Shown: one piece after another, positions 1 to 64,000 of the stretch | How the letters are laid out: the number at the start of each line of letters is the position of its first letter | How positions within the stretch are numbered: the first letter of the stretch is position 1 | Assembly: GCA_944329365.1 (NCBI GenBank) | Contig: CALVIC010000003.1 | Span: forward strand, 8,437-72,436 | Reading direction: 5' to 3' | Length of the DNA stretch: 64,000 nt | DNA from: an uncultured Bacilli bacterium | GTDB lineage: Bacteria; Bacillota_I; Bacilli_A; RF39; UBA660 | Program-made: the position numbers and the translations under genes | Notes under the pieces: generated by a model | The model's database searches: none | Seen by the model: the letters and a program-made list of their open reading frames with translations, nothing else | Told to the model about the DNA's origin: nothing

Positions 1-131
1 TACTACATTTAGAAGGTGAGAATAGAAATATGATGAAGGATTGTGATGCATGTGATGATATATTAAAATGTGCAAATGAAGCATATAGGAAGGCAAAACT
101 TAATGGTAAAAAATACCCCAAAATTTTATAA
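1..131 (+). CDS. 3' end of an ORF entering from the left edge, or a 33-aa Cys-rich micro-ORF starting at ATG 30; hypothetical
   Basis: Frame 3 is open from nt 3 to TAA at 129-131. ATG at 30-32 is preceded by AGGTGAG (14-20). Peptide is MMKDCDACDDILKCANEAYRKAKLNGKKYPKIL. No family recognised. Confidence 0.2.
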   Translation, partial: LHLEGENRNMMKDCDACDDILKCANEAYRKAKLNGKKYPKIL

Positions 132-257
132 AACATGTAAAAGAAAGAGACAAAAAGTTAAATAAAAAAATCAGTCATTATAGAGAGAATCGTCTAATAA
201 GTCTCAAAATAACTGATTTTATCATGTGTGTTAAGAGAAGAATATAATTGAATATAC

Positions 258-3200
258 TTAGCAAATGTTTTCTAATACTTTTTTTATAATTTCTAATGCA
301 TATTTTCTCTTCAACCTATGGTGAAAAGCTTGATTATTATAATTTCGTAGACAATTATAACAAGAAGTGTTTTCGTCACAACAATTCTGATTAACTTTGT
401 TTTTAGCACATTTAAATACTTCTATAAACATACTCTTATCCATGATTCTTTTTACATGGCCTGCTCCGCCAGGAACATTATCAAAAACAATTAAGTCATA
501 ATTATTATATTTATTCTTTACCACTAAACCATCTATGTCTTTCCTTTCAATAGAAAATTCTTGACTAATTCCTTCTAAAATGGCATATAAAGTGGATAAA
601 GCTTTATCTTTATCGTTTAGATTTTTAATTGATATTTTGGCAACATCTGTTTTAAATTTATGTCCTAATGAAATATGCCATAAATCTTCATCCGGACAAT
701 TAAATCCCTTGAAATCTACATGATTCATTTTTATTTTTTCACTTCCATATGCCGTTTTATCAATTTTTGTATATCCACACGTTTTACACATATAGAATGG
801 ATTTTTGTTGAGAATAAGCAATTCATCATCAGAGGATGTTTCAATTGTTATATAATTATTAGCACCAATCATTAATTTGTTTTCATCTTTTTTTCCGTTC
901 CCAATGTATGATGTCATTCCTGTATAAGTTTTTTTAGGTTTTTTCCTTGTACTTTCATTGGTTTTTCCTGTTTTAAATCCATATATTGGCTCAATAAAGA
1001 AGTTGTTAATAATTTCTTCGTTAGGTGCTTCACAATATTGACATTTCTTTAATTTTTCTGGAAATAAACTTATATTTTCTCTTTCGCAAAATGGACAAGT
1101 GTAATAATAATTTCTAGCAAATTCTTGTGTTTTTGGGAGAGAAATATATCTCGATGTATACTTTATTTTATCAACAATTATTTCTGATTCGGGTGCATAT
1201 TCTGAAATAGCTATACTTAAGTCTCTACTTAGATCATAATCATTATTTATTTTACCATTATCCCATATTTCTAAATTTACTAAATCTATTGGAAATCCAT
1301 ATTTTGGTATAACATTATATTTTGTTAAATTTTTTATTACACTATCTTTTTTTATTTCGTTTACTTGTGTTTGATAATAATCTGCATTTTTAAAATCATT
1401 TTCTTCTTTAGCTTTTTCTATTTCAAAATTATATTTATTTATTGTATCAATTATATTTGTGTAAAATCCTTCTAAATAATCTCCATTATTTTTTATTTCA
1501 TCTATCCATTTATAATCAGAATACTTATTATATGTATTTGAATCTAAAATTTTTGTATTAATAAACTCGTTCAGATCATCTGGATTTTGCTCAATATATT
1601 TTTTAAATTCCTTAATTCCGTCATGGCATACTAAACTATCAATATTTTTAAAATATTCTGGATACTTTCTAAAAAAATACCCAAATGCCGTTGCCATCAA
1701 GTGTCTTAAAATAATTTTTTCATTTGTATTATTAAATTTTGGAGGTTTTATTATTCCTGAAATCATTTTATTTGGATCATCGAAATATGTATAATCATGT
1801 GATGAATAACCACAATATGTTAGTATAAAAGCAGAACTATCTTTACTTCTTCCCGCTCTTCCCGCTCTTTGAACATAATTAGCAGGTGTAGGTGGAACAT
1901 TTCTCATAAAAACCGTTTCTAGTGAGCCTATATCAATGCCCATTTCAAATGTGGTTGAACAACTAAGAATATTTATTTTTTTATCTTTAAATTCTTTTTG
2001 ATATTCTTTTGCCGTTGCTTGTGATAATTGGGCGGTATGCTCTTTAATGTTGATTCTTTCTATTTTTTTAGTCTGATATTCTTTACGATAATAATTATTT
2101 TCAAATATTTTGTCAGGGTCACATTCTTTCAATATTCCATTACAATCCTTGTTTGTACAAACATTATGAACATTATATATTGTTAATTGACCACAATTTG
2201 AACATATATAGTATTGAGTATTTTTGTAGTTATCAAGTTTATATTTACTTGCAGATATTTGATAGACTTCATCACTTATTGAATTACCACTTTCACATAT
2301 ATTACCTTCTACTCCTATTTCATTAAAGATAATCTCTATAATATTACACGCTTCTTCGTGAGAACATTGAGCAACTTTCATTATATATTTTGTATACATA
2401 TTATCTCTGGATGAATAAACAGGTAATAAACTTCTTATATTATTATATTTAGTTTCAGTCTCATTTCTTTTGGATGATGGCTGCTTTTTTAACTTTATAT
2501 AATTATCAAATCTTCTATATGAAAGATATTCTTGTTTTTCAGAATTATTTAATCCAGAAATATTATATTCAATTGCGGGCGTAGTTCTAAAAATATTAAA
2601 TAATACATTAATAATGTTTTTTAAATCGGTTTTATTAATATTATATTTTCCAAATTCATTACTGATATCTTCTTCAGAAATTTCTTCAAAGAGATCATCT
2701 AAATCTAAGGTAAAGTGAAATAATCCTAATCCTTCAGCACTATAATTTCCGTCAATATTTAATAATTCATATAATGCCGTGATCCAAGCTTGTTTATTAC
2801 TTGATATTTTTTTGTTTGTGAACAAATTATATTTTCTAATTAAAGCATCTAATTGAGATAATAAATTATCAAATTTTATAGTTTGATAGTTATTATTTTT
2901 TATAATTTCCCATATTATTCTTTTTCTTAAAAATCTTTCATGGTTTCCTTCAAAAAAGCTTGCAAAAAAACTTGCTTGTTGTCTACTATCTGAAAAAGTA
3001 ATGAATTGTTTTACATATGGTTCTTTTGCCATTTTTAAAGTTTCGTTTCTCTTAAAAAGTACTGTTTTATAATCAGTTGTTTTTTCTGGTTCGTTGTTAT
3101 CAATGGCTTTGTATAATAATTGTGCTAGAATAGCTGTTGCTTCATCTTTTCCTATATTAATACTTCTTACTATTCCATTTTTTTGATGATGTAGACAATT

Positions 3201-4934
3201 AGGACATTCATTAATATTATTTTTCATGGAGTTAGATTTAACTTTGTAAACTGTTATTTTATATTTTTCGTCACATTTACATTTGTTATTATTTATTTTT
3301 TCAGAACTACATAGATAACCACACTTGCCACATAATTCATATTCTTCACAGTTGCTTTTATCAATATTTTCTGTTTCAGCACTATTTGGAATCATATAAT
3401 AATCTACTTCTTTTATTTTATTATCACCATAATTTTCATAAATATCAACATCATCATTTTTTCTTAAATAACCATCTATTTCTTTTCCAAAAAGGAACGA
3501 AGTATTACAATACCGACATGTACCAAGTTCAAATGTATTTAATTCATTTATCTTATTTGTAGGCGTCAAAGTTAAATATTTTTTCGGATCAATAGTAACA
3601 AATGCTCCAGATAAAGTTCTAATAAACGTATGATATTTTATATCATATAAATATTTATTATTCTTTTTTGCAACATTTATTAAATGAATTAATGAAACCA
3701 AATCTTGATCTTTATCAAAACCATTATCTTTTAGTTGTTTTATTATATCCTTAAATTGGCGATTTTTACTTGCTAGAAGATTATACAAATCATAAATGTT
3801 TTTATCTTTAATTAAAAGTTCATAGAGTATTCCCTCTATATCATTACTATTTGTTAATGTATATTTATGGGCAATGTTTTCTATTATATTTTTATTTTCT
3901 AAGTTTTCTTCTAATTCGCAATATATATCTGGATTTATTTGATATTCAATGTTTGAATCATCCAAATTTTTTCTAGTAGAAAAAATTATATCTGACTCCG
4001 AATAATTACTAGAAGTAAGTGATTTTGCAAATTCAATGATTGTTTGTTCATCTTTTCCCTTTTCACCTAATGTAGCACTAGTTAATATAAATTGCGGCTT
4101 TTTTTCAATTAGTCCAGTCAGTCTTTTTAGTAAATATGAAACTTCAATTCCTAAAGCCCCGCTATATGTATGTGCTTCATCTAATACAATAAATTTCCAA
4201 TGTCTCAAATATTCTTTATTAAAAATTTTAAAGTCGTTGGGTCTAATCAGGAGATATTCTAACATGGAATAATTTGTAAATAATAAGTGTGGAGGATTAT
4301 TTCTTATTTCTTCCCTACTTATTACCTCGTTTTGTGGTATTTTTGTGCCAAATTTTTTGAATAATTCTTCACGCGTGTTTTTATATTCTTCTTCTGTTTC
4401 TCCAGTAAAAAATCCAAATCTTATTTCAGTATAATTCATTAATATATTTCTTAGTCTATCCATTTGATCATTTACTAACGCATTCATTGGATATAATAGA
4501 ATAGCTCTTATTCCTGGCCCGTTATCTCCTTTTTCTATATCACGTAGTATTGAATTTAATATTGGATATAAAAAACTTTCTGTTTTACCTGATCCAGTGC
4601 CAGTTGTAATGACAACATTTCTACCATTTGTAATTTTTCTTAATGCTTGTTCCTGATGATAATATAATTTTTGATTAAAATCAATGTTATTAAGTTTTTT
4701 AAATAAAGGACTAACAGTTCCTTCCTCAATCAAATCATTAATTGATTTGGATGAAACAAATGGCAAGCTGATATTTAAAAAAGGACCTTTGTATAATACT
4801 TGTTTATCTAACTCCCTTTCAAACTCTGTTTTATATTCGTTATCTTTAAACGAAAATGTATCTTTTAAATATTCGCGAAATTCACTTTCAATGAATTTGG
4901 CTTCTTCTATAGGATTTAACTTTTTTTCTTTCAT
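258..4934 (-). CDS. Giant SF2 DExH helicase with a C-terminal DUF1998/MrfA-type zinc-binding domain (DruE-like)
   Basis: 1558 aa. Helicase motifs: motif I VVITTGTGSGKTESF, motif II FIVLDEAHTYSG, motif III LTSATLG, motif VI YVQRAGRAGRS near aa 1022. The C-terminus NVPGGAGHV...CCDENTSCYNCLRNYNNQAFHHRLKRKYA fits the DUF1998 signature. Several CxxC zinc-ribbon pairs are present. The ATG lies 3 nt after the stop of the upstream ORF. Confidence 0.6.
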   Translation of the reverse strand: MKEKKLNPIEEAKFIESEFREYLKDTFSFKDNEYKTEFERELDKQVLYKGPFLNISLPFVSSKSINDLIEEGTVSPLFKKLNNIDFNQKLYYHQEQALRKITNGRNVVITTGTGSGKTESFLYPILNSILRDIEKGDNGPGIRAILLYPMNALVNDQMDRLRNILMNYTEIRFGFFTGETEEEYKNTREELFKKFGTKIPQNEVISREEIRNNPPHLLFTNYSMLEYLLIRPNDFKIFNKEYLRHWKFIVLDEAHTYSGALGIEVSYLLKRLTGLIEKKPQFILTSATLGEKGKDEQTIIEFAKSLTSSNYSESDIIFSTRKNLDDSNIEYQINPDIYCELEENLENKNIIENIAHKYTLTNSNDIEGILYELLIKDKNIYDLYNLLASKNRQFKDIIKQLKDNGFDKDQDLVSLIHLINVAKKNNKYLYDIKYHTFIRTLSGAFVTIDPKKYLTLTPTNKINELNTFELGTCRYCNTSFLFGKEIDGYLRKNDDVDIYENYGDNKIKEVDYYMIPNSAETENIDKSNCEEYELCGKCGYLCSSEKINNNKCKCDEKYKITVYKVKSNSMKNNINECPNCLHHQKNGIVRSINIGKDEATAILAQLLYKAIDNNEPEKTTDYKTVLFKRNETLKMAKEPYVKQFITFSDSRQQASFFASFFEGNHERFLRKRIIWEIIKNNNYQTIKFDNLLSQLDALIRKYNLFTNKKISSNKQAWITALYELLNIDGNYSAEGLGLFHFTLDLDDLFEEISEEDISNEFGKYNINKTDLKNIINVLFNIFRTTPAIEYNISGLNNSEKQEYLSYRRFDNYIKLKKQPSSKRNETETKYNNIRSLLPVYSSRDNMYTKYIMKVAQCSHEEACNIIEIIFNEIGVEGNICESGNSISDEVYQISASKYKLDNYKNTQYYICSNCGQLTIYNVHNVCTNKDCNGILKECDPDKIFENNYYRKEYQTKKIERINIKEHTAQLSQATAKEYQKEFKDKKINILSCSTTFEMGIDIGSLETVFMRNVPPTPANYVQRAGRAGRSKDSSAFILTYCGYSSHDYTYFDDPNKMISGIIKPPKFNNTNEKIILRHLMATAFGYFFRKYPEYFKNIDSLVCHDGIKEFKKYIEQNPDDLNEFINTKILDSNTYNKYSDYKWIDEIKNNGDYLEGFYTNIIDTINKYNFEIEKAKEENDFKNADYYQTQVNEIKKDSVIKNLTKYNVIPKYGFPIDLVNLEIWDNGKINNDYDLSRDLSIAISEYAPESEIIVDKIKYTSRYISLPKTQEFARNYYYTCPFCERENISLFPEKLKKCQYCEAPNEEIINNFFIEPIYGFKTGKTNESTRKKPKKTYTGMTSYIGNGKKDENKLMIGANNYITIETSSDDELLILNKNPFYMCKTCGYTKIDKTAYGSEKIKMNHVDFKGFNCPDEDLWHISLGHKFKTDVAKISIKNLNDKDKALSTLYAILEGISQEFSIERKDIDGLVVKNKYNNYDLIVFDNVPGGAGHVKRIMDKSMFIEVFKCAKNKVNQNCCDENTSCYNCLRNYNNQAFHHRLKRKYALEIIKKVLENIC

Positions 4935-4937
4935 TTG

Positions 4938-7900
4938 CTACCTTCTTTCTACAATTAATAAACAAGAAAATATATCTGTTGCTCTATTACTTTCGATTTT
5001 ATCTAAAACTGTTCTATTGTCGAAGTCAATAAATAATCCATCACCATCTTTTGTAATACTTGCTTCTATAAGTCCATCGTTAATATCACTTGTAAAGTCA
5101 ATTTCTATCGGGTTTAAATTATTAAACATATGTTTTTGACCTTTTTTAAAAGTATAAATGTTTCCGATAAAATAAGTGTCACTTATTCTTTTTGTTATTT
5201 CAATATATGTATCATAAAGTTTATAGGTTTTGCGGGTAAAATTATTACCAATCATTTGATCAAAATCAACTGTATATATTTTAAAATACCTTCCAACAAA
5301 GTCGTCTAATGATATGTAAGAAAAATTTTCTTTATATAGAATTCTTTCTTTTCCTAATAATCCTGTTTTATCTTCTTTGATTAAAATTAAATATGTTTTA
5401 AATGAAGTTAAACCATTTACTATAAATTGTGTTTCACTACTTTCTATTTTTTTGTTAAAAATTATTTGTTTTTTTTCGTCTAATATCTCATAAGAGATAT
5501 TTCCTCGACCATAAATTGATACATTAGCTTTTAAATTCTTTGCTATTGGGTCATATTTTAAATTAGTTTTTTTTGCATTTACAAAACATTTGTTATAACA
5601 TTGTATAAGTCCTTTTACGTTATCTCCATCAAGAAATTTTAAATAAAAAATGTCTTCTTTATTATACGAAATTAACGTTCCTACATCCAATTCTTTACAA
5701 AATAAATTGTCTTTGGAATATAATGTTGTTAAAACTGTTCCATCTTTTTTTACTATATATACCTTATCATAAGCAATGCCATTTGTGACTATTTTACTTG
5801 AAAATTTAATATCTTTTGTCCAAATATATTCATTGCATCTTTTCCACATATTATTATCTATACGATATATTGGAATATTAATCGGAATTATAAATCCAAA
5901 CTCATATTTATCAAAATATATTTTATTTATGTCATTCGAATTTAAATTAATTATTTTTTCAAAAATATTTTTAGTAAAAGAAGTGCTTATTTTGACATAT
6001 AATTCATTATCAGAATATTCATCAACTAAGTAATTAAAGTCTTTGTCAACAACAACTTTAAAAACATTTGTTTTATACATTTGATTGTTTTTATGTTCCT
6101 CTATCGTAATCGTGTGAATGCCTTTTTTTAAATTGTTTATATTTATAACAAACTGCGTGCTTGCATTTTTATGTTTTTCAGTATAATTTAAATGTGTTAA
6201 TTTGTTTCTTACTCCATCTATATTTATAATGATATCATCACATGATAATTTTGTTTCATAGATTAAATATTTAATATACTTATAAATTTTCAACTTTTCT
6301 TTATTGTTGAAATAAAAAGCATTGGCTTCCACGCCGATTAAACCTGTTTTTTGTAGTGAAGAAAAACTAAATATATCATTACCAATTTTAACAGTATCTC
6401 CTTTTTTTACGTTTAAATATAAAATTTGATAATTTTTGTTTAGTAACTTATTTCTCCATGAATTTTCAATGTTAACACCATTAACGCAAAAAATAGCTAA
6501 GCCTTCATAGTCATTATTATTTTTGATTTCTCGTCCTTCTGAATTAAAAACAATATAATCTCTATATAATAAATTTTTACTATCATAAATGGTCTGATTT
6601 CCACATAATAACTTATATTCTAATTTTCCTAGAGGATTTTCAATCAATATATTCGAACATTCAATACGATATCCTCCTATAATATCGTATACATCCAAGT
6701 CTTCTTTTGAAATGATTTCATCACCATTTGAAATAACAAGTTTGAGTTTTGTATAATCATATGAGTTTTTTATTTTATGATTTGGTATTGATAAATAGAT
6801 ATTGGAACTATTTAGAAGAAATTTAGGCTCCCATCTTGATGATAATTCGATTTTTCGTTTGCTTTTCTCTTTAATCTCTTTGTTAACTTTTCTTTGCCAG
6901 ATTTCAAATCCGTAATTATAATATTTGTTATTTATAGAAGGAATTTGATTTTTCCAATAATATTCATCAATTATTTTCAAAACATTGCCACTTAATTTTA
7001 TTAAATCATTAATTCCTTTCTCATCAGTAATTAAATCTTTTGTTGTTTTAATTAATTTGTATGTTTTGTTTGTTACTTTTAAATCGATTTGATCATTTTC
7101 AAAATTATTCCCCTTAATTCCCTCATAAACAAATAATAATTCTTCTGATAAGTTTGTTTTTTCGGATATTGAATAATCAAAGTTTAGTTTATAAACATCA
7201 TATAAAAAATCAAAAAATGATGGCAAGTATTTTTGAGGTACTATGTCATTCTTTAATACAACCGAAATTATTCTTTCAGTTATTTCTTTTTGAGTATTAT
7301 ATATACTAATAATATTTCTAATTTGTCCTTCTATTTTTTGCTCTGAAAAATTATTATATATATATTTATAGATTTTTCTAACATGGTTGTAAAAATTTCC
7401 GTCATAATTAATTAATCCAATTATCGTCAAAGAAATAAATATAATGTCATAATCTATATCATATATTGAGCATTTGGTTTGCAATAATGACTGCAATTCT
7501 TCTTGTGCTTTATAGTGTATTTTATTGACTAATTTTGCATCATTAATTATATCTATTATGTCATTTCCTATTATTTCGTTATTTTTTAATTTGTACTTAA
7601 TTAGCCTTAGTTTTTTTAGATTACCATTTTCATATAATATTTCTTTAAAAGATAATATGATTTCTTTTTGTTCTTCTTTGCTCAAATAATTGTCTTTTAA
7701 GTATTTATCAATTATTTCATTAACTTTTGAAAAAAATGAATTTTCTAAATTTGATTGATTATTTTTTAACCATTTCTTTAATTTTATAATTTCTTGAAAA
7801 TTAATGATATCATCTGCTTCAATTCCTTGGATTATACCAATTAGTTCACTTTCATTATCTATTTTATTTTTAATATTATTATAATAGTTAGTAAACTTAA

Positions 7901-8111
7901 TTATTTTTTCTTTTTCTTGATTTGTTATTAAGTTATCTTTTAAAATTTGATTTAACAATTTTATAATTTTAATACAATAAATATTATTATCATTGTTGTT
8001 TTCTGTGATCCATTTTTTTAACATTTGAATTTCTTTTTCATTTATAATATTATCGTAATTTATTGAATTTAAGATTCCAAGTAATTCAGAAAATTTATTA
8101 TAATACTTCAT
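4938..8111 (-). CDS. Large protein of unknown function; DruH-like by size and position only
   Basis: 1057 aa. The N-terminus has two ~58-aa helical repeats (aa 17-73 and 97-155). The rest is Asn/Lys/Ile-rich and looks beta-rich. No catalytic motif recognised. GGGAG RBS about 10 nt upstream of the ATG. Stop TAG at 4938-4940 lies 3 nt before the helicase ATG. Confidence 0.4.
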   Translation of the reverse strand: MKYYNKFSELLGILNSINYDNIINEKEIQMLKKWITENNNDNNIYCIKIIKLLNQILKDNLITNQEKEKIIKFTNYYNNIKNKIDNESELIGIIQGIEADDIINFQEIIKLKKWLKNNQSNLENSFFSKVNEIIDKYLKDNYLSKEEQKEIILSFKEILYENGNLKKLRLIKYKLKNNEIIGNDIIDIINDAKLVNKIHYKAQEELQSLLQTKCSIYDIDYDIIFISLTIIGLINYDGNFYNHVRKIYKYIYNNFSEQKIEGQIRNIISIYNTQKEITERIISVVLKNDIVPQKYLPSFFDFLYDVYKLNFDYSISEKTNLSEELLFVYEGIKGNNFENDQIDLKVTNKTYKLIKTTKDLITDEKGINDLIKLSGNVLKIIDEYYWKNQIPSINNKYYNYGFEIWQRKVNKEIKEKSKRKIELSSRWEPKFLLNSSNIYLSIPNHKIKNSYDYTKLKLVISNGDEIISKEDLDVYDIIGGYRIECSNILIENPLGKLEYKLLCGNQTIYDSKNLLYRDYIVFNSEGREIKNNNDYEGLAIFCVNGVNIENSWRNKLLNKNYQILYLNVKKGDTVKIGNDIFSFSSLQKTGLIGVEANAFYFNNKEKLKIYKYIKYLIYETKLSCDDIIINIDGVRNKLTHLNYTEKHKNASTQFVININNLKKGIHTITIEEHKNNQMYKTNVFKVVVDKDFNYLVDEYSDNELYVKISTSFTKNIFEKIINLNSNDINKIYFDKYEFGFIIPINIPIYRIDNNMWKRCNEYIWTKDIKFSSKIVTNGIAYDKVYIVKKDGTVLTTLYSKDNLFCKELDVGTLISYNKEDIFYLKFLDGDNVKGLIQCYNKCFVNAKKTNLKYDPIAKNLKANVSIYGRGNISYEILDEKKQIIFNKKIESSETQFIVNGLTSFKTYLILIKEDKTGLLGKERILYKENFSYISLDDFVGRYFKIYTVDFDQMIGNNFTRKTYKLYDTYIEITKRISDTYFIGNIYTFKKGQKHMFNNLNPIEIDFTSDINDGLIEASITKDGDGLFIDFDNRTVLDKIESNRATDIFSCLLIVERR

Positions 8112-8237
8112 TTTATAATACTCCCATCACACAAACACTTCTCATAATACATTTATTATACAATGAATCGTTATTATTTTATATATTTTCAATAGAAATT
8201 ATTGCTTTTTTTCAACCAGTGTGTTATAAATAATTTT

Positions 8238-10730
8238 TTATTTTAAACATTTCATTATTTTTTCTTCGTCAGGTATTTCATCTGTTTTGCATCTTATTAA
8301 TGGAAGACAAGCTTTTTCAAATATTTTATTTTTTAACTCATCATTATGAACTTGATGAATATTTTCTTTGTTAAATGGATTATGATAACCACCATCTACT
8401 TCGATGGCTAAACGATATTCAGAAGATGCTCTATCATATATTAAAAAGTCAACATGGGAATGAATGTTCTTTTTGAATTTCATTTCTTCTTTTGTTAGTG
8501 AATCTAAGTCTTCAATGATTTCATCTAATGGTACATGAGTTATGATATCATAACCATCTATATGATTTTTGTTTAATATTTTTAATAATTCTTCATAAAA
8601 TATATCTTCACTTATAATTCCTGTCCTTTTAGCTATTTTTTGTCTTTCTCTATAATACTCTTTATATAGCAAATCAAAACAACTGTGTAGTTTACTGTTT
8701 ACTATTTTACCATCTTGATACTTTATGTACTTAATTAGATCTTGGATATTACCATTTGTATTAGTTATGGCAGAGTCATTGACTACTAGAATAAACTTAT
8801 TTATAGCTCTTGAAACAACAACATTTAATCTATTAGGTTGATCAGTAAAACTCTTGATTTTATTGTCGACACTTGAAAATATAATTATATTTTTTTCTCT
8901 TCCTTGAAATTTATCTACTGTGTCAGCCTGAACGTTAGAATAGTTTTTGAATTCTTGTTTTAATAGATTACTTTGATTTACATATGGAGAAATAATACCA
9001 ATCGATTCATCATTATATGTTGAAGGAAGTATTTCTTCTCTGATTATATCTAATTGTCTTCTATTTACGTGATCTCGAGCGTGGTTACCAACGCTTGTAA
9101 CATACATTTGTAATGTATCTTTAGATGGTTTTGAATTAGATAAAATAATTAATTCATTATTATAAAATTTTAAGTTACAAAAGTTTATTATTTTTGGATT
9201 GCACCGGTAATGTTCTTTTAACATAGTTTTGGTTATATCAGGATAAAGTTCTATAACTGAAGATAATAGGTTATGATTTCGATAACGATATTCGTTTGAT
9301 ATTTTATACTTTAACCAGATTTGATCACTTGTAATGGCATTTTCATTTGTAACAACGTTGGATAGCTGTTTTAAATCACCAACAATAACAACATTTTTCG
9401 CACATGATAGTGATAATACCGCAGTTACTAAGTCTACCTGTGATGATTCATCGACAATTATATAATCATACATAATATTTTTTGATAAGCTTGATACTAA
9501 AGAATAGGTTGTACTTAAAATAACAGGATAATCTTTAAGAAACTCATTTGATATTCTTTTTAAATCAGATTTTTCATATTTATTTCGCTTAGCCTTTTTA
9601 TATCTTTTGGCAAGTCTATGTTTAAATATTTGCATCGATATTTCTGTATAATGTTTCATTTCTTCTTTAATATTATAGTTATTTAAACTTGTTTTTAATC
9701 TGTTAATTTCTTTTGTTAGATTAGTAATACTTTTTTTATAATAAAGATTTTTTAATTCTAAAATTATATCATTTAAGTTATTGTCAAAAATATCAAATGG
9801 TAAAAGTCCATATTTAATAAAATATTTTATTTTTGAATATATAGAGATTGTCGATTTGTTTTCTAATTCAAGCCATAATTTTAGTATGTTTTTATAATTT
9901 GGATTACGCCACCATTTTATAGTAATATTTTTTGTTCTTGTTTTATAATATTTTGTAAATTGTTTTGATTCTAATTTTATGGCTTCTAGATGCTGAATAT
10001 CTTTGGCAAGTTTATTTTGATCTTCTAGTTTTCTATTTAACTCATATTCTTTATTGTTTAGAAAATTTATTTTGTTTTCAGCTTCTTCATCAGTTAGTAA
10101 CCATGCATCTAAGTTTGGTAAATCTTTTTGATTTTCAATAAATTCTGTTTTGTTTTTTTCTTTGCCAAGAAAAGCAACCAGAAAATCTAAATTATTGCTT
10201 TTTAACTTATCATAAACATTTTGAATAGCTGCATTATTATTGGAAACAACGGCAACCGTTTCTCCATTCATAACTAAATTAGAAATAATATTTAAGATTG
10301 TTTGAGTTTTTCCTGTTCCTGGAGGACCTTCTATAACGCTTATTCTATTTGTAATTGCTCTTTCTGTAGCCAGTTTTTGGCTTTGATTAAAGCCGAAGGG
10401 AAACCTTACATGTCTAACCATTCTATATGCTGGTGGTAAAGTACCTTTTAAATAACAATTTAAAATACTATCTTTATTTAAGTTATCTAACTTTTTATAT
10501 CTTGAACCAAGAACATTATATTCACCAACCACTATGCTTATTTTTTCAGCTAATTCTTTAAAATATTTTAGATTGTTTTCAAAATTATTGTTTTCTATTT
10601 TTATTCTTTCATTTGAATAATTATATTGTTTATCACTGCTTTTAAATTTAATAATATAGTTTTTATTATTTAATTTTATACTTTCAATCTCTTTTGTTTT
10701 ATCTACATCGTCAATTAAAATTCTTCTCAT
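8238..10730 (-). CDS. SF1 (Upf1/DNA2-like, COG1112-type) helicase fused to a C-terminal DUF559/Vsr-like restriction-endonuclease-fold domain
   Basis: Helicase motifs: Walker [14 protein letters not shown], motif II YIIVDESSQVD, VVIVGDLKQL, EHYRCNPKI, DKFQGREKNIIIFS, LNVVVSRA. The C-terminal ~130 aa contain HVDFLIYDR...YRLAIEVDGGYH. The ORF-track start at 10736 is TTG. ATG at 10730 with GGAG 7 nt upstream is preferred. Confidence 0.65.
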   Translation of the reverse strand: MRRILIDDVDKTKEIESIKLNNKNYIIKFKSSDKQYNYSNERIKIENNNFENNLKYFKELAEKISIVVGEYNVLGSRYKKLDNLNKDSILNCYLKGTLPPAYRMVRHVRFPFGFNQSQKLATERAITNRISVIEGPPGTGKTQTILNIISNLVMNGETVAVVSNNNAAIQNVYDKLKSNNLDFLVAFLGKEKNKTEFIENQKDLPNLDAWLLTDEEAENKINFLNNKEYELNRKLEDQNKLAKDIQHLEAIKLESKQFTKYYKTRTKNITIKWWRNPNYKNILKLWLELENKSTISIYSKIKYFIKYGLLPFDIFDNNLNDIILELKNLYYKKSITNLTKEINRLKTSLNNYNIKEEMKHYTEISMQIFKHRLAKRYKKAKRNKYEKSDLKRISNEFLKDYPVILSTTYSLVSSLSKNIMYDYIIVDESSQVDLVTAVLSLSCAKNVVIVGDLKQLSNVVTNENAITSDQIWLKYKISNEYRYRNHNLLSSVIELYPDITKTMLKEHYRCNPKIINFCNLKFYNNELIILSNSKPSKDTLQMYVTSVGNHARDHVNRRQLDIIREEILPSTYNDESIGIISPYVNQSNLLKQEFKNYSNVQADTVDKFQGREKNIIIFSSVDNKIKSFTDQPNRLNVVVSRAINKFILVVNDSAITNTNGNIQDLIKYIKYQDGKIVNSKLHSCFDLLYKEYYRERQKIAKRTGIISEDIFYEELLKILNKNHIDGYDIITHVPLDEIIEDLDSLTKEEMKFKKNIHSHVDFLIYDRASSEYRLAIEVDGGYHNPFNKENIHQVHNDELKNKIFEKACLPLIRCKTDEIPDEEKIMKCLK

Positions 10731-10864
10731 ACACAAACTCCATTACTTTCTTAGTATATCATAATAAAAATAAAACACCAATTTTGATATGATGTTTTGA
10801 ATATTATATTAATTAAAATTTATATGATAAAAAGATTATATTCTAATTAAAGAATTTTTTCTTT

Positions 10865-13800
10865 TTAAATTTCTGATAATTCTTTACTAATTTCTCTCAT
10901 TGAACCAATTTGCTTTGAAAACATTTTATCCCATGCATCTAAACATTTTACTATTATATCTTCTTGATTAGTTTCATACACAGCATCAAATAATTTTATT
11001 ATGAGATAATTTAAATCATTATATTTATAATAATGTGATGATGGATTGTTTATGTCATATTGTTCTATAGTGATATTTATAACGTTAAATATTAAATCAC
11101 TATATTTAATAACGTTGTTAAATTTCTTTGTTAAAATATGAATAAATTTCTCTATAAATTCCTGTGAATCTAATGTTTTAAGTAATTCTATAATAAACTC
11201 ACTATCTTCCGATAAGCTTAATCCATTTTCTCCAAACAATTTATATGGATTTATTCTAACATCTTTGTATGTCGCAAATATTTTTATGATTTGTTTTATT
11301 TTCTCTTTATATTTATCGTATTTTATGTAAACCAATAACATGTCTATAACTGATTCTTTTATGATTTTATCATTACTCTTATTTAATATATCATCTTCGA
11401 ATTTACTATAAAAAAGATAAAAATCAACGAGTAGATAAGAATAAATTCTTTTTATATATTCACTATTAATATTTATTCCATGTAAAATTATTTTTATTAT
11501 GTCTTCTTTATAAGTTACACTCTTTTTGTATATAAAATGAAGAATATTCCTACTTGAATTATATCCATAAATATAATCATTAGAATATAGAGAAATTATA
11601 TTTCTGCTTGCAAAATCAAAATCATATTTTAAAAGCCAGCTTAAAATCGTCATACTTGAATATTTGATAACTTCATCTTTTGACATAATCATATCTTCAG
11701 CTACTTCAATAAATTCACTTGCATATTTTAAACTGTTTGATAATATATTACCAATGGCTGAGGCAAGCTTATAAATAGACGAATTTATTACTTTCACTTC
11801 TAATACTTCAGCTTTATCTCTATAACCATTATCGTTATCAAGAATATAATTACTATCAATTTTATTTTCTTTTATATCACTATATATTTGCATTAACATT
11901 TTTATTGTTCCTTTGTTCCAATTGACTTCTTCTTTTTTAGCAATGATTTCACAAATAAATGGTGCATATTTGTAATTGTCATTATATTTAAAAGTATTAA
12001 ATAGTATTTCCAACTTATCAATAGAAATCTCATCCAATACATTAGATGAAGCTAATGTGCTATATAATGTAATAACATATTCCGTAATAATAACAGAAGA
12101 ATTTATTATAAACAAGTCAATAAATGCATTAGGATTTTGCTGTATATTTATTGATAATGACGACTGAAATTCATATAAACTTCTATCTATGAATACGCCT
12201 TTTTTGCTATCATATATAGATTCATGATTATTTATTATTTTTTTATTTGTTAATATTTTAAGCCAACTTTGCATACTAATTTCTTTGTCCGCAATTGGTG
12301 ATATAACACTGCCATATTCAAAATGTTTTAAATCAAAAATCGAAAATTTTATATTATAAAATTTTCTATTCAAGACTTGTTTTAGCTGTTGAGCTTTGCT
12401 ATTTAAATATTTATCAGGTATTACATTTAATATTTCATATTGAAAATCTCCCCAATAGCTTATATAATTAGCATTACTGAAATCTTTTTTCTTTAGTTCA
12501 ATACCTTTTTTACATCTTTCAATTATATCTTCTGGCTTATAATTTATAACATTAGTCATCATTTTGTCTAAGGTATCTTTGTCAATATGATTTATAAATT
12601 TTTTTATTATTTTTTTTAGTATACTTATTGACTGTTTTTCTTTGCTAGTATATTCAAAACAGTTATTATTAATATCATTAAATAAATAACTAATTACTTC
12701 ATTTGCAGCTTTTAATGGCATACATAAAAATCCATATAAAATCAACTCATTACAAATATAAAATCCTTTATTAAGATAACACTTAAATAACTTCCAAAAT
12801 TCTTTATAGTCTGTCTCCACTATATTTTTAGTTGCTTCTTTTAACAATGAAATTATAATTCTCTGGACTGTCACTTCATTCCAATCATTGTTATTCCAGT
12901 CGTATAAATTAAACTTTTCTTTTGTTTTTGGAATTAATGGTAATAATGTATTAATAATTGTTATATTTTCTTTAACATTATGTTTTCCTTCATAATCAAT
13001 AAGATGCTTTTCAGAATATATTATATTTTGCTTTTTTAATTGCAGATGTTTTCCTAAAAATTCAATATATTTAATAGCTCTATATTCATTACATTTTATT
13101 AGTTCATCCAAATCCAAATATGAATTTATTAATAAATCGCTATACTTTTCATATATTTTTAAGCGTAGTTTGAATAATTCGTCAGTATCATATACTACGT
13201 CAATAGGTAATACTTCATATAATTCTTTATCAATTTGGTTATCTATAAAAAGATATTTTTTTATGAAATTTGTTTCAATTTTGTCATAATTATGATTAAT
13301 ACTTTTTAATAAATCAATCACATATTTTTTCTTTAAATGGTCTTGAATCCATTTATCAAAAACTCCGTTCGTTATTAATAGTTCAATCATTTCTTGATGA
13401 TTCATAAAGACTGTGTTTATAAAAATTTCAAACAAAGCTTTTTTATTATAATTATCAAGTATATATTGTTTGATTTTACCAGATAAATTCGTAGAAAGTC
13501 CTAACACTTCAAATGCAACATACTTCATATATGTTCGAATATTTTTACTATTAATAATTGAGTTTATACAATTCAAAAATTTCTCATCATCAATTTCATA
13601 TATTCGTTCTAAAAACATCTGTAATTGATATCTCTTATTTGGTAATTGCTTATTATAATCACCTATAAGAGATTCTATTGGTTTTTCTTCAAAATACTCT
13701 TCTATCATTTTTTCTACTGAAAAATAATCTAATAAACTTTGATGAGAAAAGGATATCATATTATCACTGCGTATTAAAAATGATTGTGAAAGTAAAAATT

Positions 13801-15400
13801 CAATAGAATGAGTATAATTACTTAATAAAAACTCTGGTAATGATATTTTACCTAATTTATTCATTTTATTAACTATTTCATTTTTTAAATTCGATAAATT
13901 GCATTCAGAAATACCTTTTTTTTCTCCTTCTTTTATAAGCTGTTGCCACCAGCTTGATATTAAATCACAGGTTGTACGAATGCCAGTTATATCATTTTCT
14001 TTTTTTATTTTCATAAAGATAAATAAATTGCTCGGAATTTTCAATAATTTTTTTAATTTAGAATTATAATTTTTATATTCTGGTCCAACAATAGAATTTA
14101 CGCAATCATCATTTAAACTATTAATATTGATTTTGACCCAGTTTTTTCTATTCTTTTCTATCATTCCTATAAACGACGGGTCGTTTTCAACATCAAAAGT
14201 TCTGCATACTAATATAATAGAAATTTTAATTTTTCTATCAAAATTGATATTTCTAATTTCTTCAATAATATCATTGCAAATATCTATGGAACTTCGACTA
14301 TGTATAGTAGTCCATCTTAATGCATCTAATTGATCAAATATTAAAACACATTTTTTGTTATTTGAAAATTTATCTAAAATTGTTGAAAGATATGTAGAAA
14401 ATCCTAATTTTTTACTCCATTCTAAACTATTATATTCTGGCATATATTTATCTAATTTAATTGCTAAATATTGATAGTCATTGGTTTCTAAGAAATTAAT
14501 TAATCCATATATTATTCCACTTTTACCATATCCTGCTTTGCCTGATATCATGATTGATTTTTCGTTATTAATGTTTGCAATTATATTTTCTAATTCTGGT
14601 CTATTTATATAATTATTATTTATTAATTTTATGCTTTCTTTAAATTTTTCATTTAATCTTTTTATAATATTAAAATTTGAGTCATCATTAGCTAGAGTGT
14701 TTAAAAGCATTTTATTTGTTTTAAAAAAAGAATACAAAAATGATTTGTCAATCTCTTTACCCATTATATCTTCGTTACATACCAAATCCACAATTTTTCT
14801 ATAGTTATCTTTTGGGTTTCCATGAAATAGCATCTTAATTTGCATTAATATGAATTCTGTTATTGTATCATCAGGCATATTATTTACTTCTGTTCTTCGA
14901 AGATAATCCATTGCTTTTTTAACGTCTTCCATATTATTGTAATCAAGTTCAAGTTCATGACAATATTTTTTAAAATCAGAAAAAGTTGTTGTGCTTTTTT
15001 TTATCTGCTCATTATAAAATAATTTAACATCTCCATTGTTGTTTTTTGCTCTGCTTATTAAATCTGATAGACTTATAAAGGATATTGGAGATTCAAGAAC
15101 TACAACATTATCTTTAGACCTGTCTAAGTGAAATTTCCATTTTTTTAGTAAATCGTAGGATTTTAGTCCAGAAAAAGTCCAATTATTATTACTTCCATTA
15201 CGAAATTTACACTGAATATATTTTTTAGTACCATCAAAATTTGTAATGACTATATCAGTTGCTACTTCGTTATCACCTAAGCCTTCAAACATACAGCTAC
15301 TAACTTTTTCTTCAACAACATCTAATAATGACTTTATAATGCAATTTCTTTCATATCTATTTCCTAATTTATCTGCCCTTCCAGCTGGTTCACTAGCCAT
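10865..15400 (-). CDS. Nuclease-NTPase-repeat giant: N-terminal Cap4/DUF4297-like PD-(D/E)xK nuclease, central P-loop STAND-like NTPase, about 1000-aa alpha-helical repeat C-terminus (Avs-like)
   Basis: 1511 aa. N-terminus reads LGNRYERNCI...FEGLG...ATDIVITNFDGTKKYIQCKF. Walker A ISGKAGYGKSG (aa 286-294). Walker B-like CVLIFDQLDAL. The remainder is leucine/isoleucine-rich helical sequence. AGGAGG RBS upstream of the ATG. Confidence 0.55.
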   Translation of the reverse strand: MASEPAGRADKLGNRYERNCIIKSLLDVVEEKVSSCMFEGLGDNEVATDIVITNFDGTKKYIQCKFRNGSNNNWTFSGLKSYDLLKKWKFHLDRSKDNVVVLESPISFISLSDLISRAKNNNGDVKLFYNEQIKKSTTTFSDFKKYCHELELDYNNMEDVKKAMDYLRRTEVNNMPDDTITEFILMQIKMLFHGNPKDNYRKIVDLVCNEDIMGKEIDKSFLYSFFKTNKMLLNTLANDDSNFNIIKRLNEKFKESIKLINNNYINRPELENIIANINNEKSIMISGKAGYGKSGIIYGLINFLETNDYQYLAIKLDKYMPEYNSLEWSKKLGFSTYLSTILDKFSNNKKCVLIFDQLDALRWTTIHSRSSIDICNDIIEEIRNINFDRKIKISIILVCRTFDVENDPSFIGMIEKNRKNWVKININSLNDDCVNSIVGPEYKNYNSKLKKLLKIPSNLFIFMKIKKENDITGIRTTCDLISSWWQQLIKEGEKKGISECNLSNLKNEIVNKMNKLGKISLPEFLLSNYTHSIEFLLSQSFLIRSDNMISFSHQSLLDYFSVEKMIEEYFEEKPIESLIGDYNKQLPNKRYQLQMFLERIYEIDDEKFLNCINSIINSKNIRTYMKYVAFEVLGLSTNLSGKIKQYILDNYNKKALFEIFINTVFMNHQEMIELLITNGVFDKWIQDHLKKKYVIDLLKSINHNYDKIETNFIKKYLFIDNQIDKELYEVLPIDVVYDTDELFKLRLKIYEKYSDLLINSYLDLDELIKCNEYRAIKYIEFLGKHLQLKKQNIIYSEKHLIDYEGKHNVKENITIINTLLPLIPKTKEKFNLYDWNNNDWNEVTVQRIIISLLKEATKNIVETDYKEFWKLFKCYLNKGFYICNELILYGFLCMPLKAANEVISYLFNDINNNCFEYTSKEKQSISILKKIIKKFINHIDKDTLDKMMTNVINYKPEDIIERCKKGIELKKKDFSNANYISYWGDFQYEILNVIPDKYLNSKAQQLKQVLNRKFYNIKFSIFDLKHFEYGSVISPIADKEISMQSWLKILTNKKIINNHESIYDSKKGVFIDRSLYEFQSSLSINIQQNPNAFIDLFIINSSVIITEYVITLYSTLASSNVLDEISIDKLEILFNTFKYNDNYKYAPFICEIIAKKEEVNWNKGTIKMLMQIYSDIKENKIDSNYILDNDNGYRDKAEVLEVKVINSSIYKLASAIGNILSNSLKYASEFIEVAEDMIMSKDEVIKYSSMTILSWLLKYDFDFASRNIISLYSNDYIYGYNSSRNILHFIYKKSVTYKEDIIKIILHGININSEYIKRIYSYLLVDFYLFYSKFEDDILNKSNDKIIKESVIDMLLVYIKYDKYKEKIKQIIKIFATYKDVRINPYKLFGENGLSLSEDSEFIIELLKTLDSQEFIEKFIHILTKKFNNVIKYSDLIFNVINITIEQYDINNPSSHYYKYNDLNYLIIKLFDAVYETNQEDIIVKCLDAWDKMFSKQIGSMREISKELSEI

Positions 15401-15695
15401 ATTTTACCTCCTACAGCAAAAGATAGTATAGTATTATGTTATCTTGTGCGTCATAATAGTTAATAAGTTTATCTGATTTTTTTAAATAATCTTCACTATG
15501 CCATAATATTGTTTTATAAAAGATAAACTGAAATCATCTAATATTTCTCATTTTTTACAATATTTATTTTTATCTATAACTAAAAAACGCAGCACAAAAA
15601 CATAAAGCCTGTACTAGCGCTCTTTTATATATAATATAATATTTTAGAACTGATTGTCAGATAAACTAATGAATTTATCAAAAAAAATTATGATT

Positions 15696-17570
15696 TTATT
15701 GATTAATTTTACTTTTAAAATAATATTGTAATTTTTTGTTTGTACAGTACACATAACAACCTTTCATTCCTCTTGTCATAAGTGTTCTATATGTGTTTTT
15801 TATAATTTTATCTGCTATTTCATTTGCTACCTCTTGTCCTTGCTCTTTTGCAATTTTATGTATTCCTTTCAATGATTGATCAGTTTTAGCTCTTTTTGTA
15901 TAATCAGTAACAATATGACCATCTTCATACCTAATATCATCCCCAATTATTACTCCAACATAATCAAATTCTAATCCCTGACAAGTGTGAATACAACCAA
16001 CTTCATTTACTGATGTTGAATCAATTGCCCAGGTTTGAGAATTACCTAAATTCCAGCTCATTTCAAAATTATATTCTGGGATTACTATATCGTGAACATT
16101 AGAATTATTTTTACCATTGCTAATCCAATTCCAACAATATCCTGCAACCAATCTTGATTTATTATTTATTTTATTTTTTTCTTCTATTAATCTTCTTAAT
16201 TCATTTGGATTATCTATTACTTTAAAATCATAATCAAAATCCATACCATCGAAGTTTGCTGTTTTTCTTATTTCTAAAACGTTATCTAGCCAAGCAAGAT
16301 AACCATCTGACCCATTACATCTAAATTGACTTTCTAATTCAACTACTTTAATTCCGGCGTTTAATTCTTTAGCAAATTTTTTTATTTCATCTACTGACCC
16401 AATATCTTTTAATGTAACTTTTTGGTCTTCATCAATGAAAAATATTGAAAAATTTGAAGCATTAATAATTTCTTTAATTTGATTTTCTCCTAGATTTTGG
16501 AACATTCCTGATTTTGCATTTAATCTATGTGCTTCATCGACAATTAAGCAATCAACTTCATTGCTTTCGGCTTCTGTAAAATTTCCTGAACCTTGAAATA
16601 AATTGTTAATATATGACATTTTGAAAGAACCTTTTAATTTATCTCTAAATACTGCTCTTGGAGCAGCGTTCTTTGTTACATAAAAACATGTCATATTTCG
16701 GCTAGTAAGTTCTACTAATAAGTTAATTGCTAAAACTGATTTTCCAGTTCCCGGTCCTCCTTGTACTACCAATACATTTTTCTCATTTGCAGATAAAGTA
16801 TCGATTGCCATTCTAATAGCATCTTCATAAATGACCTTTTGCTCATCAATCATATTAAATTCTTTGTTGCCCTGTAACATTTTTGTAAGAGAGTCTTGAA
16901 GTCGTTTTGATGGTCTTATTTTTCCATTTTCAATTTTATATAGAGTTTCTCTATCGTCTCCTTCAAGAATATATTTTTTTATAAAATTTCTTAATTTTAT
17001 AAAATCATTTGCTCCAAACATAGGTGCTTCATTTATATATTCTTGATATTGACTACTACAAATCGGGTCATCTTTACTTAATACATAGTTATGTAAAAAG
17101 GCACAAGGATATAGGCCTATATCTTCTAATTGTACAGTTTCATTAAAATCTCTAATTAAATTTGCATAACTCATAGCTTGATAGGAAGGATGAGTCACTT
17201 CTCTTATGGCATGGCCAGTAAATGTTGAAACTATTCCGTCTTTACCTTCAACTGCTTCACATTTTTCCCACTGCTTTAATTCTATAATAATAACCGAATT
17301 TTTTTTATTTTTATCTCTTCCTGATAAAATAAAGTCTATTCTTTTAGATGTTGTTGGAATATTAAATTCGATTGCTACACCTGCATTATCTGGTATTTCT
17401 TTGTCATCTAAGACTCCTCTCATATATTGCATAGAATTCTTCCAAGAATTTAATTGGGGATCACTTGCTCTTCCAAAATACTTTTGATACTTTTCATATA
17501 TTTTATTTACAATTAAATTTAAATTTACATCATTAATGAATCCTGATTTTACTCCTTCATACACCAACAT
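15696..17570 (-). CDS. DUF2075 family protein (Schlafen-group-III-like ATPase/helicase with an N-terminal nuclease-like module)
   Basis: 624 aa. The N-terminus is typical of the family: SWKNSMQYM...IEFNIPTTSKRIDFILSG...VIIIELKQWE. Walker A VVQGGPGTGKSVLA, Walker B CLIVDEAHRL, then FFIDEDQKV. AAGGAG RBS. Start lies 28 nt after the MazG stop. Confidence 0.75.
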   Translation of the reverse strand: MLVYEGVKSGFINDVNLNLIVNKIYEKYQKYFGRASDPQLNSWKNSMQYMRGVLDDKEIPDNAGVAIEFNIPTTSKRIDFILSGRDKNKKNSVIIIELKQWEKCEAVEGKDGIVSTFTGHAIREVTHPSYQAMSYANLIRDFNETVQLEDIGLYPCAFLHNYVLSKDDPICSSQYQEYINEAPMFGANDFIKLRNFIKKYILEGDDRETLYKIENGKIRPSKRLQDSLTKMLQGNKEFNMIDEQKVIYEDAIRMAIDTLSANEKNVLVVQGGPGTGKSVLAINLLVELTSRNMTCFYVTKNAAPRAVFRDKLKGSFKMSYINNLFQGSGNFTEAESNEVDCLIVDEAHRLNAKSGMFQNLGENQIKEIINASNFSIFFIDEDQKVTLKDIGSVDEIKKFAKELNAGIKVVELESQFRCNGSDGYLAWLDNVLEIRKTANFDGMDFDYDFKVIDNPNELRRLIEEKNKINNKSRLVAGYCWNWISNGKNNSNVHDIVIPEYNFEMSWNLGNSQTWAIDSTSVNEVGCIHTCQGLEFDYVGVIIGDDIRYEDGHIVTDYTKRAKTDQSLKGIHKIAKEQGQEVANEIADKIIKNTYRTLMTRGMKGCYVYCTNKKLQYYFKSKINQ

Positions 17571-17598
17571 TTTTCATACTCCTTACTACATTAATAAT

Positions 17599-17916
17599 TT
17601 ATTGTAATTTTGTATATTTTGTACTTACTCCCTTAGCTTTATCTATGGGATATTTTTTAGCAGTAATTTTCATCTTATCTAAAATAATTTGTTCGGGGTC
17701 TGCTCCCAATTTATCTGCAAGCAATAATGAATAATTAAGTACATCAGCAAGTTCTGATTTTACCTCATCAATATTATAATTAGAGTTCCATTGAAAGCAT
17801 TCTAATAGTTCGCCTGCCTCTATAGAAATTGATTTTGCTAAATTCTCTGGACTATGAAATTGATCCCAGTCTCGTTCTTCAGTAAATTGTTTTATCTCTT
17901 TTATAAGATTTTTCAT
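17599..17916 (-). CDS. MazG-like nucleotide pyrophosphohydrolase
   Basis: 105 aa. ERDWDQFHSPENLAKSISIEAGELLECFQW with the ExxE metal motif is typical of small MazG-like pyrophosphohydrolases. Confidence 0.8.
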   Translation of the reverse strand: MKNLIKEIKQFTEERDWDQFHSPENLAKSISIEAGELLECFQWNSNYNIDEVKSELADVLNYSLLLADKLGADPEQIILDKMKITAKKYPIDKAKGVSTKYTKLQ

Positions 17917-18123
17917 TTTTACATCTCCTAAAATAACTTTTTCATAATTAAGTTTTATTTTCTTATTCTATATAGTAATGTTTTAAATCCTTTTTACTTC
18001 ATCAATCATTAGTTTTCCTAATTCGTTCTCTTTTTATGACTTTTTCACTCATATAATCACCACTGATATTTATGATTTATTATAGCATGTTAATTTATAA
18101 TTAGTAAATCAATATATCAATGA

Positions 18124-18684
18124 TTACTTTTTATTTAGCTCATTTTTTACCCATCCAAGTAGTTCAGTTAATACTTTCTCTCTATTAACTGATGTATTTA
18201 CAAATTTTAGCTTATATTTTTTTGAATCTTTTTCAAATTGTTGGCTTTTAGCAATTTCTCTTTCAGCTTTTTCTAAAAGTGTTTCATCTGATATATTTCT
18301 AGTCCAATCTTTTAATCTTTGATAAGTTCTCCAGTTAGAAAGGCATTCTTCTTTAGTTAAGTCCGGGTAACCAAAAACTATAATAATATTATTTTCAAAC
18401 AATTTATAATCTTCCGGTTTAAAATCGACGGTATCTAGAATAACGTATAAACTTTCACTATATTTAACACTATAATCAAAATACGATTTTAAGAATTTTC
18501 GATACTCAAGGATTTCTTTCATAAGCCCTGTTTTTACTGTTTTATCTTTGTATATTTCATCTCTGTATGCAAGTCTTACTAAATCACCTGATATAATCTG
18601 ACATGACTTAAGTTCTTTCATTAATATTTGTGAAAACGTACTTTTACCTGCTCTAGAGGCACCAATTAAAACTATTCCTTTCAC
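18124..18684 (-). CDS. Small P-loop NTPase/kinase-like protein
   Basis: 186 aa. Walker A at the extreme N-terminus (VLIGASRAGKSTF). GTG start lies 1 nt after the TAA of the upstream ORF, which suggests translational coupling. Confidence 0.5.
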   Translation of the reverse strand: MKGIVLIGASRAGKSTFSQILMKELKSCQIISGDLVRLAYRDEIYKDKTVKTGLMKEILEYRKFLKSYFDYSVKYSESLYVILDTVDFKPEDYKLFENNIIIVFGYPDLTKEECLSNWRTYQRLKDWTRNISDETLLEKAEREIAKSQQFEKDSKKYKLKFVNTSVNREKVLTELLGWVKNELNKK

Positions 18685-18685
18685 G

Positions 18686-19600
18686 TTAGATTCCTTTCAT
18701 ATAATTTTTTAGCTTTTCAAATATCGGAAGATTACCTTTATAACTTTTTGGAGAAATTGGACTAGGGTGATATATGGGCAATACTTTATATCCATTTACT
18801 TCATAAATGTTACCTACAACTTCAGAAAACTTTTTAAATTTAAAGCTTAATAGATTTCTAGTTGGAAACTCTCCTAAAGTAATTATTAATTTGGGGTTTA
18901 ATATTTCTAATTGTTTAAGCATTATGTTTTTACAGTTAGTAGAACATATTTTTAGGCTTTTTCTTTCTATTGGATAACATTTTACTGATTCTATAAAAGT
19001 AGTTTCAAATATATCTTTATTTATAATATCAAATAGTTTTTGTAATATAACTCCGCTAGGTAATATTTTACCATTTATATCTTTCCATAACATGTGACTT
19101 TTTCGCCATCCATTGTTTGCTGGAGCTTCTCCGATTAAAACAATATCATTATTTTTACCCAAAAATACAGTTGATGAGTTTGGAAACTTTTCAACTAAGG
19201 CTCCACATTTATGACACTTATATACTTCTTTATCTACTTCTTCTAATAACTTCTTTTTAACTTTATTTTTTAGTGTTTGATATCTATTATTTGTATCTTC
19301 CGTCAAAATTTTTTCTTTATCAATTATTTTGTAATCTTCGCAGTTTATTTCTTTAGCAAATTGTTCTTTTGTTAAATCAACTATTTGATTATTTATTAAA
19401 TTAAAGTAATGACTGATCCCATCAACTTTTGTTTTGGCTATTTCTCCACCAAAATAATCATTTACTACTAACGAAGTGATTGCACACATGCCTAAAGTTT
19501 TATTTGATTCATTCCATCGATTTTGTACTTTTATGTAACATAAATCTTTAGAATAACATTTTAATAAAGATTTCTTTAATTTTTCTATTGTCATAAACAT
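18686..19600 (-). CDS. Fusion of a YunG-like N-terminal domain with a uracil-DNA glycosylase superfamily (family 4/5-like) domain
   Basis: 304 aa. N-terminal LGMCAITSLVVNDYFGGEI...HYFNLINNQIVDLTKEQF resembles B. subtilis YunG. C-terminal half has VLIGEAPANNGWRKS, VKCYP and LPIYHPSPISP, which are UDG-superfamily motifs. Confidence 0.6.
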   Translation of the reverse strand: MFMTIEKLKKSLLKCYSKDLCYIKVQNRWNESNKTLGMCAITSLVVNDYFGGEIAKTKVDGISHYFNLINNQIVDLTKEQFAKEINCEDYKIIDKEKILTEDTNNRYQTLKNKVKKKLLEEVDKEVYKCHKCGALVEKFPNSSTVFLGKNNDIVLIGEAPANNGWRKSHMLWKDINGKILPSGVILQKLFDIINKDIFETTFIESVKCYPIERKSLKICSTNCKNIMLKQLEILNPKLIITLGEFPTRNLLSFKFKKFSEVVGNIYEVNGYKVLPIYHPSPISPKSYKGNLPIFEKLKNYMKGI

Positions 19601-19731
19601 ACACCCGTTACAAATATTATAACAGATTTAATTTTGATTGTCTTTTTTATTAGAAAATTCTATATGTTTATCCTTTTGTTTTAGATTAAAGAAGTGTTAT
19701 AATAGAATTAAATGAAGGTGAGGTTTTTATT

Positions 19732-20178
19732 ATGATAGATAGAGTTTTAATGGAATTATACGATGAATATGAAAAAGGTAATATGGAAAGTATTATAGAA
19801 TTTACTAATAAAACATTCCCTAATGATGGTACTGGTAAGCTTTTTATAGGCTGCCTTTTAATACTTTTCTCTAATGATGTCGGAGCTTATAAACCGAGAT
19901 ATTTTGCAACAAGAGAACGTTTATATTCAATTGTTTTGGCCGCCAAAGAAAAGATTGGAAACACTAATTTACTCGCGTTTTATATCGATAGAATAAATAG
20001 AAGTAAAGGAATAAGTAAGTACTTAGCTGATATTGTCAAAGATAAAAATATAGACAAATATGCAGATTTAATTATAGAATACTTAGATCAGTTTAAACCA
20101 AACTTCGTTTCAAATATTAAAAAGAATTATTCTGATAAGATTGAAGAATATATTAAAAATAATGAACAAAAAAACTAG
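19732..20178 (+). CDS. Hypothetical protein
   Basis: 148-aa ORF with GGTGAGG RBS, followed by a terminator. No recognisable motif. Confidence 0.45.
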   Translation: MIDRVLMELYDEYEKGNMESIIEFTNKTFPNDGTGKLFIGCLLILFSNDVGAYKPRYFATRERLYSIVLAAKEKIGNTNLLAFYIDRINRSKGISKYLADIVKDKNIDKYADLIIEYLDQFKPNFVSNIKKNYSDKIEEYIKNNEQKN

Positions 20179-20208
20179 GATTTTCAAATGAATTTCCTAG
20201 TCTTTTTT
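20174..20208 (+). terminator. Rho-independent terminator
   Basis: Stem ACTAGGA (20174-20180) pairs with TCCTAGT (20195-20201). A T-run follows at 20203-20208. The structure overlaps the TAG stop. Confidence 0.55.
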
Positions 20209-20240
20209 ATTATAAAACCATATGGTTTATCTTTCAAAAA

Positions 20241-20317
20241 TGGGGCGGAATATCGGATTCGAACCGATGCATAATGGAACCACAATCCACCGTGTTAACC
20301 CCTTCACCAATTCCGCC
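20241..20317 (-). tRNA. tRNA-His (anticodon GUG)
   Basis: Reverse complement is GGCGGAATTGGTGAAGGGGTTAACACGGTGGATTGTGGTTCCATTATGCATCGGTTCGAATCCGATATTCCGCCCCA. Acceptor stem GCGGAAT/ATTCCGC. An extra G-1 pairs with C73, the His hallmark. Anticodon loop TTGTGGT, T-loop TTCGAAT, encoded CCA. Confidence 0.95.
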
Positions 20318-20371
20318 ATGTGAAAGACATATATATTTTATCAATAAATACATCTTTTTTCAAGTAGTTTT

Positions 20372-23300
20372 TTAATTTTTGTCCATTGAAAGTAACATTT
20401 TAATGTCATCTTCAGTAAGCTTAGAAAACTCATTTTCACTATGTCCTTCACCGTCGATAAGCATATCAGCTAGTTTTCGCTTTTTATTTTGAAGTTCTAA
20501 TATACGTTCTTCAATAGTTCCTTTAGTGATTAATCTAATAACTTCAACTTTATTTTTCTGGCCAATACGGTGAGCTCTGTCGGTGGCTTGATTTTCTACT
20601 TGCGGATTCCACCATAAATCTAGATGAATAACGACCGTTGCGGAGGTTAAGTTTAAACCGGTCCCACCAGCTTTTAAAGTTATAACAAAGACATCGGTAT
20701 CATCATTATTAAATTTGTCGACTAGTTCCATTCTCTTTTTAGAAGATACTGATCCATCGATGTAGTAAGATGAGATACCAATATTATTTAATTTTGGAAT
20801 AATCATGTCTAAAGCTTTTTTGTAGGTTGTAAAAATAAGCATTTTATGACCGTTGGCTTTGGTTTCTTCGACTATTCTTAGAAGCTCTTCAATTTTAGCT
20901 GATCCACCTTTATAATTTTCATAAACTAAAGATGGGTCAACACATATTTCTCTAAGTTTTGTAAGTAGTTGTAAGATTTTAAACTTAGCTTTGGTAAAGC
21001 CTTCTTCTCTAACCATTTCATTTAAACTATCTTTTGTTTTTTGAACTTCAGCGGCGTATATTTCTTTTTGTTTTTGACCTAAATCGATATAGATATTGTT
21101 TTCGATTTTTTCAGGTAGATCTTTGACAACGTCTTTCTTTTTACGTCTTAGGATAAAGTATTTGATTTGGGTGTTTAGTTTATCTAGGTTGTTTTTCTCA
21201 TTATCCATGTCTTTGACGTTATAGATTCTTTGGAATTTATCTTTGGTTGCGAGGTATCCCGGCATGATGAAGTCAAAGATACTCCAGAGTTCTAAGATAT
21301 TGTTTTCAATCGGGGTTCCAGTGAGTGCTAGTTTGATATCGGCTTTTAAATCTTTAACGGCTTTGGTTATACCAGCATTAGGATTTTTTATGTTTTGAGC
21401 TTCATCAATGGCTATTAAATTAAAGTTATATTTACTATAAGCTTCATAATCGTTTCTGATTAAACCATACGAGGTTATCATGACGTTAACTTCACTATTT
21501 TCAATATCATTTAATCTTTGTTCTTTGTTTTCGGCAAATACTTTATAATTTAATTCAGGTCCAAACTTATCAAATTCTTTTTTCCAATTATATATGAGGG
21601 AAGTAGGGGCGACAATGAGAACTTTAGCATCTTTATTTTCTTTGATAATAAGTTTGATTAAATAGATTAATTGTATTGATTTTCCAAGGCCCATTTCGTC
21701 GGCAAGGATACCACCAAAACCAGTTTTATAAATATTATATAGCCATTTTACACCAGTAAGTTGATAATCTCTTAAGGTTTTTAATTCATCTTTGGAAAGA
21801 TTTATTTCTTCATCTTTATATTTATAGAAGTTTGATATTAGATTATCAAAGAGGTTATTAGTTTTAATGAGTTTATGATATTTTCCTTTTCGTAAGCTGT
21901 CTAAATAAATAGCTTCATATTTAGGAATTGTTCCTTTTCCCATTAAAATATCTTTGTTAGTAAGTCCAAGGGTGTCTGCAAGTTCTTCAATTTGATTTAG
22001 GTTTTCATCTTTATCTAGGTTAATTAAATTACCATTTTTAAGTCTATGATAGTGTTTGCGCTGGCGAAGAGAAGAGAGGACATCGGCTAATTCTCCTTGA
22101 TTTAAGCCATCTAAATTAAAATTATATGATAAGATGTTATCTTGTCCAATAGAGAAACTAACACTATTAGAAGTGTTTTTAACAATCTGGGTGGCTTTGA
22201 TTTTTTCAGATGTAAATACTTCATATTCTTCGCTTAGATTCATAATTCCTTCTTCTAAAAAAGCTCCAATGTCATCAACGTCTTCTAAGTAAATTGTTTT
22301 GTTTACATAGTCGATTTCAAAACCGTTTTCTGATAATTTTTCGATTAAATTACTTTCGTATTCGTTATCACGGGCTATTCCTGGAGTGTTTAAAAAGTAG
22401 TCAATTTCCCTGTCACCATATTTTAACTTTATTTGACACTCGACTGAGTTATAATAAAAATCAAAGTACAACTTAGCACTAGGGGCAGTTGGGATAACGA
22501 CTTCGGTAATATCTTCAGAAAGGCTTATATTATCTTTAATAATGTTTAAAAGTCCTCCAGTAAACTTTTGTAAATCTTTATTTTTAAATACTAAACTATC
22601 GATGTTATTTTCGTATAACTCATTATATAGTTTAGCTATTTCTGGGGTTAATTCATAAACTTTTTCACTATCATAAAGGAATTTGCTTCCTTCAATTAAT
22701 GGGGTTAGAGTTTCAAAGTTATCGACAGTAAGGGTATATAAATCATTATCTTTAGTTAAGGTTGTTTTAAGCGGGTTTTCTTTATAGTATCCATGATATG
22801 GCCCGCGATATTTTATTTTGTAGTCTTTGTCTTTTAATAATTCCATAAAATTATTTAAATTGTTTTTATAAATAACATCACCTTGATTATTACGTGTTTG
22901 ACTAAGATAGCTTTCAGAAAAGTCAAATATTTTTTTATCTTCTTTATTTATATAATAAACTTGTGGATCATATTCAAAGTTTTTAGAAAACTGGAGTTTA
23001 TGGTGATTTTGATAGGCGTCTTGAAATTTATAATATTTATTGGTTAGAGTATATGTCTTGTCATGACCAATACGATATTCGGTTTGAATATAGCTTCCCC
23101 TGACATAGTCTTCGTCGGGCAAGAGGTTAATTTCTAAATGCAATTCTTTTTTTATTTTATTGTTTTTTGGAACATAAAATTTATTCAAGATTTCATCTGA
23201 CAATTCTAATTTATAATCAGCAATATTTAAATTTTCATTATCGGTAAACAGCTCATATTCATATTTTAAAATGCAGGCAGTTATATGTTTACAACTTGAG

Positions 23301-23542
23301 GTTGAGCGATACTGCGGGCATGTACAAAAGCATTCTTCGATAAATTTATTTTTTTTATTGATGCTTACTTCAACATGATAATTTTCATATGTTCTTTCAG
23401 AGCGAACAAAAAATGTCCCAAAGCGATTATATTCATCTTCTTCCATTTTGATTAATTTAACGTATTTGGAATTATAATTTAACCCTTTAATGAAATCACT
23501 TGGTCCAAATGTGTTGATTACTTCGTTATAAATTTTACTCAT
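20372..23542 (-). CDS. SNF2-family helicase with an N-terminal SWIM zinc finger (YwqA-like)
   Basis: SWIM motif CTCPQYRSTSSCKHITAC. Motif I GGILADEMGLGKSIQ, motif II LIAIDEAQNIKN, LALTGTPIEN, motif VI QATDRAHRIGQ. The track start is GTG. ATG at 23542 with GAGGTG 6 nt upstream is preferred. Confidence 0.8.
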   Translation of the reverse strand: MSKIYNEVINTFGPSDFIKGLNYNSKYVKLIKMEEDEYNRFGTFFVRSERTYENYHVEVSINKKNKFIEECFCTCPQYRSTSSCKHITACILKYEYELFTDNENLNIADYKLELSDEILNKFYVPKNNKIKKELHLEINLLPDEDYVRGSYIQTEYRIGHDKTYTLTNKYYKFQDAYQNHHKLQFSKNFEYDPQVYYINKEDKKIFDFSESYLSQTRNNQGDVIYKNNLNNFMELLKDKDYKIKYRGPYHGYYKENPLKTTLTKDNDLYTLTVDNFETLTPLIEGSKFLYDSEKVYELTPEIAKLYNELYENNIDSLVFKNKDLQKFTGGLLNIIKDNISLSEDITEVVIPTAPSAKLYFDFYYNSVECQIKLKYGDREIDYFLNTPGIARDNEYESNLIEKLSENGFEIDYVNKTIYLEDVDDIGAFLEEGIMNLSEEYEVFTSEKIKATQIVKNTSNSVSFSIGQDNILSYNFNLDGLNQGELADVLSSLRQRKHYHRLKNGNLINLDKDENLNQIEELADTLGLTNKDILMGKGTIPKYEAIYLDSLRKGKYHKLIKTNNLFDNLISNFYKYKDEEINLSKDELKTLRDYQLTGVKWLYNIYKTGFGGILADEMGLGKSIQLIYLIKLIIKENKDAKVLIVAPTSLIYNWKKEFDKFGPELNYKVFAENKEQRLNDIENSEVNVMITSYGLIRNDYEAYSKYNFNLIAIDEAQNIKNPNAGITKAVKDLKADIKLALTGTPIENNILELWSIFDFIMPGYLATKDKFQRIYNVKDMDNEKNNLDKLNTQIKYFILRRKKKDVVKDLPEKIENNIYIDLGQKQKEIYAAEVQKTKDSLNEMVREEGFTKAKFKILQLLTKLREICVDPSLVYENYKGGSAKIEELLRIVEETKANGHKMLIFTTYKKALDMIIPKLNNIGISSYYIDGSVSSKKRMELVDKFNNDDTDVFVITLKAGGTGLNLTSATVVIHLDLWWNPQVENQATDRAHRIGQKNKVEVIRLITKGTIEERILELQNKKRKLADMLIDGEGHSENEFSKLTEDDIKMLLSMDKN

Positions 23543-23659
23543 GAAACCCACCTCACTTAGATATAATACTAATTTTTTCCTATTTTGGCAAGTTGTATGG
23601 TTATTTTGCCTATAACATTTTTTACTATTTTCATAGGATAAAAACGGAGGAGGAGTTTA

Positions 23660-24166
23660 ATGAATAATTATTTGAATGATGGTTTTAATATGGTTACGGG
23701 ACTTCCAATGGGAAATTTTGAACAAGAGATGCCTAGAGACAATAATCTTTCACTAAAACTAGCAAAACAAGCAGGGGATAATATGAATTTTAACAAGTGT
23801 GGATATAATGGAAATAGCAATCCAAATAATTTATATGATATATATAATGGTTTTATTAGAGGAAATATGTTTCCCGATTTATATAATCAATATAAGATTA
23901 CAAAGCCGTTTGATGTTAGACCAATGAACGAGCAAGCAGAACTTTTAACTAAAGTCGACGCTTATTGTTTTGCGGCTCATGATGTTGCTTTATATTTAGA
24001 TACACATCCAAATGATCAAGAAATGATTAGACTTTACGATTCGCTTAATGGTGAGGTTAAAAAGGTAACAAGAGAATATGAAAATAAGTTTGGACCACTT
24101 TTAAAAAACGGGGCAACTGGTTATCCTTGGACATGGAATAATTCACCATGGCCTTGGGAAAAATAA
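23660..24166 (+). CDS. cotJB: Spore-coat-associated CotJA/CotJB-like fusion protein
   Basis: The middle segment NGFIRGNMFPDLYNQY is CotJA-like. MNEQAELLTKVDAYCFAAHDVALYLDTHPND is CotJB-like. It sits upstream of cotJC. Confidence 0.65.
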   Translation: MNNYLNDGFNMVTGLPMGNFEQEMPRDNNLSLKLAKQAGDNMNFNKCGYNGNSNPNNLYDIYNGFIRGNMFPDLYNQYKITKPFDVRPMNEQAELLTKVDAYCFAAHDVALYLDTHPNDQEMIRLYDSLNGEVKKVTREYENKFGPLLKNGATGYPWTWNNSPWPWEK

Positions 24167-24184
24167 TTTTATGAGGGGGTTTAT

Positions 24185-24742
24185 ATGTGGAAATATGAAA
24201 AAAGATTACAGTATCCAGTAAATATTCGTAAAAAAAATTTGAAACTAGCAAAATGTATACTGACACAATATGGCGGTCCGGCGGGAGAACTGGCAGCGGC
24301 ATGGCAATATTTAGATCAAAGATATAATATGCCAGATGATAGGGGAAAGGCTTTGCTTACGGATATTGGAACTGAGGAATTTGCTCATGTCGAAATTATT
24401 TCGGCAATGCTTTATCAACTTATGGAAGGAGCTACTATTGAAGAACTTAAAGAGGCCGGTTTAGATGGACAATACGCTCAATTTGGAAGAGATTTGTTCC
24501 CATCAGATAGTTTTGGTAATCCATTTAATATGACATATATTAAGGTTTCTGGAGATTATATTGCTGACATTGAAAGTGATATGGGTGCGGAACAAAGAGC
24601 TAGAGCAACTTACGAACACCTTATGGATCTGACGGATGATCCTGATGTTTTAGGACCACTTTCATTTTTAAGAGAACGAGAAATTATTCATTATCAAAGG
24701 TTTAAAGAGCTTAGGGATTATTATTTAAAAATGAAAAAATAA
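24185..24742 (+). CDS. cotJC: CotJC, manganese-catalase-family spore coat protein
   Basis: LQYPVNIRKKNLKLAKCILTQYGGPAGELAAAWQYLDQRY and EEFAHVEII match the ferritin-like di-metal motifs of CotJC. Confidence 0.8.
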   Translation: MWKYEKRLQYPVNIRKKNLKLAKCILTQYGGPAGELAAAWQYLDQRYNMPDDRGKALLTDIGTEEFAHVEIISAMLYQLMEGATIEELKEAGLDGQYAQFGRDLFPSDSFGNPFNMTYIKVSGDYIADIESDMGAEQRARATYEHLMDLTDDPDVLGPLSFLREREIIHYQRFKELRDYYLKMKK

Positions 24743-24796
24743 TACAATTTAGTATTATTTTTTTAATTATTTTTCATAATAAAAATAGGTGATTTT

Positions 24797-25462
24797 ATGC
24801 GAAAATTGATAATTTTTTTATTTGTTTTGCTATTTACAGGATGCGGAGTTAAACCGAATATAGAAGGTAACATTTTGGAGGTTAAGTATAATAATATTTA
24901 CCTTGTTAGCAGTGATTATAATAAGGTTAAGGATATGGTTTCTAATCACACTTATTTAAATGAAGAAAAAAAGCTACAAAATAGTTTAATTATTAAAACA
25001 GATAAAGATATTTATAATTTTAAACTAGCAGATGATTATATAAGTTATAATGGAAAGATGACTAAAGATAGTAAGATTAACAAATATTTACAAGATTTAA
25101 CGAAAAAATATCAGAATAGAGATTTTTATGAGATAAATTATGTTAAAGATTTTGATAAGGCGAATAGCGAAATTATTTCTTTGGACAAGACATCTAATTA
25201 TATCATTATAAAGTTTAATAGAAAGGTAACAAATTTTAAAATTAACGAAATTTCAAGTAGCGGTGATGATTTTAGCGATGTTGACTTGCTTTATAGTAAA
25301 GAAAACGTAAATAAAGAGGTGATTATTAGAAAAAGCATTAACTATAAAGTACCGGATATTAGGATTTCTTTCACTAATGAATATGGTTTTAGATTTTCGA
25401 TTATTCCAAGGTATAATGATGATAGATTAGAATTTGTAACGACAATTAAACAAGAGGTATGA
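24797..25462 (+). CDS. Lipoprotein, unknown function
   Basis: Signal peptide with lipobox LFTGC (MRKLIIFLFVLLFTGCG). Confidence 0.6.
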   Translation: MRKLIIFLFVLLFTGCGVKPNIEGNILEVKYNNIYLVSSDYNKVKDMVSNHTYLNEEKKLQNSLIIKTDKDIYNFKLADDYISYNGKMTKDSKINKYLQDLTKKYQNRDFYEINYVKDFDKANSEIISLDKTSNYIIIKFNRKVTNFKINEISSSGDDFSDVDLLYSKENVNKEVIIRKSINYKVPDIRISFTNEYGFRFSIIPRYNDDRLEFVTTIKQEV

Positions 25463-25495
25463 AAAAATTAGCTTTGATTTTAAAGCTAATTTTTA
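25462..25495. terminator. Bidirectional rho-independent terminator between the lipoprotein gene and typA
   Basis: ATTAGCTTT (25467-25475) pairs with AAAGCTAAT (25482-25490). It is flanked by an A-run and a T-run. Confidence 0.6.
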
Positions 25496-27307
25496 TTTTG
25501 ATTTTTTACTATCGTATTTCTTACGTTCGTTAGTATTTAATATTTTCTTTCTTAAACGATAATTTAGTGGAGTTACTTCGACTAATTCGTCTTCATTAAT
25601 ATAGTCTAGGCATACTTCTAAACTCATCTCTCTTGGACGTTTTAGGACTACAGTGTGGTCTTTAGTCGCACTACGAGTATTGGTTAATTGTTTTCCCTTA
25701 ACGACATTAACAGCTAAATCGTTTTCGTGTGAGTGTTCACCAACAATCATTCCCTCGTAAACATCGGTTCCAGGTTCGATAAACATTTCACCACGGTCTT
25801 CTAACGAACCTAAGGCATAAGCGGTTGCTTTACCGCTTTCCATAGCTACTAAGACTCCAGCTTTTCTTTCACCTATGTTGCTTGTAGACATCGGTTCATA
25901 TGATTTGAATGAATGACTTAAGATTCCATATCCTTTAGTTAGAGTCATAAATTCAGTTGTGAATCCGATTAATCCACGTGATGGAACAGTATAAAGTAAT
26001 TTGGTTTGATTATCAAACGGATGCATGTTTTCCATAGTTCCACCGCGGTTACCTAAGGCTTCGATTACTGGACCAACATACTCTTCTGGAACTTCGATTT
26101 CAACGTCTTCATATGGTTCACATTTTACACCATCTATTTCTTTAATGATGATTTGTGGTTTAGATACTTGCATTTCATATCCTTCACGACGCATTGTTTC
26201 AATTAATATAGATAAATGAAGTTCCCCTCGACCTGAGACCATCCAGTTTTCGGAATCGATTTGGCTTACTTTTAAAGATACATCTTTTTCAGTTTCTTTC
26301 ATAAGTCTTTCTTCTATTTTTCTGGCAGTTAAAAATTTTCCTTCTTTACCGGCAAATGGACTTGTATTAACACCAAAAGTCATTTGAAGAGTTGGCTCAT
26401 CAATTCTTAGTTTTGGAAGAGCTTCTTCATGACCAACTTCACAAACTGTTTCTCCTACTGATATATCAGGAAGTCCAGCAATGGCAACGATGTCACCGGC
26501 ATGGGCTTCATCAATTTCAATTTTGTTTAATCCATAAAAGCCAAATATTTTTTGAATCCTAAATTGTTTGGTACTACCATCTAATCTAATACATGATACA
26601 GTTGTATTTACTTTAATATGCCCTCTTTTAACAACGCCTATTCCGATACGACCAACAAAGTCATTATAGTCAAGTAAAGCTGGTTGAAATTGGAATGGAC
26701 CATTTTCATCAACTTTTGGTTCAGGAATGTTTTCAATTACAGCATCTAGGATTGGGTCCATAGTTTTCTTTTGGGTTGTAATGTCTGGGTCTGTACTTGA
26801 TGTTCCATTTAAAGCAGATGCATATAAAACTGGGAAGTCTAACTGTTCAAGACTCGCACCTAATTCGATAAATAAATCCATAACTTCATCAACGACAACA
26901 GCCGGACGAGCAGATGGTTTATCAATTTTATTAACAACGACTATTGGAACAACTCCAGCTTCTAAAGCTTTTTTTAAAACAAATCTCGTTTGAGGCATTG
27001 TTCCTTCATAAGCGTCAACGACTAATAATACTCCGTCGACCATATTCATGATACGTTCAACTTCACCACCAAAGTCTGCATGACCTGGGGTATCTAAGAT
27101 ATTAATTCTATATCCTTTATAATGAATAGCTGTGGTTTTAGCAAGAATTGTAATTCCACGTTCTCTTTCTAAATCATTTGAATCCATAGCTCTTGTTTGA
27201 ACTTCTTCATTTTCTCTAAATGTTCCTGATTGTTTAAGCAACTGATCAACTAGTGTAGTTTTTCCATGGTCAACATGGGCGATTATTGCAATATTTCTTT
27301 GTTTCAT
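25493..27307 (-). CDS. typA: Translational GTPase TypA/BipA
   Basis: 604 aa. AIIAHVDHGKTTLVDQLL, DTPGHADF and NKID GTPase motifs, with full-length EF-G-like architecture. Confidence 0.95.
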   Translation of the reverse strand: MKQRNIAIIAHVDHGKTTLVDQLLKQSGTFRENEEVQTRAMDSNDLERERGITILAKTTAIHYKGYRINILDTPGHADFGGEVERIMNMVDGVLLVVDAYEGTMPQTRFVLKKALEAGVVPIVVVNKIDKPSARPAVVVDEVMDLFIELGASLEQLDFPVLYASALNGTSSTDPDITTQKKTMDPILDAVIENIPEPKVDENGPFQFQPALLDYNDFVGRIGIGVVKRGHIKVNTTVSCIRLDGSTKQFRIQKIFGFYGLNKIEIDEAHAGDIVAIAGLPDISVGETVCEVGHEEALPKLRIDEPTLQMTFGVNTSPFAGKEGKFLTARKIEERLMKETEKDVSLKVSQIDSENWMVSGRGELHLSILIETMRREGYEMQVSKPQIIIKEIDGVKCEPYEDVEIEVPEEYVGPVIEALGNRGGTMENMHPFDNQTKLLYTVPSRGLIGFTTEFMTLTKGYGILSHSFKSYEPMSTSNIGERKAGVLVAMESGKATAYALGSLEDRGEMFIEPGTDVYEGMIVGEHSHENDLAVNVVKGKQLTNTRSATKDHTVVLKRPREMSLEVCLDYINEDELVEVTPLNYRLRKKILNTNERKKYDSKKSK

Positions 27308-27338
27308 AATATAACTCTCCCTTTTTTCACTAGGCTTG

Positions 27339-27367
27339 ATTATAACATTTTTTTTATGTTTTGTAAA
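27339..27367 (-). promoter_or_regulatory. Sigma-A-type promoter of typA
   Basis: Minus strand reads TTTACA, a 17-nt spacer, then TGtTATAAT (extended -10). It lies about 30 nt upstream of the GGGAG RBS and ATG. Confidence 0.5.
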
Positions 27368-27692
27368 TAAAATGACTATATTTAAGCTTTATGGTATTAT
27401 TTTCATTTTATACATTCTATTATTTTATACACGCCGGTTGATGGATTTGCGAATGTTGTTTGAATGCTTCTTACGGTTTTTAGATGATATTTTTTCGGCG
27501 GAAACACGCAATATATTTTATTGCCTTCTTCGACTTTTTTCTTGATATTCCATTTGTTTGATTAAACTTTTTACTAGATTAATAGGATTCATGTAATTAC
27601 TTTTGATCACAATAATATTAAATGGCTTATCTCGATTATTAAAATGTTTAAAATATAATGATTCGGTGGCATCTTTTCTTCAATTTTGTTTT

Positions 27693-28289
27693 TCAATGTT
27701 TATAAATGTGTTTTCTTACGTAATAAAATCCATATAACCATCTTATTACAATTCTGATTGTCCAAAGAAGAATACTACCGATATAAAGATCAAATAAAAC
27801 TGATTCTCGCTTTGAAAAATATGACGATCTTATTATATGTCTTTGTCTTCTAGTTAAAACTTTTAATAAATTTAAATCTTCAAATTTAATAACTGGGCAT
27901 CTTTTTTGAACTTCAGAACAAGTAAACAATTTACAAGTAAGATTTCTAGTTTGGCATCCTTTTGTACTTTGAAATGGGCAGAGGCGACAACAACCATTAA
28001 TATTTCCATTCCCAAGTTGCTCTTGAACTAGGCATTTATTATTTTTAAAATGGCATATGTCTTTATGACCATAGAAATCATCTATCTTTTTACAGCAAGT
28101 ATCATATATAAATTCAAGTCTTTGTTTTCTTTTTTTTATGTTTAAGGCATTAATGATATCGGTAATGTTATATTTATCTTTTTCCACAGTAAAAGTTACT
28201 TTCTTATAAAGAAATGAACGATAGATAAATAGTCTTTTATAAAATTTATTTAAATCTTTTTGATTGTTTATTTCAATATTTTTGATCAT
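27693..28289 (-). CDS. Cysteine-rich protein with a C-terminal TM helix, unknown function
   Basis: 198 aa with about 15 Cys (CC...C..C; GCCRLCPF...CQTRNLTCKLFTC) and a hydrophobic C-terminus. Confidence 0.45.
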   Translation of the reverse strand: MIKNIEINNQKDLNKFYKRLFIYRSFLYKKVTFTVEKDKYNITDIINALNIKKRKQRLEFIYDTCCKKIDDFYGHKDICHFKNNKCLVQEQLGNGNINGCCRLCPFQSTKGCQTRNLTCKLFTCSEVQKRCPVIKFEDLNLLKVLTRRQRHIIRSSYFSKRESVLFDLYIGSILLWTIRIVIRWLYGFYYVRKHIYKH

Positions 28290-28312
28290 ACATTAATCTT
28301 TTTAACTATTGT

Positions 28313-29032
28313 TTAGCGATGATTTTCATTCACAGCTTGATATCCTGTTATCGAAGCATATGCTTTTTGACAATATTCAGCACTGCATATTTCATTAAAT
28401 ATTTTAGGGGCCTTCTCATAGCAGTCTTCTACTGATTTAATGGAATTATTAGCTTTGTTATCGTCTTTATAATCACATATGCATACTATATCAGGAAGGA
28501 CAGATGATTTTTTCAGTTCTTTTTTAGTCATGCCATCGCAAACTTCGTAGGCTCTTTTATATGGCGGATTATGGGTTTTATCATCAGGAATAATTTCTGG
28601 TAATACATTAACTGGAAAATTTTCAATATTTTCTTTAACTTCGCAAAATTTTTCAAATCCTGGTTTGGGGTTATAATCACCAAACAAGCCAGAACCGCAA
28701 AAGGCAAATTCATTAATCCAAGAAATTATATAGAAAAATATAAGAGTGAGAAAAGTTAGTAAAAATTTTTTCCACAGTTTTATTCTTAAAAGAGCGAATA
28801 TTATTAAGCATATTATTAGGTAAAAAGATATTCCAACATAATTTTCTCCCTCAAAAAGGTTATAAATTAAATTTAAAAATTTTAAATCAAAACGAAAATA
28901 ACAAATTATAAATGAAATTAAAATTGAACAAATTAAGGATATGGGAATTGAAATTATTTTCTTTTTAGGAAAATACTGCATAATGATGATTAAAGCAAAA
29001 GCGAATAAATACAAAATAATAAAAATAAACAT
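28313..29032 (-). CDS. Polytopic membrane protein with a Cys-containing C-terminal domain
   Basis: 239 aa. About four N-terminal TM helices followed by a soluble Cys-rich tail. Confidence 0.45.
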   Translation of the reverse strand: MFIFIILYLFAFALIIIMQYFPKKKIISIPISLICSILISFIICYFRFDLKFLNLIYNLFEGENYVGISFYLIICLIIFALLRIKLWKKFLLTFLTLIFFYIISWINEFAFCGSGLFGDYNPKPGFEKFCEVKENIENFPVNVLPEIIPDDKTHNPPYKRAYEVCDGMTKKELKKSSVLPDIVCICDYKDDNKANNSIKSVEDCYEKAPKIFNEICSAEYCQKAYASITGYQAVNENHR

Positions 29033-29069
29033 AGTTACTCCTCCTATGTTTATTTTAGCACATTTTAGT

Positions 29070-29801
29070 TTAACTTAAAAGGTCAGGGTCATGGTTGTTT
29101 ATTATTTTTGGAAAGACGGTAAATTTTTCATTTAAATCTATGGTGGCTAGAAGAACGTCGTCTTGATTAATTCCCTTGACTTTAAGTTCATGGCTTAACC
29201 ATTTTTCATCTTTATGAACAATTTTTAAGGCTTCATGCATAATGATACCATCGATAATTAGATTAATGCATAGTCCGGCTTGATTTTTGTTTATGTTTAA
29301 ATCTTTATTAGTTGGTGTTTGGTAATCAGGTTTGGCTAGAAAACTTACTTTACCATTGGCTTCCATGACTGCATAGTCAATATCCGAGAGGTCAAAGTAA
29401 CCATTGCTTCTGGCTTCTTCTAAGAGATCGTTTATATCAAATTTATTTTTTTGAAGACTTTTATAAAGTATTTTACCGTTTTCAATTAAAAGGGTGGGCT
29501 GGCCTATGAAAAACTGTCTTATTTTAAGGTTTTTCATCGTTATAAGGTTTACGAGGTAGGCAACTATTCCAAAGAGAACAACGGCAACTATTCCATGAAG
29601 GTATTCTGATTCAAGGTTTAAGGCAAGTTCAGCGGCAAAGTTACCTATGGAGATGCCAATTACATAATCAAATAGACTAAACTGAGATACTTGTTTTTTT
29701 CCAATCATTTTAGTTACTAAAAATAAGGTTACTAAAGATACTAAGCTTCTTAAGATTACGTCTAATAATTCAATTATTTCTTTTTCCATAAGTATCACCA
29801 T
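29070..29801 (-). CDS. DUF421/YetF-family membrane protein
   Basis: MIGKKQVSQFSLFDYVIGISIGNFAAE is typical of the YetF/YrbG (DUF421) family. Confidence 0.7.
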   Translation of the reverse strand: MVILMEKEIIELLDVILRSLVSLVTLFLVTKMIGKKQVSQFSLFDYVIGISIGNFAAELALNLESEYLHGIVAVVLFGIVAYLVNLITMKNLKIRQFFIGQPTLLIENGKILYKSLQKNKFDINDLLEEARSNGYFDLSDIDYAVMEANGKVSFLAKPDYQTPTNKDLNINKNQAGLCINLIIDGIIMHEALKIVHKDEKWLSHELKVKGINQDDVLLATIDLNEKFTVFPKIINNHDPDLLS

Positions 29802-29840
29802 TTTTAGTATGAGACATAAAAAAATAATTATGCGAGATAA

Positions 29841-30911
29841 TTATTTTTTCTTTTTATGGATTTTTTCTGCTAAGGCATGGGTATCAACGACAATATCGGT
29901 TTTTAGGACAAAGGTTAAAACGATAACTGTAAGAATAGCATATAATATGTATCCTAGTTTTTGGTCGTGAAGAACGTAAACAATTGAGGCGGCTGAAAAT
30001 AGGATACTTATTCCATATATTATTAAAACGGTAGTTAGGTGAGAGAAGTTTTTATTAAGAAGTTGATGATGAAGATGGGATTTGTCTGGTTTAGATATTT
30101 TTTCACCTTTAAGTAGTCTTCTAATAATCGCAAATACTGTATCTAATATTGGAATAGCAAGGATTAAAACAGGAATAATTAGTGATGTTAGAGTAACGCT
30201 TTTGAAGCCAAGCAGGGCAATTACAGCTATCATGAACCCCATGAATAATGATCCAGAGTCTCCGGCAAAGATAGATGCCGGATGGAAGTTATGGACTAAA
30301 AAACCTAAAACTGAACCTAGCATGATAAAAGTTAAAACAAATTCAAGGCCTAGTTTGCCCATAATTATGGAAATTATACCAATGGTGGCAAAGTAGATGG
30401 CACTTATACCTGTACATAGGCCATCTAAGCCGTCGATTAGGTTAATGCAGTTTAAACAGCCTAAGATAAAGAAGATTGTTATTGGATAGGCAAAGATACC
30501 AAAATTGATATAAAAACCAAAGGCAGAAATATCCTGAATTAAAAGGCCACCATAAATTGTAACAACGCAAGCAGCGGCTAACTGGGCAATAAATTTTACT
30601 GAAGCTTTTAGGGGTTTTATATCATCTATCGCACCGATTAGGACAATGATAAAGCTGCCAATTAAAACTGAGTTCATAATACTACTTGGTTCGCCAAATA
30701 TCATGTATCCTAAAAGGAAGCCAAAGAATATAGCCAAACCACCTAGTCTTGGCATAGGTTTGCTATGAACTTTTCTTTTGTTTGGGATATCGAGGGCCCC
30801 AACGTGAATAGCTATTTTTTTGATAAATGGAACGATTAGGGCAACAAAGAAAAAGGTTGTCATAACCATTAGAAAGATTCTCGTAATTTCACTTTGCATC
30901 TTAAAACTCAC
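29841..30911 (-). CDS. Glycosyltransferase family 4 undecaprenyl-phosphate sugar-1-phosphate transferase (TagO/WecA-like)
   Basis: 356 aa, polytopic. PNKRKVHSKPMPRLGGLAIF, NLIDGLDGL and FAGDSGSLFMGF are MraY/WecA motifs. Confidence 0.8.
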   Translation of the reverse strand: MSFKMQSEITRIFLMVMTTFFFVALIVPFIKKIAIHVGALDIPNKRKVHSKPMPRLGGLAIFFGFLLGYMIFGEPSSIMNSVLIGSFIIVLIGAIDDIKPLKASVKFIAQLAAACVVTIYGGLLIQDISAFGFYINFGIFAYPITIFFILGCLNCINLIDGLDGLCTGISAIYFATIGIISIIMGKLGLEFVLTFIMLGSVLGFLVHNFHPASIFAGDSGSLFMGFMIAVIALLGFKSVTLTSLIIPVLILAIPILDTVFAIIRRLLKGEKISKPDKSHLHHQLLNKNFSHLTTVLIIYGISILFSAASIVYVLHDQKLGYILYAILTVIVLTFVLKTDIVVDTHALAEKIHKKKK

Positions 30912-30948
30912 CTCTGTTTATAATTTTAACATATTTTTTTGAATAATA

Positions 30949-31470
30949 CTAATTTTCTGGACTGTTTTTGAATTGGAATAATACTGTTACAACAGTTAAG
31001 ATGATGGAAGCAATGGTGACTAGGGCGCTACTTTGAATACTTAATAAGTCAGCGATTGTTTCAATAAAAGTAAATGAGCCAAAGAGGCTGGTAGCTAAAA
31101 TGATTATCGGTCTTTGGAAGCTCATGCCGAGGAAGCCAGCTAGAACACCAATAATGGCTCCAATTATATATGTTTGAAACTGTCCTATTTCTACACTGCC
31201 AATTTGAACTGTTCCAAAAAAGTTATAGGCAGTAAAGAAGCATAGTAGGAAAATTCCTATTTGATATATTCTGAATGAAAGTAAGCCTAATAATATGGCA
31301 ATGACAATTGATAAGACATAAACCATATTACTATCAGTTATATACATTGGTAATATTTGACTTCCAAGGTTATAACCAACAAATAGCCCTATTACGGCGA
31401 TTAAATATTTGCTTAAACGATATCCAAATAAAGCAGATATTGCAGATATTATTAAATTTATAAAGTTCAT
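30949..31470 (-). CDS. Membrane protein (about five TM helices)
   Basis: 173 aa, hydrophobic throughout. Confidence 0.5.
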   Translation of the reverse strand: MNFINLIISAISALFGYRLSKYLIAVIGLFVGYNLGSQILPMYITDSNMVYVLSIVIAILLGLLSFRIYQIGIFLLCFFTAYNFFGTVQIGSVEIGQFQTYIIGAIIGVLAGFLGMSFQRPIIILATSLFGSFTFIETIADLLSIQSSALVTIASIILTVVTVLFQFKNSPEN

Positions 31471-31482
31471 TTTTATTTCTCC

Positions 31483-32391
31483 TTATCTTTTTATATTTTT
31501 AGTTAAAACTAAGACGGCTGTGGCGTTATCTTTGCCGGGGTCTGTTTCATGAAATGGAGTCCCAGTAATATTTTCAATACGTTTTAAGGCATCGTCCGAT
31601 ATTTCTTCTTGATGATTTATGGAATCAAAAACTAATTTATAGACTATACTGCTTGGAAGTGATATGTAATTTTTGATAACTTCTTCCATGTACGAATCTG
31701 ATAAAATATCATGAACACCATCTGATGTTAATAGGAGCATGTCATATTTTTCTTTTTTGACTATTTTATATTTAGGATGAATCTCATATGGTAAACCATC
31801 TAGAGCTTCATTCATAATATTATTTCCACTAATAAATCTAATGTCATCTTTGTAAATTTTACCAGCTTTGTATAATGGCCAAAGGTATGAATCGTCATCT
31901 GTTAATTGGGTTAATTTATCTTTATAACCATAAGTTCTAGAATCACCAATATTAAAAGTTAGAATGTCGTTTTCATTTATGACGGCTCCGGTTAAGGTTG
32001 TACCCCCGGTTTTTAAGTTTTTATTTATTTCTTTGATTTTTTGATCTAAATATTTTTGATAATTATTCGTATTGTTGATTTCCTTAGCAGAGCTTTGTTT
32101 AAATGCTTTACCTATTTCGGTTATGGCAAAGTTTGAGGCTTTATCGCCATTTTCATATCCTCCCATGCCATCTGCTAGGGTGGCAAGGACAAGATTTCTA
32201 TTTTCTGGATGGGTAAAGATGCCATAGAAGTCTTCGTTATTTTTTCTTTTTAGACCAATGTCACTTTTGACAAAGGCAATATATTTTTTTCCTCGAAATA
32301 ATTTCCAACGGTCATTTATTGTCCCTTTGGTTGGGAGAATTTCGCCGGTTACTTCTCTATCGATGTAAGGATACATAGGGTACTGAAACAT
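31483..32391 (-). CDS. PP2C-family Ser/Thr protein phosphatase
   Basis: NEDFYG, LADGMGGYENGDKAS and LLTSDGVHD motifs. Confidence 0.75.
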   Translation of the reverse strand: MFQYPMYPYIDREVTGEILPTKGTINDRWKLFRGKKYIAFVKSDIGLKRKNNEDFYGIFTHPENRNLVLATLADGMGGYENGDKASNFAITEIGKAFKQSSAKEINNTNNYQKYLDQKIKEINKNLKTGGTTLTGAVINENDILTFNIGDSRTYGYKDKLTQLTDDDSYLWPLYKAGKIYKDDIRFISGNNIMNEALDGLPYEIHPKYKIVKKEKYDMLLLTSDGVHDILSDSYMEEVIKNYISLPSSIVYKLVFDSINHQEEISDDALKRIENITGTPFHETDPGKDNATAVLVLTKNIKR

Positions 32392-32433
32392 AAAACCACT
32401 CCTTTACCTTATTATAGCACAAAAAAAGAAACA

Positions 32434-33846
32434 TTAGTCTTTAAATGTTTCTGCGTTCTGATAAAACGTTTGATAACCTAAATAGGCGTTATATAGATCG
32501 AATTTACTAGTTATTTCATATGGAGAGTGCATGGAAAGAAGAGAGATTCCACAATCGACAACGTTCATTCCACGGTTAGCTAGAATATAGGAGATAGTTC
32601 CTCCGCCACCAACGCCAATTTTACCCATTTCACTGTTTTGATAGGCAATGTTTTTTTCTTCAAACATTTTTCTGACAAATCCAATGTATTCGGCATTGGC
32701 ATCAGAGGCTCCACCTTTAGAAGCACTACCGGTGTATTTAATAAGTGATAGACCACTACCTAAATATGATTCGTTATTTTTTTCATATATGTCTTGATAA
32801 TTTGGATTATAAGCGGCTGTAACATCAGCTGATAATACTAGGGTATTTTTATAAATTTCGTGAATACTTGCTTTGGTATTTGTTTTTTCGATAAGTTTTT
32901 GAATGAAGTATTCAAAGTTGTGAGATGACATTCCGGTGTTTCCCATACTGCCAACTTCTTCCTTATCTGCTAAAATACAGATAGATGTTCTGGTTAAGTT
33001 TTTCTGTTTTAATAAAGCGGTTAAGCTAGGGTAGGCACATGCTTTATCATCTTGACCATAACCGGCAACCATACTGCGATCAAAGCCGAGGCTTCTAGCT
33101 TTAAAAGCTGGTACAAATTCAATTTCACTACTGACAAAGTCTCTTTCGACAATTCCATATTTTTGATTTAGAATACTTAAGACGTTAAGTTTTACGTTGT
33201 CCTTTTCGTCTTCGGTTGTATATGGCATACTACCAACTAGGATATTGAATTTTTCAGGGTCAATAGCCTCTGATAGTTTTTTCTTTTCTTGCCAGTTTGA
33301 GAGATGTGGAAGGAGGTCAGCAATAGTGAAAATTGGATCGTTTTCGTCTTCACCAATGTTTACTTCGACTTTTTGACCATCTTTTTTGATGAAGACACCA
33401 TGCATACTTAAAGGGATGTTTAACCATTGATATTTTTTTATTCCACCATAATAATGGGTTTTAAGCATAGCAAGAGATGTATCTTCATATAAAGGGTTTG
33501 GTTTTAAGTCAAGTCTCGGACTATCGATATGAGCACCTATGATATTAAATCCTTCTTTGAAGTCTTCACTTCCTATTATAGCTGCATAGATGTTCTTGTG
33601 ATGATTAATATAGTAAACTTTATCTCCTGGTGTGAGAGTTTCTATTTCACATATATCTTGAAAACCATTTTCATCTAATTTTTGTTTGAAGTATTTAACG
33701 GCTTCTCTTTCAGTTTTGGAGTGATTTAAGAAGTCGATATAGCCTTCTGCATAGTCAAAAATCTCATCTAGATTAGGACTAGTGTACCAACCGCTTTCTG
33801 ATTTTCTAAATAGTTTTTCTTTTAAGATTTTTGTTTTTTCTTCCAT
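32434..33846 (-). CDS. M18-family aminopeptidase
   Basis: 470 aa. IGAHIDSPRLDLKPNPL and LADKEEVGS motifs. Confidence 0.75.
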   Translation of the reverse strand: MEEKTKILKEKLFRKSESGWYTSPNLDEIFDYAEGYIDFLNHSKTEREAVKYFKQKLDENGFQDICEIETLTPGDKVYYINHHKNIYAAIIGSEDFKEGFNIIGAHIDSPRLDLKPNPLYEDTSLAMLKTHYYGGIKKYQWLNIPLSMHGVFIKKDGQKVEVNIGEDENDPIFTIADLLPHLSNWQEKKKLSEAIDPEKFNILVGSMPYTTEDEKDNVKLNVLSILNQKYGIVERDFVSSEIEFVPAFKARSLGFDRSMVAGYGQDDKACAYPSLTALLKQKNLTRTSICILADKEEVGSMGNTGMSSHNFEYFIQKLIEKTNTKASIHEIYKNTLVLSADVTAAYNPNYQDIYEKNNESYLGSGLSLIKYTGSASKGGASDANAEYIGFVRKMFEEKNIAYQNSEMGKIGVGGGGTISYILANRGMNVVDCGISLLSMHSPYEITSKFDLYNAYLGYQTFYQNAETFKD

Positions 33847-33876
33847 TTTATTCTTCCTTTCTAGTTTTATTATGGT

Positions 33877-34884
33877 CTAATAATTTTTATTTAAACCACT
33901 TTCTAGTAAAGGAATATTATCTAATAAGACACCTGTTCCCTCAACAACGCATGTAAGCGGACTTTCAGCGACGAATACAGGTACTTTTAATTCATGATTT
34001 AAAAGTTCGGCAAAACCATCTAATAAAGCTCCTCCTCCAGTGATAACTATTCCTTTATCAACAATATCTGCTGATAATTCTGGAGGTGTTTGTTCTAATA
34101 CGCTTTTAGCAGTGTTTACAATGATATAAACACTTTCTCTTAGTGCTTCTTCGACTTCGTCGGAAGTCATAGTTATAGTATGAGGAAGTCCAGTTACTAA
34201 GTCACGACCACGAACTTCCATTTTTTCTTGTTTTGATCCTGGATAAACTGTACCGATTTTAAATTTAATATCTTCAGCTGTTACATCACCGATTAATAGT
34301 TTATATTTTTCTCTAATATATTTAATTATATCGTTATCAAAAGTATTTCCAGCAACTTTAATTGAAGAGGAATTTACAATTCCACCTAAAGATAATACGG
34401 CAACATCTGTTGTTCCACCACCGATATCGATAACCATATTTCCACTTGGTTTAGATATATCTAGTCCAGCTCCGATAGCAGCAACTTTCGGTTCTTCTTC
34501 AAGGTATACTTTTCTAGCTCCAGTTTTTTCAGCAGCTTCTCTGATAGCGTTTTTTTCTACTTGGGTAATGTTTGAAGGGCAACAGATTAAAATTCTAGGT
34601 CTAGCAAAGAAACTTTTACCATTTACTTTTCTAATAAAATAGTTAAGCATTATTTCGGTAGTTTCAAAATCAGCGATAACTCCATCTTTCATTGGTCTAA
34701 TTGCTTTTACTTGTCCAGGTGTTCTTCCAAGCATTTCTTTGGCCATTGTTCCAACAGCTAGCGGTCTTTTAGTATCTTCGTCAATTGCCACAACACTAGG
34801 CTCATTTAAAACAATTCCTTGTCCTTTAATATAAATAAGAACGTTAGCCGTTCCTAAATCTATTCCAATATCTTTTGAAAACAT
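33877..34884 (-). CDS. mreB: Rod-shape-determining actin homologue MreB/Mbl
   Basis: IGIDLGTANVLIY, DIGGGTTDVAVLSLGG and GIVITGGGALL motifs. Confidence 0.95.
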   Translation of the reverse strand: MFSKDIGIDLGTANVLIYIKGQGIVLNEPSVVAIDEDTKRPLAVGTMAKEMLGRTPGQVKAIRPMKDGVIADFETTEIMLNYFIRKVNGKSFFARPRILICCPSNITQVEKNAIREAAEKTGARKVYLEEEPKVAAIGAGLDISKPSGNMVIDIGGGTTDVAVLSLGGIVNSSSIKVAGNTFDNDIIKYIREKYKLLIGDVTAEDIKFKIGTVYPGSKQEKMEVRGRDLVTGLPHTITMTSDEVEEALRESVYIIVNTAKSVLEQTPPELSADIVDKGIVITGGGALLDGFAELLNHELKVPVFVAESPLTCVVEGTGVLLDNIPLLESGLNKNY

Positions 34885-35129
34885 AAAATCACCTTTTTTC
34901 CTTTTAATATTATATCATACAAAAATAGTATTTTATAGATTAAGATATGTTTTTTTATGACTTTTTTTGCACATAAAAATCGACAAATTATTAGATAAAA
35001 ATATTTTAAAATTAAAATTAATAGATTTTAAAAAAAGGTTAACGTAAAATTATTGAAAACAGGAAATGTGCAGTTGTATACGATTATAATTGTGTGTTAT
35101 AATTTAAATAAGATAGGAGTGAAATATTT

Positions 35130-36512
35130 ATGAGACAAAGATTTAATACAAGACAAAGGAATTATATAATCTTAGGTCTATGTAGTATACTTTTAGTAAT
35201 GGCCGCCGGATATGCGGCATTTAGGTCACAGCTTACAATAAATGGAACAAGTAATATAACAAGTGACTGGAAAGTATTAATAACTGATATTCAAAGTAGG
35301 AATGTAGTAGGAAGGGCAGAGAATGCCGAAGAGCCGAGTCATACAGAGACAACTGCAACATTTAAAACAAACTTGTATTTACCAGGAGATTCAATCACAT
35401 ATGATGTGACAGTAGAGAATCAAGGATCAATAGATGCAGTATTAAAAACAATTCAAAAAAGCGATAGTAATAATAATGCGATAATATTTGAGACAAGTGG
35501 GATACAAGAAGGGGAAATATTAAAAGCAAGTGAAAGTACAGTATTTAGTGTAACAGTATCATATAATGCGAGTACGACAAGTCAGCCAAGTAATATAACA
35601 AGTGATTTGGAAGTAACACTTGATTATGAACAAGCAACAGGAGAAGAAGGACCAGCAGGTAATACTGCATTAATCGGAGGAAACACAGTTTCAGTAGCTG
35701 ACAGTGGAGATGGATTATATGCAGATGAATATACATCAGGAAGATATGTATATAGAGGAAGTAATCCAGATAACTATATAGAGTTTAATGGCGAGTTATG
35801 GAGAATAATATCAAAAGAGACGAATGGAACATATAAGATACTCAGAAATGAAGTACTACCAGATCAAATGGCATTTGATAGTCAAGGAGCAAGAACAACA
35901 GGATATTGTTCAAATATGAGTTCATATGGATGTAACGCATGGAGTTCAACCGCAAATATGGTGGGGAGTCCAAGTGAATTTACAAATGGAAAATATACTG
36001 GAAGTGTCGATGCGGATAGTGAGATGCTAACATATTTAAACGGAGAATATTATAATAGTTTGAGTAGCGGAGCACAAGGATTAATAGTAAATAATACATG
36101 GAATGTAGGAGGAATATTTGGAGAAGAAAGTAATCCAAATGGAGAAATAGAATTAGCTTTAGAAGAAGAGAAATCATATAAATGGAATGGTAAAGTAGCA
36201 TTAGCAAGTGCGAGTGATTATTTAGATGCAAATAGTAATCAAAGCTTGTGCAATAGTGTAATGTTACAATCAACAAATTTAGAGACATGTGTAACTACGA
36301 ATTGGATGTATATTCCAGGGACATGGTGGTGGCTTGTTTCGCCTTATGCGTATTCTGACTATGCGAGCCATGAGTTCAATGTCAACGCTGACGGCATCCT
36401 CGGCGCCTTCAATGCACGTCTTTCCGGCAGCGTCCGTCCCGCAATATTCCTAAGCTCTAGTCTCAGTTTTAGTGGAAGTGGGACACAAAGTGATCCATAT
36501 AGAATAAATTAG
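35130..36512 (+). CDS. Secreted or cell-surface protein, unknown function (N-terminal signal anchor, Ser/Thr/Asn/Gly-rich)
   Basis: 460 aa. The N-terminal TM segment ends AAGYAAFRSQLTINGTS, resembling TasA/camelysin-type signals. The C-terminus ends SGSGTQSDPYRIN. AGGAG RBS. Confidence 0.5.
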   Translation: MRQRFNTRQRNYIILGLCSILLVMAAGYAAFRSQLTINGTSNITSDWKVLITDIQSRNVVGRAENAEEPSHTETTATFKTNLYLPGDSITYDVTVENQGSIDAVLKTIQKSDSNNNAIIFETSGIQEGEILKASESTVFSVTVSYNASTTSQPSNITSDLEVTLDYEQATGEEGPAGNTALIGGNTVSVADSGDGLYADEYTSGRYVYRGSNPDNYIEFNGELWRIISKETNGTYKILRNEVLPDQMAFDSQGARTTGYCSNMSSYGCNAWSSTANMVGSPSEFTNGKYTGSVDADSEMLTYLNGEYYNSLSSGAQGLIVNNTWNVGGIFGEESNPNGEIELALEEEKSYKWNGKVALASASDYLDANSNQSLCNSVMLQSTNLETCVTTNWMYIPGTWWWLVSPYAYSDYASHEFNVNADGILGAFNARLSGSVRPAIFLSSSLSFSGSGTQSDPYRIN

Positions 36513-36542
36513 AAGAAAAAATAATGGATTCAACACATTCGC

Positions 36543-36588
36543 AAAACTCCAAAGGAGTTTTGAAAAACTCGCGTAGGCGAGTTTTTTT
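36543..36588. terminator. Tandem hairpins forming a bidirectional terminator
   Basis: First hairpin: AAAACTCC-AAA-GGAGTTTT (36543-36561). Second hairpin: ACTCGC-GTAG-GCGAGT (36567-36582), flanked by A5 and T7 runs. It sits between convergent genes. Confidence 0.7.
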
Positions 36589-36624
36589 GGTTATTAACAA
36601 AACTTTGTTTGTGTATCATTAACA

Positions 36625-37263
36625 TTAATTGGTTGTTAATTTATCTATAGATGTTTCATAACAGTTTTCTGGATTTAAGTATGTTCCGTCTTTCATAACT
36701 TCAAATGAAACGTGATTTCCTAGGTCTTTATTGATGTTATTTTCTCCGGCTTTACCAATAACTGTTCCTTGGACTACTTGATCGTTTTCTTTAACAGTAA
36801 CTTCACTTAAGCTTTGATATACTGTTGTTATTCCATTTTTATGGGTTATGGTTACGACTTTACCTAGGAGGTTATCGTCTTTGACGCTGGTAACAGTTCC
36901 GTCTAAGGTTGCAAGTACGTCAAAGGTTTCATTAATACCACCATAGGCAACTCCATTATTTTGAAGATATGTTGTGTCATAATTTATGATGGAGTTTTCT
37001 TGGTCTTTTTCTTTACCTTTATAATCATAGAAGTTTTGAACTACTTTAATATTTTCATTATTGTATGGTCTTATCATATACTGGTTATCGTTAACTACTG
37101 GTTCTATTTGTTCGTCAAACAGTTTTGAAACATAGGTATAATCTTCTTTTTCTTTTAATTTATTTTGAGAGTAGACTCCGTAATATGCGGCAATAACGAT
37201 AATTAATAAAGTAGTACTTAGTCCAATGATGTAAACGAGATTTTTATTTAGTTTTTTTTCCAT
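36625..37263 (-). CDS. Membrane-anchored degenerate LytM/M23 domain protein (SpoIIQ-like)
   Basis: N-terminal TM helix. The M23 core is GTVTSVKDD...VTITHKNGITTVYQSL...GTVIGKAG...GNHVSFEV. The HxH motif reads HVS, so the second His is missing. The gene is adjacent to spoIID. Confidence 0.45.
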   Translation of the reverse strand: MEKKLNKNLVYIIGLSTTLLIIVIAAYYGVYSQNKLKEKEDYTYVSKLFDEQIEPVVNDNQYMIRPYNNENIKVVQNFYDYKGKEKDQENSIINYDTTYLQNNGVAYGGINETFDVLATLDGTVTSVKDDNLLGKVVTITHKNGITTVYQSLSEVTVKENDQVVQGTVIGKAGENNINKDLGNHVSFEVMKDGTYLNPENCYETSIDKLTTN

Positions 37264-37310
37264 GTTTTTTCACCTCTAATATAAGTTTTTACTAAAAAAC
37301 AAAAAATATA

Positions 37311-38219
37311 CTAAAATTTTGTAATTTTAGTATTGCTATAGTAATGTTTTAAAATTTTTTTATAATCATATCCTTCTTTGGCCATTCCGTTGGCTCCGTA
37401 CTGGCTCATACCGACACCGTGACCAAATCCTTTAGTGGTAATGGTTATGTTTTGTTCATTTTGAGAGATTGTGAAGCAATTAGATCTTAATGATAGTTTT
37501 GAAGCAAAATCTCGTCCATTAAATTCGGTTCCATTTATTTTTAAAGTTTTTATGCGTCCAGTAGCTGTTTGTGAGGTTATTTCAACAGTTAGGGTTTCAT
37601 TATATGGTAACGATAGTTTGTTATAGAAGTCTTGAAGAGATATGGTAGCTGTATCAGTATATACTGGTGACTTTTCATCCCAAGTACTTGCGACACTTCT
37701 TAGGTAGGGAAGGGCAGTGACAAAAACATCTTCACTATTTTCGGTTTGACCTGTGCTTGTGGAAAAGAACATGGCATTTATTACTTTACCGTCGTATGTG
37801 AGGTATTCTCCTTTGGTTTCGGCGACTGCTTTTTTTATTTTATTTATTTTTTCTGGATATTCTTCTTTCCAATTGTTTTTTAGTTCTTCATCTGTTAGGT
37901 ATACTTGGTTAGTGGTTGTATCTAAGACATCATAATCTTTATCTTTGCTTCCTTCCATTTGATACATGGCATAGCTTCTAGAGGCGACTGCTTGAGCTTT
38001 TAAAGCTTCTTCTTCAAAGGTGGCTGGCATTTCACCGGCTACTACGCCTTTTACATATTCTTCGAATGGTATTTCGGTAATATTTCCCTGTTCATCTTTG
38101 ACTCTAATTATATTATTGGTCATGTTTTTGAATTTTATTTCATCGATGGGAACAAATATTTTGACAACTAAAAAAGGTATTATGATTACTAATAGTGTAA
38201 CTATAATGAGCTTTTTCAT
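37311..38219 (-). CDS. spoIID: Stage II sporulation protein D (SpoIID/LytB domain lytic transglycosylase)
   Basis: EEALKAQAVASRSYA, FFSTSTGQTE and GHGVGMSQYGANGMA motifs. Confidence 0.85.
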   Translation of the reverse strand: MKKLIIVTLLVIIIPFLVVKIFVPIDEIKFKNMTNNIIRVKDEQGNITEIPFEEYVKGVVAGEMPATFEEEALKAQAVASRSYAMYQMEGSKDKDYDVLDTTTNQVYLTDEELKNNWKEEYPEKINKIKKAVAETKGEYLTYDGKVINAMFFSTSTGQTENSEDVFVTALPYLRSVASTWDEKSPVYTDTATISLQDFYNKLSLPYNETLTVEITSQTATGRIKTLKINGTEFNGRDFASKLSLRSNCFTISQNEQNITITTKGFGHGVGMSQYGANGMAKEGYDYKKILKHYYSNTKITKF

Positions 38220-38239
38220 ACGGTTAGTTTCCTTTCTAG

Positions 38240-38434
38240 TTATACGATTTTAGTAACACTCCAAAAATCATATAAGAAATTAACTACTAAGTACGATAAA
38301 GCCATGGCAACTATTAGATATAATACCCTTGGTGCATAATATCTATTTTTTTTAAATATTCCTGTTATATTAACGCTTTCTAAGGCCCAAACTGTTGTAA
38401 CAAAGATTATGATGTATAAAAAGGCTTTAATCAT
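38240..38434 (-). CDS. DUF1146 (YwzB-like) small membrane protein
   Basis: 64 aa, two TM helices. WALESVNITGIFKKNRYYAPRVLYL resembles B. subtilis YwzB. Confidence 0.55.
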   Translation of the reverse strand: MIKAFLYIIIFVTTVWALESVNITGIFKKNRYYAPRVLYLIVAMALSYLVVNFLYDFWSVTKIV

Positions 38435-38963
38435 AATTGTTAAGCATATCTATTCTTCTTTGGTGACGTTCTTCATTACTGAAGTTTGTTTTTAGAAAGA
38501 CATCTAATATATCTTTGGCCCGGTAAACTGGCATGTCGCCACTTAAGGCGATCGCATTAGCGTCGTTATCAAGTCTTGTATATTTGGCCTCCTTGATATT
38601 GTCAACTTTAGCGCATCTAACGCCTTTGACTTTATTACAAGCGATGCTTATGCCTATTCCACTTCCACAGATGGCAATTCCTTTTTCAACTTTTCCATCG
38701 CGAATTGCTTCTCCTAGTTTAAAACCAAATTCAGGATAGTCATGACTATTTTTATCGTCACATCCATAGTCTATTACAGTATATCCTTTTTTGATTAAAT
38801 ATTTTGTAAGTTTTTGTTTTAAATTATATCCACGATGATCTGAGGCAACGCCAATTTTTTTAGTTGGAATATTTAATTCAACAATGGTGGCTCCTTGATA
38901 ATCATTTTTGACGATATCTTCTAAGGTTGCTTCTTTTTCTTCTTCATTTATTTTCTTTTCCAT
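38427..38963 (-). CDS. rpiB: Ribose-5-phosphate isomerase B (RpiB/LacAB family) with a ~35-aa N-terminal extension
   Basis: IGVASDHRGYNLK and GIAICGSGIGISIACNKVKGVRCA motifs. Confidence 0.85.
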   Translation of the reverse strand: MEKKINEEEKEATLEDIVKNDYQGATIVELNIPTKKIGVASDHRGYNLKQKLTKYLIKKGYTVIDYGCDDKNSHDYPEFGFKLGEAIRDGKVEKGIAICGSGIGISIACNKVKGVRCAKVDNIKEAKYTRLDNDANAIALSGDMPVYRAKDILDVFLKTNFSNEERHQRRIDMLNNYD

Positions 38964-39056
38964 TTTCTATCCTCCTTTGATTTATTATTTACATTATAAC
39001 ACGGTTTTATGAAATGTTTAAGAAGTCCATGAAAAAAGAAAGTTATTTTAAACTTT

Positions 39057-40103
39057 CTAATTTTGTGGGTCAGTTGGAGTACTTGTTGGCATTGATGAGA
39101 AAATATCATAAGGTTCGCTAGGTTGCGTATTTGGCTGAGCAACTGGAGTAGGTGATACACTTGGAGTAGCTACTGGAGTTACCGGAGTATTTACTGGAGT
39201 TTCTACTGGTGTAGCTACTGAAGCTACCGGAGTACTTACTGGAGTTTCAACAGGTGTATCAAATATACTATTTGTATTATTTGGTACAGTTTCTGAAGTA
39301 ACTGGAGTTTCTTCCGGAGTTACTTGTGTATTTACTACCATTGGTGTTGGTTCTTCAGTAATTACTTCTTGAGTTTGCGCTGTTTGAGCTGTTTGGAAAA
39401 CATTTTGTGGAACGTTTGGTTCTGGTGAAACTTTCTCAATTCCTGGTGTTTGTGGAACTCCTTGAACAGCTACATTATTATTTATTTGTGACTCAGGTAT
39501 TGGTTCAGCACTTATTTGATTATTTTCTACTGGCTGAGTCAATGACTCAGGTACATCAAAGCTTTCAGCAACGTTTGGAGTTTGACCAGGAACAACTGGT
39601 TGCTCAGTAACTGGAGCTGGTGATCCAATTGGTGGTGTTGGCATTGTTACATTAGGTGTTTCTGTTTCCATTGGAGTTACACGATTTTTCTTTAATTTAA
39701 AGTATTTTACAACTGCCAATACAAAGATAACTAAGCATATTAATGAATATACTAGTAAAAGTATTGTATTTAATGAAGTACTTGTACTTACTGTTGTTTG
39801 TACACCGTTTTGAACTGTTGTATGAGTGTTAGATATGTCAGCACCCGGTATGAAACTAATTATAAATGGAATTATAACCAAGATTATTCCGAATACTTTA
39901 CCAACAACAAGTTTTCCCATTAAATAAGTATTTAGAAGTGGAATCCAAGCCATTGGTGTTCCTTTTCCATAAATTAATTTGTTTAGTTTTCCTAAGAAAA
40001 CTCCCATAAAGACATACATAATAATTATAAGTATTAAAATTGCGATTAAGAATGCACCGATAAATGCAAATCCTGAAAAAATAACGCTTTCCATTTTTTT
40101 CAT
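39057..40103 (-). CDS. Membrane protein with a long Pro/Thr/Val-rich low-complexity C-terminal region
   Basis: 348 aa. Three to four TM helices, then an ETPV/TPV-rich tail (TPVETPVSTPVASVATPVETPVNTPVTPVATP). Confidence 0.55.
   Translation of the reverse strand: MKKMESVIFSGFAFIGAFLIAILILIIIMYVFMGVFLGKLNKLIYGKGTPMAWIPLLNTYLMGKLVVGKVFGIILVIIPFIISFIPGADISNTHTTVQNGVQTTVSTSTSLNTILLLVYSLICLVIFVLAVVKYFKLKKNRVTPMETETPNVTMPTPPIGSPAPVTEQPVVPGQTPNVAESFDVPESLTQPVENNQISAEPIPESQINNNVAVQGVPQTPGIEKVSPEPNVPQNVFQTAQTAQTQEVITEEPTPMVVNTQVTPEETPVTSETVPNNTNSIFDTPVETPVSTPVASVATPVETPVNTPVTPVATPSVSPTPVAQPNTQPSEPYDIFSSMPTSTPTDPQN
39130..39330. repeat. Imperfect tandem coding repeats (ACTGGAGT-type units encoding TPV/ETPV)
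   Basis: The plus strand shows reiterated units such as ggagtagctactggagttaccggagtatttactggagtttctactggtgtagctactgaagctaccggagtacttactggagtttc. Confidence 0.7.
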
Positions 40104-40191
40104 CCCCTTATTCTAATTAATATTATATCATATATATTTATTGTTTTTTTATTAAATTGTTTTTTTTTAGTTATTTTATATCTAAAAGTGT

Positions 40192-40217
40192 AAAAAAATA
40201 GAGATTTTTCTCTATTT
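40192..40217 (-). terminator. Rho-independent terminator of the rpsF-ssb-rpsR operon
   Basis: AAATAGAGA (40196-40204) pairs with TCTCTATTT (40209-40217) around a 4-nt loop. A T-run follows on the minus strand. The rpsR TAG stop lies inside the stem. Confidence 0.65.
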
Positions 40218-40427
40218 AACAAATGGTAACAAAGCAATAAATCTAGCTTTTTTTACTTCACCAGCAATATATCTTTGATGTCTTGCACAGGTACCTGTAA
40301 TTCTTCTTGGTAAGATTTTACCTTTATCATTGCTGATGTATTTTTTTAAATTTTCATCTTTATAATCTACATGTTTACCAGCACATAATTGGCAAACTTT
40401 TTTCTTTTTTCTACGATATTCAGCCAT
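40212..40427 (-). CDS. rpsR: 30S ribosomal protein S18
   Basis: 71 aa. [32 protein letters not shown]. Confidence 0.95.
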
Positions 40428-40443
40428 GTTTATCCTCCTTTTT

Positions 40444-40911
40444 CTATTCTAGAAAATTATCGTCTATTGATACATTATCACCAAAATCAGCAAAAGGATC
40501 ATCTTCGACATTAACATCGTTTTGTGGGGCAGGTGAACTTGCAGGAGCATCTTGATAATCATATGGTGTTGAGGTTGCACGAGCTTCGGCTTGTCTTCTA
40601 CTATCTAGGAATTGAACGTTATCAGCAACAACGTCTGTTGTATAACGGCGATTACCAGATTGATCTGTATAACTTCCTGTTTGAATTCTTCCTTCGATAG
40701 AAACTTGACTACCTTTATCTAAATAATTAACAATATTTTCTGCTTGTCTACGCCAAACAACAATATTAATGAAGTCAGCTTCTCTTTCGCCTTGGGCATT
40801 ATTAAATGTACGGTTAACTGCTAAACTAAAACGAGTATATGGAATATTAGTTCCTGTGTAACGAAGTTCTGGCTTGGCAGTAATTCTACCGACTAAACAA
40901 ACTCTATTCAT
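40444..40911 (-). CDS. ssb: Single-stranded DNA-binding protein
   Basis: [19 protein letters not shown] forms the OB fold. Acidic C-terminal tail DDNFLE. Confidence 0.95.
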
Positions 40912-40930
40912 TTTTTGTACCTCTCTTTTC

Positions 40931-41221
40931 TTATCCTTCTATTTTAGTAATTAAATGACGGACAATATTTTTGTTGATACGTGATAGACGGTCAAATTCT
41001 TTAATTGCTTTATCATCTTCTGATTCAAGATTAAACAAGAAATAGTAACCACTCTTGAAATCATTAATTTCATAAGCTAATTCTCTTTGTCCTAAATTGT
41101 CTTGTTTAGTTAATTTACCACCATTATCAGTAATGATTTTTGCACATTCATCGGCAACTTTTTTTACTTCGTCCTCGCTTAATGTTGGTTTAACGATAAA
41201 CATGATTTCATAGTTTCTCAT
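40931..41221 (-). CDS. rpsF: 30S ribosomal protein S6
   Basis: MRNYEIMFIVKPTLSE...GQRELAYEI. Confidence 0.95.
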   Translation of the reverse strand: MRNYEIMFIVKPTLSEDEVKKVADECAKIITDNGGKLTKQDNLGQRELAYEINDFKSGYYFLFNLESEDDKAIKEFDRLSRINKNIVRHLITKIEG

Positions 41222-41282
41222 TTTTACACCTCCTTATGGTCTTTTGGCTTCTTTTTGAAGCAAGGAGTAATTAAATTACTCG
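41222..41282 (-). promoter_or_regulatory. Structured 5' leader of rpsF (candidate S6:S18 autoregulatory leader)
   Basis: Two hairpins in the predicted leader: GAGTAAT-TTA-ATTACTC (41265-41281) and GCTTC-5nt-GAAGC (41247-41261). Assignment to the known rpsF leader motif is unverified. Confidence 0.3.
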
Positions 41283-41288
41283 TTTATG

Positions 41289-41317
41289 ATTATAACAAAT
41301 TATATTTTAAAAGTAAA
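41289..41317 (-). promoter_or_regulatory. Sigma-A-type promoter of rpsF
   Basis: Minus strand reads TTTACT, a 17-nt spacer, then TGtTATAAT. Confidence 0.45.
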
Positions 41318-41433
41318 GTTTTCATGTGTATTTTTCGTTTTATTCAATGTTTGTTTTATAAAAATTTCTAATTTTAATTCAGTCTTTTAAAAAAAATGTC
41401 AACAGTTTAAATTCGTCAAAATTTGATATCATT

Positions 41434-41937
41434 TTATTTTAGATTGGCAATTAAGGTTATTACTGAATCTATTAAATATAATATTATTAAAATTACGGTT
41501 ATTATTTTTGGAATTTTGAGTTTTATTTTATCAACTATTGGTTTGATTAAATAAACTAAAATAAATGCTAATTGAGCCCAAAAAAGCGATATTTCTAAAG
41601 CAATATATTTTCCAATATGAAATTTATAGTTTTTATAATTCCATAATGTTTCATGAAATATATTTTCTAGAAATATTCCACCTAACCATTCAAGGGCGGT
41701 TAGAGTTATAATTATGGCTATAAAAAACATTAAATTTTTGACAAATTTATTTTGATTTGATTTTTCAAATATAGATTTATGAATTTGTATTGTCAGTATG
41801 GCTCCTATTCCATATATGGGCGTCCATGGTCCATACATTATTCCACTTGAAAAATGATTTGAAGTAATTAAGTTATATGTTGCTTCAAAGAAAAAACCTA
41901 GTACTGAATAAATAAAAAAACAATTAATTATAGGCAT
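41434..41937 (-). CDS. Polytopic membrane protein (possibly the 'putative ABC-transporter type IV' family)
   Basis: 167 aa, four to five TM helices. The N-terminus is FIYSVLGFFFEATYNLI. Confidence 0.4.
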   Translation of the reverse strand: MPIINCFFIYSVLGFFFEATYNLITSNHFSSGIMYGPWTPIYGIGAILTIQIHKSIFEKSNQNKFVKNLMFFIAIIITLTALEWLGGIFLENIFHETLWNYKNYKFHIGKYIALEISLFWAQLAFILVYLIKPIVDKIKLKIPKIITVILIILYLIDSVITLIANLK

Positions 41938-41974
41938 ATTATCACCATTATTAATATGCTTTTTTTAATTGTTT

Positions 41975-43072
41975 TTAAACATTAAATCTAAAGTGACAGA
42001 TATCTCCATCTTGCATAACATATTCTTTTCCTTCAAGTCTTAGCTTTCCAGCTTCTTTGACTTTAAGTTCACTTCCATATTTTTTTAGGTCATCGAAGCT
42101 CATGATTTCAGCTTTAATAAATCCTTTTTGAAAATCCGTGTGGATTATTCCAGCACATTCGGGAGCTTTCATGCCTTGTTTGTATGTCCACGCTCTTACT
42201 TCGTCTGGGCCAGCAGTTAGGTAAGTGGATAAACCTAGCAATTTATATGAGGCTTTGACTAATTTATCTAGGCCACTTTCATTAATTCCTAGGTCGTTTA
42301 AGAATTCTTTTTTCTCTTCATCATCTAGGTCACTTAGTTCTTCTTCGATTTTAGCGCATATAACTACTACTTCGGCATTTTCTTTAGATGCGTATTCTTT
42401 TAAATCTTTGACGTATTTATTTTCGTTTGTAAGTGATTCTTCATTTACGTTAGCTACATAAATAATCGGCTTTAATGTAAGGAAGTGGAACGGTTTTAGA
42501 ATTAAAAGTTCTTCTTCGTCAAATTCCAAATTACGAAGACATATTTCTTTAGTTAGAGCGTCTTTTATTTTTTCTAATAGTTCAGCTTCTTTTTTTGCTT
42601 CTTTATCAGAAGACATTCTAGCTTTTTTGCCCATTTTGTTTAATCTGTTTTCAGCTACTTCTAAGTCGGCAAGAATAAGTTCGAGATTTATATCTTCGAC
42701 ATCTCTTATTGGGTCGACTTTGCCTGAGACATGGGTTATATTATCGTCATCAAAACACCTAACGACTTCACAGATGGCATCGACTTCTCTAATATGTGAT
42801 AGAAATTTATTGCCTAGTCCTTCTCCTTTAGATGATCCTTTTACTAATCCAGCTATATCAGTAAATTCAAATGTAGCGGGTATTGTTTTTTTAGGTTTAT
42901 ATAAATCACTTAAAAATTTTACTCGTTCGTCAGGAACCGTAACAATTCCAACGTTTGGTTCGATTGTCGCAAAAGGATAATTTGCGGCTAAGATATTTTG
43001 CTTGGTTATTGCGTTAAATAGGGTAGACTTACCAACATTTGGCAGTCCAACTAAACCTGCAGTTAAACTCAT
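41975..43072 (-). CDS. ychF: Ribosome-binding ATPase YchF
   Basis: GLVGLPNVGKSTLFNAIT, DIAGLVKGSSKGEGLGN and a C-terminal TGS-like domain. Confidence 0.95.
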   Translation of the reverse strand: MSLTAGLVGLPNVGKSTLFNAITKQNILAANYPFATIEPNVGIVTVPDERVKFLSDLYKPKKTIPATFEFTDIAGLVKGSSKGEGLGNKFLSHIREVDAICEVVRCFDDDNITHVSGKVDPIRDVEDINLELILADLEVAENRLNKMGKKARMSSDKEAKKEAELLEKIKDALTKEICLRNLEFDEEELLILKPFHFLTLKPIIYVANVNEESLTNENKYVKDLKEYASKENAEVVVICAKIEEELSDLDDEEKKEFLNDLGINESGLDKLVKASYKLLGLSTYLTAGPDEVRAWTYKQGMKAPECAGIIHTDFQKGFIKAEIMSFDDLKKYGSELKVKEAGKLRLEGKEYVMQDGDICHFRFNV

Positions 43073-43130
43073 TTACATCACCGATACATATTATACTATA
43101 AATTTCTTTAATTTAAAAGACAAAGCGTGA

Positions 43131-43994
43131 CTACTTTGTCTTTAGATTTTCGATAAAATTCGGGTCATATTTATTTTGGAAGATACTTTGGTCATATAAG
43201 AACAAAGATATACTTCCTATATATTTTGCTTCTTCAGGAATTGAGTCATTTGTATTTGGTGTTTCATCTCTTCTTCGATTAAGGTGTCTTTCTTCTTGAA
43301 GTGATAATTCATAGCGGTATTTATAGATTCCATTTATGATGCAAAGTAGAACTGTATCTTCACTGTCTAGGGCATAAATATCGGCACCACTAAACATTTT
43401 TCGGTCACCACAATCATAGATTGAAATTAATGTGTTTTCTTTATATATACAATAAGCATAACCACTTGCTGTTTCTACTTGATACATATAGTAATTAGAA
43501 CCTTTCCAATTTATAACATCATAATAGTAATTAGCTTTGGTATTGATATCGACAAATTCATATTTACGCATTATACCAACTACAGTATTATTTAAACTTA
43601 TATGAATTTCTGTACGGTCGAAATAGTTATATGTAGTTTGGCCTGTTTGATAAGCATAAAATGGACCGTCTTGATATCCTGATGGGGTAGCTACTTTGAC
43701 TGTTTCAATTTTATATGTTTGGTTAGATTGTTCATCTTCATATTCAGCATTGATATTTATCATATTATCATTGAAGCCTTTGGCATTTTTGATGTTTTTA
43801 ATTATTTCTATAAGATTACTATTATCTTTTAATTCTACTTCAAGTTTTCCTATCTTTTTGCCATTTGATTTAAAGGTTGTAATATTTTTAGGTTTGGTTT
43901 TAAAAATCGGTATTGGAATTCCATTGATACCAATAGAACCAGTTGTTCCTGAATTAGTGTGGCCATTACTAACGTTAATTATCACAATTATCAT
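43131..43994 (-). CDS. Hypothetical protein (start uncertain)
   Basis: 287-aa ORF that is Tyr/Asn-rich. No motif recognised. Confidence 0.4.
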   Translation of the reverse strand: MIIVIINVSNGHTNSGTTGSIGINGIPIPIFKTKPKNITTFKSNGKKIGKLEVELKDNSNLIEIIKNIKNAKGFNDNMININAEYEDEQSNQTYKIETVKVATPSGYQDGPFYAYQTGQTTYNYFDRTEIHISLNNTVVGIMRKYEFVDINTKANYYYDVINWKGSNYYMYQVETASGYAYCIYKENTLISIYDCGDRKMFSGADIYALDSEDTVLLCIINGIYKYRYELSLQEERHLNRRRDETPNTNDSIPEEAKYIGSISLFLYDQSIFQNKYDPNFIENLKTK

Positions 43995-44075
43995 CTCCTG
44001 TTTTTATTTTATCATAGGCATAAGTGTTTTGGTTTTATAAATATAGCTTGTTTACAACAATATACAGAAATTTAC

Positions 44076-44101
44076 AAAAAAAAGAAGTTTTTAAACTTCT
44101 T
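44076..44101 (-). terminator. Rho-independent terminator of the AbgT-like gene
   Basis: AAGAAGTTT (44082-44090) pairs with AAACTTCTT (44093-44101). A T8 run follows on the minus strand. The stop codon sits at the stem edge. Confidence 0.6.
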
Positions 44102-45626
44102 AGATAGTTGGAGTTGCGCCTGGTCCAAGAGGCAAACCTAATACTAACCAACCGATTAGGATAATTGCCCAAACAATTGTAAATATAATAACTGTCGGTC
44201 TTAGTAAGTTTAAAGTCCCAAAAACGGTTATCTTATGACTTTCTTTACTGTTATATTTTTCAAGAAAGGCAAGCATGACAATAAAGTAAACAAAGAATGG
44301 AGTTATACCTTTTCCGACACTGTCAGCAGCTTTGAATATGAACTGAGTAAAGTCTGGTGTCATGTTGGCTTTCATAAATAGTGGAACTAAGATAGGTGAG
44401 GCAAGGGTCCATTTAGTTATTGCGTCTGGGACTAAGAATGACATGATAATTATTACAAAGAACATCGTAATAACTAGTGGGATTCCAGTAAACTCGAGGC
44501 TACTCATAAATGAGATTAACCATGAAGCAACTACTGTTCCTAGGTTAGTCCAATTTAAGATACTAACCATTAGTGAGGCAAAGAACATTAGAATGAACAT
44601 ATAGCCTAAGTTATCAAATTCTTTGGAGAGGCCAACACTAAAGTCATTAGTATTTTTTAAGTTTTTAGAGATAAATCCATATATACCTGAGCAAATCATC
44701 ATAATAATTAAGAAGACAAAGGCAAAGGCATCTCTGAATGGAGCATCTTCACCAAGAAGCTGTGCGACGTAGTCACTGGCATCTTGATCTAGAAGGATTC
44801 CTGATCCTGGTAGTCCTGGTATAATCATGTATATGAATATTAAGATACAAATAAAGAATGATATTAAACTAATTACTAAACCTCTTTTAGAGGTTCTAAA
44901 TTCCTCTTCCTCTTTAATTGATTCACCAACTTTTGGTTTTAAGAAATTTTCAATAATGATTGTTCCTATTATCGATAGGATAAAGGTTGAGGCAATCATT
45001 ATGTATATATTCGACCAAGCATTAAAGACGTAATCTTCATCGACATCGATAATGGCAGCTTGTCTAGTAAGCAGTCCTAATTGATAGTCATCAAAGTTAA
45101 AGACTAATCCGGCTCCATAACCCATTGTTAAACCGACAAAAGCGGTTAAAATTCCTAGCATTGAATTTCGACCTAAATACTGATAAACTACGGCAGCCAT
45201 TGGAAGAACTAGAATTAAACCGTATTCACCGAGAAATGATGAAACGATTCCCGTAAATAGGGTAAGGAAAGTTACAATTCCTGGTTTTAATCTTTTGAAC
45301 GGTGTAAAGATTGCTTTAAATAAGCCACTTGCTTTGCCAATGGAAACAGCCATTAGTGAGATTATCAACAAAACTAGAGGTTCAAAGGTTTTAAAGGTAT
45401 CAACTGGTGAAGAAAAGAAATATTTCAGTCCTTCTTCGGAGAAGATGTTTCTAACGGCAACTGCTGATGTTTCCAAGCTATTATTAGTAATTCTAGTTAC
45501 TTCACCTTCAACGCCTAAAAGAGAACAGATGGCACTAATAACCATTATTAATAGGGTTAAGATAATTATTGTGATGACGGGTCCAAGTCGTTTTTTATTT
45601 TTCTTCTTCATGACTATCCTCCTCAA
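44100..45626 (-). CDS. AbgT-family (p-aminobenzoyl-glutamate-type) transporter
   Basis: 508 aa, about 12 TM helices. The N-terminal layout VRNIFSEEGLKYFF parallels E. coli AbgT, which is also 508 aa by my recollection. Confidence 0.6.
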   Translation of the reverse strand: MRRIVMKKKNKKRLGPVITIIILTLLIMVISAICSLLGVEGEVTRITNNSLETSAVAVRNIFSEEGLKYFFSSPVDTFKTFEPLVLLIISLMAVSIGKASGLFKAIFTPFKRLKPGIVTFLTLFTGIVSSFLGEYGLILVLPMAAVVYQYLGRNSMLGILTAFVGLTMGYGAGLVFNFDDYQLGLLTRQAAIIDVDEDYVFNAWSNIYIMIASTFILSIIGTIIIENFLKPKVGESIKEEEEFRTSKRGLVISLISFFICILIFIYMIIPGLPGSGILLDQDASDYVAQLLGEDAPFRDAFAFVFLIIMMICSGIYGFISKNLKNTNDFSVGLSKEFDNLGYMFILMFFASLMVSILNWTNLGTVVASWLISFMSSLEFTGIPLVITMFFVIIIMSFLVPDAITKWTLASPILVPLFMKANMTPDFTQFIFKAADSVGKGITPFFVYFIVMLAFLEKYNSKESHKITVFGTLNLLRPTVIIFTIVWAIILIGWLVLGLPLGPGATPTI

Positions 45627-45801
45627 TAACTGATTTTAATTTTTTATTAAATTCAACGCGGGGAAGCATTATACTGCGACCACAGTTTAAGCATTTTATT
45701 TTAATATCGGCACCAACTCTGATTATTTCCCATTTATTAGCTCCACAAGGATGGGCTTTTTTCATAACGACAATACTTCCTAAATTATATGTTTTATTCA
45801 T
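45595..45801 (-). CDS. DUF951 (YyzM-like) small protein
   Basis: GSIVVMKKAHPCGANKWEIIRVGADIKIKCLNCGRSIMLPRVEF. ATG at 45801 is preferred over the longer track ORF. Confidence 0.75.
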   Translation of the reverse strand: MNKTYNLGSIVVMKKAHPCGANKWEIIRVGADIKIKCLNCGRSIMLPRVEFNKKLKSVIEEDSHEEEK

Positions 45802-46582
45802 TGTTAATATCCAATCTAGTATAGGGTGTTGTAAGTTTGCCTTCTTCAAATTGTTTTTTTATCTCTTTTAGAACTATACGGTTGAATTCAAAATTTTTAA
45901 GTGATTTTACTTCGGCTTCTAATCTATATGTTACAGTTCCAGAAGCAAGTCTTTCAATTCCAAGGACTTTTAATGGGGTTTTAATATATTTGACTTCACG
46001 GTTAATTTTTTGACATATTTCGTTTAAAACTGATTCGATTTTTTCTGAACTATCGTGGCAAGAAAATTCAACATCGATATCACAAATAGATGGTTTTATA
46101 CTGTAATTTACTACTTCAGTAATGTTACGATTGGAAATCATTTTTATTTCTCCACTGGCCGCTCTAATGCTAGTTGTGCGCATACCTAAGGCGGTTACAG
46201 TTCCTCTAAAGCTTCCTATTTGGACATTGTCGCCAACTTTAAATTGACTTTCAGTTAAAATTGTCGTCCCACTAATTAGATCTTTAAGGGTATCTTGCAT
46301 AGCAAGTCCACCAACGACACCAACTACTCCTAAGGATGCGACAAGAGCTTTGGTATCTACTCCCCAGACATCGAGAATCATTAGGAAAGCAACTATTAAA
46401 ATAATATATTTTAGAATATTTGTCACTAATGTTAAGATAGTAAGGGCTTTTCGGTTATCTTTGTCTTTAGCTTTAGCCACTAAAAATCTATTGACTAGTT
46501 TTTTTATAATTATATATACAAAGAAGGAAAAAATGGCAATGCATATTGTCGAGATTACTTCTTTGGTTAATATTTGTTCCAT
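45794..46582 (-). CDS. MscS-family mechanosensitive channel
   Basis: Three TM helices, then LISGTTILTESQFKVGDNVQIGSFRGTVTALGMRTTSIR. Confidence 0.8.
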   Translation of the reverse strand: MEQILTKEVISTICIAIFSFFVYIIIKKLVNRFLVAKAKDKDNRKALTILTLVTNILKYIILIVAFLMILDVWGVDTKALVASLGVVGVVGGLAMQDTLKDLISGTTILTESQFKVGDNVQIGSFRGTVTALGMRTTSIRAASGEIKMISNRNITEVVNYSIKPSICDIDVEFSCHDSSEKIESVLNEICQKINREVKYIKTPLKVLGIERLASGTVTYRLEAEVKSLKNFEFNRIVLKEIKKQFEEGKLTTPYTRLDINNE

Positions 46583-46586
46583 ATAA

Positions 46587-47462
46587 CTACTCCTTTATAT
46601 TTAATATTTCAAGAATACGGTTTAAATCGGCTTCATTATTAAACGATATTTCAATTTTTTTATCTTTTATTTTAACTTTGGTATCAAGTTTTTCACGCAT
46701 TAGATCTTGAACATAGTCGTATTCGGTATGTTTAGGATGACGGGTGACTTTAACTTTTTTAGGAGCTTCTTCTGTTTTGGTTTCGATATCTCTAACTGTA
46801 AGTTTGCTGTCGACAACTTCATTGGCCATTTTTATTACTTCTTCTTCGTCATCGATTTTAGATAAAGCTCTGGCATGTCCCATGGTTATTTTATTATCCA
46901 TGACCATATCTTGGACTTCGTTTGGAAGTCTTAACAAACCAAGCATATTGGTAATATGGCTACGGCTTTTGCTTACTTTTTTCGCAAGTTCTTCTTGAGT
47001 TAAGTGAAGTTTATCAATTAGGCTTTTATAAGCTTTGGCTTCTTCTAGAGAGTTTAAGTTTTCTCTTTGAAGGTTTTCAAGTAGGGCTATTTCGGCCATT
47101 TTTTCATCACTTAGTTGTCTGATAATAGCTGGGATGGTTTTAAGTCCAGCTATTTTACTAGCTCTAAGTCGTCTCTCACCGGCAATTACATCATATCCTT
47201 TGATACTTTTTTTAACAATTATAGGTTGGAAGACTCCATTTTCTTTAATTGATTCAGCAAGTTCATTTAAGGCATCTTCATCAAAGACGGTTCTTGGCTG
47301 ATAAGGGTTTGGTCTTAATTCGTTTATTGGAATTTCGACTATTTCTTCAGTTTTGACGTCTTCATACATTTTCTTTTCAAAATCACTAACGTTATTAACG
47401 TTTAGGTTTTCTAAGTCAAATAATTGTTCTAATCCTTTTCCTAAAGCTCTTCTACTTTCCAT
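46587..47462 (-). CDS. parB: Chromosome partitioning protein ParB/Spo0J
   Basis: NPYQPRTVFDEDAL, VIAGERRLRASKIAGL and an HTH segment (LTQEELAKKVSKSRSHITN). Confidence 0.9.
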   Translation of the reverse strand: MESRRALGKGLEQLFDLENLNVNNVSDFEKKMYEDVKTEEIVEIPINELRPNPYQPRTVFDEDALNELAESIKENGVFQPIIVKKSIKGYDVIAGERRLRASKIAGLKTIPAIIRQLSDEKMAEIALLENLQRENLNSLEEAKAYKSLIDKLHLTQEELAKKVSKSRSHITNMLGLLRLPNEVQDMVMDNKITMGHARALSKIDDEEEVIKMANEVVDSKLTVRDIETKTEEAPKKVKVTRHPKHTEYDYVQDLMREKLDTKVKIKDKKIEISFNNEADLNRILEILNIKE

Positions 47463-48237
47463 TTCGACTGATCACCTCTTTGGCTAAATTTATATAAGCT
47501 TCGGCCCCACGACTTTTAGGGTCGTAAGCGATTATCGGTTTTCCATGACTAGGAGCTTCAGATAATCTTACTAGTCTTGGAATTATCGTATCATACACTC
47601 TTTCTTTGAAATAACTTTTGATATCTTGAACTACTTCTAGTCCGAGATTAGTTCGGTTATCGAGCATCGTCAGTAAAACTCCTTCAATATCAAGCCCAGG
47701 GTTTAATGTTTTCTGGGCAAGCATAATTGAATTTAACAACTGCATAATTCCTTCGAGGGCAAAAAACTCACATTGAACAGGGATTATGACTGAGTTTGCG
47801 GCTGTTAAGGCATTTGTGGTTAAAATACCTAGTGATGGTGGACAATCAATGATTATATAATCAAAGATGTCCTTGACTGTATCTAAGTTGTTTTTAAGTT
47901 GTTTACTTTTTGAAAATTCAGGGTCTAGACGAGAGTGCTCCATAAGTTCGATATCGACACCCGCTAAACTGATTGTTGCAGGTATGATATAGAGGTTTTT
48001 AAATTTGGTTTTTTTGATAACTTCTTTTATGGTTGCTTCGCCTATAAGCAAGTCATAGATGCTTTTCTTGACGTCACCTTTATCTAAACCTAATCCTGTT
48101 GTTGTATTTCCTTGTGGGTCTAAATCAATAAGTAAAACCTTTTTACCTAGATAGCCTAAAGAAGCCGCAAGATTTATACTTGAGGTTGTTTTACCAACTC
48201 CTCCTTTTTGATTAACAAGTGCGATTATTTTCCCCAT
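47452..48237 (-). CDS. parA: Chromosome partitioning ATPase ParA/Soj
   Basis: NQKGGVGKTTSSINLA is the deviant Walker A. IIIDCPPSLG follows. Confidence 0.9.
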   Translation of the reverse strand: MGKIIALVNQKGGVGKTTSSINLAASLGYLGKKVLLIDLDPQGNTTTGLGLDKGDVKKSIYDLLIGEATIKEVIKKTKFKNLYIIPATISLAGVDIELMEHSRLDPEFSKSKQLKNNLDTVKDIFDYIIIDCPPSLGILTTNALTAANSVIIPVQCEFFALEGIMQLLNSIMLAQKTLNPGLDIEGVLLTMLDNRTNLGLEVVQDIKSYFKERVYDTIIPRLVRLSEAPSHGKPIIAYDPKSRGAEAYINLAKEVISRNGK

Positions 48238-48331
48238 TTTACCACCATATTTCTATTCATTAAAACTATCTATATTTTATCACAATATATGACATAAATC
48301 TATGGAAAATATTTAAGAAGATTAAAAAAGC

Positions 48332-48667
48332 CTAGTTTTTATTTGATTTTTCAAGGCTTTTCATTTGGTCGTATTGTTTATATAGGTACTGAACATGATT
48401 TTCTAGGAAAAAATAGTGACGAACGTAAAAAACTAATATAATGGTTATTAATAAAGTTACAATTGTAAAGATAAAATTGCTTAGGCTAATAATAACCGAT
48501 AAGAATAGAAAGATGCCATAAAACAAGGTAACTAACAGATGAATTAGTCTTTCATGTTTAAAAAATGATATTTTTATTAAATGGTCATCAATATTTTGTT
48601 TGGTTATTTTTTTAGTTTTGATTAAATCGTCAATTTCTTTCGTGTATTCTTCTAAATATTTTCTCAT
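48332..48667 (-). CDS. Small membrane protein
   Basis: 111 aa with two central TM helices. Confidence 0.45.
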   Translation of the reverse strand: MRKYLEEYTKEIDDLIKTKKITKQNIDDHLIKISFFKHERLIHLLVTLFYGIFLFLSVIISLSNFIFTIVTLLITIILVFYVRHYFFLENHVQYLYKQYDQMKSLEKSNKN

Positions 48668-48768
48668 ATTATCACCATTATTATTGTAACACAGAAATGT
48701 AAAATTGATTATTTTAAACTAGTATATTTTTCATTTTAAGTATATAATTAGGGTAGGGGTGATGATAT

Positions 48769-49263
48769 ATGGAAACACTTGAAGCGATTAAGAAAAGGGT
48801 TTCAGTTAGAGGTTATTTGGATAAGCAAATAACAGATGCAGATTTAGATAAGGTTTTGAAGGCCGGGATGCAGGCACCAATTGGTAGGGGAAAGTATTAT
48901 GATATGCATATTACGGTTATTCAAAATAAGGATTTTTTAGAGAAAATCGATAATTTAACTGATAGGCTTATTTTTTATAAAGCACCAACTTTGATTATCG
49001 TTTCAGCACGTGATGATGGTCATGGCCTTGATAAAGAAAATTCAGCTTGCGTGATGGAGAATATGACTTTAGCTGCAACCGATCTTGGTCTTGGTTCAAT
49101 TTACTTAAATTTAGTTATCGGTCTTATTAAAGATAACAAAGATATTTTAAAGGAACTAAATTTGGAAGAAGGTTTTGTTCCAGTTGCTGCTTTGGGTATC
49201 GGTTATACTGATGGTGAATTTGAACCAAAAGATCATATTATTGAAGTTACTTATATTAAATAG
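48769..49263 (+). CDS. Nitroreductase-family protein (paralogue 1)
   Basis: EAIKKRVSVRGY and a nitroreductase-fold length of 164 aa. Confidence 0.7.
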   Translation: METLEAIKKRVSVRGYLDKQITDADLDKVLKAGMQAPIGRGKYYDMHITVIQNKDFLEKIDNLTDRLIFYKAPTLIIVSARDDGHGLDKENSACVMENMTLAATDLGLGSIYLNLVIGLIKDNKDILKELNLEEGFVPVAALGIGYTDGEFEPKDHIIEVTYIK

Positions 49264-49274
49264 GAGGTTTTTTT

Positions 49275-49784
49275 ATGGAAACAAGAGATGTGATTAAAAA
49301 AAGAAATTCAATTAGAAAATTTAAAGATGAAACAATTAATAAAGATGAACTTAGTAAATTATTAGAGGCAGCAGAATGTGCGTCTGTTGGTCATGGATAT
49401 TATGATAAGATGCATTTAACTGTTGTTCAAAATAAAGAAGTATTTGATAAGTTTAACGAAGTTATCAAAGAAGATACTGGTAAAGAGAACAGTTTATTTT
49501 ATAACGCACCAACGTTGATTGTTATGTCAACAAACATCGAAGAAGATTTACTTGCTGGTCAGTGTGTTGGAACAATGGGTGAAAATATGTTACTTATGGC
49601 AACGGATTTAAATTTAGGATGCGTATATATAGATACATTCTTAGAGTCTATTAAGAAAGATGAAAATGCATTAAAATTATTAGATTTACCAGAAGGATTT
49701 AGACCTATTGCTGCTATTGCCGTAGGTTATATGGATATGCCAAGTGTGCCTAAAAATCATAAGATTGAAGTAAATTATATTTAA
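49275..49784 (+). CDS. Nitroreductase-family protein (paralogue 2)
   Basis: DVIKKRNSIRKF. It aligns with the upstream paralogue along its whole length. Confidence 0.7.
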   Translation: METRDVIKKRNSIRKFKDETINKDELSKLLEAAECASVGHGYYDKMHLTVVQNKEVFDKFNEVIKEDTGKENSLFYNAPTLIVMSTNIEEDLLAGQCVGTMGENMLLMATDLNLGCVYIDTFLESIKKDENALKLLDLPEGFRPIAAIAVGYMDMPSVPKNHKIEVNYI

Positions 49785-49827
49785 GCTACCGAAAGGTAAC
49801 TTTTTTTATAAAAAAATAAATCAGATT

Positions 49828-51852
49828 TTATTGTTCTGATTTATTTTCTTTTTTAGGTCTTCTTTTTTTCTTTTGTAGTGAACTTATTAATTCTTCTTTA
49901 GTCATTTCTTCATAGTTTTCAATGCCTTTTTCTTTAGCTTTGGTTTGTAACTCATCTAATGATAAATCTTCTAATTTAGGAGCTTTACCAAAAGCCTCAT
50001 CAGAAGTTAAAGCTTCATCTGGCATATGACCATTTTTAACTAAATAATCAATTTGTTCTTTAGTAATTGTTTCATACTCTAGAAGGGTTTCAGCTATTAA
50101 TTTTAACAAGTCCATGTTTTCACTAATTATTTTTTTAGCTACTTCGTATTGTTTGTTGATTATTTTACGAACTTCTTCATCTATTTGTTTAGCAACTTCA
50201 TGAGAGAAGTTTTGAGTTTTATTATAGTCCCTACCTAAGAAGACACTAGATTCACGTTCTTCAAATTGGATTGGGCCTAAGTCACTCATTCCATATTCAG
50301 TAACCATGGCTCTAGCAATTTTAGTTGCTTTTTCAAAGTCATCAGAAGCACCTGTAGTTATATCTTTGAAGACTATTTCTTCGGCAACACGTCCTCCTAA
50401 GAATCCACTTATTGAATCAAGTAATTGCTCTTTAGTTTGTAAATAAGTTTCTTCTTTTGGAAGCATCAAGTTATATCCACCAGCACGACCACGTGGAATA
50501 ATTGTAATTTTTTGAACGTCATTAGCACCTTCTAGTTTAAGCCCAACAACAGCGTGTCCTGCTTCATGGAAGGCAACTGTACGTTTTTCTTTCTCGGTAT
50601 ATTTGTGACTCTTCTTAGCAGGTCCCATTAGAACTCTATCGTGAGCTTCGTCTATTTCAGCCATACCGATGGCATTTTTATTACGTCTTACAGCTAAGAG
50701 GGCAGCTTCATTAAGTAGGTTTTCAAGGTCAGCACCACTAAATCCAACTGTTCTTTTAGCAATGTTTTTAAGGGTAACTCCATCTTCGAATTTTTTATCT
50801 TTGGCGTGAACGCTTAAGATTTCTTCTCTTCCTTTGGCATCAGGATAGTTAACTGTTACTTGTCTATCGAAACGACCAGGACGAAGAAGAGCTGGGTCTA
50901 AGACATCAGGACGGTTTGTTGCTGCGATAATGATAATTCCCTCATTAGCTCCAAATCCATCCATTTCGGTTAGTAATTGGTTTAATGTTTGTTCACGTTC
51001 ATCATGACCTCCACCAAGGCCAGCTCCTCTTTGACGACCAACGGCATCAATTTCATCGATAAAGATTAAGCAAGGAGCGCTTTGTTTTGCTTGTTTGAAC
51101 ATATCACGTACACGTGAGGCTCCAACTCCGACGAATAATTCAACGAATTCAGAACCACTGATGAAGTAAAATGGAACGTTAGCTTCACCAGCAACGGCTT
51201 TGGCAAGTAATGTTTTACCTGTTCCTGGAGGCCCAACTAATAAGACACCTTTTGGAATTCTAGCTCCCATTTTTTGGAATTTCTTAGGGTTCTTTAAGAA
51301 GTCAATTAGTTCTTCCATTTCTTCTTTTTCTTCATCTAATCCAGCAACATCTTTAAATGTTACTTTTTTACCACCTGTACTTAGGCGGGCTTTAGAACGA
51401 CCGAAGTCAAATGATTTATTACCGCCACCCATTTGTTTAGTGATAAAGTAAAATGCTAGTCCAATTAATAATAGGGTTGGTAAAACATTTATTAGGAACA
51501 ATAAGAATACACTAGATCCTGGGTCAACGGCTGTATTTAAAGTAAAGTTACTTTCTTCTTCAGCGTCTAATAATTTTACCATTGTTTCATTGGTTAGTGG
51601 CATATTGAAACTAAATGATTCGTTTTTATCATAATCTTTTAAGGTACCAGAAATGTTATAAACGCTTTCTCTACTTCTTGGCGTTACAACGATTTCTTCA
51701 ACTTCTTTATTGGCCACTTTATCCATGAACTCACCATAAGTCATTTCATGAACTGTTTGGTTCATTGTACCAACGGCAATCATGATGGCAATTAAGAAAA
51801 TGAATAGTAGGGCATAAGATATTAATCCTCTTTTTACAACTTTTTTATTCAT
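49828..51852 (-). CDS. ftsH: ATP-dependent zinc metalloprotease FtsH
   Basis: [27 protein letters not shown] and the HEAGHAVVG zinc motif. Confidence 0.97.
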
Positions 51853-51866
51853 TAAAAACTTCCTTT

Positions 51867-53210
51867 CTAACGATACCTAATTATTATATCATAGTTTTCG
51901 TGTTTTTGTTTATCAAATTTAGATTTTTTAAGGCCCGGAAGCCAAATTATTTGGTTATTTTGATCAGTTAGGATTGGCCAGCTATTTCTAGCTGTTTCAG
52001 AAATTTTTTCATTGATAAAAATATCTTTGATTTTTTTGTGGCCATTTAGGTTTTTTATTTCCATTTTATCACCGTTTTGTCTAGTTCTAACTATAAGGGG
52101 CAGAGAGAGTTCTTTGGAGTTTAATCTTATTGTATAGTTAGATGTATCTTCCGTTTCTTCTTTAATTAAAATTTTATCGTTTGGAAGAATTACTTTGTCT
52201 TCAAAAGTAAAACTATATGGTTTTATTTCGGTGTTTTGAGTAAAGTATAAATTTTGATAATTTTTAATTACCAACACTTTACTTGGTAAGTTTATTTTTA
52301 AGTTTGGTCTTGAACTTTCAATAATATTTAAAATAAGTTCGACGTGATTATCGGTAATTAATGAGATATTTTTATAGTATAGATTGTTTAAAATTTGATA
52401 TAGGATCTTTCTTTTTATAAGTTCATCTTCGTTTTCAAACAATTTTAAGTTTAAATTATTGTTTTGATAAACTTTATTTAACTTTTCGTTTGCTTCTTTA
52501 TTTATATGATCATCATATAGTTTTAGGGTTTCACTGAATTTTAAGAATTTTAGATGAACTGATTTGTTTTCTTTTTTTAAAATAGGTAAGATATTTAAAC
52601 GATAACGATTACGAGTATATTCTTCACTAAAGTTAGTTTTATCAACAGCGTATGGAATATTATTTGTTTTTACGTAATTTAATAATTCGTCTTTGGTTTT
52701 AGTAATTAGAGGCCGATATATTTTATAGGTTTCTTTATCAGTTATTTCTTGGAATCCAGAGTATCCTTTTAGACTAGATCCTCTGACTATTCTCATTAGA
52801 ATAGTTTCGGTTAGGTCATCACCATGATGAGCGGTTAATAGATAAGTGGCATTATATTTTTTTATTAATTTTTCAAAAAAATTATACCTTTGCGTGCGAG
52901 CATAGTTTTCAGTATTTCCCTTATAATGGTTTATTTCCATTTTTTCAAAGATCAAATTATTTTCATTCGCATATTTTTCAACCATTATAGCTTCTTCTTG
53001 GCTTTCTTTTCTTAAGTTATGGTTAACATGGGCACAGATGATGGTTATTTTTTTGGTTTTCGAAAGTTTAATTAGTAAACTAAGTAGGGCCATAGAATCA
53101 GGTCCACCCGAAGTGGCAGTAATTAGTGTTTCGTTTTCTTTTAAGGTTTTATCTAGTTTTTTTAAAATATCATCCAAATTAATCACCCCATTTAATAGGT
53201 TTAATACCAT
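51867..53210 (-). CDS. tilS: tRNA(Ile)-lysidine synthase TilS (start uncertain)
   Basis: The SGGPDSMALL PP-loop. The track start overlaps ung by 32 nt. GTG at 53186 or TTG at 53177 are alternative starts. Confidence 0.85.
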   Translation of the reverse strand: MVLNLLNGVINLDDILKKLDKTLKENETLITATSGGPDSMALLSLLIKLSKTKKITIICAHVNHNLRKESQEEAIMVEKYANENNLIFEKMEINHYKGNTENYARTQRYNFFEKLIKKYNATYLLTAHHGDDLTETILMRIVRGSSLKGYSGFQEITDKETYKIYRPLITKTKDELLNYVKTNNIPYAVDKTNFSEEYTRNRYRLNILPILKKENKSVHLKFLKFSETLKLYDDHINKEANEKLNKVYQNNNLNLKLFENEDELIKRKILYQILNNLYYKNISLITDNHVELILNIIESSRPNLKINLPSKVLVIKNYQNLYFTQNTEIKPYSFTFEDKVILPNDKILIKEETEDTSNYTIRLNSKELSLPLIVRTRQNGDKMEIKNLNGHKKIKDIFINEKISETARNSWPILTDQNNQIIWLPGLKKSKFDKQKHENYDIIIRYR

Positions 53211-53835
53211 GACTTACTAAGAAATTATTAGCTTTAGAGAATGGTTTACTGCCAAAGAACCCACGACTTGCGGATAGTGGGGAAGGGTGGGCACTTTCAA
53301 TGATGTAGTGATTTGGGTTAGTAATTAGGACTTTTTTACTTCGGGCATAGCTTCCCCACAATATAAAGACAATAGGCTTTTCTCTTTTATTTAAAAGTTT
53401 AATTACATCATCAGTAAATGTTTCCCAGCCTTTTCCTTTGTGAGAAAGCGGGGTATCTTTGACAACCGTCATTATAGAATTTAATAAGAATACTCCTTGT
53501 TTGGCCCAGTCAGTTAAGGTATTGTTTGTTCTGGTGACGCCGAGATCACTTTTTATTTCTTTAAATATATTATCAAGTGATGGTGGTCTTCTAACTCCTG
53601 GTTCAACAGAGAACGATAGGCCATGAGCTTCACCTTCACCGTGATACGGATCTTGACCTAGGATAACGACTTTTACTTCATCATAGTCGGTATATCTAAA
53701 GGCATTAAAAATATTTTTATACTGTGGATAAACTGTTTTATGCCCATATTCGTTTTTTACAAAGATTCCAAGTTCTTTAAAGTATGGTTTTCTCATTTCG
53801 TCTTTTAAGACTATATCCCATTTTTTATTAATCAT
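53179..53835 (-). CDS. ung: Family-1 uracil-DNA glycosylase
   Basis: VVILGQDPYHG, GVFLLN and AHPSPLSA motifs. Confidence 0.95.
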   Translation of the reverse strand: MINKKWDIVLKDEMRKPYFKELGIFVKNEYGHKTVYPQYKNIFNAFRYTDYDEVKVVILGQDPYHGEGEAHGLSFSVEPGVRRPPSLDNIFKEIKSDLGVTRTNNTLTDWAKQGVFLLNSIMTVVKDTPLSHKGKGWETFTDDVIKLLNKREKPIVFILWGSYARSKKVLITNPNHYIIESAHPSPLSASRGFFGSKPFSKANNFLVSHGIKPIKWGD

Positions 53836-53937
53836 TATAAATATCTCCTTCGGCTATATTTTAACATATTTTTAGGAAAAGTTTATAAAAATTATACTGT
53901 GGAAATAAAAAAAACTTAAGTTTCAATTTACTCAAGT

Positions 53938-54735
53938 TTAAAAATACATGTGGAATAGAGTAATACTGGGGATAACTCCAAATCTAGCGGGAATTCTAGT
54001 TGTACCAATACCTGAATTTACATATAATTTTCCGGCTTTGGTATTATAAAAGTCTTTGACATATTTAAATGAATGGTGGGAATTTTTTAAGAATTTGGTT
54101 ATAAAGATTGGAATAAAGTATAAAAATATTTGACCACCATGACTATGGCCGCTTAATATTAAATCATATTTTCCGTTTATTTTATCGACGGCTTCAGGTT
54201 CATGTGATAATAGTATTTTATAATCAGATTTTACTTCTGGAAGATTTAGTTTAGGATTATATTCTATATCGGGAAGACCAATAAAGGAAATAGTTTTATT
54301 ATAAACGGTTACCTTTTTTTCACTATTTTCTAGAAGAGTAAATCCTGACTGTTTCATAATATTTAAATATGTATTATAGTTACCATCAAAATAATCGTGA
54401 TTACCAGAGACTGCTAATTTAGTTCCCGCTTTAATTTGTTTTAATAAGTTTATAAGATTTTGATCATCGTGATATTTTGAATAATTATCATATAAGTCAC
54501 CGGTAAAGATAACGACATCGGGATCTTGCTCATTTATTTTATCGATTATTTTCTTTAAGTGGTCTAAATTAAAATGCTTTTTAATGTGGATATCTGATAA
54601 GTGGAGTATTTTTAATTCATTATTTGTCTTTTTATTTAAATCAAAGTTTCTAACTTGTAACAAGTATGGTTCAATAAAAAATGAATAGATTAAAAAGATT
54701 ACAATTAAAACGACTATTATATATATTATAATCAT
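53938..54735 (-). CDS. Membrane-anchored metallophosphoesterase (YkuE/YaeI-like)
   Basis: HLSDIHI, GDLYD, SGNHDY and SGHSHGGQ motifs. Confidence 0.8.
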   Translation of the reverse strand: MIIIYIIVVLIVIFLIYSFFIEPYLLQVRNFDLNKKTNNELKILHLSDIHIKKHFNLDHLKKIIDKINEQDPDVVIFTGDLYDNYSKYHDDQNLINLLKQIKAGTKLAVSGNHDYFDGNYNTYLNIMKQSGFTLLENSEKKVTVYNKTISFIGLPDIEYNPKLNLPEVKSDYKILLSHEPEAVDKINGKYDLILSGHSHGGQIFLYFIPIFITKFLKNSHHSFKYVKDFYNTKAGKLYVNSGIGTTRIPARFGVIPSITLFHMYF

Positions 54736-55565
54736 TTATCTTCCTCCAAGTTATTCGCAATATCGACAAAAATTTCTAAAGGGAGAGCTTCGGCTCTGAC
54801 AGTCAAATCTAATTTATATTTTGATAATGTTTTAGATATGTTTTCCAAATCGTATCCTTTTAAATTATTTCTTAAGTTTTTTCTTTTTTGTTTAAAAGAG
54901 TCTTTTATTAATTTAAAGAATAGTTCTTCGTTATTTACTTTTAGTTTGTCCACTTTTTTAGTAAAACATACTACAATACTATCGACATTTGGTTTTGGCA
55001 TAAAGACATTACGGCTAACATCTAATATTTTAGTTATATTAAAGTAATAACTTAGGAATACAGATAGGGAATTATATTCTTTGGTTTTAGGTTTTGCTTT
55101 AAAACGGTCGCCAACTTCTTTTTGGACCATAACAACTATTTTATCAAAGTCTATTTTTGTATCAATTAGCTTGATTATAATCGGAGTTGTGATATAATAG
55201 GGCAAATTTGCGATGACGTATAACTTTTTATAGTTATATTTTTTTATATCTTCAGCTATATCGCGCTTTAAAAAATCTTCAAAAATTACTTCGGTGTTTG
55301 AAGTGATGTTTTTCTCTAGAATTGGTTTTAAAGTTTCATCTATTTCATAGGCGATGACATTTTTGGCATATTTACCAAGTTCGGATGTTAAAGAGCCGGC
55401 TCCTGGACCGATTTCGATGACTAGGGTTTCATCATCAATTTCAGATTTAACGATTATACTGTGGATTATGTTTTTGTCCACAATGAAGTTTTGTCCATAT
55501 TTTTTCTTGAAATTAAAGTGATTTTCTTCTATTTCTTGTTTCATTTTTGAGTTTAAGTATTCCAT
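54732..55565 (-). CDS. rsmA: 16S rRNA (adenine1518/1519-N6)-dimethyltransferase RsmA/KsgA
   Basis: YGQNFIVDKNII, IEIGPGAGSLT and ANLPYYITTPI motifs. Confidence 0.95.
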   Translation of the reverse strand: MEYLNSKMKQEIEENHFNFKKKYGQNFIVDKNIIHSIIVKSEIDDETLVIEIGPGAGSLTSELGKYAKNVIAYEIDETLKPILEKNITSNTEVIFEDFLKRDIAEDIKKYNYKKLYVIANLPYYITTPIIIKLIDTKIDFDKIVVMVQKEVGDRFKAKPKTKEYNSLSVFLSYYFNITKILDVSRNVFMPKPNVDSIVVCFTKKVDKLKVNNEELFFKLIKDSFKQKRKNLRNNLKGYDLENISKTLSKYKLDLTVRAEALPLEIFVDIANNLEEDK

Positions 55566-55583
55566 ATTGCGCCTCCTTCTTTC

Positions 55584-55611
55584 ATTATACTAAAATGAGA
55601 AGAAATGTCCA
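55584..55611 (-). promoter_or_regulatory. Sigma-A-type promoter of rsmA
   Basis: Minus strand reads TGGACA, a 16-nt spacer, then TATAAT. The GGAGG RBS lies downstream. Confidence 0.4.
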
Positions 55612-55781
55612 GAAATATTTTTTGCTGTGGAAAAGTAGATAAAGTGAATTGCGAAAAATTGATGTTTGCCTTTGAAAATAAAGGAAAAAGTTTAATTTGG
55701 GCATTCTGAAGATACAATTTGAATATTAAAATGATTTTTGATTTAAATTTTTTTACTGTGGAAAAACCAAAATTGTGGATT

Positions 55782-55804
55782 AAAAAAGAAGCTAAAGCAG
55801 CTTC
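55782..55804 (-). terminator. Rho-independent terminator of the two-component operon
   Basis: GAAGCT (55788-55793) pairs with AGCTTC (55799-55804). A T6 run follows on the minus strand. Confidence 0.6.
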
Positions 55805-55814
55805 CTAATGTATT

Positions 55815-56897
55815 TTATTTTGGCAATGTAATTTTAAAGGTTGTCTTATTATTCTCGCTTTGAACTGTAATGGTTCCTCCATGGAGAGTAATTATTTCTT
55901 TAGCAATAGCAAGGCCTAGTCCAGTTCCACCTTTCTTGCTATTTCTAGATGAATCGGCCCGGTAAAATTTTTCAAATATTTTATTTAAATCTTCTTTAGA
56001 AATAGTGTCTCCTTGATTAGTTATCTCAGTTATGATATTTTTTTCTGTCTCTTTTGTATTAATGGTTATCTCAGTGTTTTTATAACTATAGTTAATCGCA
56101 TTTTTTATAACGTTATTAAAGGCTCTGGCGAGTTTATCAGAATCGCCGATGATTTTTAAATTTTCCTTATGGTGGAAAAGAATTTTTTTATTTTGTTTTT
56201 TTAGGGCTGGATAGAACTCATCGATGATTTGGTCTAGTAACATGGTTAAATTTATTTTTTCTTTGTTTATTTCAATGGTATGGGAATTATATTTAGTGAT
56301 TTCAAATAGTTCGTTAACTAAGTCTTCAAGTTTATATGATTTGTTTAGGGCAATAGAGGCAAACTTTTTTTGTTGTTTTGGGCTTAGGGTATCTTCGTCT
56401 TTTAATATTGAAAGATAACCGATTACAGAGGTTAGGGGAGTTTTGATATCATGGGCTAAATAGACAATTAGGTCATTTTTCTTTTGTTCGTTTTCTTTGG
56501 CAAGTTTGAGGTTTTTCTGAGATTCTTTTTTAAGGTTATTCATTTTTATTTCAACTTCTTTTAAATCTTGTGGAAGAGATACTTCTTTATCATTTTCTTC
56601 AATAAGGAGACTACTTTGGTCTATGATTTGATCGATATAGGAAAGCGATTTCATAAGAAGATAGATAAAGATGATAACTATACCTATTAGGTAGAGAAAG
56701 AACATAATTGTTTGGTTATAAGCGATGCTTGTCAAAAGAAGATATGTTTCATCATTTGGATACCAGGTTGTATACTGCGCGAGGCGGTAGAGAAGGTAGT
56801 ATAGGGTAAAGAACGATACTGTATAGATTACTGAGATAATAAATAGTTTTTTAATAAATTTAACGGTTAATTTTTTAGAGTATTTATTCGATTTCAT
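55815..56897 (-). CDS. Sensor histidine kinase (VanS/EnvZ-type)
   Basis: Two TM helices. H-box LAHDIKTPLTSVIGY, N-box NVIKNAINYS, G-box GGTGLGLAIAKEI. ATG at 56897 is preferred and overlaps the response-regulator stop by 14 nt. Confidence 0.85.
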   Translation of the reverse strand: MKSNKYSKKLTVKFIKKLFIISVIYTVSFFTLYYLLYRLAQYTTWYPNDETYLLLTSIAYNQTIMFFLYLIGIVIIFIYLLMKSLSYIDQIIDQSSLLIEENDKEVSLPQDLKEVEIKMNNLKKESQKNLKLAKENEQKKNDLIVYLAHDIKTPLTSVIGYLSILKDEDTLSPKQQKKFASIALNKSYKLEDLVNELFEITKYNSHTIEINKEKINLTMLLDQIIDEFYPALKKQNKKILFHHKENLKIIGDSDKLARAFNNVIKNAINYSYKNTEITINTKETEKNIITEITNQGDTISKEDLNKIFEKFYRADSSRNSKKGGTGLGLAIAKEIITLHGGTITVQSENNKTTFKITLPK

Positions 56898-57555
56898 AGC
56901 CGACCCCCCAAATTGTTTTGATATAGTAGTCATTTTTCTTATTTAGTTTTTCTCTTAGGTGTCTTATATGAACCATAATGGTATTATTACTTGCCGGAAT
57001 ATATGGTTCGTGCCAAACTTCTTCAAATAGTTTTTCGGTTTTAACGACTGTTCCTTTATGTTTAGCTAAAATCAGTAAAATAGAAAATTCCGTCGGTGTT
57101 AGGTTAATGGTTTGGTCTTTAATCGTTACGGTATGGTTTTGCGGATTAATTATTAAATCTTTGATAACGATTATTTCTTCTTTCGGATTATTGTAACTTG
57201 TGAATCTTCTTAACTGAGCTTTTACACGGGCAACTAATTCAAGCGGTTCGAATGGTTTAGTTATATAGTCATCGGCACCTTTGGTAAGGCCTGTTATCTT
57301 ATCAATTTTTTGAACTTTAGCAGTTACCATGATAATAGGAAAGTTATATTGTTTTCTAATTGTTTCACATAAAGTAAATCCATCGATATCTGGCATCATA
57401 ACGTCTAAGATGGCCAAAGATATTTGTCTTTTTTCAAGTATTTTTAAGGCGTCTTTACCATTATAAGCTTTATAGACGTGATAACCATTAGTGGTTAGGT
57501 AGAGTTCAATTAAATCAGCGATTTCGATTTCATCATCGACAACTAAGATGTTCAT
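56884..57555 (-). CDS. OmpR/PhoB-family response regulator (VanR-like)
   Basis: ILVVDDE, AILDVMMPDIDG, MVTAK and a winged-helix C-terminus ending WGVGYEIE. Confidence 0.9.
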   Translation of the reverse strand: MNILVVDDEIEIADLIELYLTTNGYHVYKAYNGKDALKILEKRQISLAILDVMMPDIDGFTLCETIRKQYNFPIIMVTAKVQKIDKITGLTKGADDYITKPFEPLELVARVKAQLRRFTSYNNPKEEIIVIKDLIINPQNHTVTIKDQTINLTPTEFSILLILAKHKGTVVKTEKLFEEVWHEPYIPASNNTIMVHIRHLREKLNKKNDYYIKTIWGVGYEIE

Positions 57556-57559
57556 AATA

Positions 57560-58192
57560 TCATCCTTTCAAATACTCTTCTAATGTGATGTTTTGGTTTG
57601 TTATTTCTTCGGCGGATTTTTTACCAACATAACGGAAGTGCCAGGGCTCATAGGATATTTTTGTTATATCTTCTTTGCCCGATGGATATCTTAAGATGAA
57701 GCCATATTTAAAGGCATTTGTTTTTAACCACTCCCACATTTGTTCATTTTCTTCGTAGTGTCCTTCGTTACTAAAGTCGATGGCAAGGCCTGTTTGGTGT
57801 TCGGAAAAGCCTGGTAATTGAACGGTTTCTTCGGCTTTAGAGGTGGCTCCTTCATAGGAATATCCTTGATCTAGATAGCTTTTTCGTTTACTATCAAACA
57901 TTTCTCTTTGGTCTTTGGCCGTTCTGTAGGTATTGTTTATTTTTAATGTTATTCCATCTTTTTTAGCGGCATTATACATATCGATTAAATCATTATATAT
58001 GATATCACAAACTTGAAAGCCATTAAAGTTAACGAGGTTTATTTCTGAATCATCTAAGGAGTTTTTATAGTTTACTAATATAAGTGGATCTATTGTACTT
58101 TGGGTTTCATTTATTTTATGGGGAGATTTAACAAAATTTATTCCACTGTATAAAATAAGCGAGATTAAAATCAAAGTTAAAAATTTTTTCAT
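57560..58192 (-). CDS. VanY/M15-family D-alanyl-D-alanine carboxypeptidase with a signal peptide
   Basis: SEHQTGLAIDF and EPWHFRYVG zinc-peptidase motifs. Confidence 0.8.
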   Translation of the reverse strand: MKKFLTLILISLILYSGINFVKSPHKINETQSTIDPLILVNYKNSLDDSEINLVNFNGFQVCDIIYNDLIDMYNAAKKDGITLKINNTYRTAKDQREMFDSKRKSYLDQGYSYEGATSKAEETVQLPGFSEHQTGLAIDFSNEGHYEENEQMWEWLKTNAFKYGFILRYPSGKEDITKISYEPWHFRYVGKKSAEEITNQNITLEEYLKG

Positions 58193-58231
58193 AAATAATC
58201 ACCTGATAACAGGTTATCACTTACTTGTTTA

Positions 58232-58281
58232 ATTATAGATTATTTTAATTGGTTTTTAAGGTTTCTTAAGAAAATATTAAG
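58232..58281 (-). promoter_or_regulatory. Candidate response-regulator-dependent promoter: TATAAT -10 plus three helically phased direct repeats
   Basis: The -10 TATAAT lies at 58232-58237 on the minus strand. TTAAG on the plus strand (CTTAA on the minus strand) recurs at 58256, 58266 and 58277, a spacing of 10 and 11 bp, overlapping the -35 position. Confidence 0.35.
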
Positions 58282-58293
58282 AAAAAAAGAGAT

Positions 58294-58686
58294 TTATTTT
58301 AATCTCCTTTGTTTATCTTCGATATTTTCTATTACTTCTTCAGTTTGAACAATTGCTTTTTCATTACGGTGTAGTTCAGCTTTTTTATTTGCTAAACGGC
58401 TACATATAGATAATGTAACTATAAAGTTCGGATTTATATCAATTATGTTCTGTTCAAGAAATGAACTTTCAATTTCTTCTTGAAAAGCTATTTTTTCTTC
58501 AATAGTTAAATCTTCATTAAAGTAGATTTGTTCAATTTTAATTAAAAATTCTTCTGGAATTTCTAGATATATTTTTATATTTTTTGTCGATAATCCAAGC
58601 TTTTCTACCTTTTCTCCAAATATAGCTACACTATGTAATTTTTCGATTTCCATAATATCCCCTCTTTCAGGGTGTTTATTATACAC
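58294..58686 (-). CDS. Hypothetical protein
   Basis: 130-aa acidic ORF. No motif recognised. Confidence 0.4.
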   Translation of the reverse strand: MYNKHPERGDIMEIEKLHSVAIFGEKVEKLGLSTKNIKIYLEIPEEFLIKIEQIYFNEDLTIEEKIAFQEEIESSFLEQNIIDINPNFIVTLSICSRLANKKAELHRNEKAIVQTEEVIENIEDKQRRLK

Positions 58687-58727
58687 TTATTATTTTTTTT
58701 GTCAAATTATAAAAAAATAGAGATGTT

Positions 58728-59435
58728 TTACCATCCCCATCTTTGAACACTATATTTAACATTACTACTTGTGGCTAAATAAAGACTTGGATCAGATTCA
58801 GATAAGAATGCTAAATCCATATGAACGATACCTTTGGCCCAGTCCCTTTGCATTGCACCACCAGTATCTAAAACAATAGCGGTAAACTCACCTAACGAGG
58901 GGTTATCAACATTGATAATTGTTCCACAAGGAAACTCTGATAGGTCAGCGGCAATTATACGGACGTTTCCATATTCATCGTCGTTATATGTTGTACCGTT
59001 ATTTTTAAGGCTATGAGATAATCCGTTTTTAGTTTTACATGAAACGGTTCCGGTACTAGAACATCCAGCACAGTCAGCACCATAGCCTGTCATTTTTCCT
59101 ACGTAATCGGCCTTTTTACCAGTTCCAATTTCGATTTCTGCATTTACCGGCTCACTTATGACGCCTAAAACATTACCGTTTTCGTCGACATAAGAAAGTC
59201 CGTCTTGCCCCTCTTCTTTTGTAATTGTTTGGCCTGTAGGAATTTTATTATTATAAGTTTCTATTGTTTCGTGTTTAATGACTTTCGTTAAAGCCACAGA
59301 GTTTTTAGTTTCATTCAAGTTTTCTACTTCAACTTTTTCTTTTGAAAACAGGTTCATTGAGTTTAATAGTGTTGCTAACGCGACAAAAGTGACAGATAAC
59401 CACTTGACTAGCCGCCCCAGCTTAGTTATTTTCAT
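58728..59435 (-). CDS. G5 + 3D (RlpA-like double-psi beta-barrel) domain cell-wall protein, YabE-like
   Basis: N-terminal TM helix. G5-like segment IETYNNKIPTGQTITKEEGQDGLSYV. The C-terminal 3D-like segment carries conserved Asp residues (VLDTGGAM). Its position between tatD and ksgA matches B. subtilis yabE. Confidence 0.65.
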   Translation of the reverse strand: MKITKLGRLVKWLSVTFVALATLLNSMNLFSKEKVEVENLNETKNSVALTKVIKHETIETYNNKIPTGQTITKEEGQDGLSYVDENGNVLGVISEPVNAEIEIGTGKKADYVGKMTGYGADCAGCSSTGTVSCKTKNGLSHSLKNNGTTYNDDEYGNVRIIAADLSEFPCGTIINVDNPSLGEFTAIVLDTGGAMQRDWAKGIVHMDLAFLSESDPSLYLATSSNVKYSVQRWGW

Positions 59436-59476
59436 AATTCACCTCATATTTCAAAATTGAAACCTTTTGAAGTATA

Positions 59477-60241
59477 TCATAGTTTATTTTTTAAGTCAAA
59501 TTGACGAATGGCATTCTCTGTTGTAATATCAAGGATTTTATCTAAATCTTCGTTTAATAGCTCCGCTAAAAATTTAGCTGTATACTTAACATATACGGGT
59601 TCATTGCGGTGTCCTCTAAGGGGAGTTGGAGTTAAGTATGGACAGTCGGTTTCAAGGACAAGGCTTGAAAGAGGAACGTTTTGGACGACGTTTTTCAAAC
59701 GTTTGTCATTTTTAAAGGTTAAAATTCCACCAATACCAAAGGTGACGTTAAGCTTTAATAATTTTTTTGCTTGATCTTCATTTCCTTCATAACAATGGAA
59801 GTCAACTTTGATATTTGGATCTTTGTATTCCTTTAAAATATTATATGTGTCTTCTAAGGCATCGCGAGTGTGAATTACGATAGTTTTATGGTAATTATTG
59901 GCAAGTCGGATTTGTTTAATTAGTAATTCTTTTTGTTTTTCCTTATTTTCTTCGGTATAGTGATAGTCTAAGCCAATTTCTCCTATGGCCACAACTTTAG
60001 GATGGGTTAGGTATTTTTCAAGTTTTTCTAGATGTTTTTCAGTATAAACATCGGCAAATTCAGGGTGAATTCCAATTGTTCCAAATATGTTATCGTGATT
60101 TTCACAGAGGTTTATAACTTCATCTATGTCATCTAATGTAGCTGTGCAGACGATCATAATGTTATTTTCCATATGACTAATTATTTCCTCGACGTCTTCA
60201 TAGTCTTCTTTGTCTAAATGACAATGTGTATCGATTATCAT
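59477..60241 (-). CDS. tatD: TatD-family metal-dependent DNase/hydrolase
   Basis: IIDTHCHLD, GEIGLDY, VIHTRDA and ETDCPYL motifs. Confidence 0.9.
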   Translation of the reverse strand: MIIDTHCHLDKEDYEDVEEIISHMENNIMIVCTATLDDIDEVINLCENHDNIFGTIGIHPEFADVYTEKHLEKLEKYLTHPKVVAIGEIGLDYHYTEENKEKQKELLIKQIRLANNYHKTIVIHTRDALEDTYNILKEYKDPNIKVDFHCYEGNEDQAKKLLKLNVTFGIGGILTFKNDKRLKNVVQNVPLSSLVLETDCPYLTPTPLRGHRNEPVYVKYTAKFLAELLNEDLDKILDITTENAIRQFDLKNKL

Positions 60242-60290
60242 TAAATCATCCTTTCAATAAAAAACATTATACCATAAAGGTTATAATGTT

Positions 60291-61232
60291 TTAAAGTTTA
60301 GATATATAGTAATCGTATGGATTATTTTTAATTGGAGTTTGTTCTTGATTGGATATCATTAAAACTAAAGCAATAATAACTCCAGCAAATATTCCGATTA
60401 CGGCATCATTAGTAATTCCGGTACTTAGTGGTTTTACTTTGACTTCACCTTTGATGTGAAGATAAAGGTTAGTTAATGATTCATAGGCATAGGGAAGAGA
60501 CCAAAGGTAGAGGATACCAAAGGTAAAGATGCTTAGAATAAACCAACCGTAGAAACTAATTACCATGGCATAGTATTCGATTCGATGCTTATGAGCAAGA
60601 CGAAAGCCATTTTTAATCAGGGTCATAACGTTTTCATCACGGACTTCTTGGTTTGCTGATTCGTAAATATAGAATTGAATGGCAGGGTAGAGATAGAAGT
60701 TTAATATGATGATAATTATCACACTTAAAGTTAAACATAAATCGTTGATATAATTATTCAGATATAAGTAGTCTATTAGATATATAATTAGAAGCATTAG
60801 GGCAAAATATAAGAAATAAATTATAAATGACAAAACTGATTTTCTACCATTTTTAAAAGTATTAGTGAATGTTTCTTTAAATGTAACTTTATTTCCCCGG
60901 GAAATATTTAGGGCAGAAGAGATGAAACTTTGATTAACAAAGGTGATTACAAGTAAGCAGAAGCCAGCAGCAGTAATAGATATGATTGTATCATCCTGCA
61001 TATTTTCGGAAATAAGTGAAAATATTATAAGCATTAATATAGTGATAATAACGACGATTAACAGGTTTAATCCAAGATTTTTCTTAGGCATTAAACGAGC
61101 CGCACTTTTTAATGTTTTTCTAATTCCTCCAGGATTAGTTTCTTCAAAAGTAATATTTTCGATAAGTTTTTGACCACATTCTTGACAAAAACGAGCTTTT
61201 TCAGGATTTTTAAATCCACATGAACATAACAT
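60291..61232 (-). CDS. Zinc-ribbon + polytopic membrane protein (DUF975-like)
   Basis: The N-terminus is CSCGFKNPEKARFCQECG, followed by about six TM helices. Confidence 0.5.
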   Translation of the reverse strand: MLCSCGFKNPEKARFCQECGQKLIENITFEETNPGGIRKTLKSAARLMPKKNLGLNLLIVVIITILMLIIFSLISENMQDDTIISITAAGFCLLVITFVNQSFISSALNISRGNKVTFKETFTNTFKNGRKSVLSFIIYFLYFALMLLIIYLIDYLYLNNYINDLCLTLSVIIIIILNFYLYPAIQFYIYESANQEVRDENVMTLIKNGFRLAHKHRIEYYAMVISFYGWFILSIFTFGILYLWSLPYAYESLTNLYLHIKGEVKVKPLSTGITNDAVIGIFAGVIIALVLMISNQEQTPIKNNPYDYYISKL

Positions 61233-61297
61233 AAATACACACCTCTTTATCTGTATTTTATCATATTAGATATTTTTTGGGTATAAAAAAATGAAAC

Positions 61298-61471
61298 TTA
61301 AACATGTGTTTCAATCTTGAGGTAAATGTATCTTATAAAACAACCTATAATAAATAACATATAAGCTAGATCTAAGTAGTTAAAATTTTTGGCGATATTA
61401 ATACCAAGATAGGTTATCACTCCCACAAACACCAATCCAACTGCAGTAATTGTTTTAATCTTAGTACGCAT
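61298..61471 (-). CDS. Unlisted 57-aa two-TM membrane micro-protein
   Basis: ATG at 61471 with AAAGGAAA about 8 nt upstream. Peptide is MRTKIKTITAVGLVFVGVITYLGINIAKNFNYLDLAYMLFIIGCFIRYIYLKIETHV. It falls below the 60-aa track cutoff. Confidence 0.4.
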   Translation of the reverse strand: MRTKIKTITAVGLVFVGVITYLGINIAKNFNYLDLAYMLFIIGCFIRYIYLKIETHV

Positions 61472-61579
61472 AAAAGTTTTCCTTTCTGATTACTGCTTTT
61501 CCTCTTTAACTATAACATCATATATACATTTATAGCAAGTTTTTTTAAACGACATTTTACAACAATTTACAATAATTTG

Positions 61580-61607
61580 GTAAAGAAAAGAAGCTTATGA
61601 GCTTCTT
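61580..61607. repeat. Direct repeat copy 1 (terminator hairpin including a stop codon)
   Basis: gtaaagaaaagaagcttatgagcttctt. Identical to 62273-62301 apart from one extra A in the second copy. Confidence 0.85.
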
Positions 61608-61610
61608 TTT
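61585..61610 (-). terminator. Rho-independent terminator of the 210-aa gene
   Basis: A 9-bp stem, AAAGAAGCT (61587-61595) pairing with AGCTTCTTT (61600-61608), around the loop TATG. U-rich tail on the minus strand. The TAA stop lies in the loop. Confidence 0.7.
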
Positions 61611-62227
61611 GTGGTTGATTCGATAAAATCTATGATTTCACCAGTTTCTTCATTTATTATTTCAATGCGGGAATATTCCTTATTTTTATTAAATATTTTA
61701 AAGGCAATTTGTAATATTTTTTTAGTTGAAGGTGGTTCTTCAATAAGTTTTTCATATTCTTTATACTCCATTTTATTTTCGAAAGAATTAATTAGAGAAG
61801 ATGGCTTTACGGCATGAATACTACTTAATTTTGTTTGGCCATTTTTTTTATAAAATTTAAAACAATATACTAAATTATTTGGATATTTTTGAGATTCAAA
61901 TTCTTCGGTTTCTTTTTTCATTTTTTCGATTAACTTTTTTCTCTTTTTATTTTCGGAAATTAAAGTTCCTTCTTCGATGTAATCTATGATTTTGCCAGTT
62001 TCTTCATTTATTATTTCAATGCGATTAAAATCTTTAAAAAAACCTTTATAAGCTCTTGTAGCTACTTCAAGAACTTCGTGTACTGATGGTTTTAATTTGT
62101 CAAAAGAATAATATTCATCCCAGTCTATTAGTCCATCGAAATCGATATACAATTCTTCGGGGGTAGTTGTTCCAGTACTATTAAAATCTGTGGTTCCATC
62201 TTTATAGTAAAATTTAAATTTATACAT
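61595..62227 (-). CDS. Hypothetical protein built from two homologous ~100-aa halves
   Basis: YKFKFYYKDGTT...RIEIINEETGKIIDYIEEG is repeated as YCFKFYKKNGQT...RIEIINEETGEIIDFIEST. Confidence 0.5.
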   Translation of the reverse strand: MYKFKFYYKDGTTDFNSTGTTTPEELYIDFDGLIDWDEYYSFDKLKPSVHEVLEVATRAYKGFFKDFNRIEIINEETGKIIDYIEEGTLISENKKRKKLIEKMKKETEEFESQKYPNNLVYCFKFYKKNGQTKLSSIHAVKPSSLINSFENKMEYKEYEKLIEEPPSTKKILQIAFKIFNKNKEYSRIEIINEETGEIIDFIESTTKRSS

Positions 62228-62272
62228 ATTTTTATTCTCCTTAAAAATATTATATACAATGCTTATTTTAAA

Positions 62273-62301
62273 GTAAAGAAAAAGAAGCTTATGAGCTTCT
62301 T
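62273..62301. repeat. Direct repeat copy 2 (metG terminator hairpin including the stop codon)
   Basis: gtaaagaaaaagaagcttatgagcttctt. Confidence 0.85.
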
Positions 62302-62302
62302 A
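62281..62302 (-). terminator. Rho-independent terminator of metG
   Basis: An 8-bp stem, AAGAAGCT pairing with AGCTTCTT, around the loop TATG. U-rich tail on the minus strand. Confidence 0.65.
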
Positions 62303-63923
62303 AACGGTTCTTTTCTTCTTCGATGACGCTTTTATCATATCTTTGATATAGTGGTTTTATATCTTCAGATAAGGTTAATTTTGAAAGTTTTTTATACTCC
62401 CATGTTTCAATTTGTTGATTTAGATAAGTATCAACTTTTTCACAAGAGAATGGGATGTATGGTTTTAATAGGTTGTTTACGTTGTAAATTATATTTGTAC
62501 AGTTGAATAATACTTTTTGACATTCTTCAGGATTTGTTTTAGCAAGTTCCCAAGGTTTTTGTTCATCAAAGTATTTATTAGCTTTACCAATAAAATCAAA
62601 GATTAAGTGGAGTCCTTCTTTAACGTTTCCATCGTTTATCGTGGTGCCTACTTCTTCATATAGGTTTTTCATTTGATTTTCAAGGTCACTGTTTATTTCA
62701 TATTCATTTAACTTGCCATCAAATGATTTGTTTATGAAGACTAGGGTACGGTTGATAAAGTTACCCCATTTGCCTAAAAGATCACTGTTTAGGGTATTGA
62801 TAAAGTCGGTCCAGGTAAAGTTAAAGTCTCTTTTTTCTGGGTCGTTAGTTAAGAAATAATATCTGATAGCATCGGCTGGATAACGCGATAATAGGTCTTT
62901 TAGGGCAATATAGTTGCCTTTACTTTTAGAGAGTTTTTCACCTTCGATTGTGATGTATTCATCGGATACTATTTTATTTGGCATGGTGTAGTTATCTTCG
63001 GTGGCCATCATTAGTGAAGGGAAGATAACCGTGTGGAAGGGAATATTATCTTTGGCATGAACTAAGTATATTTTATTGTTACTTCCTTTTTTCCAGTAAT
63101 TTTCCCAGTTTTCACCGCTTTCATCACAATATTTTTTACAAGCTGTAACATATCCCCAAACGTTTTCAAACCATCCATAGATTTTTTTATCTTCATAGCC
63201 TTCGATTGGAATTGGGATTCCCCATGTTAAGCTACGAGAAGCACATCTATCAGGTATTCCTTCATTTAGATATCTTTCAGTAAATAGAACGGCATTTTCG
63301 CGCCAATTATTTTTATTTTCCTCGACTAAATTTCTTAAGCTATCTTGGAATTTTGATAGAGCAAAATAAAGGTTTTTCGTTTCTTTGATAGAGGCTTTTT
63401 GATTACAAATCGCACATTTTGGATTTAAAACGTCCTTGATTTCAAGTAAGCTATTACATTTTTCACATTCATCACCTTTGATATCAGCCCCACATTTTGG
63501 ACAGGTTCCTAGGATGTAACGATCAGCTAGGAATAAATTACATTTTTCACAGTATAATTGGGTTTCTTTTTTCTCATAAAGATAACCTTTTTCATAATAT
63601 TTTTTGAACAAATTTTGAACAAATTCCTTATGGAATGGGTCATCGGTACGATTATATAAATCATAACTTAAACCGATATTTTTCCAGTCTTCAGAAAAAG
63701 AGTTATGGCAGGCATCGACGATTTCTTTGGGTGATTTGTTTTCTTTAAGTGCTTTTATATCGATTGGCGTTCCATGGCAATCAGTTCCTGAGACTAGAAC
63801 GACATGATTTCCTTTTAAGCGGTGGTATCTGGCGATTACATCACCAGGAAGAGAGCTGGCAACATGACCTAGGTGCAAATCTCCATTGGCAAATGGCCAA
63901 CTAATTCCAATTAATACGTACAT
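62289..63923 (-). CDS. metG: Methionyl-tRNA synthetase (short form, no C-terminal tRNA-binding domain)
   Basis: HLGHVAS is the HIGH-type motif and KLSKSKGN is the KMSKS motif. Zinc knuckles CEKCN...CPKCG...CEKCN are present. Confidence 0.95.
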   Translation of the reverse strand: MYVLIGISWPFANGDLHLGHVASSLPGDVIARYHRLKGNHVVLVSGTDCHGTPIDIKALKENKSPKEIVDACHNSFSEDWKNIGLSYDLYNRTDDPFHKEFVQNLFKKYYEKGYLYEKKETQLYCEKCNLFLADRYILGTCPKCGADIKGDECEKCNSLLEIKDVLNPKCAICNQKASIKETKNLYFALSKFQDSLRNLVEENKNNWRENAVLFTERYLNEGIPDRCASRSLTWGIPIPIEGYEDKKIYGWFENVWGYVTACKKYCDESGENWENYWKKGSNNKIYLVHAKDNIPFHTVIFPSLMMATEDNYTMPNKIVSDEYITIEGEKLSKSKGNYIALKDLLSRYPADAIRYYFLTNDPEKRDFNFTWTDFINTLNSDLLGKWGNFINRTLVFINKSFDGKLNEYEINSDLENQMKNLYEEVGTTINDGNVKEGLHLIFDFIGKANKYFDEQKPWELAKTNPEECQKVLFNCTNIIYNVNNLLKPYIPFSCEKVDTYLNQQIETWEYKKLSKLTLSEDIKPLYQRYDKSVIEEEKNRLRSS

Positions 63924-64000
63924 TTTATCACATTCCTTTCTTCAATAATTTTTGATATATCTTTTCTTTGGTAGGGTGGTTTTTGGTTATTTTGGATATT

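Follow-up and report, generated by a model that had tools for sequence, protein, structure and literature searches.

Introduction

Defence islands are a familiar feature of tRNA-linked hotspots, and the one described here is a further instance and not a new concept. [quoted passage not shown] Druantia type III (Doron 2018) has more recently been subdivided, and type III-B is defined by a compact DruE, which is without the two C-terminal PLDs of III-A, together with one partner gene (Bell et al. 2025, PMC12458937; Himpich et al. 2026, bioRxiv 10.64898/2026.05.13.724758). In E. coli the partner is DruH, the solved structure of which has an N-terminal globular domain, an Ig-like array and a C-terminal domain. 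Three single-protein systems are also relevant here, namely Mokosh type II (MkoC; Millman et al. 2022), Nhi and its Nhi-like relatives (Bari et al. 2022; Millman et al. 2022; architecture described in 10.1101/776245 and 10.1101/2022.05.11.491447), and the STAND protein SeAvs7 (PDB 9N00, 9N01 and 9YIX; 9N00 is identified as SeAvs7 in bioRxiv 10.64898/2026.01.04.697583).

The DNA analysed here (the window) is a stretch of 64,000 nt from a Candidatus Coprosoma-like gut Bacilli genome. A preliminary description, made from the sequence, had proposed that its left end carries a defence island abutting a tRNA-His gene. We consider it very likely that the region is a four-module anti-phage defence island at a hotspot bounded by tRNA-His and a PfkB/SIS-like gene, with an older layer next to the tRNA and cargo that is swapped by recombination.

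Layout and composition of the block

The features of the block are listed in Table 1. There are nine ORFs, eight of them on the minus strand, separated on that strand by gaps of 3, 126, 128, 295, 28, 207 and 1 nt, and the encoded CCA end of the minus-strand tRNA (20241-20243) is directed towards them, all as originally reported. P-loops are visible in the proteins of 1558, 832, 1511, 624 and 186 aa. The length of the second of these is probably 830 aa, with a start at 10730, since gene callers place the start at an ATG that lies two codons after the listed TTG. Judged from the gap sizes, at least four transcription units are plausible; a scan for promoters and terminators gave counts equal to those of shuffled sequence, with no enrichment, and so says nothing on operon structure. 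A repeat search returned low-complexity, AT-rich chance pairs and nothing else, and in an Rfam scan the tRNA was the sole family. No tandem or CRISPR array was found.

Table 1. Features of the tRNA-His-linked block, in window coordinates.
Feature	Position	Strand	Basis
Spacer beyond druE, including the tail of a 46-aa plus-strand ORF (1-130)	1..257	.	
DruE-type helicase ORF, 1558 aa	258..4934	-	ORF list
DruE partner ORF, 1057 aa	4938..8111	-	ORF list
Upf1-like helicase-DUF2726 ORF, listed as 832 aa	8238..10736	-	ORF list
Avs-type STAND ORF, 1511 aa	10865..15400	-	ORF list
Nhi-like ORF, 624 aa	15696..17570	-	ORF list
MazG-like nucleotide pyrophosphohydrolase ORF, 105 aa	17599..17916	-	Pfam
Putative Fic gene remnant, in the kinase/MazG gap	17928..18046	.	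blastn
Small P-loop kinase ORF, 186 aa	18124..18684	-	Weak Pfam matches
YunG-UDG fusion ORF, 304 aa	18686..19600	-	Pfam, NCBIfam
Orphan ORF, 148 aa, between tRNA and YunG-UDG	19732..20178	+	Family-less
Right-hand breakpoint relative to the closest relative	20169..20240	.	blastn
tRNA-His(GTG), hotspot anchor	20241..20316	-	ARAGORN; Rfam, 59.6 bits

The block is poorer in GC than the remainder of the window. Per gene, GC averages 0.258 in the block and 0.319 in the 41 other ORFs of the window (Mann-Whitney p = 1.5e-4), and the corresponding values for GC3 are 0.166 and 0.236 (p = 3.4e-4). In 2-kb windows the block ranges from 0.22 to 0.28 and the rest of the window from about 0.28 to 0.36. The direction of the shift noted earlier thus holds and is significant, while the absolute values then given (28-32% in the block, 38-45% outside) were overstated.

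The predicted defence modules

The proteins encoded in window positions 258-17570 form, by their sequence matches, four independent predicted defence modules. A strong full-length score against a defence model was obtained for DruE alone, the other three being recognised at the level of domains or profiles, and these family matches for DruE and for the Upf1-like, DUF2075 and STAND proteins bear out the original proposal of a defence island.

The first module is a pair of genes. DruE is a YprA/MrfA-family SF2 helicase that scores 603 bits against the PADLOC DruE1 model and 535 bits against DruE3, and its relatives in the PDB include 9tu7 (E = 1.5e-75), 9wae and YprA (6znp). Its Pfam domains are DEAD (residues 93-291), Helicase_C (955-1030) and MZB (DUF1998, a Zn domain; 1450-1529), and the motifs GSGKT and DEAH, along with many CxxC pairs, are readable in the sequence. 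The C-terminus lies 29 residues past MZB, which makes this a compact form, and neither a PLD nor a Vsr nuclease domain was found by Pfam. The preliminary description had held that each P-loop protein of the block is fused to, or sits beside, a nuclease or nucleotide-modifying domain; this fails for DruE, which has no nuclease domain and whose 1057-aa neighbour has no nuclease signature. Public copies of DruE carry one extra Glu codon, and for this reason the protein of the window has no exact database match.

The 1057-aa partner is encoded co-directionally, 3 nt upstream of druE, and has no match in Pfam, NCBIfam or PADLOC. Members of its family occur beside a PLD-less DruE in all five independent contexts (5/5). 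In an AF2 model (pLDDT 83), a helical domain spanning residues 1-410 is predicted, followed by an all-beta region (430-1057) of tandem beta-sandwiches, and Foldseek searches of the PDB and BFVD with this model retrieved only generic tandem Ig/FnIII arrays. A comparison of the family profile with E. coli DruH by hhalign gave a probability of 0.06%, and the profile had no match among PDB sequences. The 12 PADLOC DruH HMMs match E. coli DruH (up to 1828 bits) and none of 13 partner-family members. The family is large, with 2,495 cluster representatives, mostly from Firmicutes, returned by an exhaustive HMMER search; there was no bridge to DruH among the matches listed, and the most divergent of the listed members match no DruH model. 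The partner may be called DruH-like in position, size and predicted architecture, while homology to DruH is undetectable by sequence and may be too remote for the methods used. It is conceivable, though doubtful, that the family represents a separate and uncatalogued class of DruE partner and not a divergent DruH. This partner is the sole potentially new element of the island.

The second module is a single ORF for a Upf1-like SF1B helicase, with Pfam domains AAA_11, AAA_12 and DUF2726, and with IGHMBP2, Upf1 and DNA2 as its relatives in the PDB. Within the C-terminal 133 aa, DUF2726 scores 56 bits and DUF559 and MTES_1575 match weakly, and the region is PD-(D/E)xK/Vsr-like; no PLD nuclease was found there by Pfam. 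The PADLOC models MkoC (160 bits) and MkoA (155 bits) match the helicase part only, with under half of the MkoC profile aligned. A homologue with 75% identity is present, as a partial copy, in the tRNA-His hotspot of one relative (locus L004).

The 1511-aa ORF specifies what sequence profiles and a structural model indicate is an Avs-type STAND protein, with a predicted Cap4-like nuclease, a STAND NTPase and a solenoid sensor, its closest solved relative being SeAvs7. The family profile aligns to PDB 9n00 (apo SeAvs7, 1523 aa) with E = 5.6e-13 over residues 49-570, the alignment beginning inside the nuclease, and 17 of 27 homologues match Pfam nSTAND3. Residues D49, Q63, K65, G292-K293, D356, D359, R400 and H553 are invariant in the 27 homologues, as are the GKS and DxxD motifs. 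The N-terminus gave a weak match to PDDEXK_15 and no other in Pfam. A model of residues 520-1511 (pLDDT 84) predicts an all-helical alpha-solenoid, the sensor occupying about 950 aa, for which Foldseek returned CAND1, karyopherins and Avs4 (8dgf). The C-terminal stretch aligns to SeAvs7 with 0.7 bits, and SeAvs7 was not among the 50 Foldseek matches listed, from a library whose copy may lack it; no named Avs family, the bilobed, capsid-binding Avs7/Dsr1 cluster included, could be assigned to the sensor.

The last module is the 624-aa ORF, which matches SLFN-g3_helicase (PF09848, DUF2075) in Pfam with 360 bits at residues 264-610, and the PADLOC models PDC-S41, AbiO and Nhi partially, with 55-62 bits. 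Residues 1-230 have no Pfam match and no relative in the PDB. A putative PD-(D/E)xK motif, D78...E97-x-K99 (RIDFIL...IIIELKQW), was read by eye in this N-terminal region.

The tRNA-proximal genes

The 2.6 kb next to the tRNA differ in character. The MazG-like ORF, the last gene of this stretch, scores 72 bits with the Pfam MazG-like family and matches a pyrophosphatase PHROG; a copy with 84% identity occupies the same site in one relative (L012), where it is followed by an unrelated 660-aa gene. The small kinase has weak matches to ADK, AAA_18 and AAA_33 and an adenylate-kinase-like N-terminus, and copies of it (69-70% identical) follow YunG-UDG in L004 and L016. The YunG-UDG fusion itself (Pfam YunG, 113 bits, and UDG, 47 bits; type-4 UDG by NCBIfam) has 77% identical copies beside tRNA-His in L004, L010 and L016. 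Since same-position copies of these three genes recur in distant relatives with 70-84% identity, they look older and not like recent cargo; from their sequences they look like a semi-conserved layer for nucleotide hygiene that is not demonstrably defence. The earlier exclusion of housekeeping genes from the block is open to doubt in the case of the MazG-like gene, the kinase and the UDG.

Traces of loss are also present. By blastn, 17953-18046 matches a Fic gene of L002 (80%; Fic assigned by Pfam), and 17672-17956 matches L012 from MazG to the 3' end of Fic, so that 17928-18046 is, to judge from these alignments, the remnant of a deleted Fic gene. The 148-aa orphan ORF belongs to no Pfam, NCBIfam or PHROGs family, gave only noise in PADLOC (E >= 0.002), and has no homologue in 80 related loci; it is found on near-identical contigs and is strain-specific.

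The recurrence of the three proximal genes, and the presence of genuine repair enzymes within the YprA/MrfA, Upf1-like and UDG families, might suggest that the whole block consists of vertically inherited functions in DNA repair, replication and RNA quality control, clustered by chance. We hold this to be very improbable, and for 258-17570 it is already largely refuted. Within 10 kb of the junction, the five large genes are absent from the 80 related loci, apart from the partial helicase copy in L004, and are absent from the two closest relatives; the assignments to DruE, Avs and Nhi types indicate defence; the composition of the block deviates from the rest of the window; and relatives carry R-M, BREX or Wadjet systems at the same site.

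The site in related genomes

The junction between the SNF2 gene and tRNA-His is kept in about 25 related loci, and the cargo beside it varies. It includes a DpnII R-M system (L002), BrxABC (BREX) with a serine recombinase (L001), a type III R-M system (L010), a PLD-helicase with an Eco57I-type methylase (L016) and Wadjet (L021). In the two closest relatives, with 97% and 90% SNF2 identity, none of the nine block genes lies within 10 kb, and a DpnII R-M cassette or BREX is found at the same site. The outcomes by which the preliminary description proposed to judge its island can now be given: the cargo is not conserved in relatives, composition differs, and defence-family matches were obtained. 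The SNF2 gene belongs to the syntenic core of all relatives, and we therefore set aside its strong PADLOC matches to DpdE and ZorD as evidence of defence.

The variable segment has a breakpoint at either end. On the right, by blastn, window 20169-20400 corresponds to L002 13384-13152 (97.9%), and homology to the closest relative ends at about 20169, so 72 bp past the tRNA are still common to both. On the left, the breakpoint relative to L002 falls inside a PfkB/SIS-like ORF, homology resuming about 2.1 kb beyond the window edge. The variable segment measures 22.3 kb here and 9.3 kb in the closest relative.

The same arrangement is present, with 99.9% identity, on 14 contigs that represent at least seven samples, and some of these contigs span the 3' end of SNF2 and the tRNA. 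This bears on whether the junction arose as a chimera of assembly or binning, in which foreign AT-rich DNA was joined to a Coprosoma contig at the tRNA. Several metagenome contigs do end exactly at the SNF2 3' end or tRNA-His, and the GC content differs from that of the flank, but the independent contigs L090-L092, from other samples, are 99.9% identical and run unbroken from the 3' end of SNF2 through the tRNA and across the entire island, and the proximal genes lie beside the same tRNA in relatives. We regard a chimera as extremely improbable.

The near-identical contigs, and not the window, were used to read the sequence farther left, the walk proceeding via the identical 830-aa helicase and then P0253 to JetD. 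On L090-L093 a gene for an HTH+WYL regulator (97 bits) lies 127 bp past the window edge and is followed by a PfkB fusion, and L095, a noisy long-read contig that is 98.5% identical in the overlap, continues with SoFic (125 bits), GNAT and JetABCD. The latter is a Wadjet type II system, outside the window, with JetA2 (445 bits), JetB2 (336), JetC2 (1171) and JetD2 (191) recognised by PADLOC in order, JetD being cut by the locus end. The low-GC accessory region, with further defence genes, thus extends past the left window edge.

How the block was acquired is best considered with this extension at hand. The 3' end of the tRNA points towards the block and the GC content is low, as might be expected if the block were the cargo of an integrative element (a satellite, an ICE or a degraded prophage) brought in by a recombinase acting at tRNA-His, with the integrase and attR farther left or decayed. 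A large serine recombinase directly follows tRNA-His in L001, L015 and L023, tRNA-His sequences are split or duplicated in L007, L008 and L011, and defence islands with YprA helicases are often cargo of mobile genetic elements at tRNA genes of E. coli (PMC12458937). Against this, the absence of an integrase, a transposase and a second copy of the tRNA 3' end from the window, as first noted, was upheld, for the tRNA copy with up to 3-4 mismatches allowed, and over the approximately 32 kb from the tRNA to JetD, including L090-L095, no recombinase, transposase, tRNA fragment or repeat was found. No phage structural or integration families were detected with PHROGs, and a prophage remnant is likewise unsupported by them. 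In addition, the proximal genes are common to distant relatives at core-like identity, and the far breakpoint relative to L002 lies inside a conserved gene with no att-like repeat there. An integrative origin is unlikely, though it keeps appreciable weight, and in this strain the block is most likely not an intact integrase-driven element. Most likely, the cargo would be exchanged through homologous recombination within the conserved flanks, a reading favoured by the lack of an integrase or tRNA repeat in the 32 kb and by the positions of the breakpoints.

Discussion

The defence island at tRNA-His is a dense stack of systems in a little-studied, reduced-genome gut lineage. With its leftward extension, it holds at least five recognisable systems plus SoFic in about 32 kb, roughly 2% of a genome of 1.3-1.5 Mb if the host resembles its sequenced relatives. 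The site lends itself to comparison, being flanked by SNF2 and tRNA-His and, at its opposite end, by a PfkB/SIS-like gene, with R-M, BREX, Wadjet or helicase systems as cargo, and such variety of defence cargo makes it useful for guilt-by-association mining of new systems. There is also an annotation gap, as the III-B-type partner family is undetected by the PADLOC DruH models, so that such Firmicutes systems would be called incomplete or missed. If the partner does form a class of its own, nuclease-less compact DruE would have been joined to large Ig-array proteins on more than one occasion, and a family of about 2,500 cluster representatives would make up one half of a widespread defence system, a half without annotation that is overlooked by the present DruH models.

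From studies of E. coli Druantia III, SeAvs7, Nhi and Mokosh, we infer how the modules might act. Compact DruE would load onto phage replication intermediates at their 3' single-stranded DNA and unwind 3'-to-5', with the Ig-array partner serving as a sensor or ssDNA-binding co-factor. The helicase-DUF2726 protein would track along phage nucleic acid and cut it in the manner of Mokosh II. In the STAND protein, binding of a conserved phage protein by the solenoid sensor (SeAvs7 binds the capsid protein) would drive ATP-dependent oligomerisation, and the Cap4-like nuclease would then cut DNA indiscriminately, leading to abortive infection. The fourth module would act as a Nhi-like nuclease-helicase.

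Each module has a described counterpart. Measured against the published definition of Druantia III-B, the first module shares two co-directional genes, an MZB-bearing, YprA-family DruE that is compact and has no PLD nuclease domains, and, directly upstream, a partner of about 1,050 aa without annotated domains. It differs in its partner, for which no link by sequence to E. coli DruH/YjiT or the 12 PADLOC DruH models was found, and in that the best-scoring model for DruE is DruE1 and not DruE3. The partner may resemble DruH in its predicted order of an N-terminal domain and then an Ig-like array; its modelled helical N-domain, of about 410 aa, exceeds that of DruH in length and has two extra repeats at its start. 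The second module resembles Mokosh type II in that one polypeptide chain carries both a Upf1-like (COG1112) helicase and, C-terminal to it, a nuclease, which here is DUF2726, of the restriction-endonuclease-like fold, and in Mokosh II a PLD.

The STAND protein is similar to SeAvs7 in length (1511 and 1523 aa), in the profile-level alignment of the Cap4-type nuclease and STAND NTPase, in the D/QxK and Walker A/B motifs and the equivalents of R400 and H553, and in its long, all-helical C-terminal sensor; the sensors do not align significantly, and unlike SeAvs7, most homologues of the window protein fall in Pfam nSTAND3. With Nhi and Nhi-like proteins, the 624-aa protein shares a DUF2075 SF1 helicase, joined in a single chain to an N-terminal region that may be nuclease-like. 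It departs from Nhi in its partial, 55-bit match to the PADLOC Nhi model, in a putative N-terminal nuclease without profile support, and in the MazG-like gene that lies 28 nt upstream.

At the level of the whole locus, the island differs from the tRNA-linked E. coli arrays in having no integrase or att repeats, its breakpoints lying in conserved flanks, and in residing in a reduced-genome Bacilli lineage. Like those arrays, it consists of defence systems set head to tail beside a tRNA 3' end, is strain-variable, and is of atypical composition.

Gene content and composition of the block

ORF calling reproduced exactly the nine-ORF map of the preliminary description, including strands, lengths and intergenic gaps, and the encoded CCA end of tRNA-His faces the block as described. 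The finding is real, and coordinates are collected in the table below. The genes right of the tRNA are, as had been stated, ordinary genes, and they are syntenic in relatives (SNF2/SNF2_assoc helicase, CotJB, Mn-catalase, TypA/BipA and FtsH). In 2-kb windows, GC is 0.22-0.28 over 1-20 kb versus about 0.28-0.36 in the remainder of the window. The nine block ORFs average 0.258 GC and 0.166 GC3, against 0.319 and 0.236 in the 41 other window ORFs of at least 150 aa (per-gene Mann-Whitney, p=1.5e-4 for GC and 3.4e-4 for GC3). Earlier spot counts of GC had the direction right (block lower) but their absolute values were too high. Four intergenic gaps contain promoter-like sites, although in this AT-rich DNA their total is no higher than expected (173 versus 174; promoter/terminator scan). 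Scans of the window found no RNA families besides tRNA and no tandem or CRISPR arrays.

The SNF2 helicase matches the PADLOC DpdE (416 bits) and ZorD (374 bits) models, which reflects generic SNF2 similarity, and it was rejected as a defence gene. Being core and syntenic, it is a likely false positive in automated defence annotation.

Features of the block, its left extension (public contigs L091 and L095) and related loci (other L handles)
Feature	Sequence	Coordinates	Strand	Remarks
DruE gene and upstream 1057-aa gene	window	258-8111	minus	3-nt gap between them
GETEEEE run of DruE	window	4380-4390		residues ~181-184
N-terminal repeats of 1057-aa partner	window	7630-8111		residues 1-160
Helicase-nuclease, 832/830 aa	window	8238-10736	minus	AAA_11/AAA_12 and C-terminal DUF2726 (domain search)
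STAND protein, 1511 aa	window	10865-15400	minus	Avs-type
DUF2075 protein, 624 aa	window	15696-17570	minus	SLFN-g3/DUF2075 helicase, 360 bits
UDG, kinase and MazG-like genes	window	17599-19600
Fic remnant	window	17928-18046		in 207-nt kinase/MazG-like gap; 5' fragment ~80% identical to L002 Fic, 3' end as in L012
tRNA-His(GTG)	window	20241-20316	minus	tRNA and RNA-family searches; CCA at 20241-20243
SNF2/SNF2_assoc helicase	window	20372-23551		core flank
46-aa ORF	left of window		reverse	first past druE; its tail lies within the window (1-130)
HTH+WYL regulator	left of window			second past druE; 127 bp beyond window edge; PADLOC WYL 97 bits
'654-aa' PfkB fusion	L091; L095	21194 onward; 480-2443		third past druE
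Type II Wadjet	L095	4934-12443		JetA2 445, JetB2 336, JetC2 1171, JetD2 191 bits (PADLOC; full system)
JetA copy	L009	22455-23138
92-96-aa ORF and large serine recombinase	L001	13228-15377		also in L015 and L023
Native-like tRNA-His half and divergent complete tRNA-His	L007; L008; L011	13229-13582; 4994-6656; 13220-13573		complete copy ~270 bp after native-like 5' half
NERD + UvrD/DUF2075-type helicase	L098	14775-16472		directly after partner-DruE pair

A variable site beside tRNA-His

The SNF2 neighbour was used to retrieve 80 loci of Candidatus Coprosoma and related uncultured Bacilli of the gut for comparison; complete chromosomes among these relatives are 1.34-1.54 Mb. About 25 loci retain the SNF2/tRNA-His junction, with SNF2 identities as low as 54%, and the content past the tRNA changes almost from one locus to the next. 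In L002 (SNF2 97%), tRNA-His is followed by NUDIX, Fic and DUF5655 genes and a two-methylase DpnII cassette, and in L001 (SNF2 90%) by a 92-aa ORF, a large serine recombinase, Fic and BrxA-BrxB-BrxC. The cargo is a type III R-M system in L010, a PLD-helicase and Eco57I-type methylase in L016, and a PD-T4-1/REase-like gene in L004, which at its contig end carries a gene product 75% identical to the 832-aa helicase of the window; in L021, JetABCD lies immediately past SNF2. In L002 and L001, the two closest relatives, the five large genes of the window are all missing within 10 kb (0/5). Cargo that differs by locus at a kept junction, combined with the absence of these genes near it in the closest relatives, marks the site as a defence hotspot. 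Alignment to relatives thus confirms that the cargo is variable, and supports the earlier interpretation as a defence island; the synteny shared by all relatives that was named beforehand as refuting it is not what the loci show.

Nearest the tRNA, the YunG-UDG (77% aa identity) and kinase (69-70%) genes also follow tRNA-His in L004, L010 and L016, where SNF2 is only 64-67% identical, and the MazG-like gene is 84% identical to the L012 copy. Across the lineage, tRNA-His is commonly followed by YunG-UDG, kinase, NUDIX, Fic and MazG, and then by variable cargo. Here, NUDIX is entirely missing from the window, and the remnant in the kinase/MazG-like gap implies an internal deletion of a Fic gene. 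Since the same genes lie beside tRNA-His in distant relatives and the NUDIX/Fic order has eroded here, these genes are read as an older, semi-conserved nucleotide-hygiene set (predicted family-4 UDG, small kinase and MazG-like pyrophosphatase) and are not counted as demonstrated defence. The MazG-like gene lies 28 nt upstream of the 624-aa gene and may be co-transcribed with it; it is placed in the conserved layer because an unrelated gene comes next in L012. The 148-aa plus-strand ORF is strain-specific among the related loci compared, and profile searches (Pfam, NCBIfam, PADLOC, PHROGs) returned no recognisable family. Similarity to L002 stops at ~20169, 72 bp beyond the tRNA (right-hand breakpoint).

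Left extension and mode of acquisition

The sequence left of the window is that of near-identical public contigs, not of the window itself. At least seven samples contributed the 14 public contigs that encode the identical 830-aa helicase, and these contigs match the window at 99.9% identity along as much as 19.5 kb. Some of them run from the SNF2 3' end through the tRNA and across the whole block, excluding an assembly chimera at the tRNA junction. Position 1 of four contigs from independent metagenome assemblies (L087, L088, L090 and L091) is exactly the SNF2 3' end/tRNA-His junction, and such breaks suggest strain heterogeneity, as would fit co-existing strains that carry different cargo. 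On L095, which shows 98.5% identity in its overlap, the PfkB fusion is followed by a SoFic-like Fic protein (125 bits), GNAT, a 148-aa ORF and Wadjet. GC is 0.24-0.27 across WYL and PfkB, and ~0.33 in Wadjet. The JetA copies of L095 and L009 share 90% aa and 81% nt identity, and SNF2 of L009 is just 65% identical, which suggests that Wadjet moved horizontally within the lineage.

Some 2.1 kb left of the window, within the PfkB fusion, the nucleotide sequence becomes similar to L002 again, exactly at the border between PfkB and the 227-aa part, and the replaced segment is ~22.3 kb here versus 9.3 kb there. In L102, a more distant relative, the '654-aa' gene corresponds to two overlapping genes, PfkB (426 aa) and one of 227 aa; WYL, PfkB and the 227-aa gene lie there 6-10 kb downstream of SNF2 among ProRS/topoisomerase genes, and so are old residents of the neighbourhood.

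The reported lack of an integrase, transposase or tRNA repeat holds from the tRNA to JetD (~32 kb), a stretch in which neither a recombinase or transposase nor a tRNA-derived repeat was detected. Since, in addition, both breakpoints relative to L002 are in or adjoin conserved sequence, homologous recombination in the conserved flanks is the favoured route of cargo exchange. A decayed integrative origin at tRNA-His is a live but rather unlikely rival: serine recombinases adjoining tRNA-His in L001, L015 and L023, and a native-like 5' tRNA-His half followed by a complete divergent tRNA-His in L007, L008 and L011, attest site-specific integration at this gene in the lineage, but the ~32 kb are bare of such traces and PHROGs detected no phage structural or integration families in the block. 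Homologous exchange is accordingly preferred for the block. In the recombinase-bearing loci, the enzyme (Resolvase + Recombinase + Zn ribbon) and its small ORF lie directly past tRNA-His, with Fic and BREX after them in L001. In L008 the native-like 3' half of tRNA-His lies 1.6 kb downstream, and it looks as if DNA had inserted into the tRNA-His gene in L007, L008 and L011, bringing a replacement copy.

Defence modules and their known counterparts

The closest solved relatives of the 832/830-aa helicase are IGHMBP2, Upf1 and DNA2, and its C-terminus has weaker DUF559 and MTES_1575 matches besides DUF2726. Matches to the Mokosh helicase models MkoC and MkoA score 155-160 bits and cover the helicase part alone. 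Mokosh type II is defined by a Upf1-like helicase and a PLD nuclease (Millman et al. 2022); the window protein shares the helicase and a C-terminal nuclease, but with DUF2726 in place of PLD, and because the PLD feature is absent it is, by predicted domains, an architectural analogue and not a member. The 624-aa protein has partial PADLOC matches to PDC-S41, AbiO and Nhi. Nhi and Nhi-like proteins consist of an N-terminal nuclease and DUF2075 (10.1101/776245, 10.1101/2022.05.11.491447); DUF2075 is shared, whereas the nuclease here is putative, with a D...ExK motif read from the N-terminal 230 residues, which gave no profile or structure matches.

The STAND protein has more than 400 homologues of near-constant length (~1,505-1,545 aa) in Firmicutes and Fusobacterium, with an nSTAND3 match in 17/27 sampled. 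Its family profile matched a single PDB chain, 9n00 (1523 aa; E 5.6e-13, residues 49-570), which is apo SeAvs7, a Cap4 nuclease-STAND-TPR receptor that binds the phage major capsid protein (with EF-Tu), tetramerizes and cleaves DNA (bioRxiv 10.64898/2026.01.04.697583). The invariant D49, Q63, K65, Walker motifs, R400 and H553 are consistent with an SeAvs7-like reading. The C-terminal 992 residues are modelled as an alpha-solenoid (pLDDT 84), for which Foldseek matches were generic apart from Avs4, the best TM-score among those listed (0.27-0.29); SeAvs7 was absent among the 50 listed. Based on the profile match, invariant residues and solenoid sensor model, the protein is assigned with confidence to the Avs type; it is similar in length to SeAvs7 (1511 versus 1523 aa) and aligns with it over the nuclease and NTPase part, and as regards the sensor Avs7 is a candidate assignment.

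At 603 bits in PADLOC, the 1558-aa protein is a strong DruE; it has DEAD, Helicase_C and MZB/DUF1998 domains, and its solved relatives are two roughly 2,000-aa DruE-type helicases and YprA. DruE of type III-A measures ~2,100 aa and carries two PLD domains at its C-terminus, and in the III-like/III-B branch the nuclease is absent 'most frequently' (PMC12458937). Domain search found no PLD or Vsr domain here, and the C-terminus lies 29 residues past MZB. The window copy is one Glu codon short of all public island copies (1558 versus 1559 aa). Its 1057-aa partner had no matches in Pfam, NCBIfam or PADLOC. The partner's homologues are of uniform size (~900-1,070 aa). An exhaustive profile search gave 2,495 cluster representatives, many missing the first ~160 residues. 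In every context examined (Clostridium butyricum CP013238, another Firmicute contig, a Wadjet/NERD-helicase neighbourhood and an Oscillospiraceae MAG near a serine recombinase), a homologue lies directly upstream of a PLD-less DruE (1,558-1,681 aa). In L098, Wadjet genes precede the pair, which makes this a second, unrelated neighbourhood in which DruE, DUF2075-type helicases and Wadjet are found together. The partner's N-terminal region forms two tandem helical repeats of ~75 aa each, lacking in many ~900-aa members, and matches PHROG 3989, a phage family of unassigned function, at 74 bits.

As published, E. coli DruH combines a globular N-terminal domain with Ig-like subdomains, and its CTD, which ATP inhibits, binds ssDNA; DruH is also proposed to be an infection sensor with weak nickase activity. 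The AlphaFold model of the partner (pLDDT 83), with a helical domain (1-410) followed by ~630 residues of beta-sandwiches, appears to resemble this architecture, and Foldseek returned only tandem Ig/FnIII arrays. Membership of the DruH family is unsupported by sequence: against full-length DruH/YjiT (WP_001513100.1, 1096 aa) the family profile scored a probability of 0.06% (hhalign), and 12 PADLOC DruH models matched none of 13 family members, the most divergent included, while all 12 matched E. coli DruH (up to 1828 bits). By predicted domains the module has the Druantia III-B layout, a compact DruE with one partner gene, and very probably works like III-B. The partner family is the interesting residue, being large, consistently paired with a compact DruE, missed by DruH models and DruH-shaped in its model; the multi-system defence hotspot beside a tRNA is a well-known kind of feature, of which this is another instance.

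Follow-up and report, generated by a model that had tools for sequence, protein, structure and literature searches.

Within the 64,000-nt stretch of DNA that was analysed (the window), two genes with ATG starts lie in tandem on the minus strand, to which the other features given below with coordinates also belong. The upstream gene of this operon (4938..8111) encodes a 1057-aa protein of an uncharacterised family, called the partner below and defined by ORF call, homologues and an AlphaFold2 model. The second gene (258..4934) encodes a compact DruE-family helicase of 1558 aa, a YprA/MrfA-like SF2 protein without a C-terminal nuclease domain according to PADLOC and Pfam. A first-pass annotation of this DNA had given these coordinates exactly and had left out the strand, which was established here. 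The coupling junction (4932..4950) reads AGAAAGAAGG TAG CAA ATG, with a 3-nt gap between the partner stop codon (4940-4938) and the helicase start codon (4934-4932), and the purine-rich RBS-like stretch (4950-4941) falls within the last codons of the partner gene. Together with a pairing that is conserved in related loci, this layout bears out the earlier view that the two genes form one unit. Both ORFs are real, because uninterrupted open frames of 3.2 and 4.7 kb in DNA of ~24% G+C cannot have arisen by chance, and hundreds of full-length homologues were found for each protein. The 126-nt intergenic region 5' of the partner gene (8112..8237) contains a TATAAT hexamer and a GGGAG Shine-Dalgarno sequence, and a promoter belonging to the gene pair is possible there, as predicted from these elements; the promoter scan was uninformative in such A+T-rich DNA (104 sites, 100 expected). 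Beyond it, co-directional with the pair, lies a gene for an 832-aa SF1 helicase fused to a DUF2726 PD-(D/E)xK-type domain (8238-10736).

Every helicase motif quoted in the first-pass annotation was located in the 1558-aa protein. The RecA1/DEAD domain (aa 93-291; 4062..4658; Pfam DEAD, 3.2e-27) holds Walker A GSGKT at 114-118, DEAH at 252-255 and SAT at 286-288, and the RecA2/Helicase_C domain (aa 955-1030; 1845..2072; Pfam Helicase_C, 3e-15) holds motif VI, QRAGRAGR, at 1022. Between them is an insertion of ~660 aa (aa 292-954; 2073..4061) with four of the eight CxxC motifs of the whole helicase (473, 535, 577 and 911). Read by analogy with the domain scheme of defensive YprA helicases, in which multiple CxxC motifs and an MZB domain have also been described (PMC12458937), this insertion would be the site of family-specific helical and zinc-binding modules, the individual sub-domains of which can be assigned provisionally. 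The DUF1998/MrfA-type zinc domain proposed earlier for the C-terminus corresponds to Pfam MZB (aa 1450-1529; 348..587; 8e-10), with GGAG at 1489 and CYNCLRNYNNQAFHHRL (CYNC) at 1525. Only 29 aa follow MZB before the C-terminus at residue 1558, and PADLOC and Pfam matched no PLD domain in the helicase.

The helicase belongs to the DruE family. The profile search of both proteins that had been suggested earlier was run with PADLOC, and it assigned the helicase to DruE (DruE1 4.5e-181, DruE3 1.6e-160, DruE2 1.5e-124, DruE4 5.7e-101) and returned neither DruH nor SngA for the partner. With 603 and 535 bits on DruE models, against 75 bits for DrmA (best model 74.8) and 74 bits for the solved MrfA structure 6znp, the helicase stands outside both the housekeeping MrfA/YprA group and the DISARM DrmA family; a solved DruE-like helicase, 9tu7, matches it at 1.5e-75. 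PF27116 (YjiV_N), which is common to DruH-linked DruE, is precomputed for its clade, and the signature of Druantia of any type, a large YprA-like SF2 helicase with a fused DUF1998/MZB domain, is present. Membership of a typed DruE subfamily is not indicated: bona fide type III DruE proteins reach 2180 and 2692 bits on DruE3 models and ~550-570 on the DruE1 model, whereas the best score of the window helicase is 603 bits. Database relatives number in the thousands. Identity is 47-64% within its own Bacillota clade and 21-23% to DruH-linked DruE, and a neighbour-joining tree, built from a set lacking type I, II and IV sequences, places the Bacillota clade apart from DruH-linked DruE. Helicases of the clade measure 1555-1589 aa, or 1691-1720 aa where a non-PLD extension is present.

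The partner matched no family in Pfam, NCBIfam or PADLOC, although its own family is large, with 93 homologues at 30-47% identity and 304 cluster representatives at E<=1e-30. The structure prediction and Foldseek search envisaged in the first-pass annotation gave an AlphaFold2 model with a mean pLDDT of 83.9, helical over residues 1-413 and beta from 430 to 1057. The N-terminus (aa 1-165; 7617..8111) comprises two tandem four-helix repeats of ~80 aa each (model helices H2-20 to H145-176). These are the repeats noticed earlier, and the duplication is clear (aa 8-71 versus 88-152, 42% identity, E 2e-12); the TerB-like character ascribed to them, and with it the Shango lead, found no backing, since no TerB or SngA match was obtained with Pfam or PADLOC for the partner and 25 relatives and Foldseek with the N-terminal model returned nothing at E<0.1. 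The sole match of the repeat was phrog_3989, a family without a known function (2.5e-20). Many homologues begin at about residue 160 and the ~900-aa forms of the family lack the repeats, which on sequence grounds are an optional accessory module. Shango combines a TerB-domain protein (SngA) with the SngB ATPase and the SngC helicase; a Shango or Ter-associated system is rejected also on the helicase side, where the SngC match (109 bits) is restricted to the generic RecA1 region.

The all-alpha core that follows (aa 166-415; 6867..7616) is the conserved part of the partner. It holds most of the family-invariant residues, including D305, Y307, N310, K349, Y351 and T357; 17 of the 25 invariant columns fall within 181-405, and the windows of lowest entropy are 282-311, 223-252 and 345-374. 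No PDB structure matched this core (best E 0.13). The remainder (aa 430-1057; 4941..6824), which is all-beta by DSSP, forms about seven Ig-like beta-sandwich domains; per-region entropy over the whole protein peaks in those at the centre of the array (aa 589-935). Foldseek aligned this part, at low TM and with E of 1e-5 to 1e-6, with tandem Ig/FN3 arrays (NCAM2, CSF-1R, contactin, phage structural proteins).

By sequence and profile comparison, the partner is without detectable homology to DruH. None of the PADLOC DruH models matched it, while the controls, E. coli and Chryseobacterium DruH, were matched by 11 and 3 models, respectively, and no NCBIfam model reached E<=0.01. Precomputed YjiT domains are absent from all 93 partner homologues and present in 43 of the 44 DruH relatives found, YjiT_N and YjiT_2nd being recorded even in relatives as distant as 21% identity. 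An hhalign comparison of the partner with the DruH profile gave a probability of 0.2%, and the partner profile scored E. coli DruH at -3 bits. In type III, a DruH with YjiT_N and YjiT_2nd ('STY4851/ECs_5259 family') lies directly upstream of druE; at this locus that place is taken by a protein in which no such sequence features were found. The partner model also lacks the C-terminal helical domain of DruH, which contacts DruE in P. aeruginosa and forms an ssDNA/ATP pocket in E. coli; the published DruH mechanisms are therefore not directly transferable. Each bona fide DruH examined adjoins a DruE of 1958-2104 aa and never the compact form.

The pairing itself is widely conserved. A helicase of the housekeeping MrfA/YprA group, or partner homologues that do not adjoin DUF1998 helicases elsewhere, would have contradicted the first-pass annotation; neither was seen, and a DruE homologue directly follows the partner in 38 of the 40 related loci that have downstream sequence; a reverse search starting from DruE again found the partner upstream. 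Junction spacing in these 38 loci ranges from -53 to +16 nt, most commonly a 4-nt overlap (20 loci). Identities of the two proteins to the window copies are correlated (rho = 0.77), with partners more divergent (27-44%) than DruE (41-64%); faster divergence than that of DruE has also been reported for DruH (PMC13192584). In short-form loci no other neighbouring gene is conserved, so that the two-gene architecture of type III, a ~1000-aa protein followed by a coupled druE and nothing else conserved, is reproduced; on pNPD4_2, a C. butyricum plasmid, the pair is unaccompanied and flanked by metabolic genes. A sister form was found in 11 loci, in which DruE carries a C-terminal extension and a third gene, for a NERD-SF1 helicase, lies directly after DruE in 11/11. 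The partner occurs without DruE in two loci (L035 and L036); in L035, from Succiniclasticum, it forms a fusion with a UvrD-like helicase, and the genes directly downstream encode bona fide DrmA and DrmB (782 and 280 bits).

The setting of the pair is that of mobile defence genes. In the window it occupies a low-GC stretch (22-28% versus 28-36%) adjoining tRNA-His, with other helicase and NTPase genes of defence type nearby. Related pairs were found in defence islands, on an element that carries an integrase gene and on a plasmid, and relatives have HNH, NERD, McrBC-like, PLD-SNF2 and serine-integrase genes beside them. The pair is widespread in gut Firmicutes, and gut and rumen Bacillota carry this lineage in abundance.

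Taken together, it is likely that the locus is a self-contained two-gene anti-phage module of the Druantia class, from a distinct Bacillota lineage in which a compact, nuclease-less DruE is coupled to a ~1050-aa partner that stands in DruH's place without detectable DruH homology. The system is probably best seen as an additional subtype of a phage-defence system that is already known, and not as one of a new kind; the sparsely described type III-B may include it. The Druantia type III-like DruH/DruE pair put forward in the first-pass annotation is upheld in its DruE helicase and two-gene order and fails in the partner, which no DruH model recognises, and in the type III-A PLD domains, which the helicase lacks; the alternative raised there, a new two-gene variant, accounts best for the findings. 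Homology and genomic context suggest a defence function for the clade.

Studies of type III Druantia from 2026 allow a mechanism to be sketched by analogy. On this view the helicase would load on ssDNA regions or duplex-ssDNA junctions in phage replication or recombination intermediates and, with ATP, unwind the phage DNA 3'-to-5'. Specificity or activation would be the task of the partner, whose conserved helical core and first beta domain would engage the helicase and/or DNA and whose variable Ig-like domains would recognise an infection cue. No recognisable nuclease or other effector domain was found in either protein (PADLOC, Pfam and NCBIfam, with a PDB structure search for the partner), and because of this immunity could rest on the unwinding or sequestration of phage DNA, on a cryptic nuclease activity in the helical core of the partner, or on recruited nucleases; the sister form would hard-wire the nuclease as its third gene, the NERD-SF1 helicase. 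A DruE without PLD domains can still work, because deletion of both PLD-like domains left E. coli type III defence unaffected (10.64898/2026.05.12.722862). The five 2026 studies conflict on DruH, described as an exonuclease, an ssDNA binder or a sensor, and on the DruE PLD domains, described as essential or as dispensable.

The nearest competing explanation is a plain Druantia type III-B system, with a compact PLD-less DruE and a true DruH orthologue that has drifted beyond sequence detection, binds or processes 3' ssDNA and licenses DruE. Gene order, partner size and start/stop coupling are as in E. coli DruH-DruE (L048, 1-nt overlap), and the plan of an alpha-helical N-terminal part followed by an Ig-like array is shared, with Foldseek matches of the same kind, as DruH too retrieves NCAM-like Ig arrays (10.64898/2026.05.13.724313). 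Type III-B is described as a DruE without PLDs plus DruH. Its helicase branch, also called 'type III-like' (Bell et al. 2025, PMC12458937; representative GIH50614.1), is described as mostly without a nuclease domain and occasionally with a Vsr-type C-terminal domain, a pattern with which the two DruE lengths found here could agree. Against it weigh the silence of the PADLOC and NCBIfam models, the missing YjiT domains among the homologues, the hhalign result, the lack of a C-terminal helical domain in the model and the long DruE beside every bona fide DruH, and this explanation is considered unlikely.

A larger functional unit, in which the upstream SF1 helicase-DUF2726 gene serves as a third component supplying the nuclease, would recall the invariable NERD-SF1 gene of the sister form. 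That gene is on the same strand and just 126 nt away, a 40%-identical gene lies immediately upstream of the pair in L008, and SF1 helicase-nuclease genes adjoin the system in L035 and L060. Its relatives, however, occur in only 2 of 28 loci with >=3 kb of upstream sequence, the second being a weak match located downstream of DruE (L025), and the C. butyricum plasmid carries the pair by itself. Defence islands often contain single-gene helicase-nuclease defence proteins, so the adjacency may be coincidence, and the intergenic region carries its own TATAAT and Shine-Dalgarno elements; the larger unit is thus improbable. Less credible still is a housekeeping MrfA/YprA-type DNA-repair helicase with an accessory protein and no role in immunity. 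The YprA/MrfA core and MZB domain would suit it, but the helicase scores far higher on DruE than on solved MrfA, its 660-aa zinc-motif-rich insertion and YjiV_N are typical of DruE, and no MrfB-like exonuclease accompanies it. The patchy distribution, low GC, tRNA-adjacent island and plasmid and integrative-element settings likewise speak against this reading, which is very improbable.

Partner clusters number in the hundreds, and the models tried (PADLOC 2023, NCBIfam 2026, Pfam YjiT domains) detect the helicase only; pipelines built on them would probably miss the locus as a complete system. The pair is also a natural experiment, with a helicase devoid of PLD domains and a partner devoid of the DruH C-terminal domain. 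Should it still protect, the core of Druantia immunity would be a helicase with an alpha/Ig-array partner, and not the PLD nuclease or the DruH C-terminal pocket. The sister form always couples the DruE C-terminal extension with a NERD-SF1 helicase, which points to how a nuclease effector attaches and suggests a docking hypothesis. More tentatively, the partner family could be a hitherto unrecognised, portable companion module for YprA-family immune helicases, evolutionarily independent of DruH, whose all-alpha core would have a new DNA-end-processing or sensing activity and whose chassis would be compact DruE, DruE with a C-terminal adaptor and NERD-SF1, or even DrmA/DrmB, as in the L035 fusion. 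Convergence would then have produced DruH-like alpha-plus-Ig-array partners two or more times.

Druantia is defined by DruE together with variable partners. Types I and II are rejected here, as neither DruA-D (type I) nor DruM, DruF or DruG (type II) accompanies druE: their models found no match in the partner and the three next upstream genes, and none is conserved in related loci. The locus resembles DISARM in its YprA-family helicase with a DUF1998 module and in the partner-family fusion upstream of DrmA/DrmB. In DISARM, DrmA and DrmB are encoded separately, together with a PLD nuclease (DrmC) and/or a methylase. DISARM is nevertheless rejected, with helicase and DUF1998 joined here in a single polypeptide that DruE models far outscore DrmA on, and with no PLD nuclease or methylase among the four upstream genes scanned, in agreement with the first-pass annotation. 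The MrfA/YprA-MrfB pair shares the ancestral fold of SF2 core, OB/connector and MZB zinc domain; relative to MrfA/YprA (~750 aa), the window helicase is twice as long, has large zinc-rich insertions and another partner, and sits in a mobile defence-island context. NCBIfam TIGR03817 scores it at 120 bits (cut-off 874). The nearest plasmid helicases outside the Bacillota clade belong to untyped DruE-like systems of cyanobacterial plasmids (Tolypothrix PCC 7712, Pseudanabaena ABRG5-3; 27-29% identity). They too score at the generic DruE level on PADLOC DruE1/DruE3, with partners unmatched by defence models, but they measure 2082-2123 aa and are accompanied by an 855-898-aa coiled-coil protein and one or two ~300-aa proteins, for which no homology to the window partner family was found.

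Type III-B, which was compared by description only, is described as a compact DruE without PLD domains plus one partner, and the 1558-aa helicase is of this compact kind. The three-gene NERD-SF1 form has no mention in the texts consulted, and the short and long DruE forms fit the description of its helicase. Type III-A (DruH-DruE of E. coli ATCC 8739/EDL933 and P. aeruginosa) occurs mostly in Proteobacteria, whereas the hosts here are Bacillota. Its DruE is a protein of ~2000-2100 aa with two C-terminal PLD-like domains; the window helicase, 21-23% identical, is ~500 aa shorter and lacks these tandem domains, and the partner shares neither the sequence or profile of DruH/YjiT nor its C-terminal helical domain. 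Both systems nonetheless consist of two coupled genes that run in the same direction, in which a partner of ~1000-1100 aa precedes a DruE-family helicase. Both helicases have YjiV_N, DEAD, Helicase_C, multiple zinc modules and MZB, with nearly equal residue numbers for Walker A and DEAH. Both partners combine an alpha-helical N-terminal part with an Ig-like array and diverge faster than their helicases, and both lineages are carried by defence islands and mobile elements.

The two genes lie one behind the other on the minus strand, with the gene of the 1057-aa partner (4938..8111) upstream and that of the 1558-aa helicase (258..4934) downstream. The junction, AGAAAGAAGG-TAG-CAA-ATG, leaves 3 nt between the genes, and the ribosome-binding stretch for the helicase sits within the upstream partner gene. 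About 125 nt after the helicase stop a convergent plus-strand ORF is met, so the helicase is the last gene of the unit in the window. In the helicase, Pfam identifies DEAD (residues 93-291), Helicase_C (955-1030) and MZB/DUF1998 (1450-1529). The motifs GSGKT, DEAH, SAT, QRAGRAGR and GGAG were located at residues 114, 252, 286, 1022 and 1489, the C-terminal CYNC...HHRL signature at 1525, and the protein carries eight CxxC motifs. The ORFs, the junction and the helicase motifs reported in the first-pass annotation were thus borne out in every detail by ORF, sequence, Pfam and motif-position checks.

The helicase was matched by all seven PADLOC DruE models, with E-values of 4.5e-181 for DruE1 (603 bits), 1.6e-160 for DruE3, 1.5e-124 for DruE2 and 5.7e-101 for DruE4. 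Matches to the DrmA (75 bits), DpdJ and SngC models were confined to the generic RecA parts of the protein. Among solved structures, the best matches were helicases of about 2000 aa, 9tu7 (1.5e-75) and 9wae (3.7e-37), and MrfA/YprA (6znp) was far weaker at 6e-20. PF27116 (YjiV_N), which is common to helicases adjoining bona fide DruH, is precomputed in the close homologues of the helicase. Because the DruE models, the solved-structure matches and the shared YjiV_N agree, the assignment to the DruE family is secure. The same evidence rejects a housekeeping MrfA reading, and the clustering with MrfA/YprA repair helicases that the first-pass annotation had counted against its Druantia-like proposal was looked for and is absent.

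Within the family, true type III DruE reaches 2180-2692 bits when scored with DruE3 models and about 550-570 with DruE1, and the window helicase scores 535-603 bits on both. By its model scores the helicase lies outside the typed DruE subfamilies. It ends 29 residues past MZB and therefore has no tandem PLD-like domains, unlike type III-A DruE, of which they are a feature. In a neighbour-joining tree of 1404 shared columns, the Bacillota helicases, the untyped cyanobacterial DruE-like helicases and the DruH-linked DruE proteins form three separate clades; the window helicase is 47-64% identical to its Bacillota relatives, 28% to the cyanobacterial group and 21-23% to the DruH-linked group.

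The partner has no Pfam, NCBIfam or PADLOC family, even at permissive thresholds. Judged from its sequence relatives, it nevertheless represents a genuine and sizeable family, with 93 full-length homologues at 30-47% identity; a profile search reached 304 cluster representatives with a cut-off of E<=1e-30 and 2380 with E<=1e-3. An AlphaFold2 model from a 73-sequence alignment (mean pLDDT 83.9) predicts a pair of four-helix repeats, each about 80 aa long (residues 1-165; minus strand, window 7617-8111), a conserved helical core (166-415) and about seven beta-sandwich domains (430-1057). The helical core and the first beta domain are the best-conserved parts, and the central beta domains (589-935) are the most variable. 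The duplication behind the N-terminal repeats is still seen at 42% identity (E 2e-12). These repeats are optional; many relatives are about 900 aa long and start near residue 160, and in others the N-terminus is extended in a different way. The duplicated helical repeat has a match in phrog_3989 (2.5e-20), a family of phage proteins with no assigned function, and the accessory N-terminal module therefore has phage-encoded relatives.

Two identities had been suggested for the partner in the first-pass annotation, DruH from the two-gene architecture and a TerB-like, possibly Shango-type protein from its N-terminal repeats, and neither is supported. For TerB and Shango, Pfam and PADLOC gave no TerB or SngA match in the partner or in 25 relatives, the repeat matches phrog_3989 instead, and Foldseek with the N-terminal 425 residues of the model gave nothing significant (best E 0.13); this identity is rejected. 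DruH was compared through a reference E. coli type III locus, L048, which adjoins Zorya II and ARMADA II and encodes a 1119-aa DruH ("STY4851/ECs_5259 family") and a 2104-aa DruE. Eleven PADLOC DruH models match the E. coli protein, and none of the PADLOC DruH models matches the window partner or its Clostridium butyricum relative. BLASTP of the partner against E. coli DruH returned nothing, the NCBIfam search gave no DruH match, and the partner profile scored negative bits against E. coli and Chryseobacterium DruH. Alignment of the partner family (73 sequences) with the DruH family (31 sequences) by hhalign gave a probability of 0.2%. YjiT_N and YjiT_2nd are present in DruH relatives down to 21% identity and in 0 of 93 partner homologues, a comparison made on precomputed annotations, as E. 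coli DruH itself had no match in the Pfam scan. An identity with DruH is therefore rejected at the level of sequence.

The partner may still be a deep homologue of DruH, since the two share an alpha-plus-Ig-array plan when the fold is compared with the published description of DruH. Foldseek matches are also of the same kind: the full partner model retrieved only generic tandem Ig/FN3 arrays from PDB and BFVD (TM <=0.14), and structure searches with DruH itself gave ICAM/NCAM-type Ig domains (10.64898/2026.05.13.724313). Against this homology, every sequence and profile test run came out negative, and the AlphaFold2 model has no counterpart of the C-terminal helical domain of DruH. That C-terminal domain has been reported to contact DruE and to form an ssDNA/ATP pocket.

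To follow the pair across genomes, one genome per species was scanned, and 47 loci with the partner family were obtained. All carry Bacillota-type labels except one (L018), which lies on a contig labelled Duodenibacillus; the hosts include Lachnospiraceae, uncultured Bacilli, Erysipelotrichaceae, Oscillospiraceae, Christensenellaceae, Veillonellaceae, Succiniclasticum, Haloplasmataceae and Atopobacter. A DruE homologue begins just after the partner in 38 of the 47 loci, the contig ends in seven, and two are exceptions; the alignment of the DruE homologue is nearly whole-length in all but two of the 38. Homologues of the 1057-aa ORF therefore do adjoin DUF1998 helicases elsewhere, and the opposite outcome, which the first-pass annotation had counted against its proposal, is not what was observed. 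The distance from partner stop to DruE start ranges from -53 to +16 nt, with a 4-nt overlap commonest (20 loci). Identities of partner and helicase to the window copies rise and fall together (Spearman 0.77), and divergence is always greater in the partner (27-44% identity vs 41-64% for the helicase), as has been reported for DruH and DruE (PMC13192584). A search begun from the helicase added two further genomes with the partner family directly upstream, and an identical partner was found on a Logan contig that ends inside druE. On C. butyricum plasmid pNPD4_2 the pair occurs by itself, flanked by a tannase gene on one side and small unknown genes on the other, and no other conserved genes were found around short-form loci, those with the two-gene pair and a compact DruE. 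Because the pair is conserved, stands alone on pNPD4_2 and lacks other conserved neighbours, the two genes are a self-contained module.

A short-form pair (915-aa partner, 1563-aa DruE) was also seen on L053, a contig classed as viral (IMG/VR UViG_3300045988_182345, 1-21125), adjoining a large serine integrase, a ParB-like gene and an HNH endonuclease and ATPase pair; an integrative element probably carries it as cargo.

Two helicase forms accompany the partner family. The window-like short form has helicases of 1555-1589 aa (26 loci), and the long form has helicases of 1691-1720 aa, extended at the C-terminus by about 150 aa (11 loci: L010, L011, L013, L016, L024, L027, L028, L029, L033, L039 and L046). 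A third gene lies about 10 nt or less from the helicase stop in all 11 long-form loci and in none of the short-form loci; it encodes a protein of about 570 aa with NERD (PD-(D/E)xK) and SF1 helicase parts. An example of this three-gene form is L013:13201-20066. The extension has no Pfam match and no PDB sequence match by profile; by eye it resembles a degenerate domain of the Vsr/DUF559 type. The strict co-occurrence of extension and NERD-SF1 gene suggests that the extension docks the nuclease-helicase.

One further arrangement was observed at a single locus of a Succiniclasticum MAG (L035:10010-21945), which has no DruE. There the C-terminus of the partner runs on into a UvrD/GajB-like helicase (1716 aa), and the genes that come next encode bona fide DrmA (782 bits) and DrmB (280 bits) together with a homologous NERD-UvrD protein. 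Since this locus pairs the partner family with DrmA/DrmB, the family can accompany a DISARM-type split YprA helicase. In Atopobacter phocae ATCC BAA-285 (L036:1575-4712), an orphan partner (1045 aa, 26% identical) sits among ABC-transporter and LysR genes, with no helicase within 10 kb downstream. Another untyped DruE-like lineage was seen on plasmids of Tolypothrix PCC 7712 (L050:2513-13351) and Pseudanabaena ABRG5-3 (L051:3376-13252), with helicases of 2123 and 2082 aa (DruE1 about 770 bits, DruE3 about 720-745). Upstream of these are a coiled-coil protein of 855-898 aa, with a weak JetC-like match in L050, and one or two unknowns of about 300 aa; these partners show no relation to DruH or to the window partner family.

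In the window, positions 1-20,000 have 22-28% G+C vs 28-36% beyond, and a minus-strand tRNA-His (20241-20316) borders this stretch with its 3' end facing it. The first 20 kb or so looks like a tRNA-linked defence island, which runs off the window start; no integrase was found within the window. In this A+T-rich DNA a scan for promoters and terminators does not discriminate, with 104 promoter sites against 100 expected. Besides the pair, the low-G+C stretch holds the following minus-strand genes. An 832-aa SF1 helicase (8238-10736; AAA_11/AAA_12, Upf1/IGHMBP2-like, C-terminal DUF2726) lies 126 nt upstream of the pair and partially matches the Mokosh MkoA/MkoC and PDC-S37 models; a gene 40% identical to it occupies the same position at one related locus (L008). 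A 1511-aa protein (10865-15400) with a P-loop, GKAGYGKSG, near residue 290 has no Pfam/NCBIfam family and only a weak match to PADLOC candidate PDC-M54A (2.3e-11), and could be a large defence NTPase of STAND-like type. On a Logan contig (L062) the 1511-aa gene again precedes an 830-aa helicase. Neither upstream gene qualifies as an obligatory part, as both are missing from almost every related locus. The segment 15696-17916 encodes a 624-aa Schlafen group 3/DUF2075 helicase (Pfam 2.6e-107) with weak AbiO, Nhi and PDC-S41 matches and, just upstream of it, a 105-aa ORF that is MazG-like by eye; a MazG-like gene is also found near the pair in another locus (L060). Beyond the low-G+C stretch, just past tRNA-His, lies a minus-strand gene (20372-23551) for a 1059-aa protein, by eye an N-terminal SWIM-type zinc finger with an SNF2-family helicase. 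TypA shares 66% identity with its Listeria and Bacillus counterparts, which places the host among the low-GC Bacilli.

The helicase family, the operon structure, the co-inheritance of the two genes, the fold plan of the partner and the context are direct observations, and the locus is probably a Druantia-class defence module. Type III DruE is a 3'-to-5' helicase that binds ssDNA or junctions, and E. coli DruE without the PLD domains still defends (10.64898/2026.05.12.722862). Work on type III points to an upstream-acting partner, as sensor, DNA binder or DNA processor (PMC13192584, 10.64898/2026.05.13.724313). A tentative scheme, which we hold to be possible yet rather doubtful in its individual steps, would run as follows. 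The variable Ig array of the partner would recognise infection, and its conserved helical core and first beta domain would couple to the helicase and/or DNA. Unwinding by the helicase would block phage replication, and breakdown of the DNA would fall to some cryptic activity, to nucleases of the host or, in the three-gene form, to the NERD-SF1 protein.

Set against known systems, neither the helicase family nor the two-gene logic is new. The published subtype III-B combines a compact PLD-less DruE with a partner called DruH (PMC12458937), and the window clade, set beside it by published description only, may belong to Druantia III-B. Relative to the DruH models tried and the literature covered, the partner family is new, matched by none of those models. 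Also new relative to the models tried and the literature covered are the optional N-terminal modules of the partner, the three-gene form with a NERD-SF1 helicase, and the link of the partner family to DrmA/DrmB.

Follow-up and report, generated by a model that had tools for sequence, protein, structure and literature searches.

A probable single-gene defence helicase-nuclease, a compact variant of the Hhe kind, in an AT-rich island of an uncultured Bacilli genome

Proteins that join a helicase to a nuclease are among the commonest building plans in bacterial immunity. Within the 64,000-nucleotide stretch of DNA analysed here (the window) we find one such gene, encoding an Upf1-like SF1B helicase followed in the same chain by a predicted PD-(D/E)xK nuclease. 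Judged by comparison with known systems, it is a probable single-gene defence helicase-nuclease, a variant of the Hhe kind that we call mini-Hhe. We lean, with moderate confidence, towards reading its product as a self-contained immunity protein of the helicase-nuclease class that targets nucleic acids and is a compact relative of Hhe.

The reading frame at 8238-10736 is uninterrupted, and the original prediction had its coordinates right; it belongs to the minus strand, the plus strand there being crowded with stops, and its product is likelier to have 830 residues than the 832 first given. The mechanical call opens at a TTG (10736), but an ATG (10730-10728) behind a GGAG (10741-10738) is the likelier start, and the same methionine is the first residue in orthologues. 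Is the frame a genuine gene? A 2.5-kb open reading frame in DNA of 24% G+C, thousands of full-length homologues and dN/dS values of 0.10-0.20 together amount to more than chance. Purifying selection acts on all three modules of the protein (Table 1), each falling in that dN/dS range, with overall values of 0.11 against a 95%-identical orthologue and 0.145 against orthologues of 74% identity.

Table 1. Features of the helicase-nuclease gene, in window positions
Feature	Position	Strand	Description
Helicase-nuclease CDS	8238..10730	minus	830 aa from ATG 10730 (likelier start); stop TAA 8238-8240
Conserved leader, about 85 nt	10731..10815	minus	travels with the gene whatever is upstream; alignment of six loci
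N-terminal domain, residues 1-110	10401..10730	minus	five short beta-strands, then three helices (model)
SF1B Upf1-like helicase core, residues 111-671	8718..10400	minus	AAA_11 116-463, AAA_12 490-653
All-helical insert, about residues 200-400	9531..10133	minus	between motif I/Ia and motif II (model)
C-terminal module, residues 672-830	8241..8717	minus	conserved helical linker and predicted DUF2726 PD-(D/E)xK nuclease

The gene has its own conserved leader. In the alignment of six loci with differing upstream genes, similarity is kept to about position -85 and the sequences are unrelated beyond it, and on the downstream side homology ends directly past the stop codon. The leader holds an inverted repeat, with arms AAAACATCA (10790-10798) and TGGTGTTTT (10772-10780), an extended -10 element, TGATATACT (10753-10761), and the ribosome-binding GGAG (10738-10741). 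Two roles considered for the inverted repeat find no support: that of a strong terminator, since the RNA hairpin is weak (-9 kcal/mol, z -1.6), and that of a site through which the WYL protein of the hot-spot regulates the gene, since the repeat is single-copy in the window and in the genome and none lies near the WYL gene.

The protein is an Upf1-like SF1B helicase (AAA_11 plus AAA_12; COG1112). Pfam matches AAA_11 (E 1.9e-24) and AAA_12 (E 1.3e-24) at 87.3 bits each, above a gathering cut-off of 27, and all the SF1B-type motifs originally quoted are present in the translation: GPPGTGKT (residues 135-142), DESSQ (427-431), GDLKQL (451-456), YRCNP (508-512), FQGRE (608-612) and VVVSRA (637-642). 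Walker A, the DExx box and motifs III, V and VI are complete and do not vary across 79 sequences, and the best PDB matches, by both sequence and fold, are IGHMBP2, UPF1, SETX/Sen1, DNA2, Aquarius and nsp13. The insertion that had been described as coiled-coil-like is real: in the full-length AlphaFold model (pLDDT 85.2, pTM 0.75) it forms long helices at 214-265, 319-350 and 354-377, mostly at pLDDT 85-95. Pfam gives no match to the insert alone; it occupies the stalk, or 1B-1C, position of Upf1-like helicases and is thus typical of the family, not an anomaly. The N-terminal domain keeps D10, T12, Y38, Y56, A61, N72 and L74 across the family, and residues 1-115 alone have no Pfam match at E<=10.

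The C-terminal module is predicted to be a DUF2726 / Vsr-clan PD-(D/E)xK nuclease with a restriction-endonuclease-like fold. A Vsr-like nuclease of the DUF559 type had been proposed; the clan stands, and Pfam assigns the family to DUF2726 instead (PF10881, clan PDDEXK; residues 710-828, nt 8247-8603). This match reaches E 5.9e-14 in the whole protein and E 6e-15 for the C-terminal domain, at 52-56 bits against a cut-off of 24.7, while DUF559 and MTES_1575 are sub-threshold echoes on the same domain (E 0.0016 each). HVDFLIYDR...LAIEVDGGYH spans residues 759-783, the chain terminates two residues past the DUF2726 match, and H759, D761, E777, D779, Q793, D797 and K800 are invariant over 79 family sequences, with F762 and G780 invariant as well. 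Endonuclease folds, whose absence from the C-terminus would have spoken against the prediction, are indeed among the matches of the modelled module (pLDDT 85): the best are BstEII (E 5e-4, prob 1.0), TnsA (prob 0.97), BpuSI, cap-snatching endonucleases and the REase-like protein 3ijm, all with low TM-scores (0.25-0.41), and Vsr itself is absent from the top 50. Fold comparison alone was informative here, as the module's sequence finds nothing significant in the PDB (best match Cap4, E 0.35).

The nearest architecture is that of Hhe, which Gao and colleagues reportedly described in 2020 as an anti-phage, single-gene combination of a helicase with a Vsr-type endonuclease. The two share a single chain in which an SF1B AAA_11/AAA_12 helicase is followed, in the same order, by a Vsr-clan PD-(D/E)xK nuclease, as well as a stand-alone gene in a defence setting. 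The proposed likeness to Hhe is borne out by BLASTP against an Hhe-like comparator (1541 aa; DUF4011, E 2.8e-33, AAA_11, AAA_12 and MTES_1575), which aligns colinearly in two stretches: motif I, at 43% identity, and a second (E 1e-12) that starts at motif II, crosses domain 2A and enters the catalytic strands of the nuclease, where HVDFLIY...LAIEVDG here meets KVDLAIK...LAIECDG. Equally apt was the description of a compact variant. Compared with roughly 1500-1900 aa for Hhe, the protein has 830; an unrelated 110-aa domain replaces the N-terminal DUF4011, for which there is no match on the whole protein (E<=0.01) or on residues 1-115 (E<=10); the insert between the motifs is some 300 aa shorter; and nothing follows the nuclease, whereas the comparator runs on for about 200 aa after its own. 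In canonical Hhe this C-terminal extension is DUF3320. The nuclease family differs as well, MTES_1575 scoring just 18.9 bits against a cut-off of 38.2. The protein therefore lies outside Hhe as modelled: it scores 78.3 bits against NCBIfam NF042953 ('DUF4011 domain-containing anti-phage protein Hhe'), whose cut-off is 2000, and the PADLOC Hhe model PDLC02194 (E 2.9e-18) matches the helicase core only. Hhe has been validated as a single-gene helicase-nuclease system, with T7 DNA-metabolism genes as candidate triggers (bioRxiv 10.1101/2024.10.10.617714).

Mokosh type II had been named as the other possible relative. Its MkoC protein joins a COG1112/Upf1-like SF1 helicase to a nuclease in a single chain, as here, but the nuclease there is of the PLD (HKD) type (Millman et al. 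2022, bioRxiv 10.1101/2022.05.11.491447) rather than PD-(D/E)xK; the type II system is reported to be monomeric (bioRxiv 10.1101/2025.07.10.664194). MkoC (E 2.1e-47) and MkoA (E 9.6e-46) are the top PADLOC scores of our helicase core, the MkoC match being limited to positions 426-963 of 1136, and Pfam finds no PLD-family domain in the protein, so the comparison holds for the helicase, fails for the nuclease and leaves the protein outside Mokosh type II. The absence of an MkoB match among seven neighbouring proteins likewise places it outside type I. ProA (NCBIfam NF058533, 'anti-phage protein ProA', 1903 positions; 94.4 bits against a cut-off of 1500) and the PADLOC candidate PDC-S37 (1550 positions; E 1.6e-35 over the helicase core) have a related core, but are about twice as long and match in part; our literature search found no paper on ProA. 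Across PADLOC no model spans the nuclease domain, every named defence model being confined to the helicase core, and the NCBIfam matches all fall far under their cut-offs.

Nhi and Nhi-like proteins (DUF2075/SLFN-g3 helicase) also combine a PD-(D/E)xK-type nuclease with an SF1 helicase in a single defence protein, but their helicase belongs to another family, their nuclease is N-terminal whereas ours is C-terminal, and the Nhi model matches the neighbour at 15696-17570 rather than the helicase-nuclease. DNA2 and RecB/AddA offer a mechanistic analogy only, that of an SF1 motor in cis with a PD-(D/E)xK nuclease on the tracked strand. DNA2 carries an iron-sulfur nuclease N-terminal to its helicase, RecBCD and AddAB have partner subunits, and these are core repair enzymes; the gene described here, by contrast, is accessory, mobile and partner-less.

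It had been suggested that the protein may be an undescribed variant, and unnamed it is, but hardly rare: the family is very large. Its full-length homologues are length-conserved at about 830-935 aa, form no fewer than 498 clusters (50% identity) and come from at least eight phyla, and the nuclease module in its present form occurs almost only at the C-terminus of proteins of 850-935 aa (498 clusters, E<=1e-30). Source annotations call them just 'AAA domain-containing protein', and none of the PADLOC and NCBIfam defence models examined represents the family. Literature on DUF2726, PF10881, Upf1-like proteins, Mokosh/MkoC, Hhe and ProA, together with the DefensePredictor supplements, yielded no named, tested member, the sole DUF2726 entry in those supplements being a small stand-alone protein. 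More tentatively, and judging the balance to fall slightly against us, we propose that the 830-935-aa AAA_11/AAA_12-DUF2726 proteins constitute a distinct and very abundant single-gene immune family, mini-Hhe, that defence catalogues do not contain. If so, Hhe-type immunity would need no more than an Upf1-like motor, a Vsr-clan nuclease and a small sensor at the N-terminus, DUF4011 and the long insert would be additions that Hhe could do without, and the family would offer a compact, tractable model for discriminating foreign from own DNA without modification.

The distribution of the gene is accessory, and it has been horizontally transferred. Far from a uniformly spread core repair helicase, it is patchy, being carried by 6 of 41 genomes of the genus (10 of 41 relatives). 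The tree pairs sisters across phyla, and the plasmid collection lists copies on Bacteroides/Parabacteroides plasmids, on E. coli plasmids, where they sit among IS elements, and on replicons of Ralstonia and Caballeronia. An E. coli plasmid homologue, WP_236479692.1, has 34% identity. Partial matches occur in three gut 'Bacteriophage sp.' contigs. Within the genus the gene keeps to a single hot-spot in lineages showing 74-95% identity.

In the window, the gene resides in a defence island. The first 20 kb have a G+C content of 22-26%, against 30-34% for the remainder, and contain, besides DruE (E 4.5e-181), a giant nSTAND3 protein and an SLFN-g3/Nhi-like helicase accompanied by MazG. The gene's neighbours in this AT-rich island are Avs-like, Nhi-like and Druantia-like. 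The hot-spot in relatives carries type I and type II R-M, SieB, DUF6119, SLFN_AlbA, SduA_C, RVT_1 and HNH genes, and neighbours in other phyla include type IV REases, PbeA, GajB, DRT and NERD. Many neighbours are ordinary genes, for example P-type ATPases and GNATs, and in a control tally the nearest neighbours match PADLOC models no more often than ORFs 7-10 kb away.

The helicase-nuclease is independent of any fixed partner gene. No neighbour family recurs in more than five of 66 independent locus groups; at 93 homologue loci the 1511-aa and 1057-aa neighbours of the window occur in none, and DruE appears as two weak partial matches only; and a sister genome (G024) carries a 95%-identical copy with neither the 1511-aa gene nor the Druantia-like pair. 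Together with the gene's own leader, these observations uphold the single-gene assignment. Membership in a YprA/Druantia/ARMADA-type operon with the downstream DruE-like pair was rejected, there being no full DruE homologue at any homologue locus; none of those systems has an SF1B/DUF2726 component (PMC12458937).

How might such a protein act? We infer an anti-phage role, a DNA rather than an RNA substrate, a polarity of translocation, a trigger and a means of sparing self. Transcribed from its own leader, the gene would supply an Upf1-type SF1B motor that binds the single-stranded DNA which an invading phage or plasmid exposes at free ends, forks and other replication or recombination intermediates, and that moves 5'->3', driven by ATP. 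Translocation would bring or license the DUF2726 PD-(D/E)xK endonuclease, with the result that invader DNA is nicked or degraded, and the N-terminal domain and helical stalk would probably provide sensing or auto-inhibition.

Several other readings deserve weighing against this one. The substrate may be RNA or DNA, because Upf1-like helicases are frequently RNA enzymes and certain PD-(D/E)xK domains cut RNA, and an immune role directed at RNA, as proposed for Mokosh, with the motor on phage transcripts or RNA-DNA hybrids and the nuclease cutting RNA, would fit a helicase core that scores best against MkoC, MkoA and the IGHMBP2-family model TIGR00376, nearest solved structures that are RNA-bound RNA helicases (SETX, IGHMBP2, UPF1) and the presence of bunyavirus cap-snatching RNA endonucleases among the fold matches. 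We nevertheless think it unlikely: the DUF2726/DUF559/MTES_1575/Vsr branch and the best fold matches (BstEII, TnsA, BpuSI) are DNA enzymes, as is DNA2, another close structural match; the candidate triggers of Hhe lie in phage DNA metabolism; and the PLD nuclease that defines Mokosh is missing. Quite unlikely is the view that the gene serves mobile elements, for example by competing with other elements, keeping out rival plasmids or ICEs or acting in an addiction-type manner, with phage protection a side effect. The Bacteroides/Parabacteroides and E. coli plasmid copies, the latter among IS elements, and the partial matches in phage contigs speak for it, but the 66 independent loci are mostly on chromosomes and lack a recurrent recombinase, no integrase or transposase family is found among the recurrent neighbour clusters, and the gene persists in a single genus hot-spot across lineages of 74-95% identity.

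A housekeeping helicase-nuclease of DNA repair or replication, like DNA2 or AddAB and with no immune role, is very unlikely. DNA2 is among the best structural matches, repair often uses helicase-nuclease fusions and some loci lie among ordinary genes; set against this are the low carriage in the genus and its relatives, the location in a low-G+C variable island, the cross-phylum transfer and plasmid carriage, and a host genome reduced to 1.3 Mb, most of whose congeners do without the gene. The idea that the protein is half of a system of two or more genes, in which sensing falls to the upstream 1511-aa STAND-like NTPase and execution to the helicase-nuclease, had been left open in the original prediction; we find it extremely improbable and largely refuted. 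The 128-nt gap was correctly given, the two genes are co-directional, and their adjacency recurs in a second lineage of the genus (loci L107-L109), where a 1510-aa gene (79% identity) is followed by an 833-aa helicase-DUF2726 protein (74%). Beyond arrangements of that type, however, a 1511-aa homologue accompanies 0 of 93 helicase loci, and as a neighbour the 1511-aa gene recurs only within the genus. The G024 helicase remains under purifying selection (dN/dS 0.11) without it, the 74% orthologues of the same hot-spot (L001-L013) lack it, and the helicase has its own conserved leader, which begins about 85 nt upstream. The 1511-aa family is itself strictly length-conserved and elsewhere occurs without any helicase, adjoining AbiE and an integrase or sitting among Fusobacterium housekeeping genes.

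Returning to the single-gene defence reading, its consequences depend on whether the protein protects against phages. The family is half the size of Hhe and widespread, found on E. coli and Bacteroides plasmids and in a 1.3-Mb reduced genome. Protection would close a considerable gap in the annotation of defence genes, give a function to thousands of 'AAA domain-containing proteins' and provide a minimal system in which to study activation and the distinction of self from non-self; otherwise this would be merely one more accessory helicase-nuclease. Under either outcome the window contributes little past one further intact member of the family.

The surroundings of the gene were also examined for signs of how the island is built. 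A search of flanking direct repeats, Rfam families and tRNA genes for signs of an integrating element gave only chance AT-rich repeats and a tRNA-His gene at the edge of the island. A DUF4011 gene is a boundary gene of cDHS1 in P. aeruginosa; an analogous role as 'anchor gene' finds no support here, since of 41 genomes in the genus 6 carry the helicase and 7 the flank gene YunG-UDG, a patchy distribution in each case.

The helicase-nuclease of the window appears to be a compact relative of Hhe, a system described as one gene that encodes both a helicase and a nuclease domain (bioRxiv 10.1101/2024.10.10.617714). The relationship is suggested by a colinear alignment through helicase and nuclease with a 1541-aa Hhe-like protein of the same class (DUF4011, AAA_11, AAA_12, MTES_1575), with motif I at 43% identity and a stretch running from motif II through domain 2A to the nuclease strands and the next helix (E 1e-12). 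The parts are thus of the same kind and in the same order, but the window protein has neither DUF4011 nor the C-terminal tail and its insert is about 300 aa shorter, in keeping with the compact variant first proposed, and its nuclease belongs to a sister Pfam family. The likeness to Mokosh II offered by the original prediction extends to the helicase core only; Mokosh II itself is rejected because the PLD domain is absent. The MkoC, MkoA, PDC-S37, Hhe, ProA and PLuB models of PADLOC and NCBIfam cover the helicase core only, and every NCBIfam defence model scores far under its cut-off. No SF1B/DUF2726 component is listed for Druantia, ARMADA, BRIGADE or TALON (YprA paper, PMC12458937), and we found no paper naming or testing the AAA_11/AAA_12-DUF2726 family.

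Orthologues begin at the ATG at 10730, which has GGAG 8 nt upstream and gives a product of 830 aa, and the motifs quoted in the original prediction are all found in the translated ORF. PDB sequence matches (IGHMBP2, UPF1, DNA2, SETX/Sen1 and nsp13), together with AAA_11 and AAA_12, confirm the predicted Upf1-like SF1B helicase. An AlphaFold2 model with 79 homologues as input (mean pLDDT 85.2, pTM 0.75) retrieves SETX, IGHMBP2, UPF1, Aquarius, Sen1 and DNA2 from the PDB in Foldseek. Its N-terminal domain has no Pfam match, and the coiled-coil-like insertion seen earlier corresponds to the all-helical insert of domain 1A, which lies at the position of accessory elements in Upf1-like helicases. 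As for the predicted C-terminal PD-(D/E)xK endonuclease, DUF2726 and the fold matches both bear it out: the last 150 residues scanned alone match DUF2726 at E 6e-15 (MTES_1575 and DUF559, at E 0.0016 each, fall under their Pfam cut-offs), and the best fold matches of the module modelled separately (residues 672-830, pLDDT 85) are BstEII (E 5e-4), TnsA, BpuSI, bunyavirus cap-snatching endonucleases and a 'restriction endonuclease-like fold' protein, at modest TM-scores of 0.25-0.41. Vsr is absent from the module's top 50 fold matches, and a sequence profile of the module has no significant match in the PDB. Both active sites look intact, since no variation is seen across 79 sequences in the helicase motifs or in residues H759, D761, F762, E777, D779, G780, Q793, D797 and K800 of the nuclease.

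Features of the helicase-nuclease and of the hot-spot around it (window positions, or residues where stated)
Feature	Position	Strand	Remarks
Variable defence hot-spot	window 1-20316 plus G000:C3:1-8436 (same contig, left of window)		~18-20 kb, ~1.5% of genome, 22-26% G+C
Hot-spot bounds			YunG-UDG and 186-aa P-loop gene one side; WYL and PfkB other side, just left of window
DruE-like YprA helicase	within 258-8111	minus	1558 aa; PADLOC DruE1, E 4.5e-181
Helicase-nuclease ORF	8238..10736	minus	mechanical start TTG at 10736
Leader	~85 nt upstream of ATG		9-bp inverted repeat, extended -10 (TGATATACT), GGAG
1511-aa nSTAND3 gene	10865-15400	minus	
MazG-like gene (105 aa) and SLFN-g3/DUF2075 helicase (624 aa) pair	15696-17916	minus	
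YunG-UDG fusion gene	18124-19600	minus	hot-spot flank
tRNA-His	20241-20316		edge of island
N-terminal domain	residues 1-110		small, beta-rich, then helices; AlphaFold2 model
AAA_11	residues 116-463		Pfam, above gathering score
RecA-like domain 1A with all-helical insert	very long helices, residues 214-265 and 319-377		AlphaFold2 model
AAA_12	residues 490-653		Pfam, above gathering score
DUF2726	residues 710-828		Pfam, above gathering score
Domain 2A, conserved helical linker, alpha/beta C-terminal domain			in this order; AlphaFold2 model

What might such a protein do? The reading that we favour, by a modest margin over even, is single-gene immunity, in which the helicase would track along foreign DNA, driven by ATP, and the nuclease would cut it; its main mechanistic rival is an RNA-directed variant of the same immunity. 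Candidate triggers of Hhe cluster among T7 DNA-metabolism genes (bioRxiv 10.1101/2024.10.10.617714). The alternative of a uniformly distributed core repair helicase was checked as well, and the gene proved patchy, being present in 6/41 species-level genomes of the genus, with one copy divergent (45%) and one a fragment. A two-gene unit with the adjacent 1511-aa gene is rejected: tblastn of the window's neighbour proteins against 93 homologue loci found neither the 1511-aa nor the 1057-aa protein at any locus and DruE as two weak partial matches only, and G024, the closest relative, has a 95%-identical helicase, between flanks 90-96% identical, without the 1511-aa gene, the 1057-aa gene or DruE. 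Loci L107-L109 do repeat the window's order, with a 1510-aa gene (79% identical) and then the helicase (74% identical), which means that part of the genus has inherited the two genes side by side.

A single-gene unit also agrees with the clustering of flanking ORFs, where no neighbour family occurs in more than five of 66 independent locus groups and positions are variable, as expected of the stand-alone candidate originally proposed; the size, strand and spacing of neighbours vary freely. Six loci, each with a different gene upstream, share a conserved stretch of ~85 nt in front of the ATG. Similarity stops upstream of this leader and, on the 3' side, directly past the stop codon, so that what is conserved is the leader together with the ORF. 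The 1511-aa protein is probably a single-gene STAND defence protein in its own right. Its nSTAND3 NTPase family is strictly conserved in length (1504-1544 aa) and has members in Fusobacterium, Lachnospiraceae and Paenibacillus; the Fusobacterium homologue lies among housekeeping genes without a helicase, a 63%-identical homologue adjoins AbiEi/AbiEii and an integrase, and the 1511-aa protein itself has a weak type II REase-like match at its C-terminus.

Within the genus, orthologues at 74% identity occupy the same hot-spot with different cargo alongside (type I R-M, an MTase with MwoI-like REase, SieB, DUF6119, DUF2441 with SLFN_AlbA_2), and the cargo differs across all related genomes examined. 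In this 1.3-Mb assembly, G+C is 22-26% over the window's first 20 kb versus 30-34% elsewhere, and identity to the genome G018 is ~90% for nearby core genes and 66-77% for island genes. The whole region is accessory, because the flanking YunG-UDG gene is itself found in only 7/41 genomes of the genus. In other phyla too, genes for type IV restriction enzymes, PbeA, GajB, DRT, NERD and ResIII helicases are among those closest to the helicase-nuclease, as are P-type ATPases and GNATs; control ORFs 7-10 kb away match PADLOC at least as frequently, so local enrichment cannot be claimed as measured, and the within-genus hot-spot is the stronger argument for defence.

A word-indexed search returned 7,409 matches, the best 120 of which are nearly all 820-915 aa with an identical Pfam set, named, if at all, 'AAA domain-containing protein' or 'superfamily I DNA and/or RNA helicase'. 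The C-terminal module profile finds at least 498 representative clusters (50% identity, E<=1e-30), and in every full-length match the module lies at the very C-terminal end of a protein of 850-935 aa; this nuclease form thus exists essentially only as a helicase fusion. Hosts include Bacteroidota, Bacillota, Pseudomonadota, Campylobacterota, Spirochaetota, Bdellovibrionota, Melainabacteria and others (~40-46% identity in named genomes). The maximum-likelihood tree clusters by taxon, interrupted by well-supported cross-phylum pairs: Bacteroides with Eubacterium, Helicobacteraceae inside Clostridia, and Gastranaerophilales with Alphaproteobacteria. Copies occur on plasmids of Bacteroides/Parabacteroides and E. 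coli and on Ralstonia and Caballeronia replicons from a plasmid collection, with fragments only on three gut phage contigs. dN/dS amounts to 0.11 in the comparison with G024, to 0.145 in that with the 74% orthologues, and to between 0.10 and 0.20 for all three modules. The family, a variant of the Hhe-type helicase-nuclease plan, is common, not exceptional, and its value lies mainly in its use as an experimental target.

In the class, Hhe-like proteins (DUF4011-helicase-MTES_1575) match NF042953 at E<=1e-50 in 77/199 genomes, including TGA-recoded (Mollicutes-type) ones (for example L121, 1486-6111). None attains the curated cut-off, and Hhe annotation is therefore likely to pass over the whole lineage. 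The core defence hotspot cDHS1 of Pseudomonas aeruginosa has a large DUF4011 (Hhe-like) gene as its conserved boundary marker (bioRxiv 10.1101/2022.11.11.516204), a curious parallel to the hot-spot here; an equivalent 'anchor' role for the helicase-nuclease found no support in this genus.

Downstream of the gene, the DruE-like protein ends in an MZB zinc domain, with a C-terminal nuclease absent. Its gene begins 3 nt after that of the 1057-aa protein, which has no match in Pfam, PADLOC or NCBIfam, and together they resemble a Druantia type III-like pair in which one partner is unrecognised; in G024 a 1066-aa ORF takes their place (L101, G024:C33, 11672-14872). The SLFN-g3/DUF2075 helicase weakly matches AbiO, Nhi and PDC-S41 in PADLOC. 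Some unrelated genomes (L066 from Niallia, L061 and L079) also have a MazG and SLFN-g3 pair close to their helicase-DUF2726 gene, and L093 has the SLFN-g3 helicase there. The SLFN-g3 gene of L107 shows 94% identity versus 74-80% for its neighbours, which suggests that the cassette was exchanged recently, and in L107 an RVT_1 gene sits between MazG and the SLFN-g3 helicase.
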